Positions 1-62,591 of a stretch of DNA of 62,591 nucleotides are shown in pieces. Origin of the DNA: Chiloscyllium plagiosum (taxonomy: Eukaryota). The translations under genes and the position numbers were made by a program. The stretch is taken from contig NC_057719.1 in NCBI RefSeq assembly GCF_004010195.1, forward strand, positions 88,279,393 to 88,341,983, given 5' to 3'. Each line of letters starts with the position of its first letter. Within the stretch, counting starts at the first letter, position 1. The notes under the pieces are model-generated. The model worked only from the letters and a program-made list of their open reading frames with translations, was not told the DNA's origin and made no database searches.

Positions 1-430
1 TGCCTTCTCTATTTCCCGGTACATGTTGCGCCCCTGGTCCTGACCACTGTTAGGAGGTCTGTACATAACTCCCACTATGGTTTTTTTGCCTTTGTGGTTT
101 CTCAATTCCACCCACACAGACTCCACATCATCCGACGCTATATCATTCAGCACCATAGATTTAATTTTGTTCTTAACTAACAAGGCAACCCCGCTCCCTC
201 TGCCCACCTCCATGTCTTTTCTATAAGTTGAAAACCCTTGGATGTTTAACTGCCAGTCCGGATGTAACCACGTCTCTGTGATGCCTACCATATCATAATC
301 ATTCACGATGATCTGTGCCATTAGTTGTCTGCTTTGCTATGAATGCTACAAGCATTCAGGTAAAGTGCCTTAATGTTAACTTTCTTAGATCATTAGAGAT
401 ATTGGAAGTCATAAGATGTCCTAAGTTAAC
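1..430 (-). mobile_element. CR1-type LINE fragment, ORF2 AP-endonuclease N-terminus (decayed)
   Basis: Minus strand translates to KALYLNACSI...YDMVGITETWL...IQGFSTYRKD...GSGVALLVK...VGVMYRPPNS, typical CR1 APE motifs, with a frameshift. Confidence 0.85.
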
Positions 431-926
431 CTGATTAACCTTTGTTCAATATTCAATCCCTCCATACCAGGGATTATCCTAGTAAACTTTAAGTGACAAC
501 TGTGCCCAGCAATTACTTACTAGAGGAGGGATAGGGAGAAGATGTATGAAGCTGGTACTTGGGATGAGAAGTTTGTTTTATGAAGAAAGGTTGGATCTGT
601 ACGATTGATGTTTAGAAGAATGGAAGGGGAGGGGAGGACTTGACTGAAGTGTATATAATGGTCTCGACAAGGTGGATTTGGGGAAGGACATTTCCTCTTG
701 CATACGAGTCCAGAAGTAGGGTACAAGGTTTTAAAATTAAGGACAGCCCATGAAGCGCAGAGATAATTGGATTTTTATTCTCTCATAACATTTGGAAGTC
801 TGTCTCAGAAGGGCGGTGGAGGCGGGGTTCTTCACGCAGAAGAGGAGATTCTTTTCAGGCAAAGGAGATTATTGAAGACGGGGTAAATGTGGAATTAGAA
901 ATTGAATGAGAAGCAGAGTTAAACTT

Positions 927-988
927 CTGGATGTAGGTTTGCTCGCTGAGCTGGAACCTGAGCTACAGATCTGCTCAAAACTCGCTGA
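927..988. mobile_element. 62-bp Penelope-like terminal-repeat fragment with TSD
   Basis: Flanked by direct repeat AGTTAAACTT (917-926, 989-998); insert resembles shark Penelope terminal-repeat sequence as I recall it. Confidence 0.55.
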
Positions 989-1095
989 AGTTAAACTTGT
1001 GGGCCCCACCCCACCGTCTAATGGTGACGATCTGGTGATTTGAAGAGAGATCCAGTGTTAAGGGGAGCTGGTGAGCCTCAGGCCCCACTCAGTAC

Positions 1096-1450
1096 CTGTC
1101 TCTGAAGCCTGCACATCCATCTGCTGGGGCTGGGTAGGCGGCACTGGCTCTATCTTCTTACAAAGACAGGCCCAGGGTCCATTCATCCATATGGCGGAAA
1201 CCGACCGCCAAATATTCCCCCCGCCCCGGTCACTTCCGCTCGGGCCGAGCCCCCTCAGCCGGTGCACCGTCCAATAAAGATCCGGGGCTCCTGCCGTCCG
1301 CTGTCCCCATGGTAACGGGTCAGGTCACCTGATCTGTGGGGTGGGGCCACGCTCGGACCTTTTCTGTCAGCGCGTGAGAGCGGATGTGACCTCATCAGCG
1401 CGCGGCGTGGTGAGTAACGGCCTGAGCGGGAGAACAACGTCACCCGCCTG
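1096..1450. promoter_or_regulatory. CpG-rich promoter of HAUS2, probably bidirectional
   Basis: Only CpG-dense non-coding patch in the window; GC box (ccccgcccc ~1219), ETS CACTTCCG (1231), CCAAT (1271), YY1-like ATGGCGG (1191), X-box-like GTCCCCATGGTAAC (1303-1316); splice donors facing both directions (+ GTG|GTGAGT at 1409/1410; - CAG|GTACTG at 1096/1095). Confidence 0.75.
1360..1409 (+). other. HAUS2: Putative non-coding first exon of HAUS2 (start approximate)
   Basis: Strong donor GTGAGT at 1410-1415 in the CpG patch; matching acceptor tctctctttcag at 2101-2112 just before the ATG exon. Confidence 0.55.
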
Positions 1451-1762
1451 CTCCCCCTCTAAAACCACTGATACCCTTCCCTATTCTCACCACTTCTCCC
1501 CTACCCTTACACCATCTTCACTGACCCTGACACCACCCCGCCGCCCTCCCCAACCACCCCACCACAAAAACTAAACCGTTCCTGCCAGCATACACCACCC
1601 CTTCTCTGCCTCCAATGCTTCATAACTGCCATTACACTTGCCCCAACCTTCTATGAACCACTCAAATTCCCTCTCCACCCCCACCCAGCATTCATTCAAA
1701 ACCACACTGGGCAAAAGTGAGGACTGCAGATGCTGGAAACCAGAGTTTAAATTAGAGTGGTG

Positions 1763-1960
1763 CTGGAAAAGCACAGCAGGTCAGGCAGCATCCGAGGAGC
1801 CGGAAAATCGACGTTTCAGGCAAAAGTCCGCCAACACTGCCCAACCCTCCCCCTGTTTGGACTGGAAAAGCACAGCAGGTCAGGCAGCATCCGAGGAGCC
1901 GGAAAATCGATGTTTCAGGCAAAAGTCCGCCAACACTGCCCAACCCTCCCCCTGTTTGGA
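1763..1960. repeat. 99-bp tandem duplication (2 copies) including part of a Penelope terminal-repeat fragment
   Basis: 1763-1861 and 1862-1960 identical except one substitution. Confidence 0.9.
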
Positions 1961-2129
1961 ACTTGTGCTAATGATCTCACCCTTTGTGTGAGCAAGACAC
2001 TTAAGTTCATACAAGTGCATAATAAAGGGAAATCTTGCTGCAGACACCTTGCAGTGAGTCTCTGACTGTGCTGAACTTTTGAGGTTATTTCTTTCTGCAA
2101 TCTCTCTTTCAGCCTATCTTCAAGTGAGA

Positions 2130-2219
2130 ATGCAGTCTTCAAATCCATGGGAGCCAACAGTTGAAAACCCAGCAGCCCGTTTCCTTGAGAGGTGTATTGG
2201 AAAGGGATTACTGACACAG
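2130..2219 (+). CDS. HAUS2: HAUS augmin-like complex subunit 2, coding exon 1 (MQSSNPWEPTVENPAARFLERCIGKGLLTQ)
   Basis: NPW motif and length resemble the human HAUS2 N-terminus (MAAANPWDP...GMVNQ); acceptor AG 2111-2112, donor GT 2220. Confidence 0.88.
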
Positions 2220-2474
2220 GTATGGCTGGCTAAGCTCGGGACCAGTTTAATGCATCTTGTGCTTTTTAATGCCCATATATTTATTCACTTTCTGTTTTTT
2301 AAAATTAGAATTGATTCCTTGGCCCTACTCATCTATGCAGCTGTCCTTGACTTGAGCCTAGTCGATAACTGGGAAATCTAATCTAAAACTGTCTCTTTGA
2401 TGGATGTTCCATTGCCCCTCTATCTGATGTTTGCTTGCATTGACACCACTTCCACACTCAGGATCACTCAAAGA

Positions 2475-2905
2475 AAGATTTTTATTTCTATAACTTTTTT
2501 CATGACACCCTTTGTTTTCCAAAAAGCTTCATGATTCATGAAATACTTTTGAAATCTTGGAGCCTAAGAAACACAATTCTCATTTCCACACAGTAAATGA
2601 CCACAGACAACAATCTGATAATGACCAGTAAGTTTTTTATTTGACAGAGGGATGAATATTAGCCAGGACACTAAGGAGAACACTCTGCTCTTCATTGTAG
2701 TCATGACCGAAACACTCTAGTATACCCAAGAAGGTCTTGGTTTTAACGTCTCATTTGAAAGAAACTACTCCTGACATTGTGCTTCTGCTCAGTGGTGCCT
2801 TGCGATGACAGTCTGGACTACCTGCTTGAGTCTCTCAACAGGAACTTGAACTTACTATTCTCTGACACAGAAACACACATGCTATGCCTCAGAACCATGG
2901 CTGAC
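2475..2905 (-). mobile_element. Old DeuSINE-like (SacSINE1/AmnSINE-type) SINE
   Basis: Reverse complement shows a tRNA-like head gtcagccatggttctg..., the core atgagacgttaaaacc and gtgtcctggctaatattcatccctc; related piece at ~10010-10295 (+). Confidence 0.6.
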
Positions 2906-2987
2906 TTGGGCTCTGATGATCATTGTAGCAGGCATCCTGCAAAGTCAACCTGGTTGTGATCAGACATTGGACTTCTCATTAGGTCAA

Positions 2988-3186
2988 AAAGTGTGAAGCT
3001 GGAAAAGCTCAGCTAGTCAGGCAGCATCCAGGGAGCAGGAGAGTCAATGTTTCGAACATAAACTCTTCATCGGGAATAAGAAGGGCTTATGCTCGAAACC
3101 TCAACTCTCGCTCTCGGATGTTGCCTGACTGGCTGTGCTTTTACAGCACCACACTTTTTGACTCTGATCTCCAGCATCTGCAGTTA
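2988..3186. mobile_element. Inverted pair of Penelope terminal-repeat (family A) fragments with 12-bp TSD
   Basis: TSD TCATTAGGTCAA at 2976-2987 and 3187-3198; arms are diverged inverted copies; degenerate hammerhead core. Confidence 0.8.
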
Positions 3187-3279
3187 TCATTAGGTCAACC
3201 TAGAATGCTGGTGGATTATAAAACAAGCTACATCTCAACCCAGATCCTCAGTTGCTCAAGCATGCATACTTGTCAAGTC

Positions 3280-4740
3280 ATAGACTACAAAAACAGACCC
3301 TTCAGTTCAACTTGGCCATGCCAACCAATCTGACTTTGTCCCATTTGTCAACCTTTGGCCCATATTCTTCCAAATCCTTTCTAATCATATACTCATCCAG
3401 ATGAGCTCCAGACATATGCGAAAAAGTTGACCCTCAGGTCCTTTTTAAAGCTTTCCCCTCTCACGTTAAATCTGTATCCTCTAGTTTGGGACTTGTGCAC
3501 TCAAGTAAAAAGACCTTGGCTATTCACCCTATCCATGCCCATCATGATCTTATATAAACTCCTATAACTCCTCAGTCTCACTCCAAGGGACAATAACCCC
3601 AGCCTAACAGCCTCTCCTTATAGCTCAAACTCTCCAGTCTTGGCAACATTCTTGTAAATCTTATATGCAACCGCTCAAGTTTAACAACATCCTTTCTCTA
3701 GAAGGGCAACAAGAATTGTGCACAGTATTTCAAAAGTGGCCTCACCAATTCATGTACATTACGGTGGCGCAGTGGTTAGCACTAATGCCTCACAGTGCCA
3801 GGGACCTGTGTTCGATTCCAGCCTTGGGCAATTGTCTGTGTGGAGTTTGCACATTCTCAATGTGTCTGCGTAGGTTTCCTCCGGGTGCTTGTTTTCTCCC
3901 ACAATCCAAAGATGTGCAGGTTAGGTGAATTGGCCATGCTAAATTGCCCATAGTGTTCAGGGATGTGTAGGTTAGGAACATTAGTCCGGGGTACATGTAG
4001 ATTAATAGAGTAGGAGGAATGGATCTGGGTGGGTTACTCTTTGGAAGCTCGGTGTGACTTGTTGGGAGGAATGGGATTCTATGATCTGCAACGTGACATC
4101 CCAATTTCTATACTCAATTTTATGACCAATAAAAGCAAGGATGCCAAACACCACCATCACCACTCTGTCTACCTGTACTTCCACTTTCAATGAACTATGC
4201 ATGTGCACCACGAGGTCTCTTTATTTGCCAACACTCTCCAGGGCCTTACCATTAACTATATGGGTTCTGCCTTGTTTTGCCTTCCAAAGTGCAACACCTC
4301 ACATTTATCTAATAGATGCAAGTAAATCTATTGTAATTGTAGTTAGAAGTTATGCGCTTGTTTCGTTCCCCAAAAACTGACATAGGTTACCTTTTTCTCC
4401 TGTGAAACAGGACACTTTGGATTTAAACAAGGTCCTGCCACACCTCAGCCCGTTGGCCCATCTGACCAAGGTCCTGTTGTATTCTGGGATAACACCTTCA
4501 CTGTCCATTACAGCATCTATTTTGGTTTCATTTGTGAACTTACTAGCCATACCTCCAATATTCACATCCAAACCATGAAAATCAGTGGACCTAAAACTGA
4601 TCGTTGTAGCACACCACTGGTCACAGGGCTCCAGTCTGAAGAGCAACCCTCCACCACACCTTCTGTCTCCTACTTTCAAGCCAATTTTGTATTCAGTTGG
4701 CTAACTCCCTCAGATCCCGTGTGATCTAATCTTACTAAGC
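3280..4740 (-). mobile_element. CR1 LINE 3' part, interrupted by an HE1 SINE and a templated insertion
   Basis: Reverse complement matches the CR1 RT/3' sequence also seen at 61795-62591. Confidence 0.75.
3761..4085 (+). mobile_element. HE1-like tRNA-derived V-SINE
   Basis: Head acggtggcgcagtggttagcact...gttcgattcc (A/B boxes), core ctgtgtggagtttgcacattctc...ggtttcctccgggtgct. Confidence 0.85.
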
Positions 4741-5194
4741 CATATATCATTACTACAGTAGGGATCCTTAGCCATCAGAATTGACTTGCAGAGCCAATTT
4801 TAAGTTTTCTCCTTTCTAGATAAGTTGCCTATGCTGAGTGAAACAAGGTTTCTCACTTGAGTCCTAATCTCTAAAATGATGAAAGGCTTTCCAATAGCTG
4901 ATCTTTTCGTCCTATTCTTGACCCACCACTCCCTTAGTCCTGTCTCCTCTCTCAGCCTATAGACTAAATAGCAGTGCTTAGTGGCATATAAAAGACTTTA
5001 TAAAATAAAAGCTTACCTTCTGATTCCTACTCAGTTCTGTATTGTGAAACGTGATAATTTGTCGTTCTTTCTAACATTATATTTGGAGGCTTTAGAAAGA
5101 TGCACGTAAATCTATTGTAATTGTAGTTAGAAGTTATGCGCTTGTTTCGTTCCCCAGAAACTGATGTAGGTTACCTTTTTCCCCTGTGAAACAG

Positions 5195-5299
5195 GACACT
5201 TTGGATTTAAACAAGGTGGAGTTTGGAAACACAGTGCCATTTGTTGAACGCTTCAGACTAATAGATGAAATTTCACACACCAGGGCAGAACTTGAACAG
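5195..5299 (+). CDS. HAUS2: HAUS2 coding exon 2 (DTLDLNKVEFGNTVPFVERFRLIDEISHTRAELEQ)
   Basis: AG 5193-5194, GT 5300; phase 0-0, 105 bp; aligns with human EMLNMSKK...IQAEIYQ. Confidence 0.88.
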
Positions 5300-5934
5300 G
5301 TTTGTAACCTGAGTATCTTGGACATTATAAGTCTAGATAATATAATTCTTCACTATGTAAAGGGCAGGAAGGAGCCAAACAAAGCAGCATTTGAATTTGT
5401 GCAACTTGTGTCCCAAGATATTTTGCAAGAAGGGTAGTTTTAAAAAAGAATTCTTGGCAGTGGTTTTGAGACCATACCTGAATACCTGGGGACAAGGGGG
5501 TGTTTTATTCATTCATGGAAAGTGGTCTTTGCTAGCTGTGCCAGCATTTGTTGCTCTTGAGAAGGTGGTGGTGAGCTGCCTTTGCGAACCACAGCGGTCT
5601 GATTGGTGTAGCTCCCACCCACCATGCTGTTAGGGAGGGATTCCAAAAGCAACAGCGTACTCCTGCTTATTATGCACTAACAGCAGTAGCATTTGTTTAT
5701 ACAAGATCTTATTATAAAAGAGCACTCTGATATGTTCCCATCAGTGAATGTAAGGAGGGTGGACACAGAGCCAGGAAGGAAGATGAGCTATGATGGAAAC
5801 TTTTGTGAAACACTGAACTGTTGGCTTAGATTTCATATTGCAAATCTCTGCAATCTTTTGGCTTGGGCAAGCCTGCTACCCACCAAGTGACAGTTGACTT
5901 CTACAGAGAAAGATGGGGGAACTGAGGCATGAAC

Positions 5935-6430
5935 AAGGCACGTGTCAGGGGTGTGATGGAATACTCCCCACTTGCCTGACAACTGTAGCTCCAACAACAC
6001 TCAAAGCTTGACGTCAATAGAGCAGCTCGGTTGATTGGCATCACATCCACCGTCTCCATCACTCAGTAGCAGCAATGTGTACTACCTACCAAGATGCACT
6101 TCAGAAATTCGCAAAAGATCTTTAGACATCACCTTTCAGACCCACAATTGCTTCCATCTTGAAGGATAAGGGCAACACTTGCATGGGAATATTGCTCCTT
6201 GCAAGTTCTCCTTCAATTCACTCACTATCCTGAGTTGAAAATATATCACTGTTCTTTCACTGTTACTGGGACAAGATCCTGGAACTCTCTCCCTAAGGGC
6301 ATCGTGGGTCTACCTACAGCACACGAATTGCTATAGTTCAGGAAAGCAGCTCACCAGCACCTTCTCAGTGGTAACTAGGGACAGGCGATAAATGCTGGCC
6401 AGCCAGTGATGCCCATGTCCCACAAATTAA
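5935..6430 (+). mobile_element. 3' end of an L2/CR1-group LINE
   Basis: Homologous to 54840-55255, which follows RT motifs; tail ggcgataaatgctggccagccagtgatgccc is shared with the SINE at 35205-35530. Confidence 0.65.
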
Positions 6431-6718
6431 TTTTTAAAAAGTTACACTAGGTCCTCTTAACACTTACTGATTAGCGTGTTAGCTTCTTGTTGTTCAAAAT
6501 TCCATGATGCATTCCTTTGCCAGCCAAGGCAGAGTCAATGTGTTAAAGCTCTAGAATCTATATAGGTTACAGGAAAGCTGAATCATGCAAGGTTTTTACA
6601 CTAAAAATACTTTGATAATGCGATTGTAAATAAACTAAAAGTGAAGCATTTATCTGTCCTCTCTCCTACATTGATTGTGTGCCATGCTCTGTTACTAACA
6701 TTTCTTCACTTCTATCAG

Positions 6719-6788
6719 AAATCTCTAGAGTTGAAGCTGCTTAAATTGCAGAATGACACCGCAGATATTGCCCACCCAGTGTGTTTGG
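6719..6788 (+). CDS. HAUS2: HAUS2 coding exon 3 (KSLELKLLKLQNDTADIAHPVCL)
   Basis: Matches human [23 protein letters not shown]; AG 6717-6718, GTAAGT 6789; 70 bp, phase 0-1. Confidence 0.95.
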
Positions 6789-6874
6789 GTAAGTCTGTGG
6801 TTAATTTTGTGCATGTGAAGTAGTAATGGGAACAGGTAGTTTGCTGGGTGGAGTTGGCATATTGTTTTAAGTAG

Positions 6875-7962
6875 AAATTGAGAACTGTTGATGCTGAAGA
6901 TCAGAGTCGAAAAGTGTGGAGCTTGAAAAGCACAGTAGGTCAGGCAGCATCCAAGGAGCAGAAGAATTGACGTTTCAGGCATAAGTCTTTCTTTAGGTAT
7001 TTTGGGCGGGTGGGGGTGGCTGAAGCTGAGATATAAATAGGAGGGTAGGGTTCCTTACCTTCCACCCCATTAGTCTCCGGAGACAGTGCATCATGCTTTG
7101 CCATTTCTGCAAACTACAATCAGACCACACTGCCAGAGAGATATTTCCATCCCCACCCCTATCAGCATTCCACAGAGACCATTCCTGCTGTGACTCTCCG
7201 TTAAGTTCAAGCTTCCCACCGACCCACCCTCCATTCCCGGCACCTTCCCTTGCTGCCACAAGAGATGTAAAACCTGCGCCCACCTCCTTCACCCCCACCT
7301 CACCTCTAATCAAAGCTCCAAAGCATCATTCCATATCTGGCAGAGATTTTCTAAACACCTCAACTATTGCGTCCATTATTCTCGATGTGATCTCCTCTAC
7401 ATTAGGGAGACAGGATGCCAATTTGCAGAATGTTTCAGGGAACACATCTGGGAGACATGCACCAAACAATCCCAACACCCTGTGTCCTTGGTGGAGTGGG
7501 AGCTTCCCCTCCCACTCCACCAACGATATGTAAGTCTTGAGCCACCTCCACTGCCAAATCCCAGTCAACCAACGACTGGAGGGAGGATACCTCCTCTTCC
7601 ACCTTGGGACCGTTCAACCACATGTAATCAATGTCAACTCTACCAGTTTTCTCATCTCCCCTCCCCCACCTCATCCCAGCTCTAACCCTCCAACTGGACA
7701 CTGCCCTTTTGAACTATCCTACCTGTCCATCTTCTTTTCCACCTATCTGCTCCACCCTCTGCTCCAACCTATCGCCATCACTACCCCCCCCCAAACTGCA
7801 TCTACCTATCGTCTTACCAGCTGTCTCACCCCCATCCCCCTCTTTATCTCTCAGCCCCTGCCCCCATCCCACATTCCTGATGAAGGGTTTATGCCTGAAA
7901 TGTTGATTCTCCTGCTCCTCAGATGCTGCCTGACTTGCTGTGCGTTTTGAGTGCCACACATT
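6875..7962 (+). mobile_element. 5'-truncated Penelope-like retroelement (GIY-YIG end) with inverted 5' terminal repeat and 3' terminal repeat containing a hammerhead motif
   Basis: Frameshifted translation gives EIFPSPPLSAFHRDHS, LLYIRETG-like and LLFHLGTVQPHVINV; 3' repeat with CTGATGA..GAAA at 7877-7900; inverted copy at ~6875-6990. Confidence 0.85.
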
Positions 7963-8168
7963 CTTTTAAGACACTGTAATGGCATGTAGGCCTGACTGGA
8001 GAGGATCTCCTCCCTCTTGGAAATTGGTTGAGATTTTAATGGTACATAATTTTTGTGGTATTTTGTCAACTCTCAAATAACCAGGTTGGTTGAATTATGT
8101 TTCATGACCTGCTCTGAGGGAGTTGAATTCAGATTGCTAATCTCATACTAAACCATGAGTCTACTGTA

Positions 8169-8383
8169 CAGGTATTTCTTTTATATCGTGATGGTCGTGT
8201 TCTTATGCAACCCAGCACTATATAAAAATTGTGCAATAAAGATAGCATTTAGTGTTGGTATTGCAGTCATGTTAGAGCCAACACGTTTTAAACGTCTACG
8301 CTTTAGAAACAGCATTACCAATTTGTCAATCATGTTACAGCCAATTTGCGTTGATGAAACACGTGTCATAGCAGAACAAGCTG
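8169..8383. mobile_element. Probable Tc1/mariner (Tigger-like) MITE, decayed
   Basis: TA then CAGGTATTTCTTTTATA at the left end; imperfect inverted CATAGCAGAACAAGCTG at the right end. Confidence 0.45.
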
Positions 8384-9144
8384 GCAGGTGGGACTAGATT
8401 GGGTTGGGATATCTGGTCGGTATGGACGGGTTGGACCGAAGGGTCTGTTTCCATGCTGTACTTCTCTATGACTCTAAGCTGTGTGCTGCACCTCTATCAA
8501 GTTCTGTTTCTAGTACATAGCTCAAATGCAGTTTTTTTGCATTGTATGTGGGATACTCTGCTGTCAGATGCACCAATGTGGATACTAAGTGCTTTAGGGA
8601 GTGTGTGAATCTGAGAGATGAGGAATTGAACAAGCTAGATCCAAGAGTCCAGCTGTGCTTATCCCTTCCAATGTGCTGGGTGTATTTTAGATTAGGTTAG
8701 GTTCCCTACCTAACCTAACCTGTGGAAACAGGCCCTTCGGCCCAACAAGTCCACACTGACCCTCCGAAGAGTAACCCACACAATGAGTTTAGCAGAATTT
8801 GCTGTGGTTCATGTGCAGAAATTTCCGAACTTTTCAAATTCATCACGTCTGCTTGTGTTGAGTTAATCAGCTTTATTCCTGAACCAAACAGGGAGCAAAT
8901 CAGGATCCTGCCCTTGATCCTTGGTGAATGACCTGCCATTTCTCAATGAAGAAAAACCATTTAGCTGAGTTGCCATGTGTAAAATGCTATTCGGTGTGAA
9001 TTAGCATTTTTAAGAATGGGGCGATACCTGTAGGAGAGGAGAGACACTGCACTGATTTGGTGCTGTGTTGTTATGTACACCACGTGTCAGGTGTTCAATG
9101 TTGTGGCATTAAATGTTTAACACTTCTCTCTCTTGTATTGCTAG

Positions 9145-9277
9145 CTGAGAAGTACAGTCAGCTTCAGTCGATGAACAGCCACTTGGAGGCGATCTTGCAG
9201 GAGACAGTGTTGCTGAAGCTGCGGTTAGTGCAGCCTATTTGCCATCAGTGTCTACCTGTTGAAGCCAATTGTCACAG
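9145..9277 (+). CDS. HAUS2: HAUS2 coding exon 4 (AEKYSQLQSMNSHLEAILQETVLLKLRLVQPICHQCLPVEANCHR)
   Basis: Matches human [21 protein letters not shown]...PMCQENLPIEAVYHR; 133 bp, phase 1-2, AG/GTGAG. Confidence 0.96.
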
Positions 9278-9607
9278 GTGAGCTGTACATATCCCAGCTG
9301 CAACTGGGTTTAGCAGTGTCAGCACCATGGCAGTTAAATATAATTAGGACATATAAAATCCTTCCACACCTCAAAACCAATTTCTGCAGTAAAACCAATT
9401 GGATTCTGTGGCATTAGACTGTGGATTCAGCAACAAGTAAGCTCAGTCTGATTTTAATGAGGTTTTTGGGTGGTGTTGCAATTTTTGTCGAGGTAAAGTT
9501 CCTGATAGGTTAGAGTGAATTTGGGCTGGGAGAGAAATGACACATTGCTCACATTATTATTCTTCCCTTTCTGTAGAGGTTTGGTATCTACCCAATCAAC
9601 GTGACAC

Positions 9608-9925
9608 AACTCAGTGGTTAGCACAGCTGCCTCACCGTACCAGTTCGATTCCAGCCTCTGGCGACTATGCAGAGTTTGTACATTCTCCCGTGTCTGCATG
9701 GGTTTCCTTTGGGTGCTCTGGTTTCCTTCCATAATCCAAATATGTGCAGGTTAGGTGGATTGGCCATGCTAAATTGCCCATAATGTATAGGTTAGGTGCA
9801 TTAGTCAGGGGTAAATGCAGAGTAACGGTGAATGGGTTTGGGTGGAATATTCTTCACAGGGTCAGTGTGGACTTGTTGGGCCGAAGGATCTATTTCCACA
9901 CTGTTAAGATTCCAAGAAGATTCTA
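9608..9925 (+). mobile_element. HE1-like V-SINE
   Basis: Head ctcagtggttagcac, V-core, CR1-derived tail ggacttgttgggccgaagg...tttccacactgt. Confidence 0.8.
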
Positions 9926-10593
9926 AGAACATTTCCACTCGTGCTGTGGAAAGAACAATCTGAATCTCCTTTGAGTGCATTGTGAGAAAAATCAGATTAG
10001 TTATAAGTGTCAGTTTTGGCTCAGCTGAGAGCACACAGCTCACTGAGTCAGGTGATTCTATCTTTGAGCCCCACCTCAGCGTGACTGCCACTCAGTACAG
10101 CACTTGCAGAATTGAACTAAAGTGACCTCAACCTGTCATCATCCAGCAACTTTCATGTTTGGATGTTGCCATAACTAAAACAGATTAACTCATCAGGATG
10201 AGCTTTATGACACTTTAAATACTCCATTGGGTGTAAAGCACTTTCGAGCATCCTGTGGTCATGAAAAGTGCTACTTAAATGCAAGTCTTTCTTTAAATAG
10301 TAATAAGATTTTATCTAAAACCCCAAAAGTGTGAGGGAGCTGGGTAAAAACAATTAACATAAGGTGCTAGAGTGAGAGATTACTGATATGAAGGGGTCTG
10401 GGTTATAAAGGAAAGATAGAAACGTTGCGCACTTGAGGGAGGAGGAGGAGGGAAGACATGTTGCTGAGTAATGATGTGAGACAGCCGGATTATTGTCAGT
10501 AAAGATGCAGTGAGTAATGTTCCAAGCTTGAATCAAGACTGAATGTTTTGTTGTTACTTTCATCTCCCTGCTAATCACATTAATGTTTCCTAG

Positions 10594-10702
10594 GTATGTC
10601 TCTGAAATCTTGCCCATGATGGTTAATTTCATTGAGAAACTGGACTCCAATCTGGAGCTGATAAATACCATTCCTCAGGTGACCAAGAAAGTAAAGATAA
10701 TA
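10594..10702 (+). CDS. HAUS2: HAUS2 coding exon 5 (RYVSEILPMMVNFIEKLDSNLELINTIPQVTKKVKII)
   Basis: Matches human [28 protein letters not shown]; 109 bp, phase 2-0, AG/GTAAGT. Confidence 0.93.
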
Positions 10703-10879
10703 GTAAGTAAACAATGGAAATTCCTTGCAGTTACTTTTCCAACTATCTTAACGTTATTTCTGTATTTTTGTGAGGAACAGAACATTTTCCATTTCAGTCA
10801 CCCAGTATCACACCCTGCATCAGATACAAAGTCAGTTTCCCATCAGACATTTTGTCTGAATCATGCAGCACCAGTTCAG

Positions 10880-11330
10880 TGAGTCTCCTGGGATAATGTA
10901 GAAGAGGTTTTACTCTATTTCTAAATCCATGCTATTTATATCCAGGGAGTGTTTGATGGGGACAGTGTAGAGGGGGCTTTACTTTCAGTTTACTTTCTCT
11001 TTTTAATGAAGAGAAGGAGTTTCACTCTGTACCTAACCCTGTGCTGTCCCTGTCCTGTTTGATGGGGAAATCTGGAACGAGTTTTACTTTCTGTGAAAGA
11101 GCAGATGAAGTTTTACTCTGTACCCTGTTCTGGTAGAGAAAGCTTTACTCAATCTAATCCTGTGTTTGATGAGGATCTAGGAGAAGTCTACTTTCTGTTT
11201 GGACTGAGCTTTACTTTTGGTGTAAGAGGAGGTTGATTTACTCTGTATCAGTTCCTCTTCTGGGAGTGTTTGGGGACCATATTGGTGCTCTATTCTGTGT
11301 CTATCCTCATGCTGTACCTGCCTCTGTGTT
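10880..11330. repeat. Degenerate elasmobranch-type tandem repeat (gggacagtgtagagggagctttactctgtatctaaccctgtgctgtccctgtcctgggagtgtttgatg-like)
   Basis: Recurrent tttactctgt/ctaaccctgtgctgtccctgtcct/gtttgatgggga motifs; another remnant at ~21430-21540. Confidence 0.7.
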
Positions 11331-11444
11331 AGAAATAAAACAATTCAGTTCTCTATCTCTCATGTTCATCTGCTTGTGATAAGTAGAAAGAGAATTAGTT
11401 TAAAAAAAACTGTTGTCTTTTTAAACCATCTGTTTTATATTTAG

Positions 11445-11561
11445 GAAAATCTTGTTGCCAAAATGGTATCCGACATACTGGAGCTGAAGGAACTGTTGGA
11501 GTTGATCATGAGATGGAGAGAGCAGCAGAAGACTGGTCTTGAACATCTGGGAAGTAAATGA
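11445..11561 (+). CDS. HAUS2: HAUS2 terminal coding exon (ENLVAKMVSDILELKELLELIMRWREQQKTGLEHLGSK*)
   Basis: Not in the ORF track; matches human NQALAKMD...LAENILKWRKQQ; acceptor tttatatttag 11444, stop TGA 11559-11561. Confidence 0.9.
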   Translation, partial: ENLVAKMVSDILELKELLELIMRWREQQKTGLEHLGSK

Positions 11562-13499
11562 TGACTGCTTTTTGGGCTGTGAAATCAGAATTAAGCCATT
11601 CGTTATAAGAATTTTTTTTGAATTTCTAGATTTTAATGTATAAATTTCTTGTGGGTAGTCTTGATAGCAGAAATTAACCAGTGGTTGTGACTGCTTCCTT
11701 TTGTCATTGATTATGGGAAGTATCCAGGTCAACTTTGTGAGTTAAACCACATTGCTGAAACGACTGACTTTACTACCCTCAACATTCACAAGCTAATATG
11801 TCAGCAATGAACCCTTCGTCATTCCCTATGGAAAATAGCAGGCTGGCGCATTTTATTTGGCAGAGCTATGCCTGAGATTGTGCAGGTAGTGACTGCTTTC
11901 TGGGCATCTTTTCCTGGCAACCTTTACTGCTTTGGTACCTCAATCAAGTAAGCAATCTTCATATCAGCCCACACAAGAAATGTCAATAGAGCTGTTACAC
12001 AGGGGCAGCCAAGTCCAATCTTGGCTTTGCCCAGTGTTCTGCCCTGTAGTTTCCAGCAGGAATCACTGAATCGTGATGAGGAGCTGACCCAAGGCTGATG
12101 CTTCCCAGCCTTCCCCAAACAGGAATGAAACCAGGAACCTTCTGTCAGTGGCTTTGCTGCACTAGGGGATGTTATCCCAGGCAAATAGGGGATCGGTAGC
12201 AAGGTGTTATTTGATTCCAAGTGGACACTGCATTTCATCAGGGAAAGCAAGCCCAAAACATACCCAAAGATTAATCTTTTAGTGTTGAGTTGTATTAACT
12301 TATTGAATGTTATGATGTCAATGACCTCGCCTCAAAGGATAACATTTGCACACAATCTTGTGTATTAAAAAATTGGGTACAGTGATGCTTTCTTGTGAAA
12401 ATTTTTTTTAGCATATTGAGCCATTTTTTAAAAAAATTACAAATATAAATTAGCAAACAGTGCACTAACTGTAAGCATATGATCAGTGGAGAGGCCACAA
12501 GAGTCTAGTTTTTGAAATTCTTATCTCTCCAACCTTCTACCAATTACCAGGTTGAAATCAGAAATGTTTCAATATGTACCATTGGCTTGGATAGGTGCAG
12601 TTGCCAACAATACATCTCATTTGGACATATATCACTGTTCCTTTATTGCTGCAAGCAGAATATTGGCAACTTGTGGAAATTTCCAAAAAAAAGGGCCCAA
12701 AGTCATTGAAAAGCAAGGATTGAGGGGAGACTTTCCTGACGTCCACCCAGCTGCACTTGCTTCAGAGTTGAGCCGCGGTTTATAAAAAAAAAATGCAAGG
12801 GAGGACAAGGTGACGTCCAAAATGGTACTGTGTGTGAAGAGAGAAGTAGAGTCGTATTGCACTTGGAACGTTAACTTTCTTTCTCCTTAGATGCTGCCAG
12901 ATCTGAATTGGTCCAGTACTTACTCTTACAGAACAGCATCTTTTGTTCTGAAGCCAGCGGGTACTTTTGCTGCTGTGATATTCCTCAATCCTGTGCCATA
13001 GTTAACTTTTATTGTCTAACTCTCAGGAAAGCTCCTTCAATATTTTAAATTATGCTGCTTGAGATTTGTATTTACAGGAAAACAGAGGCTGTCTTTTGAT
13101 ATGCTCTATTTCCCATCCAGCCATTGCTGCTCAGATTAGTCAACTCATGAATAAAGGCTGTTGTTCAGTAATGGGCCATTGTAGCTAGATTTGTCAGCAG
13201 CTTTTTGGGAATTAGTGTGTTCTGAGATGGAATCAACACTAGCTTTGCAGAGAGCCTAATTACACCTGAGGAAGAAACATTCAGGAAGTAGACAGCAGGC
13301 AAGTGTGGCTTTGTACAGACCTCTGAAGTCTGTGAATGTTAACAACTTCTGGAACCACAAACCAATACTGCAAATGTAGCAGAACAATTGGAGGGATGAC
13401 CCAAAAAAAGTCAACAAAAAATGTTGGAAGCAATAGTTTGATAATTGTGTGGAAAATGCTTTTGACTAGGGTTGCTGTGAATGGACAGAAATACGTAAA

Positions 13500-16330
13500 G
13501 GGAATGAGTAACTGCCCAAAATATTTGCAAGGATGTTACCAAGACTGGAGAGTTAGAGTTCGAAGGATAGGTTGGGACTTTTTTTTTTCCCCCTGGAGTG
13601 TTGAGGGGTGACCTTCTAGAGATTTATTAAACCATGAGAGGCATAGGTAAGGTGAATGGCAAAGGTTTTTCCCCTAGGGTAAGAGTTCAAAACTAGAGGG
13701 CATAGTTTTAATATGAGAGGGGAAAGATTTAAAAGGGATCTGAGGGGCAACTTCTCACCATGTTACATATATGGAATGAACTGCCAGAGAAAGTGGCAGA
13801 TACAAGTACAATTAGAACATTTAAAACAAATCTGGACAGCTACATAAATAGGAAATTTTAAAAGGGATATGGGATATGGAGTTTAATTTAGATTAATGAA
13901 GTGTTGCATTGTGGGAAAGCAAATCTTAGCAGGACTTATACACTTAATGGTAAGGTCCTCAGGAGTGTTGCTGAACAGAGAGACCTAGCTGAACAAAGAG
14001 CTCCTTGAAAGTAGTCACAGGCAGATAGGATAGTGAAGGAGGTGTTTGGTATGCTTTCCTTTATTCGTCAGATTATTGAGTATAGGAATTGGGAGGTCAT
14101 GTTGCGGCTGTATGGGACGTTGGGTTCGGCCACTTTTGGAATATTGCATGCAATTCTGGTCTCCTTCCTATTAGGAGGAAGTTGTGAAACTTGAAAGGGT
14201 TTAGAAAAGATTTAAAAGGATGTTGTCTGGGATGGAGGATTTGAGCTATAGGGAGAGGCTGAATAGGCTGGGGCTGTTTTCCCTGGAGCATTGGAAGTCT
14301 TTCCCTGAGGTGGGGGAGTCCAGAATGAGAGGGCATAGGTTTAAGGTGAGAGGAGAATGATATAGAAGAGACCTAAAGGGCCTCTCTTTCATGCAGAGGG
14401 TGGTGTGTGTTTGGAATGATCTGTCAGGAAATGGTGGAGGCTGGTACAATTGCAATATTTAAGTCATTTGGATGGGTATATGAATAAGAGGGGTTTGGAG
14501 GGATATGGGTCAGGTGTTGGGAAGTGGGACTAATTAGGTTGGGACATGTAGTCAGCCTGGACAAGTTGGACCGAAGGATCTGTCCCTTCTGTACATCTCT
14601 ATGACTCTGACCAACCCAGGCAACAGGCACCTTGGGAAACCAAGTTGGCACAGATGAGTTGTATTGAAGAGTCTGTTTCCAGGTTGTATGATTCTTTGAC
14701 TTTGACACAGGTATGGGAAATTATAGGTTATGGTTTATTTTTAAAATTCACCCATGGGATGTTTGTGGTAGTGGCTAGGCCAGCATTAATTGCCCATCCC
14801 TATTCACCTTTGAGAAGGTGGTGGTGAACTACCTTCTTGATCCACTGAAGTGTATTTGGTGTAGATAGTATTTGGGAAGCCTTTAAAAACCAGCAGAGCT
14901 TTTTTTTAAAAATAAAAGCAATGAGAGTAGATGAAATATTAGAGTAAACCAGCTAATAGCATAAAAAGGAGACTGCAAGAGTTTTTAAAAATATATAAAA
15001 GATGAGGCAGGACTAGACATTGGACTGCTGGAAAATAAAATTGGAGCAGTAGTAATGGGAAACAGAACGGCAGAAAAATGGATTAGGTACTTTGTATCTG
15101 TCTTCAGAGTGGAAGAAACCGGTAGTATATCAGAACTGAGTTTAGGGAACAGGAGAGTAGTGGCCATCACTAAGTTGGTGGCTCTGGGGAAGCTGAAAGG
15201 CCTGAAGGTGAATAAATCTGCCGGGATTCTGAAAAAGATAGCTAAGGAATTTGTGGAGGTGTTGGTGATGATCTTTTAGGAATCACTTGAGTCAGTGAGG
15301 GTCACAGAGAGCTGGAAATGGCTAATGGAGCACCTGCTGAGGGAGGCCAGTTAGCCTGACCTCAGTCATTGGTAAGATTTTTGAGAGTCCATTATTAAGG
15401 GTGAGATTGTGGTGGATTTGGAAATGTGTGGTAAAATAGAGCTGAGTCAACACTGCTTTGACAAGGGGAGGTCATGTCTGACAATGTAATAGGGCATTGT
15501 TACTAAGTTTGCAAATAATGCAAAAATAGGTGGAGAGGCAAGTGTTGAAAAAGCAGGGAGGTTGCAGAAGGACTTGGACAGACAGTGAGCAGAGTAGCAG
15601 CAGGTGGAATACAATGTGGGAAAATGTGAGGTTATGCAATTTGGTAGGAAGAATAGAGGCATAAATACAGAAAAGCTGCAGAAATCTGAAGCACAAAATG
15701 ACTCTGGAGTCCTTGGTTTTATATTCTCAAGTTTAACATGCATGTTTGGCAATTAGGAAGGCAAACGCAGTGTTAACATTTCATTTCAAGAGGGCGAAAA
15801 CTCTTAGGGATGTATTGCCGAAGCTCTATAAGGCTCTGCTTTGGGCCTAAAATTTAAAAAAGGATGTGCTGACCCTAGAGAGCATCTAGAGGATGTTCAC
15901 AAGAGTCATTTCAGGAATGAAGGAGTGGTCAAGGATTTTGTATCTGTACTTGAAGGATTTTAGAAGGACAAGGAGGGGCTTCATTGAAACTTGCAGAATG
16001 CTGAGACCGAGATAGAGTGGACAGGAGATGATGTTTATACCAATAGAAGACACTAGGACCAGAGGGTTCAGCCTCAGTGAAGGGAAGACCTTTTAGAACG
16101 GAGATGAGGAATTTCTTTAACCAGAGGGTGGTGACTCTGTGACAGTCATTGCTGCAGAAGGCTATGGAGGTCAAGTCATTGAGTGTCTTTAAGACAGAAA
16201 TAGCTGAGTTGTTAATCAGTAAGTAATCAAGGAATATAGGAGAAGGCAGGAGAATGGGATTGAGAAACATTAGCTGAACAGACATGGGCTGAATGGCCTA
16301 TTTCTGCTCTTATAGCTTATGATCTTCTAA
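13500..16330 (+). mobile_element. Cluster of decayed CR1 LINE fragments between HAUS2 and VPS18
   Basis: CR1 RT/3' motifs (PLLEYCMQFWSP-like; tail aagttggaccgaagg...ctctatgactct) with many stops. Confidence 0.8.
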
Positions 16331-16557
16331 ATCCTCAATGGCTGGGAGGTTGAGGCTTTGAACCCATTGACACTAAAGTAACAGCAATATATGTTCAAGT
16401 CAGGATGGTGAGTGGCTCAGTGTGAAACTTGCTGTAATGACATTCTACCAAGTGCAAACAACTTCTGCAAAACTGGATTTCCAAATCAATGAAAACCAAC
16501 CAATATTTAACAAGAACATGTATGTCACAAAGCAATGTGACTGGCCAATTTTTTTTT

Positions 16558-16780
16558 TAGATTAGATTAAATTACAGTGTGGAAACAGGCCCTTCGGCCC
16601 AACAAGTCCACACCAACCCGCCGAAGCNNNNNNNNNNNNNNNNNNNNNNNNNNNNNNNNNNNNNNNNNNNNNNNNNNNNNNNNNNNNNNNNNNNNNNNNN
16701 NNNNNNNNNNNNNNNNNNNNNNNNNNNNGTCTCTGGCGCTGTGAGGCAGCAGTGCTAACCACTGTGCCACCGTGCCGCCC
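16558..16780 (-). mobile_element. Young HE1-like SINE spanning an N gap
   Basis: Both visible ends are nearly identical to the copy at 47745-48046. Confidence 0.85.
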
Positions 16781-17443
16781 ACCAATTTATTGTTCAGCAT
16801 TAAGTTTTGCATTAAATAAAACAAACATATGTTTAATTTAAATTCTTGTTTTAAAGGGTTTGTGGAATTTTCAGAACATTTCTGGGAGAAGGGTGACCTC
16901 AAGTGGAATGGTTGATGACCTCTGACTTATAACATTACTATGGCACTTCAAGCAAGTTCTTTTAAAGCACCTATTTAGGAGCAGAAATTCATTTTTTTTT
17001 AAAACTCCAAACTTAAAGATGGCAGGTTTTGCTTCCCAAAATGTCATTAAGTAAACTATTTAGGTTCTCAAAATGACAGATTCGTGGTCACTTTTACCAG
17101 TGTGAACATTTTATTCCCCCGTTGCATAAACTGGATCGGATTTGTGAATTTGTATGGTGGGAATCTAGATGGTTAATCCAGTAACAATAACCACAATTTC
17201 ACATGATGCATTTTTCCTGGATTTCAATGCCAGAATGACTTGGACTACATAAAACTTTAACTGTACAAGGTGTTTACAATTTATTTGCTCCCATTGGGTA
17301 GCTACGCCAGCTTTGAATATTCAGCAGTGTAGAAGCATCAGTTACAAGTGCAAATAGTAACACTACAAGTCCCAATATTTGAGGTGCTGGTTCAGCACAG
17401 AACAGCCCGCAGATTGGGAGAGCAATTGTACCAGAGAACAAAC

Positions 17444-18166
17444 TTATAGCCAGCTGTTATTCTCCTCTTCATATTTCTGTGGGTTGATAAAAGGTTTGTC
17501 TATTGATTTAATTGTCAGTTCTCCACAATAAATGCACTCGGCTGCCACAATATCATCAATGTCAGCTTTGATCTGATCACGGGACTGTTGTCCCTTGTGA
17601 CTGCCCTCTCCTCCTTCCTTTGGCCGCTGCCGGGACTTCACTTGGTTGCTGGTCACCAGCTTTTTCTGCAGCTCCTCCAGCCTGGTCTGCTTGAAAGGGG
17701 AGAGGTGAGGAATCACTTCCTGTAGGAGGCAGTCCGAATGGAACATGTGGCCACACAGGAATAGGTAGAACGGGCGGTTCAGCAGTGGGAAGTCACACGA
17801 GGCGCATTTCTCCTGAGACTCCACCACACCATACTTGTTTCTCATCTCCTGGATATCTTCCCGGATTCGTTTGGCACTCTCTGTCGCCTCCTCCATCTCC
17901 TGCTTGAGCTCGTCGATGTGCTTGTTATACTCCTGCAGGGAGCTGCAGATGGCCTCCTTAAAATGGTCAATGGTCACAAAATCTGGAAAGAAGGGCAGAA
18001 TGTCTTCAATCTTCAGCAGGTTACAGCTGGATAAACAAACCATGGCCTTCTTGACATCCTTCTCCTCTTGGACTACATGACGGGCAATCTTCAGCCACAG
18101 CTTCTTACGAAGCTCCTCATCTTCCTCCGGCATGTCTGCACATGACTTAGCAAGATCTACATCCAT
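17444..18166 (-). CDS. VPS18: VPS18 terminal coding exon (coiled coil plus RING-H2)
   Basis: DVDLAKSCADMPEEDEELRKKLWLKIARHVV...CASCDFPLLNRPFYLFLCGHMFHSDC...ECIYCGEL...SWL*, highly similar to human VPS18; acceptor AG at 18168-18167. Confidence 0.98.
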   Translation of the reverse strand: MDVDLAKSCADMPEEDEELRKKLWLKIARHVVQEEKDVKKAMVCLSSCNLLKIEDILPFFPDFVTIDHFKEAICSSLQEYNKHIDELKQEMEEATESAKRIREDIQEMRNKYGVVESQEKCASCDFPLLNRPFYLFLCGHMFHSDCLLQEVIPHLSPFKQTRLEELQKKLVTSNQVKSRQRPKEGGEGSHKGQQSRDQIKADIDDIVAAECIYCGELTIKSIDKPFINPQKYEEENNSWL

Positions 18167-18289
18167 CTGTTTTTATAAAGACATTCAACAGTCATAAGGA
18201 GAACAGAGACAGAACATTCATGCCCAGAAGGGCCAACTGCTATTCAAATGCTTTAGACCACAAGGATACTGTCCATCTACCTGTGGACT

Positions 18290-18762
18290 AGAATCATAGA
18301 ATCTGTACTGAAAGAGGCCATTTGGCCCATCAAGTACACACCAAACCTCCACAAAGAGCGTCTCACCCAGACCCACCCTACTCTTGCATTTTCCCAAGTC
18401 TATTCCACCTAGCCTGCACTATGGGTAATTTAGCACAGCCAATCCACCTAACTTGTACATCTTTGGACTAGGGGAGGAAACTCTCAGACACTGAGAATGT
18501 GCAAAGTCCACACAGACAGACAGTCACCTAAGGGTGGAATCAAACCCAGATCCCTGCCACTGAAACAGCAGTGCTAACCACTGTCGATATAGTGTGTTGC
18601 TGGAAAAGCACAGCAGGTCAGGCAGCATGAGGAGCAACAGAGTCGACATTTCCAGCTTAACCTTTCATCAAGGCTCCACCTCAATATCTTCAGATTCCCT
18701 GCCCCCCACAACTTCATCAGAGAACCTTTCAACTAGTGCTAACCACTGAGCCACCATGCCCC
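18290..18762 (-). mobile_element. HE1-like SINE carrying a nested Penelope terminal-repeat insertion (18584-18734)
   Basis: 14-bp TSD AGTGCTAACCACTG at 18570-18583 and 18735-18748 inside the SINE head. Confidence 0.8.
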
Positions 18763-20026
18763 CTGAATGACCTAGCTCTCAGTTTGAAGTTATACATCCC
18801 CTAACTCTATTCTGGACTTACTGCACCAGAAGACGTTTCTTGCTTTCAATCAGATTCTTTGACCATCTGAAATATCTTAATTAGATCCCCTCACCCCAAT
18901 TTTCTAAATTCAAATGGAATAAAAGTCTAGTCTGCATTACCTATCTTCATATCCTTTAACCCCAGTATTATTTTAGTGACTGTCAAGTCTCAAGTGTTAT
19001 TTTTTGATATTGTTTAGTTCATAATATTCAGCTCAAAGGTCAATTGCACTTGCACTATTTTTAGTGTGCTTTTTTAAAAATCATAGGGGTCACATTAAAC
19101 AAAAAAAACACAAACATTACCAAGCAATATTTACATTGCTAGGATACCTAGCCCATTTAGTTTATTGGAAAAAAAAAGATAATGTTAGTTTATTATAAGT
19201 TCTAACCCATGTTAAATTGTTAGAAGAAAATTCAAAGAGGTTATATTTCAGATGTGGTTTGACAACTCTCTAGATCGCTAAATGTGCTATTTACATTTCA
19301 TCTAATTATGTTTAACAAAAAAGTGGGGTTCAGTACAAAAGCGATGATTTTAAAAAGCATGTTGTAAGAAGCACATGGAAGAGTATAAGTATTTCTTGTT
19401 GCCTCCTTGTCTCACTCAAATTGAGAATCCATGCTACAGTCTTTAAATGCACAACTCAGATGTCTGATGGCAGCAAGAATTTAGACAGTTTTTTAAAATA
19501 TTGTGTAAATCAAGTATTTCACTCCTATTTTGTGAAATTATATATTCTGTAAATAAATTCAATTACAAGTTTTAAACTGAATAATACAGTGAGCTGAGAG
19601 AGATTTTCAAACTTTTAGAGCAGACAGGCATAAATTACTTTTGCGATTCAAAATGGGGAAGTTTTAGAACCAAAAGGATGTAGAGTTGCCATGGCAATGT
19701 CAACACTTTGAAAGGAGTCGAAATTGTAGAAACGTCCTAAATACTCCAAGATAAATTGGGGTGTTCCTGGCTAGTTTTAGCTAATAGAGATAGAAGTAGG
19801 CTGTTTTGGCGCTTTATGCTGCTTCACTTTTTAATGAGACCATGGCTGATCTGTGGCCTAACTCTATATACCTACCTTTGGTCCATACCCCTTTATAACT
19901 TTCCTTCACAAAAAATGATCTAACAGATTTAAAATTAGCAACTGATCCAACATCCACTGCTGTTTGTGGTAGAGACTCCAAACCTCTACCACCCTTTGTG
20001 TAGAAGCACTTCCTAACATCTCTCCT

Positions 20027-20140
20027 CATTCCTGATGGAAGGCTTTTGTGTGAAATGTCGATTCTCCTGCTCCTCAGATGCTGCCTGACCTGCTGTGCTT
20101 TTCCAACACCACACTCTTGACTCTAATCTCACTTTTGCCT
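20027..20140 (+). mobile_element. Family A Penelope terminal-repeat monomer inserted in a CR1 fragment, degenerate hammerhead
   Basis: TSD ATCTCTCCT (20018-20026, 20141-20149); begins cattcCTGATGG...GAAAtGTC. Confidence 0.75.
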
Positions 20141-22352
20141 ATCTCTCCTGAACAGTCTGGCCCTAATTCTCAGACTATGCCCACTAGTTCTGGAATCCCC
20201 AGTGGAAAACAATTTATCTTTATCTCCCTGTCTTTTTGTTAGCATCTTGAAGACTTTGAGCAAATCACCCATTAACATTCTAGATTGTAGAGAGGGCAGG
20301 CCTAATTTGTTTAATGTCTTCTCAAACTTAACCTGGTTTCATTTGTGTAAACCTATGTTATTCTTCCTAAGATGTCTATATCTGCACAAATTATTCTAAA
20401 GTGGGGTCTAATCACAAATTTTGTAAAACTGCAGCATCACTTCTGCATCCTCCAGTCTTCTTAATATAAAGGCCATTAGCTATCAATTATTTTCTTTTTC
20501 TATTCATAGCATTTTAAAGATCTATGCATCTAAACCCACACGTGATTTAGGACAATAACTATTTAACTTTATACCAGCTAGAAAGTACCTGTATCCTTTT
20601 TTGGTCCAAATATGTAACCTCACACTTATTACATATTGATATTTTAAAACTTATATTTTGATACCTTTAATATAGTTTGCTCACTCAGAGTAAGCTGGCA
20701 GGAAGAAGATATGTTATAAAAGTGATTTGAAAATAGTAATTTATTTTGAAATAGCAATCCCCAACATTTTGGGCTGTTAAGAGATGTTGTCATCTGAAGG
20801 TCCAAATGTTCCATCTAACTGCAAGAGTCTGGTTCCTGACTAAGCAAAATGTCTGCTTCCTTTATCACAGAGTTAGCTTCCACACAATAGTTGTATGATT
20901 CAAGTTACAGCACATTAAAGACCCTGGTATCTTAGATTTGAGGGGAAGCAATTTATCAGACAGCACCACTTTACTGCCCGAGGGAGGTGTGTCTTTGCAG
21001 CAAGCAGCAGCAGTATTTTAGAAGTCTGAATTGGATTAACTCTGAAAGGCTGGACTGGTGAAAATGAGTCCATTTTGGAGTCAATTCCACCTTTGTGGTC
21101 AGGCCTCCCCATACAAAAACCATTCATTAGTCTGAAACTGCCTGGATTTAACGGAATAGAGACAGACTGATTTAAAGCAATTCTAACAGAGATTTAGAAG
21201 GTTTGAAAGAAAAAAGAACAGGAGTAGGCCATTCATCTGGAACTACTCTGCTCTGTCATTAGATAATGGCTGATGTAATTGCAGCCCCTACTCCTTTCCC
21301 TAGACTCTCCCTCTCTCCTGCTCTGTCACAGCAATATCTGTAACACTTCATTGTATTCCACAAATATGCACAGTTGGGAACATGGCACTGTATGAATGTA
21401 ACATCCAATATAGAGCAGAACCACATGACAGAGGAAACTTTACTTTCTGTTTACTTTTAGTTTAAAAGAGGAGAGGAAACTTTACTCTGCATCTAACCCT
21501 GTGCTGTCCCTGTCCTGGGAGTGTTTGGTGGCTTTACTCAGTTTAAAAGAATAGAGCAGAACCACACAAAGCAAAAAGGATAAAGTTTCCAAGCTATGGT
21601 CACTAGTTCATGGTGAATTAATTAGTTTTACTTGAGATCAGAGCTAGACGCAACCAATCTCAGTAACGGGAAGCTAGTAGAATCAGTTTCAAATGCCACT
21701 CCCACAAACCAAAGCACAAAATCCAGGCTGACACATCAATACCATACTGAGGAAGTGCTGCACTATCAGACAGCCTTCTTTCAAATGAAATTAAATTTGC
21801 AGAAATGCAAGCTCTTTGTAACGAGCAAGGAGCTGAGGATCAATGAGGCGAGCACGGTGGCTCAGTGGTTAGCACTACTGCCCCCCCTGCTACAGGGACC
21901 CCGGATCCAACCCCAGCCTTGGGTGATTGTGCGGATTTTGATATTCTCTCTGGGCCTGTATGGGATTCCACAGGTGATCTGGTTTCCTCCCACTTTCCAA
22001 AGATGTACAGGATAAGTAGAATGACTATGCTAAGTTACCCATAGTGGCAAGGGTTATGCAGACTAGGCAGGTTAGCCATTGAAATGCAGGAGGTTTTTTT
22101 ATTCATTTGTAGGACTTTGGCGTCACTGGCTGGCCAGCATTGATAGCCCATCCTTATTTGCCCTTGAGAAGGTGGTGGTGAGCTGCCTTGAATTCTTTAC
22201 AGGGGTGTGGGTCTGGGTGGGATGCTGTTTGGAGGGTCATTGTGGATTCAATGGGCTGAAAGGCCTGCTTCCACACTGTAGGGATTCTATGATCCTCAAT
22301 CCCAATCACAGTAACTATTGCAAGAAGAACAGCAACCAAAAATCTAACATAC

Positions 22353-24211
22353 CTGCAGTGCAAGATCTACCGCCTCTTCGTATAATTCCATTGTCTTATA
22401 AATGTGCACACAGGCCTGGCGGTGACCATTCTCTGCACACAGGCGCAGTGCATACTTCAGGTCGTAATGAATGTGGTTTGTATCCGACCCAGCTTGTTCC
22501 AGGTACCACAGCAGGGCCTTGGGCTTGTACTTGGCGTACAGAGACAGCAGGTAATTGTGAATTGCCTGGTCGGTGACATTCAGATCGTGTACGCAGAACT
22601 CCAGGTAGCGGATAGCTTCACCAATCTGTTCCGAGCTGCCGATCTGGCTGTAGTTGACCAGCGCCGGGATGAGGCTCTTGGGAACCAGCCGCCTCCGCAT
22701 GGTGATCCATGCATCCACCACCAGCTTAGGAATGTGCTGCATGAGGACGGGGGAGAACTTATAGAAGAGAGAAGGGTCCTGGTACTTGGACATGACCTCC
22801 AGAGCTGCACTATAGTCATCATGCTGGCAATGGTGGGCCACAACCCGTTCATAATCCTGCATGATCACAGAGAAGAACACCATGTCCACTACGTTGCCAT
22901 GGCTAGCCAAAAGGTCATAGATGGTCGAGCGGTTGTTGAGCAGGCACTCTTTAATCTTGGAGCTGCTCAGAAACTGTCGGAACTCCTCCCTCGTCGCATC
23001 AAACTGGCTCTGCTTGCTCTCATCGCCTTCAAACATGCCCAGCCAGTTCAGATAGATCTCAGTGAGCCAGCTCACCAACAAGGTCATCTGTGTTTTGTCC
23101 TCCAGCTTCAGATTCTTCAGCTTTTTCAGCAGAAACTCCTTCAGTGCCTCCTCTTGTTTGGCTTCGATGAACTTCAGCGCAATCTCCTCAAAGTACCTCT
23201 GCGTCAGAGCATAGTATTTGGCGCTTTCCACGTACTTCTTATTCTGAAAGCAGTGGTCAGCTTCCTTGGCAAGCACAGCATCCAGGCACTCAGGCCGGTC
23301 TTTGCAGTATTCCTTCGCCAGGTCAAACTTGCCCATGTTCATGTACATCTGCCAGACATCCCGCGATTCTTTCTGAACGTGGTACCGGAAAACAGCCTTC
23401 TCCGTGTAGATCCAGATCAACCCAGCCACAGAATCCTTGACCATCCGCAGGAGCCGGCCAAACTTGTCAGGGAACACGTCCTCGAAGACCAGCTGCCCGT
23501 TCAGCGTGCAAATGGCCTTCACCCTGTCAGAGAGTAGCAGCAGGAAGTGAAACTGGGTCAGGACAATAGAGCGGGGAGGCTCGGTGTCTGCCGAGTACTC
23601 CCAGACCTTCAGGTCACTCAGAAGGGAGTCAGGCCTGCTGTAATCAAGGGTGCCGTACAGGACGCCGTTACCCATCATCCAGGCAAAGGAGCGTGGACTG
23701 GATCGCAGTTTGGAGGTGTAAAAAGAGATCTCACTGTAGCCCAGGCTGACTGGGAACTCCTGGAAACTGGGCAAAGAGTCAGCATACTGGTTGAAGATGG
23801 GCTGGAATACCTGCTGTTCGCTGGCCTCTGGGGCCTTCCCGACAAACTGGTACAACCGCTTGCGAGTGGTGGCAATGACGAAGAATCTCGCATCAATGCT
23901 GCGCTCAATCTCCAGGCAGCAGACAGGAGCCGGGGAGCCGTCCTCTTCCAGGCTGTAAACGTACTTGAAGTACTGATCAGGACTGGAGTTAAACAGCCGA
24001 TCCTCTGAGACCACAATCTCCGCTTCGTACATCTGACCTTGGCTGGTTCCAACCAGAATGGGGCCGGTGTTGCTCTCACTCCCCATGTGCTTGTTCCAGC
24101 CTACACTCTCAATTAAATGGCCCTTCCAGCGGGAGAGGCTTCTCATTTTCTGAGAATTCCTGTTCACGTAAAGACACTCGCTGGACGTAAGGCTGATCAG
24201 GAGATGGGATC
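22353..24211 (-). CDS. VPS18: VPS18 large internal coding exon (Pep3/Vps18 and clathrin-repeat region), 1859 bp
   Basis: GSHLLISLTSSECLYVNRN...HYDLKYALRLCAENGH...YEEAVDLALQ matches human VPS18; acceptor ctgttgcag, donor CAG|GTATGT; phase 1-0. Confidence 0.98.
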
Positions 24212-25097
24212 CTGCAACAGGGAGCAAATACATCACACTGAACACTGAGCTGAATCTCAAAATGTCATTCATTAGAGTTTTGTGGTGCTCAGATGGGAGA
24301 CGAGGCATATAAAATGTAATCATTTTAAATGTGCTATTCCGACACAATTTTTTTGTCTTCAGTACCCCAGGGAGGAGAATTAGCCAGGGTTCATGTCCCA
24401 AAGAACTATCCAGTTCAGGTCAGGTCATACGTCTGCTCAGTTATAATCCCTCCACAACTGAAAGTCATGAATGCACTTCATCTGGGCTCACGAGAACAGG
24501 GACTAGAACACACACACACAACCCCACCTCATGCTAGGAAAGAGCAAGTGCCTCAAGATAGGTGTAACATTTGGGGAAACGTCAGTGTTTCGTTTCAGAA
24601 ACATGATATTGAATGCAAGGCTGACTGGCACAACTGCTCACTTACTGAGCAGATGGGAGGCTGCTTGCTAGATATGGATAAACTGGGATCATCACATCAA
24701 CTCATATTCATCCAGTGCCTTTAAGATAACAGGACACCCTAAGCCCTTTGACAGGAGCACAGTTTGACCAAAGTTAACACTGAACCAAAGAAACCAGTGT
24801 TCAAAAGTTTGATCAGAGGTAGATTTTTGAGGAAGAGAGGGCAGCAGAAAATCAGAAATATAGGAGGGAGTTCCAGATCTTAGGGCCTTAGCAACAGTTA
24901 ATGGTAGTGCATTAAAGGTGGAGAAATGATGGAGGCTAGAATTAGAGGTGCTCAGAGTTGCATAGCTGGAAATTACAGAGAAGGGAGAGGGAGCAATTGA
25001 ATTCAAGGTGTTGATTTTACAAGTCACGTACAGCAGAAGTCAATGTGTGCCCAGGGAGCCTGTCACCCCACAACAAAAGGAAGTACAAGCACCGTAC

Positions 25098-25189
25098 CAG
25101 AGGGGTCCAGAAACAATTTGTGGGTCCTGGCATCGTCTTTGCGCCCCAGTTCAATCTGGTTTGGTTGGTCAGGTTTTCCTAAATCAATC
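25098..25189 (-). CDS. VPS18: VPS18 92-bp coding exon (RIDLGKPDQPNQIELGRKDDARTHKLFLDPSG)
   Basis: Matches human IDLGKANEPNHVELGRKDDAKVHKMFLDHTG; AG/GT, phase 2-1 joins in frame to 24211. Confidence 0.95.
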
Positions 25190-26874
25190 CTACCCAAGAA
25201 GGGGGAAAAAAAAAAGAGAAAAAGAAACAACAAGTTATCAGCAATAATCTCAGTGTACAATGGAGCACACAACCCCAGCGAGTCCAAGACTCAATTCAGA
25301 GCTTTACTCGTGAGTTCAGTAACACTGCTCGATAGAATCATAGCCAATGAATTAACTGCACTTTTCCCCCTCCAATATAATTTCCTATATTCTTCTCCCC
25401 TCCTGTTCTTCTTTATTCATGGGGTATTTATTGAAGAATCACAGCAGATTTGAAACATTAATTCTCCTTCTCTCTCTACAGATGGTGTTAGACCCAATGA
25501 GTTTCTCCAGCTGTCTTTATTTCAGATTTNNNNNNNNNNNNNNNNNNNNNNNNNNNNNNNNNNNNNNNNNNNNNNNNNNNNNNNNNNNNNNNNNNNNNNN
25601 NNNNNNNNNNNNNNNNNNNNNNNNNNNNNNNNNNNNNNNNNNNNNNNNNNNNNNNNNNNNNNNNNNNNNNNNNNNNNNNNNNNNNNNNNNNNNNNNNNNN
25701 NNNNNNNNNNNNNNNNNNNNNNNNNNNNNNNNNNNNNNNNNNNNNNNNNNNNNNNNNNNNNNNNNNNNNNNNNNNNNNNNNNNNNNNNNNNNNNNNNNNN
25801 NNNNNNNNNNNNNNNNNNNNNNNNNNNNNNNNNNNNNNNNNNNNNNNNNNNNNNNNNNNNNNNNNNNNNNNNNNNNNNNNNNNNNNNNNNNNNNNNNNNN
25901 NNNNNNNNNNNNNNNNNNNNNNNNNNNNNNNNNNNNNNNNNNNNNNNNNNNNNNNNNNNNNNNNNNNNNNNNNNNNNNNNNNNNNNNNNNNNNNNNNNNN
26001 NNNNNNNNNNNNNNNNNNNNNNNNNNNNNTGTTGTCGTGTTTTCTGCAAGACTGATTGCACTTTAAGAAGTTGTTTCACGGGCCATAAAGTAGTTAAGGA
26101 TGTTTTGAGGTGCTGTACAAATGCAAGTCTTCCAATCGACCTTACAACCACCAGTGAAACTGACAAATTTCCAAATGTGTTTGAAAATCTCAAAAATACT
26201 TGGATTCTGTAATTTGTCATTTAAAAATTTACCACTAATTAATTTTTCAATAATTAAGAATGTTCTATGCATTTATCTTGTTATTAAACAGCACTTTTGT
26301 TTTTTTTAGGGTCATTCATGCCAGATTGAAATGATTTGAGTAAATATCATTTTTGATTAGTTTACTCTTTGAACCATCAAGGAATATTGCAGCACAGAAG
26401 TAATCCACTCAGCCCATGTGGGTTTCTTAAACAAGATAGCCAGTTACCTTGCAGATTTTCCATTTCAGGTTTATTCTTTGCACGACTTCAAATTGATGCT
26501 AGAACAATGTCTATTAATTATCATTCTTTTAGTACACTGTAGTTTGCGTGTTTTGTACTTCTTATGCACTTTATGCTGCCCTTTGTATGATCGTGTATTT
26601 TGTGCTGTCCATGTAGCACCTGGTTCTGGGGGAATGCTGTCTCTTTTTAACTGTATCAGTTGTATATGGTAGAAATGACAAATAAAGTGTTCTCATTCTC
26701 GCTGTCACTCTCTCTCTCTGCTCCAATTTTCTTATGAAAATAACTAATAAACCTGCATCTGTCATCCTTTCAGGCAAAGCATTCCAGATAATAGCTAAAA
26801 GTGCCTCCTCATCTGTATTCTTGTTGTCTTGCCAGTTATCTTAAATCAGTCATTTCAGAGTACAGATTTTAGTA

Positions 26875-27165
26875 GGTGGTTCAGTGGTTAGCACTGCTGC
26901 CTCACAGCACCAGGGTCCCAGGTTCAGTTCCAGCCTTGGGCAACTGTCTGTGTGGAGTTTGCACATTTTCCCTGTGTCTGCGAGGGTTTCCTCTGGGTGC
27001 TCTGTTTTCCTCCCACAATGTGCGGGTCAGGTGAATTGGCCATGCTAAATTGCCCACTAGCGTTAGTGTTAGGAGGGAAATGGTTCTGGGTGGGCTACTC
27101 TTCAGAGGGGACTGGTTGAGCCAAAGGACCTGTTTCCACACTGTAAAGAATCTAATCTAATCTAA
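26875..27165 (+). mobile_element. HE1-like V-SINE
   Basis: tRNA head, V-core, tail cctgtttccacactgtaaagaatctaatctaatc. Confidence 0.85.
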
Positions 27166-27989
27166 GTATTGTAAAAAAAAATGTTGTCAAAGCTTTTCTT
27201 CTTGTGCTCATCAGCACAATTATCAGGAAATGAATGCATGAGAGGAAAGTGCTGAATGGTTGATTTGGTTCCTGGAGACAGTACCTTGAAGAATACACCA
27301 GCTAGTGAATTGACAGTTAACAGCCAGGCTTTGTTAAATTTTAAACCAGACAGATTGACTCTGGTTGGGGCATTGCCCCAAGAGGTGAACCAGAGAATGG
27401 CTGTTACCCATTTTGTTGAATTGAAACGGGCCCCAGTGCGCACACATGTTCTTTCTGTCTGAAAAGAAAGTGTATTCATGTTATGTAGCTTCAAATACTT
27501 GCAATTGTGTCACACTGAGACCAAGTTTCAGAATCCTAAATTGTTTGTCAGTGTAATACTTCACACGCTCAGGACTTTTGCAGCAAATGTTGTCTAATTG
27601 CAGAATCACAGCTAATGTTTGACGTAGAGTCATAGAAGGTCCAACTCATCCATGCTGACCAGATATCCTAAATTAATCTAGTCCCATTTACCAGCATTTG
27701 GCCTATATCCCTCTAAACCCTTCCTATTCATAGAGTCATTGAGATGTACACCACAGAAACAGATCTTTCGGCCCAACACAACCATGCCAACCAGGTTTCC
27801 TCAACTAAACTAGTTTGATTTGCCTGCATTTGCTCCATATCACTTTAAACCTTTCCTATCCACGTACCTGTCCAAGGTCTTTTAATGTTATAATTGTACC
27901 TGCCTCTGGCAGCTCATTCCATACATAACTAGAGACAAAAACAAGCTGAAATAATTACTAAATTGCACAATAATTAAACACAATAAGGA

Positions 27990-28118
27990 GGAGCAAATTA
28001 CTGCAGATACTGGAATCGGTACTGAAAACAACAAATGCTGGAGATCACAGTTGGTCAGACAGAATCCATGGAGAGAGAGCAAGCTAACGTTTCAAGTCTA
28101 GTTGACTCTTCATCGGAG
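27990..28118 (-). mobile_element. Family C Penelope terminal-repeat fragment with near-intact hammerhead
   Basis: Minus strand gct CCGATGA a gagtc aacta gactt GAAA c GTT agc (one core substitution). Confidence 0.65.
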
Positions 28119-29242
28119 CATCATTAAACCAACAAGTTTGATTATATCTTTTACAATCAGTTTTATAATATAAACATCAAATCACACTGACCTTTGCCCT
28201 ATTACTGAAATAACATTAAGAAATATATACTCAGGGAATGAAATTACATATAATAAAATTAAATTATTACAGATATACTTTTTCAATTCTTGATCTGAAG
28301 GTGCTGGCTTTGATTATTGGTCAGGTTTCACACTACTCACCACTCAGTACCTTGCCCAAGTGGTCATTCTTGGGAACAGATTTTACACAACCATCTCCAA
28401 TATAGAAATGATAACTAAAAAAATCCTTTGTGGTTGTACCCATCCAGATGCCTTTTAAAATAGCCTCTACCATTTCCTCTGGCGGCTCAATCCATACATG
28501 CAGATATGGTGTTATAAGGTTCCCAAGCACTGAGTAGTTGGGCATGATCAGTGCCTTGCCTGTTGTGAACAACCGATGGGATATGTTATTTCATACAATC
28601 CGCCAGTTTTGTACAAATCCCACATCAAATCAGTACTGAATTCATATATCACATTATTTGTTTGTTTGATAGGCAGAACATCTTTTTGACTTGACAGTAG
28701 CATTCCTTTAGTGGCAGAGACCATTGGTGGTACTACTTTATAGCAGAGTGATACCCTATCCTTCTGGGGTAATCTGAGGTAGACTGGGCACTTTTCAGGA
28801 CCAACAGTCGCCATGTTTAAGTTCTGTTCATGAGTTTACCAAATACACTGCAAGTAATAATCTGATCAGGATAGCCATTATCGCACCCTATTTTAGCATC
28901 AAGTTTGCACAGTGAAAAAAATAACTCCGGCCCTATTTACAAAGTTTCCAAGATGACCAAGATGTGGAACAGTAAGAATCCCAATGTATATACTGACCAG
29001 TGAAGGTAGTTTTGTAGTAGGCAGTCATACAGAGCTCTCCTGGCCGATTTCTCAACTAGGTAATTGAAGATAGGGAGCTTATTTGACTGTTGCATTTCAG
29101 ATGTGAATTTTAGTGTCCAATGGTGCCCCTTAAAATATATAAAGAAATTCTGACATGCAGCTGCAGACTCAAATATAGCAAAACTATCATCTATATCTCA
29201 GAAATATGCAAGGAATAAGAGGTTAGGTGTCATTCCATTGAA

Positions 29243-29462
29243 GTAAAAACAATGACTGCAGATGCTGGAAACCAGATTCTGGATCAGTGGTGCTGGAAGA
29301 GCACAGCAATTCAGGCAGCATCCGAGGACAGACAAAATCGACGTTTCGGGCAAAAGCCCTTCATCAGGAATAAAGGTGAAGGGCTTTTGCCCGAAACGTC
29401 GATTTTGCCTGTCCTCGGATGCTGCCTGAATTGCTGTGCTCTTCCAGCACCACTGATCCAGA
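29243..29462. mobile_element. Young 220-bp palindromic family A insertion with 14-bp TSD and an intact hammerhead core on the - strand
   Basis: TSD GTCATTCCATTGAA (29229-29242, 29463-29476); 86-bp inverted arms 29278-29363 and 29377-29462 with one mismatch. Confidence 0.92.
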
Positions 29463-30741
29463 GTCATTCCATTGAACTCATGACTCTCATAGAATCCAAC
29501 AAAAATATTGTTGAGCGATGGGTGGAGCGGTGATCCCATCTATTTGGGCATGCATTGTGTATTTTTAAAAACTCAATTGCACGAGTTTGTAGGTTCCATG
29601 AATACTGGCTTTCAGAATGGTAAACTTTAGACAAAGCTGACTGTTAACTGGCAATCATCATTCATTGGTGTATTCTCCATGGAAACGCCTCTACTAATGA
29701 CAGCCCACTAGCCAACATGTCAGCAGTCTACACTGTTGGAGTATATGTGTTGGTATCCCCCTAGAATTGGTATTTTTGGGACGTGTCCTGTTGAGTGCAA
29801 CATGAAAAATTTTGACTAAAAGTGCCTTTTTTCAGCAATAATTTAAATCTGTGACCTCTGGTTAATTAAACTTAGGTGTTTACGCGTAGTTTTCCAAATC
29901 ATTTTGTGTAGAATGTTGCAAAAATTGTGAGCCAGTAATATTGCAGTGTGTAAAACTGGGCATCTGTGAAGTGGGAAGCCACTTTCCCACAGAATCAGAC
30001 TGGAGGTTTGGGAAAGTAGCTGCTCAAACTCTGAGAAGAAAGGTGGATTACAGTAAGTCATTTCAATGTCAAATCAAAGACAAATGGGAAATAAGGACAG
30101 GGAAATTAAGGAGTGGGAAAAATTTAAATACTAATGAATATATATTGGACATTTTCAAAATTTTCAGTGATGAACTTGCAATAATTTGTCATTGTTAATT
30201 TCAGTGCAAGAGTTTGGCTGCAAGCAATCAAAATTATCATGATGTTGTGGTGATATTTGGACTGGAATTCGCTTCATGTGACATGCATGTGTCGTACCTA
30301 AAATGAAATTCAGCAGCTTCATGAGAATTAATGCATTTGCATTGCCAGTTGATCAGTGCGTTGAGGTTTCTTAAAGATAAAGGCAGTGGCACAACTCTAA
30401 CAGCAAATTTTGGATAGCTCTATTCAATTGCACATATACTCTTTGCCTAAACTGTCTGTGAAATAAACTATAGGGAATGCCATTCACCTCACCGTTACTT
30501 TCATTGCCAATTTTGCACCAATGTGGAGGAGTCCAAAGTAGGTGTTAAAATTATAAGTTATGACTAATCAATCCAATAAGAAGTTCAGGAGAAACCTCTT
30601 TCAAAATTGATAGGTTGAAATGTGAAACTTGATTCAACATAGAGTGGTTGAGGCACGTGCATCTAGGAGGAATCTAACTATGAGAGAAAGAAAACAGGAT
30701 ATTCTGATTGGGTGAAGTAGTGAGGGTGGAAGTAGCACGGA

Positions 30742-31196
30742 CTATTTGGGTTGTCTGGACAGTAATTTTTTCCTTGTCTCTTTCTCCATTGACAGCTCCT
30801 CTCCTGTTTTGGGAACCTTCAGTGTTAATTTGTACAGATTGATGTCAGCCCTCTGGTTTCTGTAAATAATGCGGGAGTTGAAATATTGTGGGATAATCTC
30901 CTCATGGAATTTGTGAGCTGCACAACAGCCCCCTAACTCTGTTGCGATGTAGATGGTTGTTCGCTGGTTGCTAAGGTGTCGCAGTGTCTGCAGCAGCAGG
31001 GGGAAATCTGATGGATAATACACAATGTCTGAACCCAGGATTATGTCATAGTCACTGGGGAAGTGCACTTGGTCAAAGCCCCAGGAAAGAGCTCTGATTT
31101 TTGGAAGGTGTCTGCAGGAATCAGGGACATTGACTGAAACGTTGTACTCAATTTGCTTCAAAGCTTGGATCTGATCCGTCAAGGTTACCTCCCCAC
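30742..31196 (-). CDS. EEF1AKMT3/METTL21B-like methyltransferase, terminal coding exon
   Basis: GGEVTLTD...RALSWGFDQVHFPSDYDIILGSDIVY...FPLLLQTLRHL matches human METTL21B (GGDVTITD...[26 protein letters not shown]...FPLLLGTLQHL); acceptor cttctttag, phase 1, stop TAG. Confidence 0.93.
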
Positions 31197-31516
31197 CTAA
31201 AGAAGAAGCAACAGAATTAATTCATCTTTATGTCCCATCATGGAGACCCGTACCCCAGTTAACAGTCACAGGGAAGCGGTATGAAACAGAATAAGATAAG
31301 GAAAATATTATCTCTAGGCTTTCACAACCTTTGGATGTCCCAAATCCTTTCCAAGAAATTAAGGACTTTGGAGCATCCTGCTGAAGGGTGTGGGAGAGCC
31401 AATTTGCGAATAGAAACTTCCACAGCCTGGAATGAAAGCTGTGTTGAAATATCTGATTCATTGGTGTTGGTCAAGGGACAAATGTCAGAGAGGAGTTGCC
31501 TACTGTTTTCCAATTA

Positions 31517-31840
31517 AGATTAGATTAGATTAGATTCCCTACAGTGTGGAAACAGGCCCTTTGGCCCAACCAGTCCACACCGACCCTCCAAAGAGTAACC
31601 CACCCAGACCCATTTCCCTCTGACCAATGCACCTAACACTACGGGCAACTTAGCACGGCCAATTCACCTGACCTGTACATCTTTGGACTGTGGGAGGAAA
31701 CCGGAGCACCCAGAGGAAACCCACGCAGACACGGGGAGAATGTGCAAACTCCACACAGACAGTCGCCTGAGGCTGGAATCAAACCTGGGACCCTGGTGCT
31801 GTGAGGCAGCAGTGCTAACCACTGAGCCATCATGCCGCCC
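31517..31840 (-). mobile_element. Full-length HE1-like V-SINE
   Basis: (TTAGA)n tail, CR1-derived 3' end, V-core, tRNA head. Confidence 0.9.
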
Positions 31841-32587
31841 ACCTGAGCCTATTTTAACCAGGAAGAGTAAATGGAGCCTTTGGTTTACTGTGTCAGGTGA
31901 ATGGGCAGCACTTTCTCGTTCCTACATAAAAATGTTAGCCTGGGTTTTGTGCTCACAGGTCTAGAGGGGACTTGAACCCATAACCTTCTGACCCAAAAGC
32001 ACCTCAAGGCTGACAGAAAGCAGAGAGAGAATGAGTGAGTGTGTGTTATAGGACAAAAGCCTGTGGCAGGCAGAAATTGTCAGACTGTGTGTGAGATTAA
32101 TTCAGAATCCCACTCACAGAATTCACGCACAGATCTCAGCCGGCACTTCCTCTGTATAACCTGAGAGTATAGTGAAAGTCGAAGTGGGACTTCCTTGTGT
32201 AAATTGCCTGTCGTGTTTCTATAATGGAACATAACTTCAAAAGCACCTGTTGGTATATTGGGAGTGTAGGGTCAGGGTGGTTGGTGGGAATTGGTCATGT
32301 GACAAATTTTCCAGATTACCTTAAATCAGAGTTGGCCATCTAGTCCCCACCCACCCCATGCAAGCAACTGATCAGGAGATGGAGAGTTGAGATCAGGGTT
32401 TTGCTCCACTAAGATTCTGACCACAAGAAATGCTGATCTTTAGTTGATGCATTCTCCCAACAGGAGCCTGATTGTCTAGATGAATATTCCCCTTTTAATT
32501 GTCCAAAGCATGAAGCATAGGGGAGGGGGGTCTTTGAACATATTAATCTGTGCTGGCAAACACGAAAATGCATCTTCTGGTAATTCA

Positions 32588-32785
<198 letters not shown>

Positions 32786-33237
32786 TTAGTTTGGGCACAT
32801 TGTTGTAACAAAACATCAGGTAGCAGTGCAGTAGTGGAATGATGGGTTTCCAACCATTCTTAAAAATCATGCTATGGAGATGCAGTTAACACTTCATCCA
32901 GTTACAATAGAACCTTGACTAGATGGGCCGATGAGCCGAGGAAAAGCAGATGAAATTTAATTTAGATAAATGTGAGGTGTCGCTTTTGGTAAGGCAAATC
33001 AGGGCTGGACTTGTACACTTAATGGCAGGGTCCTGGGAGTGTTACTGAACAAAGAGACCTTGGGGTGCAGGTTCATAGCTCCTTGAAGGTGGAGTCAAAA
33101 GTAGACAGGGTAGTGAAGAAGACCTTAAGTACACTTCCTTAAATGATCAGGATTTGGAGATGCCGATGTTGGACTGGGGTGTACAAAGTTAAAAATCACA
33201 CAACACCAGGTTATAGTCCAACAGGTTTAATTGGAAG

Positions 33238-33276
33238 CACACTAGCTTTCAGAGCGACGCTCCTTCATCAGGTGAT
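33238..33276 (-). ncRNA. Minimal type-I hammerhead ribozyme motif (family B), within insertion ~33153-33297
   Basis: Minus strand cac CTGATGA a GGAGC gtc GCTCT GAAA g CTA gtg: stem I cac/gtg, stem II, palindromic AGCT stem III. Confidence 0.7.
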
Positions 33277-33782
33277 TGTTTATCAGGTGATAGTGGACTA
33301 TCAGTGCATTGAGTATAGGAGTTGGGATGTCATGCTATGGCTGGACAGGACATTGGTTAAGCCACTTTTGGAATACTGTATTCAATTCTGGTCTTCCTGC
33401 TAATAGAAAAGATGTTAAACTTGAAAAGGTGCAAAAAAGATTTACAAAGATGTTGGCAGGGTTGAGGGTTTGAGCTATCAGGAGAAGCTCAACAGACTAG
33501 GCGTATTTTCCCTGGAGTGTTGGAGGCTGAGGGGTGACCTTATAGGTGATTATAAAATCGTTAGGGCTTGGTTAGGGTGAATAGTCAAGATCTTTTTCCC
33601 AGGGTAGGGGTGTCCAAAACTAGAGGGCATAGGTTCATGGTGAGAGGGAAAGATTTAAAAGGGACCTGAGGTGCAATATTTTCATGCAAAGGGTGGTACG
33701 TGTACGGAATGAGCTGCCAGAGGAAGTGGTGGAGCCTGGTACAATATATTTAAAAGGTATCTGAATGGGTACATGAATAGGA

Positions 33783-33905
33783 GAAAGTGAGGATTGCAGA
33801 TGCTGGAGACCAGAGTTGAAAAATGTGGTGCTGGAAAAACACAGCAGGCCAGGCAGCATCCGAGGAGCAGGAGAATTGACGTTTCGGGCATAAGCCCTTC
33901 TTCAG
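33783..33905 (-). mobile_element. Family A monomer with intact hammerhead core and ~20-bp TSD
   Basis: TSD GAATGGGTACAT(G/C)AATAGGA at 33763-33782 and 33906-33925; minus strand CTGAAGA a GGGC ttat GCCC GAAA c GTC. Confidence 0.85.
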
Positions 33906-35204
33906 GAATGGGTACATCAATAGGAAGGGTTTGCAGGGATTTGGGACAACTGCTGGCAAATGGGACTCGATTAACTTAGTATATATGGTCGGCATGGACA
34001 ATGGAATGAAGGGTCTGTTTCTGTGCTATACATCTCTATGGCTCTATGAATTTACTGTCATGCAGGTGCAGCGATAGAACAGGAGTTTTAACATACAGAG
34101 AAAGACCATTCAAACCATACACCTCCACCAGCTGTTTGAAAGAGCTATCCAATTATCTACTCTCCCTGCATTTTTCCACTCTTGAGCTATGACTTAGTAT
34201 GTCTTGTATGTAAGGCATTATGAAATGGATAAGCTTGTGAATGAAAATGGAATAAAAGGTTCTGCTGATAGGATTTGGGGAAGAGAGCTGTGAATCAGGC
34301 CCTTCGGCCCAACTCATTGCTGACCAGGTTTCCTAAACTGACCTTTCCCATATGCCAGCATTTGGCTCTTATCCACGTACCGCCCAAATGTCTTTTAAAT
34401 GTTGCAATTGTACATAACTATACTGCTTCCTCTGGCAGCTCTTTCCATATAAGCACAGTCTTGTTAACATCCTTGTCAATCTTTTTTGCACTCTTTCCAG
34501 TTTAATAACATCACATGGAGCATAAACACCAACATTAAACGTTTGAGGCAGAATGCCTGTTTTCTTGTGATGTAATGACCAAGCAGCCTATTATGGTATG
34601 ATTTATCCTTTTGTTCTGTCTTCTGGATGAATGTACCCTTCCCAACGCTTTAGAGTTTTGAGGCCTTATGTTAGAAGATTCCTGGCAAACTCTGACTATA
34701 GTGCACCCTATCTCTTTAACAACCTCTTCCGTATTCAGGAAAGCATAACACCTTGGGTTTCCATGCTGGACTTCCCTGAGGGAATCTAGGACTGGGAAGC
34801 ACAATTTCAGAATAATATCTAAGAATTTATCCCATTCTCTTTGTAAAGTTGCTATTGTTAGGGCTTCCACAACTCTTTTATGTTATGCATTCAAGACTTC
34901 TATATTCATCTAAACAATGTTAAAATGATTTTGGTAATTTATGGAGAGCTTAGAGAGGAGCAACAGTCAGCTTGAGTCAGAGGCTAGATTTAAGATGGAA
35001 ATGAGAGGCTTCTTCTTTTAATGGGTTTTAGAGTCTCAGACCTTGACTGTAGTAGAGGCCAGGTTATTGTATATATTCAAAGTTGAGTTCAATAGATCTT
35101 TGACCAACAAGAGAGCAGGACAATTCGAGAAGGGTGGATTGTTAGTGCTGTTGGGAAGAGTTCAAACTACTTTGGCAGGGGAATTGGAAGCAAGATGTAT
35201 TTTA

Positions 35205-35530
35205 AGGAAGTGGTATTAACGCTGGACTGTTAATCCAGAGACCCAGGTAATGTTCTGGGCAGCTGGGTTCGAATCCCGCTGTGGCAGATGGTGGAATTTG
35301 AATTGAATAAATATCTGGAATTAAGAGTCTAATGATGACTATGAATCCATTGTCGATTGTCAGGAAAAACCCATCTAGTTCATTAATGCCAATTAGGGAA
35401 GGAAATTGCCATCCTTCTGGCCTACATGTGAATCCAGACCCACAGCAATGTGGCTTACTCTTAACAATTAGGGATGGCCAATAAATCTTGGCCTGGCCAG
35501 CGATGCCCTCACCCCTTGACTGAATTTGAA
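35205..35530 (+). mobile_element. tRNA-derived SINE with 3' tail shared with the L2/CR1-group LINE
   Basis: B-box ggttcgaatccc; tail aattagggatggccaataaatc..ggccagcgatgccc as at ~6375-6420. Confidence 0.7.
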
Positions 35531-35566
35531 AAAAGAAGTTGCGAGAATGATTAGGAGAGATAACAT

Positions 35567-35683
35567 GGAGGTGCCAGTGTTAGACTCGAGTGGACCAAGT
35601 TGAAAATCACACAACGCCAGGTCAGAGTCCAACAGTTTATTTGAACCTACAAGCTTTCAGAGCACTGCTCCTTCATCAGGTGG
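35567..35683 (-). mobile_element. Family B terminal-repeat monomer with hammerhead core
   Basis: Minus strand ac CTGATGA a GGAGCA g TGCTCT GAAA g CTT gt; homologous to 33153-33276. Confidence 0.75.
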
Positions 35684-36090
35684 GAGAGACACATAGCACA
35701 TGTGTAAGAAATAGCAAAGTATTAGGTGGAATCAGATTTAGGGGAATATAATAACTGTGCACATATGTAAATACACATATGTAATAAATAAAGTTGATGA
35801 GCTTTCGTGCAGATATCCACATGAGAAAGAAAATGGATGGGGCGGGAGTGGCTTTCATTAGTTAAGGATTATATTCCAGTGCTAGAGAGAGTTGTCCTAG
35901 GGGAGTCCAATAACAGGATCTGATTGGTTCAAGTTAAATGGTAGAGATACAATTACACTACTACTACAGTTACACTACTATGTATTGCAAAGGGCATAAA
36001 CTAGTACGAAAAATGTAGAGGAGAAAACTTGCAAGGAAATTATAGAGAATGCACACATTTATGATGAGTAACTTAAATTATCCTAATATA

Positions 36091-36173
36091 TAACTTGGAG
36101 GTGCCGGTTTTGGACTGGGGTGCTTCCAAATAAACCTGTTGGACTATAACCTGGTGTTGTGTGATTTTTAATT
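36091..36173. mobile_element. 83-bp family B insertion with inverted segment and 13-bp TSD
   Basis: TSD TTATCCTAATATA at 36078-36090 and 36174-36186. Confidence 0.8.
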
Positions 36174-36779
36174 TTATCCTAATATAGAATGGGATGGTAA
36201 AAGTGTAAAGAATTGAGAGGAGGACTAGTCTATAAAATAGAAACAATATGGAACTACAACGTATCAGGTTTTATAAACAGTTAGACTTTAATTGCCTCTT
36301 GAATTTCAAGCTAAAATGGAGTTTGACTACTAGAGGACAGTTAATCAGTGTTGCTACTAGGACAGGGTGAAGTGTAATTGTGGATGGGAGTTTTGGCCAT
36401 TTTAAAAGTTAAATGAGGGACATTTTCTGTGATCTAAACTACATGTTACCTACGAAAATAGTCAATGCTGTGTTTAGTTTATTTGTTACATTAAAATCTT
36501 AAAACTTGAAATCATATGTAATCCTTTAAGCCAGTCACTGGAAGTTCAAATCCCTTTGTAAACATCATCAGTCTCTATAGAGATTATAACAAGCTAGAGT
36601 ATGAGAAGAAACTGGCAGCTAAATGAAAAGGGAATCCAAAAGTCTTCTACAGGCATATAAATAGCAAAAAAAGTAGCAAGATGAGAAGTGGGCTTTATTA
36701 GGACACAAAAAAGATGGATCTACACAAAGAAGCAGAGGGTATGGCTGAGGTTCTAAATGAATAAACTGAAGAACTACAA

Positions 36780-37275
36780 CTTTCCAGCAGATTTCAGAAA
36801 CAAAAACAGAAATTGCAGGAAAAATGCTCATCCTATTTTTTGCTTGGGAACCCTACAGTCTTTAGGACTCAATGTCAAGTTCAATAATTTTAGGGTCAGA
36901 GCACCTTCTTCCTTGTCCTTAGCGCAACCAGTGTACACCAGGCCTTGTCATCACATGGGCTGTTATCACAAACAAACCCATTTTCAGGTACTAAAGGTCT
37001 CCATTAGTAGCTCGCGATTCTTCTAGGCTGACTATTACCCATTCCTTTGTCTGCTAAACTATTGTTCTCTCCCTCTCTTTCTACCACTACCTATAGTTTA
37101 CTTCTCTTCCCTAACCCCCTACCCTCACCCCAGCTTCAGCATACATTACCAACCTTTTCCCAGCTACAATCAGCTGTAAAGAAGAATCACTGAACCTGAA
37201 ACGTTAACTCTGCTTTCTCTCCACAAATGCTGCCAGACCTGCTGAGTTTTTCCAGCAATTTCTGACTTTGTTTCT
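36780..37275 (+). mobile_element. Old Penelope-like 3' fragment with decayed terminal repeat
   Basis: IFCLGTLQSLGLNVKFNNFR resembles the PLE ORF C-terminus; tail ctgaaacgttaactctgctttctctccacaaatgctgccagacctgctgag. Confidence 0.65.
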
Positions 37276-38147
37276 AAATAAATGGATCTGTCCTTCCCAA
37301 GCAGAAAGATGTTTCCAAGTTATCGTGAAAGAGTGCAAGTTTGAAACTGGATAGAGTAATAAACAAGTTATTAGAAAGATTGACTGTAGTAACATTGATA
37401 AATCACCAGGGCTGAATGGGATGTATCAAAGATACCAAAGTAAGTAGGCATGGTTATAACCTTTCAATGTTGCTTAAATATGGGTGGTGCTAAGTTTACA
37501 AATATTACACCCTTGTTCAGAAAAGATTGTAAAGTTAAATCCTGCAACTACAGCCCAGTCAGTTTAACTTTGGTGATTGGAGAAGGCAGTTAGAAGCAAT
37601 AGTTCAGGACACAATTAACAATCACTTGGACAAATGAGTTTAATTAAACCAACCTGGATTTGTTCAAAGCATGTTTAACTAATTAGACTGAAAATTTTGA
37701 TGAAGTTACAGAGAGGATCAATGGGGGTAATGCAGGTGATGTGAAAGAGTAGTGGGAATCTGTTGCGTTTTAGGTTAGAAGGAGATAAATATGGGGTTCC
37801 ATAGGGTCTGGCACTAAGACCACTATTTTTCTTAGTACATATCAATGAAATACACTTTGATCTACAGGAACACTTTTCAAGATCTGTAGGTAAGTGAAAA
37901 CTAGAAGTATTGTGAACAGTGAGGAGGATAGTGACAGTCTTCAAAAGGACATAGACAGGCTGGTGGAATGGGTAAACACTTTGCTGAGGAAATTTAACCC
38001 AAAGAAGTTTGAAGTGATACATTTTTCTCATAAGAATTACAGACAATGGGAAATAAAGGGTACAATTCTAAAACATGATACAGCAAAAGAGATAGCTGAT
38101 TGTTGATGGTGACAAGCACGTTGAGCCAATGGTCATAGAGGCTTAGG

Positions 38148-38363
38148 CAGTGCTTCCCAAACTTTTTCCCATTGTGACCTAAATACAAGGCTTGAAAGGG
38201 ACCCATTCAATGAGAACTGTGAGGGTTATGCCTGTGAGAATGGGTGGCTGTTTGTTAGGGCAGGAGTATAGCTCCGCAAGGGCTATACTCCTGGAGATTG
38301 CAACCTCCAAATTACTGCATGCAACTCCACTTGGGGTCCCAAACACCACTTTAGGAAGACCCA
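38148..38363. mobile_element. Probable hAT-type MITE
   Basis: Starts CAGTGCTTCCCAAACTTT (hAT/Charlie-like TIR), ends with imperfect inverse actttaggaagaccca. Confidence 0.45.
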
Positions 38364-40602
38364 GCATATGTGATTTTGGGATTTGTAACTAGGGTGAAAA
38401 CCAAGAGATTATGATAACCTTTATTAAACACATCTTCAGCTTCAACTGAATTAGTAAGTCCAATTCTAAACACCACACTTTAGGAAGAAACTAAACCCTT
38501 TAGAGAGGATATGAAAAGATTTATAGGAATGGTTCTACAGATGAAGGCTTAGATTTAATGTGGATATATTACAGAAGCTGGGGTTTATCTTCTTAAAAAT
38601 TAGAATATTGGGAAAAGATATAAGAGTGATCAAAACCAAAACCATAAGGAATCAATACAGAGTAGGTCTAGAGAAAGTTTGCCTATTAGAGGAGGATTTG
38701 GGAATCAGAAGATATTGACAAAACTGTCAGAGTTTTATGAGCCCTCTGGTAGTTGGGAACATGGCAAGCAGGAATGGGGTATCATGAATGATGCCTTCCT
38801 ACTGCCATTTTGCCAACTGTTGGCAGATTAGTTGCCAAATGTCCAATTGAGTCACTTAAGTAATCATTTCAGGGCCACTTCCTGCCTCTGCAGGCATCCT
38901 ACTAACATCACAGACAAACACATTCTAGAGAAATCCAACACATATGTGGATAGACAAACAGAGTTAACATTTCGAGTCCAGTGTGACTTCTTCAGAAGTG
39001 AAAGACATTAGAAAATGCTTATTTAATACTTCTGACAGAAATAAAGGTGGGGCGAAGGGAACAGAAGGCGTAGAGGCCCAATGCAACAGACAAAAGATTG
39101 TTAATGTTGGTTTAAAAAAAGGATATAAAATGAGTGTATAATAAGATACGGACAGGAAAGAAAGGGCCTTTTCTACTGAGGGAAATCTGTAGATCTACCA
39201 TTTAATGCTTTACTTGTTGTAAAGCCTATAATCTTTTATTTCTAATTTTTTGATTGTGGACTGAAATCAGAAAAGTACTGTTTTAAAGACAAGGATTATT
39301 GTAGATTTACTGCACTTTCTAAAAGCAAGTTACCAGACATTCATTGTGAGTGCTGTTTACACAGTTGCTTGTTCAAGCGAAGGTGGAAAGCCTGGTTCCA
39401 GATGAACTGGAGCCAGAGGCTGTGTACAAATGGAGATTTTCCTGACAACAGGATTGGTCAGTGAAATAGTGACTAGTCATCAATAACAAAGACTCCCTGC
39501 CCGAACCAACTATGAGATTGACTCCTAAATAGCTGAATAGGTTGGGGATGTAAATGTTCAGGGGCTATCTGGAAGAGAAGGAACCATGTTTTTGCTCTGC
39601 AGTAAAAAGTATCTCCTGCCTGAAGACAGCCAGTTCGTTTCCCCTAATCAGTTGCTGCAAGCTGTGATTTTTTAAATTAATAAATCAGAGACTTTTATAA
39701 GTGTGTACCAGTCACCTTCAGCATTCTGAAAACAAGTGAAATTACCTACAGGAGGAAGATTGAGAAGCAGCATTCTGAACAGTAAAAGGATCATCTCAGA
39801 AAAACCCATGTGTACTAGGGCCAGTGAACTGCCTTCCCAGTCTTCGTGTGTGTGTGTGTTGGTTATTTAACCAGTAAGTTATATGTTAATGGTTTATAAT
39901 TGTTTACCTATGGTTAGAAAGCATTATTTTGTATTAAATTGTAATTTTTATTAAGGATAGAAACCTAGTTTATGGTTTCTGTCAATCTGGGACAAAAAGA
40001 CAGGTAAGTTGGGAAATTCTGCAGACTTTTAAACACCAAGAATAGTAAGACTTGATTTCAGTACTTTTGAAAGTCTGTACTGCTGGAATTTTTATTAATT
40101 TATTTTTGAGTTTTTAACCTAAACATTTGTACTCAATCTATACATAGGTACCTTTGTGTCTAAGGTGACACCATAAGTGGTGACTTATAAACTTTTCACA
40201 GTAGTCATGTGAGTATACGTGACAATAAAGCTAATTGAATTCAATGTCCAATGAATTACCAGCTCCTTTTGCTTTGGACTATCATTCCTCTTGTTATTTA
40301 ATCTCTCCTGCCTTCTTTCCCTTATAGACTTCTCTTTTGGTTCCTCCCTTGTCTCATTTCCCACTTGCTTGCATTTGTTTAAAGCCTGTTATATCTCCAA
40401 CATGTCCTAATTCTGATCAGTCATTGCTGACCTGAAATATTAAATCTCTCTTTCTCCAAGGGTACCGCCCGACCTGTTGAGTATTTGCAACATCTTCTGC
40501 TATTAGTGAGTGAAGACGCTGCAGTTTTTCTCAGGTAATGTAAGATGTAAATGTTGACTAGTTTCCCCAAACTAGGTTAATACAAAAGTTCTTTAAACTT
40601 AC

Positions 40603-40794
40603 ACTGTTCCAAACGAAAGCTGAGACCCCCATCCTTTCATTCAAGTACCGAGTGATCTCCAAGTCATAGCCACAAAACTGGTAGTGGTTCACCAGAATAC
40701 TGGGTAAATTACCCTCAGGATCTTCCTTCGAGAGAACATTGCTGGACTTATCCATGTGCTTGGCTGTCTTCCTGCTCCCAGATCTTCCTTCCAT
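40603..40794 (-). CDS. METTL21B-like coding exon 1 (MEGRSG...YQFCGYDLEITRYLNERMGVSAFVWNS)
   Basis: Matches human [27 protein letters not shown]; donor AGT|GTAAGT; in-frame TGA upstream of the ATG; probable acceptor at 40878-40877 implies an upstream UTR exon. Confidence 0.9.
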
Positions 40795-42379
40795 ATCTCT
40801 GATTTCTCAGAGCTACTTTTCAACTCCAAATTGCTCCTGATGCAACAATCAGATTTGGACAGCTCTCTTCTGTCACCTTTTGCACAAAGAGTAAAAGCAT
40901 TCAAATCTGGGAAAGTGATTAAATTATTGATTTATTTTGTCAAGTTTGTACAAAATGTGGATCGGGTCTGTCAGTGTAACAGGTTGGAGCCTCTGTCTTT
41001 GTAGTTATATGCATTCATAAAAAATGTTTTGCAGGGATAAATAAAGTTTAGGGATGAGGAAACAGAAGCTACAGATATAAGATTCAATGCATATAGGTCT
41101 GACTTCATTTAGGTCTGAGACTGGAAAAAGCCTCTTTACACATTTATGATGATAAACAATTTTCTTGAGGTTAATTCAACTTCTCAGTGAGACAATAATA
41201 AGTAGTTTGAGAGAAAGATCAAAGAATTAGCTGAAACCTTAGAAGGATGGTTATACTACAATGTCTGCCACAAACTACTGTTAAAGGAATTCTTTTAACA
41301 AAGAGGTTAGTTTCTTGAGTAGAAGAATACTTAACAGTTATAGTTAACTTTCAAAATGCAAATACAAAGATATTCATGTTGGAAAACTCACTGAAAAGTC
41401 CCACAATGATTATCAACTCCTTTCAGTATAACGCACAAACATGATCTCACCAATGTTACAAACTAGATCTCCAGTCACATTTTTAAATGGCCATACCCAG
41501 GCAAGGTGCCAAGCATCGCAGGACGCTGATTTGCTCAAACCAGCAAATGACAAACTGCAGCAGTGTTTTTTTTTAATTTATTCATTGCAAGGCTGTGGGG
41601 AAAGTGGTGCAGTGGGATTGATTGGGTAATTCTTTCGAAGAGTTAACATTGACATGTACAGTATTGTACTCTATATGCTGTAAGTTCTACAAATTCCCAG
41701 CCTCTGACCTGAAGAACAAATCTTCCAGACTGTGTCTATGGCAGATAGTGAGGGTTGATTAGGTCAGTTAGTTGGACTCTTAGCTGCTTTGTGATGCAGA
41801 ACACTGCCAACGGTGTAGTTCAATTCCCGCACCGGCTGAGGTTGCCATGAAGGACTGTCCTTGTCAATCTCTCCCCTCACCTCTGCTGGAGTGGCCCTCA
41901 GGTTAAACCACCACCAATGTCTCTCTCTGTAATGAGAGAGTGGTCTTCTGAGACTATGGCCACTTTACTTTTACGTGGGTTGACACATTGGTGAGGGAAC
42001 CGACAAAAGAGAAAACATAACCTCATCCTTGTCAGTCTACCTTCAGCAGATGCATCAAACAGTATTGGTAGGAATGAGTACTACACAGCCTTTTTTGAGA
42101 CAAAGTCCCATCCATCGTGTTGTGTGGCACAACCATTGTGCTGAATAGGACAGATTTTGAACAGATCTAGCAATGCAAGCAGGGTATCTATGAAGCGCTG
42201 TAGGCCATCAGCAGCAGCAGCAGCAGAACTGTATTCAACTACAATCTATAAACATCACCATCAAGGGAATCAACCCTGGTTCAATGAAGAGTGCAACAGG
42301 GCTTGCTGGGAGTAGGACCAGGCATACCTAAAAATTAGGTGTCCACCTGGTGAAGCTACCAAACCGGAGTACTTGTATG

Positions 42380-42544
42380 TCAGGCAGCATCCAAGGAGCA
42401 GGAGAATCGATGTTTCGAGCATAAGCCCTTGTCCAAAACGTCGATTCGCCTGATCCTCAGATGTTGCCTGATGTGCTGTGCTTTTGCAGCACCATACTCT
42501 TGACTCTGATTTCCAGCATCTGCAGTCCTCACTTTCTACTAGGT
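42380..42544. mobile_element. Family A inverted-pair insertion within a LINE fragment, 11-bp TSD
   Basis: TSD GTACTTGTATG at 42369-42379 and 42545-42555. Confidence 0.8.
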
Positions 42545-43353
42545 GTACTTGTATGCCAAATTGTGACAGCAAGTGATAGGATAGAGTTCAGTCCAGCCAC
42601 ATCCAGTCGTGAATGGTACTGGGCAGTTAAACTCACTGAAGGTTTCACAAATATCCTCAATGACGGGAGCCCAGCATATCAGTGCAAGAGGCTGAAGTAT
42701 TTTCCATCATCTTGAGTCATAAGTAGGATGTTCCGTCTTGGCTCGCTCCAGAGGTCCCCAGTATCACCAATGCCAGGACTCTTTCTTTTCAATTCACCCT
42801 ACATAGCATCAAGGCAGGCTGAAGGCACTGGATACTGCAAAACCTAACAACATTCTGGCAATTGTACTGAAGATTTGTGCTCTGGTACTGCCACACCTCT
42901 AGCTACGTACAGTAACAACATTGACCTTTGCCTGACACCAAGGAAAGCTGGTGCCCAGTTTGGCTTTTCCCAGCCCGCTCTGCACCCAACCTCCTTACAT
43001 CTCTGGTTCAAACACGGAGAAAAAAGCTGAACTCCAAGAGAAAAGTAAGAGTACCTACCTTGATATCAGGGAGAGTTGATCGAGTATTCCATAAGAGTCC
43101 CAGTAAAACTGGAGTAAATGAGAATACCCGTTGAAGTCGAACTTAAAACAAAGGAAGATGGTTGTGGTCGTAGAGGTCAACCATTTCAGCTCCAGGATAT
43201 TTAGACCTGACGGAACTCGGATTTCTTTGTTTAATGTTTATTCATGCATGCATGGAAAGTGTACATTATAAAAGATGGCATATAGCTCAAACTTTATTAC
43301 GAAACCAAAGGCTTTGTACTATTTCTCCTGGTACCAAGGTTCCGATCAGCTAT

Positions 43354-43485
43354 TCGATTCCTGAAGAAGGGCCTGTGCCCGAAACGTCGAATCTCCTGTT
43401 CCCTGGATGCTGCCTGACCTGCTGTGCTGTTCCAGCAATAAAGTTTCAACTTTGATCTCCAGCATCTGCAGACCTCACTTTCTCC
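43354..43485 (+). mobile_element. 132-bp family A monomer with 13-bp TSD
   Basis: TSD TCCGATCAGCTAT at 43341-43353 and 43486-43498. Confidence 0.9.
43356..43393 (+). ncRNA. Minimal type-I hammerhead ribozyme motif (best copy)
   Basis: GATTC CTGAAGA a GGGC ctgt GCCC GAAA C GTC GAATC: perfect 5-bp stem I, 4-bp stem II, palindromic ACGT stem III, GUC cleavage triplet. Confidence 0.8.
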
Positions 43486-43979
43486 TCCGATCAGCTATGC
43501 CTACAGATAATAATTTCCAATCAAAACGTTATACATTGACTCATCCATATTTATCCAACAGTGTTCACATAGTCAACATTCCAGGCCAGCATACATATAT
43601 TATCCAATCTTATTCAAACTAGCTCACATGATTATATTAAACAAAAATTATCATAACATGTTCATATATCCTGGAATAAAGGTGCATTTAGTTCTGGGGT
43701 ATGTTTAGTGTTACAGCCAGAGGTAGGGTCTTTGCAGTATCCATTGCCTTCAGCCATTTCTTGACATTACATGGAGTGTATACAATTAGTTGAGACTGTG
43801 ATGCTGGGGACCTAAGGAGGATGTCAACATGGATTATCCACTTCACGCTCTGATTAAAGGTGGTTAGGTGCATACTCACCTTGACTTAATGGGAATGATT
43901 GCAGAGTTTTCTTTTCTAGTTGTGTTTAATTCAGCACCACCATTCGTAACTGAGTGCGACAAGATGCAGAACTTTGATG

Positions 43980-44660
43980 ATAGAATCATATAATCATAAA
44001 TTTGTACGGCATGGAAACAGATCCTTAAATCCAACTCATCCGTGCCCATCAGACATCCTAAATTAATCAAATCCCATTTGCCAGCGTTTGGCCACTTTCC
44101 TCTAAACCCTCCTATTCATATACCCATTCGGATGCCTTTTAAATGTTGGACCAGCCTCCACCACTTCCTCTGGCAGCTCATTCCATGCACACACCACCTT
44201 CTGTGGGAAAAAGTTGCCTCATAGGTCCCTTTTAAATCTTTCCCCTTTCTCCTTAAACCTATACCCTCTAGTTTTGGACATCCCTACCTGGGGATAAGAC
44301 CTCGGCTATTACCCTATCCTTTCCCCCAGTGTTTTTTTTAAATGTCTATAAAACCACCCTTCAGCCTCCAAGGCTTCAAGGAAAATAGCCCCAGCCTAAT
44401 AAGGCTCTCCCTGAGCTCTGACCTTCCAATCCTGGCAAAATCCTTATAAAGCTTTTCTGCACCCTTTCAAATTTAACAACATCCTTCCTGTAGCAGGGAG
44501 ACCAGAATTGAATGCAGTATTCCAAAAGTGGCCTAACCAATGTCCTGTACAGCTGCAATATGACCTCCCAACTCCGAGACTCCACACAATGACCAGTAAA
44601 GGCAAACTACCGGATGGGTTTTTCACTATCCTGTCTGCATAGGATTCCACTTTTAGGGAT
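43980..44660 (-). mobile_element. CR1 LINE 3' end
   Basis: LQLYRTLVRPLLEYCIQFWSPCYRKDV plus CR1 tail. Confidence 0.85.
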
Positions 44661-45096
44661 CAGATCCATGCATTATTGGATCATTTAGCATTAGAACAGA
44701 CTACTTTCGTTCTGAGGTTGAATCTGAGGTGAAAAAGTTCACATTGAAAGATAGTCTAACAATGAGCAAGAGTGTTTGGAGTCTCAGGAATTTATTGTTC
44801 ATTGGCCCTTATCTTGTGATCATGTGATTGACAATGCTCTCAAAATGGGTTGGGTAATATTCCAGCAGTGTTAGTGTAGAAATTCAGCTGCTGCCATTCA
44901 GAGAGCAAGCCCCTACTGCTTGCTCCAAATGTCTGCACCTTTCAGGCAGAGCCCATTTTCATAGAGGAATCAGAAAAATGAGATATGAAGACTCAGTCCC
45001 ATTTGAGTTTGCAACTCGACAAAATTTGCTTTGGATTAAATGCAAACAGTTTCATCAGCAAAAAGAGAGACAAGCCCTAGTAAAGATATATGTTAC

Positions 45097-45350
45097 CAGT
45101 GTGCTGGTATTCTGTACTTACGGCAGTCCCTGTCTCAGCAGTGAGCTTTTATCCTGTACTGCCAGCAGTCCTTGTCCCATCAGTGTGCTGGTATCCTGAA
45201 CTGACAGTAGTGCCTGTCCCAGCAGGGTGCTGGTATCTGTACTGACAGCAGTCCCTATCCCAGCAATGAGCTGGTATCTAGTTCTGACAACAATCTGTGT
45301 CCTAGCAGTGTGCTGGTATCCTGTACTGATGGTGCTCCCTGTCCTAGCAG
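45097..45350. repeat. Minisatellite, ~42-bp unit x6 (cagtgtgctggtatcctgtactgacagcagtccctgtcccag)
   Basis: Units start at 45097, 45139, 45181, 45223, 45264 and 45306. Confidence 0.9.
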
Positions 45351-46021
45351 TTTTGTTGCTGGTGATTTGTTTGAACTGTTAGACAGGCTGGATTTATTGC
45401 AATTCTTTGCTGCTGTTACTCATTGTGCTATCTGGTTGTTTTAATATTTACTTTGTTCAAAAAATGTTCAGAAACATCCTGGCCTCAATGTAATCTATTT
45501 CTGAATATCTAGTTTTATCCCCAGTGCTGAATGGGAATGATGTCACTGGGTATAGAACGAAACTGTCCCTGAACATTCTGACTTGGGAAGATTGATATTG
45601 GGATTGGATACCTTTGTAACTCTGTCACAACACAACTTAGTCTATCCTCAATTTCTCTGGGTTAATGAATCATCACCTGACTGCAGTCACAGCTGTTATA
45701 ATCGAAATTCTACAGAATGATCCTTGAGCAAGAGTGTTATTTTAATTCTGGGTATTTATGTAAAGTGCAGTGTAGAAGGTGAAGCGTTTATGGCAAGAAG
45801 GTGCTAGCCAAATTCTACTTCCCAGCTCTTTGTCTTAGCACTGTAGGTTAAAGCACCTCCAACTGTACATCCAATGATGATTGCCCCTACTGCCCTTTCA
45901 AATAATGAGTTGTAGACCTCCTCCAGTTTCAGTGTAATAGCATTTCTATTCAACTCTCTTTCAATCCTCTGGCCTTACTTTAATTTTGTGACCCTTTGTA
46001 TTGACCTCTTTGCTAAAGGAA

Positions 46022-46239
46022 ATATGTCCTTTCTACCCACTCCACCTCAGCCTTTTGTAAGTTAATAAGTGCCCATGACCTAGGCACTTATTAACTTACA
46101 AAAGGCTGAGGTGGAATGGATAGAAAGGACATATAATTATCAAGGTATTATCTATCTCTTTGCCACCTCTTTCAACACTCTGCATCCCAGAGTGTTGAAA
46201 GAGGTGGCAAAGAGATAGGTTATACCTTGATAATTATAT
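46022..46239. repeat. Two abutting inverted repeats, each with 52-bp arms
   Basis: 46022-46073/46083-46134 and 46131-46182/46188-46239, two mismatches each. Confidence 0.92.
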
Positions 46240-47744
46240 CCCAAAATTCCAGTTTCTGGAATGATTCCACGGTAGATTGCAAGTACCGCCCCATTACTTA
46301 AGAAAGGAACAAGAGAAAAAAGAATCCTGAAACAGTAGGGAAAAATCCTAGAATTTTTGATAAAGGACATGACAAATGGACACTTGGATACAAATGATCT
46401 GATTGAGCATAGTAAGTACAGATTTGTGAATGGAAAATCATTTTCAACAAAACTGTTGGACTTTATTTGAGGATATTGCTGAAACATTGAGAGTGAAGAG
46501 TTAATGGCTGTAGTATATTTAGATTTTGTAGGCTTTTGATAAGGTCCCCACCAAGAGTTTGGGTGACAAGATTAACCCACATGGGATAGGAGGTGCAATA
46601 CTGGCATGGATTAAGGATTGACTAACAGATCCTGGACTTGCAGTGCAGAGGAGAGAGCAGGCTCAGCTGTTCAAGATGTTGGCACTGGCATGGTATGCCT
46701 GTAAGACTATAAAGTCCAGTGAAACTCTGTAACCCGTTGGAGTGATTTGGGACCATTCATTCAAGTTGGTCTCTCTCTCTCCCCATGCTATATATGAAAT
46801 AAACGTGTCAGTACTCAAGGTCTTTGTACGAGATTTATTCAAAAGATTTTCTCCAACAATGCCCATCCGTGGGGTTTTGTTTTCTCTCCTTTTTTTGTCT
46901 TTTTAACCTTTTTCTTCTGTACTTCCTGACATCACGTGGCTACCTCAACGGTTTGGTGATGACTGGAGTGGAGCCTCCTGGCTTCATAGGACTGATGTGT
47001 GGACTCCGTGAATCAGCGGCCAGGCTGCTGTGATGGTGGAACAGGGACTCCTGGCTCTGGTAGTCCGAAAGCAAGGACCTTGCAGAGACCTTGCATAGGT
47101 CCTGGAGCCATGTTTGGGACCTCAACTAATGAAGATAAGCTCTATTTAAGTATCTTTTTATTCTTTTAGACCTCAAAATTGCACCGGATTGTGGTGACAG
47201 AACACTCTCACTGTATCTACCTAGACATATGTGAAAATAAATCATTCATTCACTAAGGTAGAAAACTGTGTAGGAATAAATGCTTTCTGCAGTGCTACAG
47301 TGGCTTCCCAGTATTTTCTTTGTGAGTTTTTTCCTCATGTGGTGTGAATAGACAAGAATGGTGTACATAGTTGCCTTCCCTGTGTGCTCAAAGATGTGCT
47401 AAACATGGAATCATACCGTCATTGAGGAGAATAGGCTGATGTGACTCCAGGATACTAAAACTGCTCAAAGGTCATGCAGCACCATTTTCCTTAATTAGTC
47501 TTAAACAATACAAAGCGAGATTGGCAGTAGTCTGCAGCTTACTGTAACAGTATGTCACAACAGAATAATTTAACATGCTTGTGCTAAGACAATGTTTCTG
47601 GAGGCAGTATGGTGTTTTGTTGGCACAATTTTGAGGCTTTTGCTCATGAAGGGGAAGCAGAAAATAACATTCCCTTGCATATGTATGAGATTTGTCACTG
47701 CTGTGCCACTTGGTATGGTGCATTGGCTAGACATGATGAGGGAC

Positions 47745-48046
47745 TAGATTAGATTAGATTACTTACAGTGTGGAAACAGGCCCTTCGGCCCAACAAGTCC
47801 ACACCGACCCGCCGAAGCGCAACCCACCCATACCCCTACCTTTACCCCTTTAACCTATCACTACGGGCAATTTAGCATGGCCAATTCACCTGACCCGCAC
47901 ATCTTTGGACTGTGGGAGGAAACCGGAGCACCCGGAGGAAACCCACGCAGACACGGGGAGAATGTGCAAACTCCACACAGTCAGTCGCCTGAGTCGGGAA
48001 TTGAACCCGGGTCTACAGGCGCTGTGAGGCAGCAGTGCTAACCACT
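47745..48046 (-). mobile_element. Young HE1-like V-SINE (CpGs retained)
   Basis: (TAGAT)n tail, V-core, B-box; many intact CpGs. Confidence 0.9.
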
Positions 48047-48159
48047 GGGTGACGAGAAGGTGATTTTTCCATAAAGGGCCTGACCCACGAAGGATATTCC
48101 AGAAGCACCACTCTGACTTGGCCCAAGTCAGGAGCCTGTAGAGACTGTTTCACAAAGGA

Positions 48160-48312
48160 TTTGGAGGTGCCGGTTTTGGACTGGGTGGACAAAGTTAAAA
48201 ATCACACAACATCAAGTGGTTGTTGTGTGATGAAGAAGCAGCTTTTCGAAAGGTAGCGCTTCCAAATAAACCTGTTGCACTATAACCTGGTGTTGTTTGA
48301 TTTTTTTTTAAC
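48160..48312. mobile_element. Family B inverted-pair insertion with 12-bp TSD, decayed hammerhead
   Basis: TSD TTTCAC(A/G)AAGGA at 48148-48159 and 48313-48324. Confidence 0.7.
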
Positions 48313-50454
48313 TTTCACGAAGGAGGTAGTCACAGAGTTGTGCTGCTGGTTTCACAGCAAACTCCAGCCTCGAATTAGGTTAAGTGCTGCTCTCCCAATG
48401 GCCTTGGAAGTCATTATTGCCCTGGCATTCTACACCACAAGATCCTTCCAGATAGGAAAGGATCAGTATAATCTCACTGCTCATTGTGCATAGAAGCCAG
48501 AGGAAGGTCACAGGAGTGTTGTACTCAAGGCAAGTGAACCTAGCTGCTGAGAGAAGATTAGTGTGAAAGGGTATTTACAGTCATCAGAATAACAGGCTTC
48601 CTGTCAGTGCATTTATTTACTTTCAACAATGATAAGCTGTTTTCTGTTGCTTTTGACATGATGTTTAGCTGATTCAATATTTCTTTAGGATGTGAAACAG
48701 TTGCTTCTATATAGTTTCATCAGGCTTCGCTCAATTCAGCAACAGTTGGTCACCTCACCATTTCATCAAACTTGTCAGAACTGTGTGAAAGTCTTTGCCA
48801 AAGAAACAGAATGTACAGTGAGGACATTAAAGAAGTGGATGTACACACTTGGAATAAGAATCCTGTCTGATCACTGGAAACAGAACAAAGTATTCTACCA
48901 TTGTATTTCTGGTGCTGTCTTTGGGTTGTGTAAAATTATCACTAAACCTGAATGGGCAATGGTAATGAATACCCCACTCCCGCTGATATACAGCACCGTA
49001 CTTATTTCTCTAACTAGCTATGCTAATCTTTCTCTGCTCAATGATTTTATACTGAACTGCAGTTGAGAGAATTCAAAACTGAGCATCAAACTCATATAAG
49101 TTAGGATCTGTGTGAAGATACTAAGAGTCAGATTGTTGCAGATTTCAGGAATCGGGAGGCACGTTAATTTCTGTGTTTCAAATCTATCCCTCATACCAAA
49201 CTGGAACTGATAGAACATAGAACAATACAGAACAGAACAGTCCCTTCGGCCCTCGATGTTGCACCGACCTGTGAACTATTCTCAACTCGTTCCCCTACAC
49301 TATCCCATCATCATCCATGTGCTTACCTAAGGATTGTTTAAATCTCTCTAATGTGGCTGAGTTGACTACATTAGCAGGTAGGGCATTCCACGCCCTTACC
49401 ACCCTCTGCGTAAAGATCTTTCCTCTGATCATCACTTCTGTCAAGACTGCATTGGAGAGGGGCTGGGTTTTGCCTGACTAATTAATGGCTGATGGGAACT
49501 GAGCTAGATCACAACCGTTGACTGATGGGAGAGCACCGTTTCCAGGGGCTACAAAGCTATGCATTATGCACTGCCTCTTTCTGTGTAACTGATTCCCAAA
49601 GCTTTAGGAGAGTCTCATTTATTCATGGAAAATAAATGTTGTGAAAACAACTTTTCAGTTTGCTCATGGCAAACTATTGTAGGTATTTGTCATACGAGTT
49701 CAACAATGTGACCTTGTTTGTTGTTTTCGATCTTGGGTTTATGTACAAATTGCAAACATCTCACTCTTGAAAGTAGTATTAAAGTACACAAAATTCAAGT
49801 GAAGATTTCAGAACTGAATATCTTCTCTTTCGCAGAAAAAAGCAGTTCAGTTCAGATAGCTGTTTACTAACATGATGACCTGGACACCTTAGTCAAAGCC
49901 ATGTGAGAGAGAGAGAGAGATCCTATTTTCCCAGAGACCAAGGTATGTCACTTGTCCAGAACAAGAGGACATGGCTTGAATTAATCAACAAAGTTAATGC
50001 TAGAGAGGGATCTGGCAGACATCAACCAATGTAATAAACAGTTCAATGAGCCATCACAATCTGGCAGGGTGAGTAAAACTTTCCAGTTTTAAGACAGGTC
50101 TTTGGGTATGGTCCCTACCTCACTCAGTTGCTGAGGAGATACAGGACTTGTACTGTTCCTCAACTGTGGAGGAATGTGTGCCCAATCTGTGCCTCTGTCA
50201 CTCCATAGAGAAGCTCTGAGGTGTCACACTTCTCAGACGTGGAATGAACTGCCAGAGGAAATAGTGGATGTAGGTATGGTTACAACATTTTGTTTAGGAA
50301 AGATTGTCGGGATTATGGGCCAAACACAGGCCAGTGGACTAGTTTAGCTTGGGAACATGGTCAATATTGTGAGTTAGACCAAAGGATCAGTTTCCATGCT
50401 GGATGACTCTTATGACATGCCATTATGGAAATGTGCAGTTTGTGGAATATCTTT

Positions 50455-51590
50455 TATTCACAGCACAGGAACGGGCCCTTCAGCTCATGATGTCGTGCTG
50501 AACATGACGCCAAATCCCTTCTGCCTGCCTTCGGTCCATATCCCTCCATTCCTTGCATATTCATGTGCTTATTTAAAAATCTCTTAAATGCCCCTGGCAT
50601 ATTTGTCTCCACCACCACCTCTGGCAGCTTGTTCCACACTCCTCCCACTTTCTTTAAATAAAAAAATTGCTCCTCACATCTTTGAACTTTCATTTTCTCA
50701 TCTTAAATGCATGCCCCCCTAGTTTGAGACATTTCAACTCTGGGGAAAAAGATTTTGACCCGTCAACCCTATCTATGCATCTCATAATTTTATAGACTTC
50801 TATCAAGTTTCCCCTCAGCCTCTGCCATTCCAGAGAAAACGACCTCAGCTTTCCTAGCCTCCCCTTTATAGCTCATATCCTTAATCCAGGCAGCATCCTG
50901 GTAAACCTCTTCTGCACTCCGTCCATAGCCTCCACATCCTTCCTGTAATGTGATGACCATAACTGAATGCAATACTCTAAGTATGGCCTAATCGAAGTCT
51001 TCAACATGACATCCTGACTCTTGTACTCAATTCCCCGACCAATAAAGGTAAGCATGTCATACACCTTCTATACCACCCTAGACACTCATGTGGCCACTTT
51101 CAGAGAGCTATGGACTTGAACACCAAGATCCCTCTGTACATCAATGCTGTTCAGGATCCTGCCATTAACTGTATACATTTCCTTAACATTTGATCTTCCA
51201 AAGTGAAGTACCTCACACTTACATAGATTAAGCACCATCTGCCGTTTTCGCCCATATGTGCAACTGATCTCTCTCCCACTGTATATTTTGACAAGTTTCT
51301 ACACTATCCACAATTCCATAGATCTTTGTATCATCACTGTGGATCCCATGCATCTTAATCTTCTGGGTAAGCCTACTATGAGGGACCTTGTCGAAGGCCT
51401 TACTAAAATCCATATAGACAATATTCACTATTCTCCTCTCATTGATCACTTTTGTCACCTCCTCGAAAAATTCAATCAAGTTATTAAGGCATGACCTGCC
51501 CTGCACAAAGTCATGCTGACTGTCCCTAATTAGGCCATGCTTTTCCAAATGTGCATATATCCTAACCCTGAGAATCCTCTCCAATAGCTT
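50455..51590 (-). mobile_element. CR1 LINE RT and 3' fragment
   Basis: HLEKHGLIRDSQHDFVQGRSCLNNLIEFFEEVT...VYMDFSKAFDKVPH. Confidence 0.9.
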
Positions 51591-52879
51591 CGCTCATGGG
51601 ACGTGGGTGTCGCTGGCTTGCCAGCATTTATTGCCCATCTGTAGTTGCCCTTAAGAAGGTGGTGGTGAGCTGCTACCTTGAAGTGCTGCAGTCCATGTGG
51701 TAGTGTTCCTATCTCTAGGCTTATAGGTTTGGATTCATGTTCCATGGAGGTGTGTCCCTTGTTCCAGTAGATTGATTAAAATACTTTTACTGATTATTGG
51801 GAACAATTTACCTGTCCCTAAAGGACAACAGTGTCATAGCTTTCTTTAGTCCTCACAGGAGAAATGGGTGTATAATGTGGTATGATCAGATAAAGTTAAC
51901 ATATTGTTATGAAGGGGAAATCGTGTTTTACAAATTTATTATTGGAGTTTTTGAAGATGTCGCCAGTAGGGTTGATAAAGGGAAGCCAGTAGATGCAATA
52001 TACTTATATTTCTAAAAAGACACCACATAAAAAAATGCAAGAAATGAGTTTGCAAGTTAGCCATAATATATTAGCAATGATAGAGAATTGGTTAACATTC
52101 AGGAAGGTTGGGTAACAGCTTTTGTAAACTCGAGTGCCACAAGGATTATTGTTGAGGTTTCAGCTACTTATAACTATGTTGGACATAGAGACTTAGAAGC
52201 AAAGACTGAGGGTAATTATCAGCTTTAGCTGATGATACGTGGGAATGCAAGTTATCAAGGGAACTCGGAGGCTGTAGAGAGATTTGGATAAGTTGGCTGT
52301 ACAGTCGAATGGCAGATGGAGAATGTGGAGCTGTGTGAGATTATTCATTCTGGTCATAAAAATAGGAAAATAGCATATCTTTATAAAGCAATAAACATTG
52401 TGAATGATGATGTTCAGAGGAACTGAACTTGGCTGTGTACAAATAATATTGAAAGTTAGAAGGCAGGTACAGCAAGCAGTTAGGTGAAGGTCTTTATTGT
52501 AAGGGGGTTGGAGTATAGGGATAAAGTATTTTGTGACAGTTGTACACGGCTTTGGTGAAACCACACTTAGAATAGTATGTGCACTTTAGGTCTCCATATT
52601 TAAGGAACGATATCCTTGCATCAGAAGCAGTGAAGTGAGAGTTCACTCGATTTGATTCCTGGGATAAGATGTTGGGAGGCTGAGTACATTTGGTCTAATT
52701 TGTCTGGAGTTTAGAAAATTGACAGATCATCTCATTGAAAACCTATGAAGACTGCTTGACAGTGGTAGAAACTGAGGTTGCAATCACTGGCTTGAAGAAT
52801 CCAGAACGCAGGAGCACAGTCTCAGGAGAATGGCCAATTAGTTAAGTCTGAAATGTGAATAATTTCATTTTTTTAAATT

Positions 52880-53305
52880 TGAATTATCATTCTCACATGT
52901 ACCAAGATACAGGAAAAAGTGTTGTTTTGTGTGCCATTCCGACAAATCATACTTTATGAAAGTACATCAGGGTAATACAACAGAATGCAGAATATAGTAT
53001 TACAGCTACAGAAAAGGTGCAGAGAAAGATCAACTCCAGAGGGGGTCCATTGATAAGTCTGATAACAGCAGGGAAGAAGCTGTTCTTGAATCTGTTGTTA
53101 AGTGTTTTCAAACTTTTGTGTTTTCTACCTGATGGAAGAGAATATAACCGGAGGGGTCTTTGTTTATTTTGGCTGCTTTCCCGAGGTAGTGGCAAGTGTA
53201 GAGGGAGTCAATGGAAGGAAGGCTGGCTTGTGTGGGACTGGACTGCGTTAACAACTCCCTGTAATTTCTTGCGGTCTTGGGCAGAGCAGTTGCCATGCCA
53301 AACGG
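52880..53305 (-). mobile_element. Rex1/Babar-type LINE 3' end
   Basis: WHGNCSAQDRKKLQ..., LPSIDSLYT, LPSGRKHKSLKTLNNRFKNSFFPAVIRLIN. Confidence 0.75.
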
Positions 53306-54574
53306 TTAATTCTGAATCTTCTGTACTCAGAGTATCCCGAACCCCCTATCAGCTTAAGGCTGTGGAAGACAGATATTTGAGGTTGAAGGAATTAGGGATA
53401 TGGATGAGAAAGTGGGATTGAAACCCAAGATCTTCCTTGATCATATAGAACAGCAGAGCTGGCTCAAAGGCAATGTGGCTCAATCATGCTCCTATTTCTT
53501 ATGCTGTTTAGACTCAAGAAGTGGGGTGAATGGGAGGAGAAGGTGCCTTAAAGAGAATTGAGAAGGTGGTTGAGGCATTGAGGAGGCTCTCTCAGAAGGT
53601 AGTTGTGATGATGAGATTACTAATCCAGGTTACTGAAGAGGCAGAGGGCGGTGCCACATCTTATCCAAATGCTGATTGCAGGGTGGTGTGGAAGGTCTCA
53701 ACATTACCAAACTTTTAGCTCTCCAAGGCCAAAGCTCATGAACTCTTCCTATATCGCTCACCAGCCTCATCATCAACCCAAAGCCTCTTTTAGACAGGTC
53801 GAGGAGGACACAGCATCGCATCCTAACAGTAGACTGTCATCAATGCCAAAAAATAAAACAGCAGCTTCTCACTAGCAACAGTTACATTGGTAGTTATCGA
53901 GCTTTGTCGGACAAGGCATCTATCATCTTGGTGACAGACTGGAATTGGAATCTCTCAGGGACCTTTGACAGAATCCAGTACTTAAAAAACTCAAAGACAC
54001 AGTTAACTGGGCTGTTATTGGCAGGTAAAGTGATATGAAATTCACAGCAACAAGAGTATAAAGTTGCAGATTCCTTCAGCACAGGCCAGCAGTCATGTTC
54101 AGATAAATTCTACAGGCAGAGGCAAACTATGCTTGTGTAGTGTCTCCTTCTCCTTCATACCCCACTCTCTGGCCTCCTGATACTCAGGATTCTGCCCTTT
54201 TTTGTTCAGCTGCTACTCTTTATCTTTAATGGCATTGACTTCTGATTTCTATGGGATTACAACAAATAGACTGTAGTTAACCCATGGAAAGAGATGGAGG
54301 ACCACACCAGATGATGAAGTTGATAAATGGTGGCACATGGTAGCTACAGTGTGGGGTTGTGGCTTTTCAGATCCTTGGTGTTAGGGAATCCATGCAATCA
54401 CCTTTGGGAAACTGTTAAAGGTTCTGTCAATTGCAAGGCTGCAGTCCTCAAGTAACTTGTCAGGCATGCTCACTGATGCTCAGTTTAAATTCTGTCAAGC
54501 CCCTTAGCACCTTGCTAAATTGGTTCAAGCATGTACAAAAGAGCTAAAATCAAGATGAAAGGAGACTGTGACTA

Positions 54575-55255
54575 TGCTTGACATAAGATGGCTTTTAACC
54601 AAGTTTGACATCAAGGAGTCACTGGCATCAGTAGGCATTGGGGTGCCAACTATTTGCTGGTTGGAGTCATACCCGGCACATTAGAAGATGGTCATAGTTG
54701 TTGGAGGAGAATCATGTCAGCTTGAGGACAGCTCTGAGGACTTTCTCAGGGTAGTATCCTAGGTCCAACCATCTTCAGCTGCTTCATTAATGACTATCCC
54801 TCCATAATAACGTCAGAAGTGGGGATGTTCAGCGATGATTGCCTGGATGGGAAAAGCTTCAACAACACCCAAGAAGCTTGACACCATCCAGGACAGAGCA
54901 GCCTTCTTGATTGGCACCACATCCACAAACATCCACTCCTTCCGCCCACCTATACTTATTGGTACCATCTACAAGATGCAGTGCAGTAAGTCACCAAAAA
55001 CTCTAGACAGCACCTTCCAAACCCATGACCACTCCCATCTAGATAGACAAGGGTAGCAGATACTTGGGAAAACCACCCCCTCCAAGTTCACCTCCAAAAC
55101 ATTCGCCATCCTGATTTGGAAATATATTGCCTTTCCTTTAGTGTCACTGGATCAAAATGCTGGAATTCCCTCCCTAAGGGCATTACAGATCTACATGCAG
55201 CACATGGACTGCAGTGGCTCATGAAGGCACTTCAGCATTTTCTCACAGCAATTAT
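54575..55255 (+). mobile_element. L2/CR1-group LINE RT fragment and 3' end
   Basis: QGSILGPTIFSCFINDYPSIITSEVGMFSDD (RT QGS and YADD-like motifs). Confidence 0.75.
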
Positions 55256-57699
55256 AAATACATGAAGCAGAGCTTATATCTAAGGTTCACTTGTGGGGAA
55301 AATCAGCAACTGCCTGGTTTCTCTTTTTAATCACACCAGTGTCAGTTTTGAGTCATTATCATCCAGTTTGAACACAGTGTGAACATGGTAGTTTGGCTGT
55401 TATGGTGGGTGGAACAGGAAGTTTAATGGATGCATGGCTAGGATGCTTCCTTTTGGATTCATAGAAATAGCAGATATATTATTACCTAGAGGTTTGTACA
55501 GAGAGAACATCAGGTGATTGACTTATCAAAGATGGGCGTGAGTGGAAGGGAAATAATATTTCTCTGTAACAGTGCTGGAAGAGCTGATGAACAGCCAAAA
55601 GACCACCTTTAGAAAGCAAATCTAATCACCCTGAGCTTGAAGAAAGCACAGTTACATTAGTGTGTTTGTGTAATGTAACAATTAGTGTATTTTTGTGTCT
55701 GAATAATACACTTGCATTTGAAAAACATATTGGAGCATGAACTGTGGTGGAATCATTTCACCAATTGAAGAATTCTTTGCAGAACTCAGTTGATAAAATG
55801 TCACTAACCTAAATTGTTAACTTGGGTTTTCTCTTCATAGTTGCTGCCTGAACTACTGAGTGTTTCCATTGGTGCTTTGTTTTTTTAATATCAGTATCAA
55901 TGGAGTTACATAGACTAACTCAGATTCAGATTCCAGTTGATTTGAGATTTCCCTGATGAAATGAATTCCTATGACATGGATTGTCATTCCTTCTTCCACA
56001 ATGGCCAGAACAGCTCTGGGGGCATTATAAATGGAATTGCCAGAAAGTTTTTGACTCGCCTGCTGGGTCACCTTTTGGAAGTGCTGCATTATCAATTGCT
56101 GCAATCTGGCACCTAAACACTAAAGACATAGGCTCCGTACCTTCTCTGTTATATCCTGTTCTTAATTGCACAATGTTCTCTCTCACACACACACACACAC
56201 AATTCTGGCCAATTCATCATTAGAGAAGCCCCTCCACATGTAATCCTGCAATAGGGCTCTTAAATATTGGGACTTCTCATAGATCCCTACATCAGGTCTG
56301 CACCAACTCCCTGAAGAGCATACCACCTATCCTTGTATTCACCATGACCAACCCAATTAGCCAACACGTCCCTAGATACCACTGGGCAATTTAGCATGGC
56401 CAATTCATCTAACCTGCACATCTTTGGACTGTGGGAGCAAACCAGAGTTCCTGAAGGAAGCCCAAGCAGAAATGGAAGAATGTGCAAACTCCACACAGTC
56501 ACCCAAGGGTGGAATTATACCTTGGTCACTAGTGCTGTGAGGCAGCAGTGCCAACCACTGAGCCAGCACCTACTTTTGGCCAGTATGAAAAAGGTGTCTC
56601 ACCTTGAGCACTGTTTGGCTTTCAAGGACCAAATGACCCTAGGCCTGCTTTCCCTTTCAGATTGGATAAAAAGCCTTCAGCAGTCACACAGGAAATGGGC
56701 CACAGTCTGTTCAGTACTAAAGCCAGGACAAAGTTTTCATAGTTGACAGGCTGTGCATGGCCTTGAGAGACCACTAGTCAGAGAGGCAATGTATCCTAAG
56801 ATTGTGACGCCTGGCTGTGGACAACCTGGTCATCAGAAACATCCTTTCTGTTTTTTTAAATTCATTCACTGGATGAAGGCATCGCGGGATGGGCCAACAT
56901 TTATTGTCAATTCCTAATTGCCCACGAGCTGAAGGATTTCTGTGATGTGATTAATAAGATCCAGCCATAGAGCATAGAAATCCTCTGGTATACCAAGTCC
57001 GACCTCACTAACTGTTCTGGACTTTACAGTTTATACTTTTGTGTGAAATCTTCTGACGTGCACTCTGTGCAGATCGGGCAAAAATACTGCAGACCTCCTT
57101 CTGGCTCATGCATATGATACGACTGAGCCAGATTGTGGTGTAAAGTTTGACTTTCAAACTGCTCTCTGAACAAATTCTCTGAATTCCTTTCTGGCTTATT
57201 TAGCAACCAACTTATTTCATGGCCTTTTGAATTTAGCTCAACCACAGATACAACATTGTATCCATGTCTACACTTCATTATCTGCTGTCACTGATCACCA
57301 TTAGTGTTCTATTTTCCAGAGAAAGGAACTCACATTCTGAAAGCCTTTCCCAATCATTAAGCCTCTCACTTCTAATTATCATCCTATGAATCATTTCTGC
57401 ATCTTTTTCAGTACCTCTATATTACTTTTTACAGCACAAAGACCAGAAGAATACGCAGTACTCCAAGTGTGGCCTAATCATGCCCACTTTTGATAAAAGA
57501 CTGCCTGGTAATTAATGAGAAGTGTATTTTCCATTGCTAATTCTTCTAAGTGTCTCATCTAATTATCTCAGCAGCATTCCAAATTTCACACACAGATCTG
57601 ATAGCGTGCTTGACAAATGCTGAAGAATTTCAAAGTATGTAACCTCTGACCCCATACATTGATGACTGTAATGATGGAAACCCAGACTTCCACTCAATT

Positions 57700-57950
57700 T
57701 ATCTTCATGTGTCTGTACATGCTTATATCTGTGTGTGCCTGTCCATGCATATCTGGATCATGTATGTGTGCATGCATGAGCATCTGCGTATGTTTGTGTG
57801 TGCATACGCGTATGTGTTTGTGCATGTCTACTGTTATCTGTTTACATACATGTGTGCAAACTTTTATCTCCATGTGTAAATATGACTGCATATACATACA
57901 CACCTACACGTGTGTGTAAATGCCTGTGCATGCTTGTGTGTCAGTGTTTG
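57700..57950. repeat. Degenerate (TG/CA)n low-complexity tract
   Basis: Alternating purine-pyrimidine sequence; explains the Cys/Met/His-rich spurious ORFs. Confidence 0.85.
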
Positions 57951-58020
57951 TTGGACTTGGTTAACTCAGTTGGCTGGACAGCTGGTTTATGATGCAGAGT
58001 GATAACAACAACGTGGGTTC

Positions 58021-58666
58021 TGATGATGCTGCTCCTTTAACAAAGTTAGGTTGTCCTTGGTCATAAATGCATAAATTCCGAGGTGTCTGGTTTGTTGGGG
58101 TTTTAGGGCCAATTTGAATATAGCTAACAGATACTGCCTCGGAAAAAGGCTTTCAAGTTTTAAAAGTAAACACTTGTACAATGAAAAGGGAGTGTCCATT
58201 TTTCCCAGCTCAGCCTTTCTCTGGTTTGGTTTGGTTTGGTTTGGTTTTAGCAGTCTGGCCATTCAGAGCTTCTGGTCAGTTTAAGCTTGTGAATCTAAGG
58301 AAACAGCTACAGTGGAAGGGGGTTCCATACTGAATCTCTCTGCTATCTCCCACTCCTGTAAGAACCTGTGTCTGATTTTACCTTTTTGCCAAGGGGGTGT
58401 TTATGGGGACTGTTGCAGGCATTTAGAAGAGCATCATTAAGTTGGAATATGTTTGGGCTTTTGGCTAGGTTAAGTTATTCTGTATTCTGTTTTCTTTTGT
58501 TTGTGTTTCATTTGGTATTCTGCAAATAAATTCTGTTTTGTTTAAAACCAAGAGCTTTGACGAGCTGCATCACTCCTGGAATATCCACCTACACCTGCTT
58601 AAAGCAACTAGAAAACTGGGCTACCTTCTTGAAATGTTTTGAGGGGGTCTAGTCTGGTCCATAACC
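58021..58666 (+). mobile_element. Solo-LTR-like element inserted in a SINE (57953-58785)
   Basis: Starts TG, ends ...tccataac(c); direct repeat GGGTTC at 58015-58020 and 58667-58672; internal AATAAA; host SINE halves rejoin to match the intact copy at ~41755-41975. Confidence 0.7.
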
Positions 58667-59379
58667 GGGTTCAATTCCCACACTGGCTGAAGTTACCATG
58701 AGGTTTAGTGACCCTCAGGTTAAACCACCCCCAGTTGTCTCTAATGAACGAGTCTTCTAGGATTATTGGGTGACTTTACTTTTCACCTTTGCAATGAGAG
58801 GAGTGGTGTTGGTAATCTGCAGTTGGAACAGGAAATGGTTTTCTTGAATTTGTAAAGGACTGCCATCCAGAGCCACAGCTGTTGAAAAAAAGACCTGAAA
58901 GACTGGAGAGTCAGCAGCAACTAGTGACTTTATAGAACCTCCAACATAGTAAAACTTTGCCATGCATTACATTGATTCGTAATCAGACAGAATTTGACAA
59001 TGACGAAATATTAGGACCAGTATCTAAAGTTTGGACCAAAGGAGCATCTTTAATGTAATGATACTCAGGGGTAGGAAAGATAGCTGAAGGAATGGCCACC
59101 AATGGGGAAACATAAAGTATATGTTGGGGGTGTGTGTGGTTGGGAATGCGGTGGGGGGGGGTGTTAAGAAGCTTGGGTTGATGGGAAGGGGAGAGATCTC
59201 AGAGTTGTTTGACTGAATGGGAAGCCAGAGAATGAGAGAACCAAGACCATGGAGTGAACTGAAAAAAAGAATGAGAAGGTTTGTGCATGACCATTCCCAG
59301 ATCCCTTTCTGATCTTCAAATTTCACCACTTGGGTTGCACTGTCTATCCTTATGTCGTTTCACTTTGTGTTTTTCTCAG

Positions 59380-59962
59380 AGTCATACAGTACTGAAAAAG
59401 ATCCATTGATCCAACCAATCCATGCTGACTGTAATCCCAAACTAAACTAGTGCCACCTGCCTGAGCTTGGCCCATATCCTTCTAAACCTTTCCGATTCAT
59501 GTACTTGTCCAAATGCGTTTTAAATGTTGTAACTGTACTCATATCCACCACTTCCTCTGGAAATCCATTCCACAGACGAACCACTCTCCGTGTAAAGAAC
59601 TTGCCCCTCATGTCCTTTTAAAATCCTTCTTCTCTCACCTTAAAAATTTGCCCCCTAGTTTTGAACTTCCCAATCCTGGGAAAAAGACTTTTGCTATTCA
59701 CCTTATCTAAGCCCCTCATGATTTTATAAACCTCTGGAAGGTCACACTTCAAACTCCTACGCTCCAATTAAAAAGGTCCCAGCTTATCCAGCCTCTGCCT
59801 ATAACTCAAATCTTACATTCCCAGTAACATCCAGGTAAATCTTGTCTGAACCCTCTCCAGCTTAATAATATCTTCCTATAATAGGGTGACCAGATCTAGA
59901 CATGGTACTCTAAAAGAGGCCTCACCAACGTCCTGTACAACCGCAACATGACATCTCAACTC
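59380..59962 (-). mobile_element. CR1 LINE 3' end
   Basis: Reverse complement of the CR1 3' region and tail. Confidence 0.75.
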
Positions 59963-61794
59963 TGGGGGTTGGATTTCATCTGATTGAGCCTACTCATTCT
60001 ATTAACCTATCCAGGTCCTCCTCAGGTTTATTACTATCTTCCTGACCATCTTCCATTTCCAAGTTTCCACCTGCAAGTTCATAATTGAGCCATATACCTC
60101 CAAATCTAATTCATTAATGTATATCAAAAACCACAGTGTTCTTCGTACACTTTGAAAGCACACTTATTTTTGTTCATTCAAGGTATGTAGGAATCACTGG
60201 CAAGGTCAGGATTGGTTGCCTATCCCTAATTTCCCTTGACCTTTGTAGCTTGCTTTGGAGGGTAATTAACTGGCTGGATGCCAGGTGGTCTGAGCAGTTT
60301 CATTCCTTTGTAGAGGCTTTGAAGTGATTTGATACAACTGACTGGCTCTCTGAGGTCATTTCAGAGAGCAGTTAAGAGGCAGTCACATTGTTGCGTGCCT
60401 GGAGTCACATGTAGGACAGATCTGGTAAAAATGGCAGATTATCCTTCCCAAAAGGAGATATTCTGAGAACACCAATGAATCAGATGATTTTTTTTGTGAC
60501 AATTAATTGATATGCACCAGACCATACACCCTCAAAGCATATCAAGGAGATAGTCTAGACTCTAACTTTTATCGTATTTAAAAACAAGTGCAAGGTGCTG
60601 GCTTCCAGATGTGATTCAATTGGTCAAACTATGAGGCTTTAAGCAGAATACACTTTATTCATACACCACAGTTTAAACACAAACAAATAAAAAAAATTGG
60701 CATAATTAACTCTGTTGAAATACTAACAAAATAATATATATTTTAACTACTAATCAACTGTTCCAATATAGCAGCATCTCATAAACATACCTAAAATCAA
60801 ACCTTCAAACTTCATAGAACATCCTGAGCTCACAGGATTGCAATTTTATCTTGCCTGGTCTGAACTCACCTTAAGGACATTGTGTTTGCAATAGTGTTGA
60901 AGAATGTGCAGATGATTCTTTGATGCACTGACTGCAAGCACACTTCGATGGCCTGAGGACATTCCTGTAGAAGTGAAGGAATTTTAAAAGCTGATGGTGT
61001 GTGGGGAGTGATTGTGGAAATTGCTTGGATGTACCGTTTCCAGACAGTGAATGAAAGGATATGCCAGGTATTCATAGGGCACAACCAATACAAAGGTTCA
61101 TTTAAGGATGGGAGGGAGAGGGGAGGGTGGGTGTTCAGCTTTGTGCAAAACAATGACGTTTTTGAAAAGCCCTCTTTGTTGGATGATCACCCTCAAGGCC
61201 AGCATTTATTTCTCATCCCTAAGTGCCCTCAAACTGAGTGACTTGATGAGCCATTTAAAAATCAACCACATTGCTGTGAACCTAAAGTCATGTGTAGCCA
61301 AGGCCAGGTAAGGGAATAGATTTCCTTCCTTAGTGAACTACTTTTAAAATAATCTAGCTGTTTCATGAAGATTACTAATGAGACTATCACTTTGTTCATG
61401 AATTGAATTTAAGCTCCCCCTTGAAGCTGCTTTGGTGAGATTTGAACGAGCCTAGCCTCTGGATTACTAGGCCAGTGACATTACCACTATGCTACAATCT
61501 GAAAACAAGATCAGGATAGGATGCAGATTGGTTTGGTTTGTGGCATTTTTGCTGTCTTGACAGCCCATTTCTTGTGAAAACAGGAGTGTCGGATGATGCA
61601 GTTTATCTGAATGAGCATCTCACTAGGTGGCAGTGTGGAGCAATACCCTGAAACAATAGCTCAGTGTAACACTATATAAAAAAGACCTCAAAGAACTGTG
61701 AATGATGGAAGTTAGGAACAAAAACAGGAATTGTTGGGAAAACTCAATGGGTCTATGCAAAGAATGCAGAGTTAATGTTTTGGGGCCCAGTGAT

Positions 61795-62591
61795 GTTCGA
61801 CAAGGTTCCCCATCGGAGACTAGTTAACAAGGCTAGATCTCATGATTACAGGGAGAACTAGCCATTTGGATACAGAAACAGAAGGTAGAAGACGGGGTGG
61901 TAGTGGAGGGTTGTTTTCAGACTGGAGGCCTGTGACCAGTGGAGTGCCACAAGGATCGTTGCTGTGTCCACTACTTTTCATCATTTATATAAATAATTTG
62001 GATGCGAGCATAAGAGGTACAGTTAGAAAGTTTGCAGATGACACCAAAATTGGAGGTGTAGTGGACAGCGAAGAGGGTTACCTCAGATTACAGCAGGATC
62101 TTGATCAGATGGGCCAATGGGCTGAGAAATGGCAAATAAATGCGAGGTGCTGCATTTTGGGAAAGCAAATCTTGTACACTTAATTGTAAGATCCTAGGGA
62201 GTGCTGCTGAACAAAGAGACCTTGGAGTGCAGGTTCATAGCTCCTGAAAGTGGAGTCGGAGGTAGATAGGATAGTGAAGAAGGCATTTGGTATGCTTTCC
62301 TTTATTGTATTGAGTACAGGAGTTGGGAGGTTATGTTGCGGTTGTACAGGACATTGGTTTACAAAATTATGAGGGGCATGGATAGGATAAGTAGACAAAG
62401 TCTTTTCCCTGGGGTGGGGGAGTCCAGAACTAGAGGGCATAGGTTTAGGGTGAAAGGGGAAAGATATAAAAGAGACCTAAGGGGCAACTTTTTCACACAG
62501 AAGGTGGTACATGTATGGAATGAGCTGCCAGAGGATGTGGTGGAGGCTGGTACAATTGCAACATTTAAGAGGCATTTGGATGGGTATATGA
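61795..62591 (+). mobile_element. CR1 LINE RT/3' fragment
   Basis: WRPVTSGVPQGSLLCPLLFIIYINNLD...KFADDTKIGG. Confidence 0.9.

Follow-up and report, generated by a model that had tools for sequence, protein, structure and literature searches.

The small insertions in the 62,591-nucleotide stretch of shark DNA analysed here (the window) are best explained, with a probability that we put at about 0.6, as the ~125-130-base end module of Penelope-like retrotransposons. This module, a minimal hammerhead motif with a 35-40-base tail, is laid down alone or as head-to-head pairs, likely through an internal reverse-transcription start followed by run-off at the 5' end of the RNA. The inserts thus probably represent remnants of an established class of element, and not a novel family driven by a ribozyme. 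The parts are already known, and what is gained concerns the mechanism in detail, with no new class involved.

The inserts and related units are listed below, with end-module positions numbered from the C of CUGANGA as +1 and TSD denoting a target-site duplication.

43354..43485, plus strand: family A solo end module of 132 bp, -4 to +125 plus three extra 5' bases; intact core, 5-bp stem I, 13-bp TSD (43341-43353/43486-43498).
33783..33909, minus strand: family A solo module of 127 bp, -4 to +123; boxes intact, stem I broken; TSD of 16-20 bp with one mismatch, its end overlapping the first four element bases.
20027..20140, plus strand: family A solo module of 114 bp, from -5; 9-bp TSD; 17 bp deleted internally, core decayed.
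29243..29462, both strands: family A head-to-head pair of 220 bp, 14-bp TSD; minus arm -4 to +125 (core intact), 5-base linker, plus arm +5 to +90.
2988..3186, both strands: family A head-to-head pair of 199 bp, 12-bp TSD, cores decayed; minus arm -4 to +86, plus arm +4 to ~+115.
42380..42544, both strands: family A head-to-head pair of 165 bp, 11-bp TSD, without a CUGANGA box; minus arm +7 to +57, plus arm +17 to ~+130.
18584..18734, minus strand: family A arm, +1 to ~+90, fused to a segment of 63 bp that weakly matches inverted Penelope 3' UTR; 151 bp, 14-bp TSD.
1710..1960, minus strand: family A arm, +10 to ~+128; TSD unconvincing; a later 99-bp local tandem duplication (1763-1960) takes in flank and lacks the CUGANGA box.
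27980..28122, minus strand: family F (related to A and E) solo module that begins at -6; tail complete, a single change in the core, 7-10-bp TSD.
12843..12941, plus strand: old E-type module.
25429-25527 (plus), 38912-38999 (minus), 40423-40502 (plus), 55788-55899 (plus) and 61716-61789 (minus): further old E-type copies.
35561..35682, minus strand: family B solo module beginning at -3, where stem I opens; tail complete, intact core, AGCT stem III; weak 7-bp TSD.
33151..33299, minus strand: family B module with 25-28 additional upstream bases; tail complete and core intact; 5-bp TSD, no better than chance.
48160..48312, both strands: family B head-to-head pair of 153 bp, 12-bp TSD with one mismatch, core decayed; minus arm the 3' half and tail, plus arm from +2 without tail.
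36091..36173, no single strand: family B non-overlapping inversion of 83 bp, 13-bp TSD, coreless; inverted tail (~32 bp) joined to a piece running from approximately the predicted cut site to the short 3' site.
927..988, no strand assigned: 62-bp insert, a putative Penelope unit, without a hammerhead; exact 10-bp TSD.
27184..27220, minus strand: lone decayed hammerhead-like motif with both boxes, AAGCTT stem III and a 4-bp stem I, without stem II; a TSD was looked for and none found.
6872..7959, plus strand: coding family A insertion, 11-bp TSD with one mismatch; inverted module 6872-7000 (-4 to +125), 5'-truncated body 7030-7650 (zinc-finger linker and decayed GIY-YIG), 3' UTR, and a 3' hammerhead with its core at 7877, ending at +83.
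36763..37271, plus strand: coding family E insertion, 12-bp TSD with one mismatch; an inverted piece of the tail, the final codons of a Penelope ORF (36820-36894), 3' UTR, and a decayed hammerhead module (37172-37271).

The two coding insertions, alike in outer anatomy, tie the module to Penelope bodies in families A (through GIY-YIG) and E (through the last codons only) and support the Penelope origin proposed in the first-pass annotation, including its claim that the family A repeat terminates a genuine GIY-YIG fragment. The segment 7194-7499 matches 142 proteins at E values up to 1e-3; among the homologues scanned, seven of eight contain GIY-YIG and five of six full-length ones contain RVT_1, while the fragment itself gave no match to the Pfam GIY-YIG family. 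In translation a cysteine cluster precedes the GIY-YIG region, as it does in the homologues, and indicates a zinc-finger-like linker, the feature that defines Neptune/Nematis (Craig, 2021; PMC8557442). Judged from its translation, family A would be classed as an EN+ Penelope-like element of Neptune type. Both coding copies are truncated, and a tblastn search found no reverse transcriptase piece in the window. The inverted arm at 6872-7000 spans -4 to +125, like the solo modules at 43354 and 33783. Because coding Penelope insertions carry this unit as their inverted arm, the inserts can be accounted for without a mobile family of their own.

All ten inserts named in the first-pass annotation are flanked by TSDs of 9-20 bp, as it had stated. 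All ten score at least 9 in a comparison with random 130-bp intervals, of which 1.4% (n = 292) do so, the insert borders having first been set by eye. A profile search places ~23 end-module insertions in 62 kb (2883 bp, or 4.7% of the window) and returned no hits in the reversed window. The proposal that the terminal module alone inserts at high density is thereby upheld, although the suggested figure of about one per 5-6 kb was too low. Head-to-head pairing is clear in five of the ten and possible in 927 and 18584, so most named inserts are not solo; seven inserts in all are clearly two-armed, with TSDs present. Four families had been proposed. Several copies each back family A (stem III ACGT), the related E/F group (ACGT) and B (AGCT), but the 27.2-kb motif is a single decayed copy, and a search of the window for a second copy or relative of the 927 insert found none.

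The motifs themselves have the features of minimal type-I hammerheads, as first described: CUGANGA and GAAA boxes, UH, an additional base before stem II (here 4-5 bp) and a palindromic, loop-less stem III. Stem sequences vary between families with pairing kept, and a strict scan found two perfect palindromic motifs against none in 20 shuffles. That many inserts carry such cores was an overstatement. The CUGANGA..GAAA-NN-UH core is intact in three of the ten (29243, 33783, 43354) and in five of 15 bounded inserts examined; 927 and 36091 are coreless, 42380 lacks the CUGANGA box, and 2988, 18584, 20027 and 48160 are decayed. Stem I, 4-5 bp in minimal hammerheads, is weak in most family A copies (2 bp, a U-U mismatch, 1 bp), reaching its full 5 bp in one of seven family A arms; it has 3 bp in B and F. 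Rfam hammerhead families gave no match to the window at E values up to 5, and in RNAcofold minimum-energy dimers for A, B, E and F, which are no measure of activity, stem III was not paired across strands. Copies differ by 7-20% from their family majority, and core letters are changed at 8/112 positions versus 97/865 downstream (p = 0.25), giving no clear core protection.

Many inserts begin exactly at the front of the predicted hammerhead, likely because the copied RNA starts there. In six of nine family A insertion events an arm starts at -4/-5 (p ~2e-4 against a uniform 30-base null), and public contigs agree with this, so that the 5' ends are clustered rather than random, in keeping with the discrete units first reported. 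In both contig sets the best three 5' loose ends lie at 7872-7874 (1205 of 6837 and 1559 of 9896 partly aligned contigs) with mixed flanks (agreement 0.31-0.34), although some of those at 7872 may be longer copies clipped there, since the 7780-7850 stretch of the decayed copy used as reference aligns poorly. In neither set do the best three include 7905, the predicted cut site. The 3' ends of family A fall into two groups, +123 to +131 (seven arms) and +83 to +91 (four arms), with two distinct arms outside both (+57 and +115; the duplicated arm at 1862 excluded). The groups lie 35-40 bases apart. This gap agrees with the 30-40-bp tail of Penelope-like elements (PMC8557442, PMC3846280) and with the pair of reverse-transcription starts observed in vitro (Frangieh, 2024; PMC11167929), and so supports two primings. 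Moreover, each arm has sequence missing from the other in six of seven clear two-armed inserts, and neither arm can therefore be a fold-back copy of its partner. The pair at 29243 nevertheless fits fold-back copying equally well; its arms mismatch at one of 80 positions and have 12 non-majority letters in common.

Our model is as follows. On uncut element RNA, the element protein would begin reverse transcription at an internal point, ~125 bases from the 5' end, and run off that end, likely the transcription start at hammerhead stem I; it would presumably also nick both target strands. Priming at the tail end would yield a solo unit, and a second priming 35-40 bases further in would yield the inverted arm, which would be short in hairpin inserts and reach the coding body in long insertions. 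Ribozyme cleavage would be unnecessary for most insertions, and inserted copies would decay afterwards. In support of such a scheme, uncut RNA was the main substrate in vitro (PMC11167929), and Drosophila Penelope has an internal promoter (PMC2377424).

The Initiator consensus is TCAKTY/YYANWYY. Its two forms occur at 0.17% and 1.3% of window positions. Family A copies start with TCATTC or ACATTC and family E with TCAGTT (majority of three copies), the A at -4 being present in both, and these start sites read like an Initiator, with the T at -6 in A drawn from a low-agreement loose-end consensus and one TSD-overlapping copy. The starts of family B (-3, ~-26), F and the 27.2-kb motif are not Initiator-like. 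An additional G, a sign of a cap, precedes one of six clustered ends only, and one informative RNA run (a polyA single-cell library, 2% of the run) showed no pile-up of molecule starts or ends. It is a tentative and rather doubtful suggestion that the first strand of stem I is the Initiator of an internal promoter, and that the 125-130-base module unites start site, ribozyme and reverse-transcription start and works in sharks as a minimal self-propagating Pol II mini-retroelement whose fixed ends record the Penelope cycle. If true, run-off at the RNA start and a second priming would explain solo pLTRs, inverted pLTRs and the tail.

The sharp 5' end at an Initiator-like site would also suit a solo module that is a non-autonomous, SINE-like element with an internal promoter and a protein-binding site, transcribed and re-copied in trans by Penelope protein. 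This is a possible but unlikely reading; it gives the same products as our preferred explanation, and the two are not mutually exclusive. RNA reads on the module number 913-1270 against a body maximum of 32 (median 5), and contig depth over the module is 61-70 times the median body depth and 2-5 times the highest body bin, body depth being underestimated with the decayed reference. Rotifer pLTRs are described as acting in trans (PMC3846280) and non-autonomous Chlamys elements exist (PMC8557442). However, the coding insertions contain the same end module, the copies are divergent without detectable core protection, and the RNA reads fall on both strands with mixed flanks, as for passive host transcripts. 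The clustered ends might instead mark no RNA end at all. Ordinary 5' truncation at a local hot spot, with reverse transcription starting in the 3' repeat and stopping or joining where the C-rich 3' UTR begins or at microhomology with the ATTC start, is less probable still. The native upstream sequence is indeed a C/T-rich tract, two of three solo family A copies (33783, 20027) have possible 3-4-base target microhomology, the Anolis enzyme is reported to favour ATT (PMC11167929), and frequent 5' truncation is described as common across the class (PMC8557442). Yet four of six clustered ends halt exactly at the A, the letter at -5 being non-native, inverted arms halt at the same base though joined to element sequence rather than target, and if RNA structure had stopped the enzyme, the ends should lie on the 3' side of the hammerhead rather than beyond it.

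Least credible, and in our view highly improbable, is the retrozyme-like, ribozyme-defined character originally assigned to these units, whereby ribozyme-cut monomers or circles are reverse-transcribed and inserted. The inserts are non-coding, hammerhead-bearing and TSD-flanked, and animal retrozymes have been tied to Penelope pLTRs, with some in one cartilaginous fish (Li, 2026; bioRxiv 10.64898/2026.07.22.740005). The best-supported opposite-strand joint among those listed is 7872/7905 (five and seven contigs), 7905 being the first base after the predicted cut, and the plus arm of 36091 may start at the cut site. That joint is a minor class, whereas ends pile up 31-33 bases upstream of the predicted cut; the units begin 32 bases upstream of it and are not permuted. 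Hammerhead-bearing tandem arrays are absent from all seven TRF rows for the window, some inserts are ribozyme-free, and a solo unit would presumably lose its ribozyme on cutting with no way to rebuild it. Non-LTR retrozymes are moreover defined by canonical type-I hammerheads in 150-450-bp monomers (Cervera, 2020; PMC7229834), not by minimal motifs in ~125-bp units.

Several described systems come close to the shark units. Minimal hammerheads derived from truncated Penelope elements, both single and on opposite strands, have been reported (Cervera & de la Pena, 2014; PMC4209133), with the same type-I core, extra base before stem II and loop-less palindromic stem III. Those are mostly lone motifs, 'probably related to truncated PLEs', or opposite-strand pairs 100-700 bp apart, with thousands per genome in coelacanth and Xenopus. 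The shark motifs differ in their shorter stem II and mostly weak family A stem I, and the available text of that paper names no sharks and reports no clustered 5' ends. The EN+ insertion unit (Arkhipova, 2013; PMC3846280; PMC8557442) likewise has a head-to-head inverted end, a one-sided 30-40-bp tail, 8-10-bp TSDs, high 5' truncation, solo pLTRs and Initiator-like pLTR sequences. In the shark, however, the body is usually missing and solos have their own TSDs, whereas rotifer solos are described as often having none, and the overlaps between arms are better explained by two primings than by the self-priming put forward in 2013. In Anolis Poseidon PAc (PMC11167929) the hammerhead also lies ~110-125 bases upstream of the reverse-transcription start, two starts bracket the tail in vitro, both target strands are cut and extended, and cleavage is unneeded; family A differs in its Neptune/Nematis linker, and the accessible account is silent on run-off at the RNA 5' end. 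Animal non-LTR retrozymes (PMC7229834; bioRxiv 10.64898/2026.07.22.740005) share a non-coding, hammerhead-bearing, pLTR-related character and dispersed monomers with the shark units, but are defined by tandem repeats with a ribozyme per unit and by abundant linear and circular monomer RNAs, neither of which was seen in the shark data, where the RNA came from polyA single-cell reads.

How Penelope-like elements build inverted ends and tails is an open question in the literature consulted (PMC8557442, PMC11167929). With end modules making up ~5% of this window, the shark genome holds a rich natural archive of start and stop points, and counting these could test the model of run-off and two primings. 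For annotation, Penelope-end stubs can mimic retrozymes, small hairpin transposons and microRNA precursors. The 29243 insert scores against mir-722, mir-2007 and mir-373, in each case below the cut-off. The 20027..20140 insert lies within the last VPS18 intron, in the orientation opposite to the gene.

All ten short inserts singled out in the first-pass annotation (those starting at 927, 2988, 18584, 20027, 29243, 33783, 36091, 42380, 43354 and 48160) have a direct repeat of 9-20 bp on either side, as had been reported. The insert borders were chosen by eye before the repeats were scored, and the lowest repeat score of the ten is reached by 1.4% of random intervals (n = 292). Profile searches of the window with the Penelope end module returned 22 matches for the related families A, E and F and six for family B, all with E below 0.003; a further family B match (E = 0.35) was left out, and the same searches of the reversed window gave no matches. 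The total is about 23 insertions, representing 4.7% of the window. The inserts are a real and dense population of Penelope end stubs. The accompanying statement that many carry hammerhead cores holds in part: the core is intact in three of the ten named inserts and in five of the 15 bounded inserts, and is absent from 927 and 36091. Relatives of the 927 insert were sought in the window and none was found; therefore a Penelope origin is not claimed for it. What had been described as a 27.2-kb family is a single decayed copy that lacks both stem II and a target duplication (TSD).

Positions in the module are numbered with the C of the CUGANGA box as +1, which places the predicted cut of family A after +28. 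The core boxes are constant between families and the stems vary yet keep their pairing: stem II is GGGC/GCCC in family A, GGAGC/GCTCT in B and GAGTC/GACTT in F, and the stem I pairs across families are ATTC/GAAT, CAC/GTG and GCT/AGC. Constant boxes together with changing, still-paired stems mark the motif, as judged from its sequence, as a true minimal hammerhead in form. An Rfam search gave 18 matches with no hammerhead family among them. Better conservation of the core than of its downstream flank is not clearly seen within family A, where changes number 8/112 in the core and 97/865 downstream (p = 0.25; 12 of the 14 arms, with a duplicate and a near-identical second arm omitted). This pattern fits selection in the source elements and decay in the copies. 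Cleavage of hammerhead dimers was reportedly described by Lunse in 2017, as a review has it. A metagenome scan with a 22-base family A pattern produced five loci, each of them in unrelated DNA and matching by chance.

Two insertions tie the stubs to coding Penelope elements. The longer, at 6872-7959 (family A), reads TSD, inverted module from -4 to +125, truncated body, module to +83, TSD. The other, at 36763-37271 (family E), is enclosed by a 12-bp TSD and opens with a tail piece in inverted orientation; the final codons of a Penelope ORF (E = 2.7e-5) come next, followed by UTR and a module of E type. The layout of both is the 'inverted pLTR plus tail' of the EN+ Penelope unit, as given in the accessible text of Arkhipova, 2013 (PMC3846280). 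Crucially, the solo inserts 43354 and 33783, which are single modules, are equal in extent to the inverted arm in the long insertion. The translation of 7194-7499 has a linker rich in Cys and a GIY-YIG region that has decayed, and a HMMER search with it matched 142 proteins, six of which are 813-907 residues long, with RVT_1 in five of the six and GIY-YIG likewise in five. With the GIY-YIG fragment as query, a word-index search of proteins recovered none of 29 candidates, and Pfam returned DUF3795 alone, below its cut-off. The linker is suggestive of the Neptune/Nematis type (PMC8557442, in the portion available).

The testable membership features of EN+ Penelope-like insertions are present in family A, in part in family E and, for family B, in anatomy alone. 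The stubs belong to an already known kind of element. In the available text of an earlier survey, minimal hammerheads are mostly single, likely derived from truncated elements, and paired ones lie on opposite strands (PMC4209133). The label 'retrozyme-like' does not suit them, since three features that define non-LTR retrozymes in the accessible parts of two sources (PMC7229834; 10.64898/2026.07.22.740005) are missing. A 99-bp tandem at 1763-1960, considered as a retrozyme dimer, was rejected: it extends into flank and is without the first core box. Our literature search, with Repbase, Dfam and subscription papers outside its scope, found no shark description of such stubs beyond a Penelope listing and one cartilaginous fish; the former is a whale shark paper in which Penelope is listed only, and the latter appears in the part of a 2026 preprint open to us (10.64898/2026.07.22.740005).

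The 3' ends of family A fall at +123 to +131 (seven arms) and +83 to +91 (four arms), with one each at +57 and +115, in a tally that omits the duplicated arm at 1862. The Anolis protein, according to the available portion of its description, begins reverse transcription at two internal sites, one on each side of the tail, elongates both strands of the target and uses uncut RNA (PMC11167929). Arm-specific sequence is found in both arms of six of the seven clear two-armed inserts (2988, 6872, 36091, 36763, 42380 and 48160, the exception being 29243), and both arms therefore need an RNA template. The plainest case is 36091, in which an inverted tail is joined without overlap to the piece preceding the tail. 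In the predicted fold of 43354-43485 nested stems lie 3' of the hammerhead, and the short 3' end site is in an AC-rich stretch directly past the inner hairpin. An ATG-started frame downstream of the hammerhead in this insert is common to families A and E; it may mark the start of the ORF. The 63-bp middle piece of insertion 18584 (18672-18734) resembles the Penelope 3' UTR weakly, with an alignment score matched by 7/200 shuffles, and has a 19-bp match at 38700-38718.

The 5' ends are clustered. An arm starts at -4 or -5 in six of nine family A events, the remaining starts being +1, +7 and +10 (p about 2e-4 under a uniform 30-base null). Public data in two sets (34,226 and 44,635 contigs) were mapped on 7300-7990, a decayed copy of which the stretch 7780-7850 aligns poorly. 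Among the 5' loose ends listed, the three best supported in both sets are 7872, 7873 and 7874, the module start on this copy; they account for 18% and 16% of partly aligned contigs, and their flanks agree at 0.31-0.34, which is near random. This pile-up lies 32 bases 5' of the predicted cut, on the first base of stem I. Relative to body bins, contig depth on the module is 61-70 times the median and 2-5 times the maximum, and RNA-read depth is at least 28 times the maximum (in the one of two RNA runs that gave aligned reads), values inflated by related families and by two arms per insertion. The RNA reads of that run show no pile-up of starts or ends; they map to both strands and their flanks are mixed.

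In family A the start lies in TCATTC or ACATTC, in family E in TCAGTT (majority of three old copies); we take these contexts to match the Initiator consensus, with its +1 A at module -4; the TC lies outside the stem I pairing. An internal promoter is known in Drosophila Penelope (PMC2377424), and Initiator-like sequences are noted in rotifer pLTRs in the accessible text of PMC3846280. From these three points we infer that the element RNA starts at module -4. RNA would begin at the Initiator-like module start, and priming within the 5' module copy would then run off after about 125 bases. Against an RNA start there, a cap-type extra G is present at only one of the six clustered ends, and family B is without an Initiator-like motif. 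The sequence from +28 to +32 fits a downstream promoter element poorly (three of five letters in family A). Origin of the 5' end at a splice acceptor was rejected, the nearest AG being about 20 bases upstream and the flanks of the loose ends mixed.

Inverted joints between 7872 and 7905 form a small class (five and seven contigs in the two sets), in which one arm starts at the first base past the predicted hammerhead cut. In the 36091 insert the arm start near 36120 resembles a start at the predicted cut site. Together they are a hint that the second template can on occasion be cut RNA, and may be a trace of in vivo cleavage at the predicted cut.

Two host genes are represented in the window:
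17444-18172 and 22344-24200, minus strand: last two exons of VPS18, 91% identity to shark homologs
30742-31221, minus strand: exon, apparently the last, from a gene for a lysine methyltransferase (Methyltransf_16); it lies upstream of the VPS18 exons and shares their strand

One VPS18 exon shares 91% identity with the catshark and white shark proteins, against 84% for skate and no more than 76% for bony fish, and by this measure the window is shark DNA. Inserts 18584 and 20027 sit in the intron separating the two exons. Two tblastn matches, at 24057-24248 inside a VPS18 exon and at 14127-14303 (E = 0.001), were dismissed as chance. Elsewhere, a GC- and CpG-rich stretch at 1200-1450 resembles a promoter island and lies at a distance of 200 bases from insert 927; a sequence of about 120 bases is present twice, at 4313-4434 and 5053-5216, some 790 bases apart; a tandem array at 45097-45351 has about six copies of a 42-bp unit (76% matches); and two long, near-perfect hairpins adjoin at 46003-46230, where several microRNA models match far below their cut-offs.
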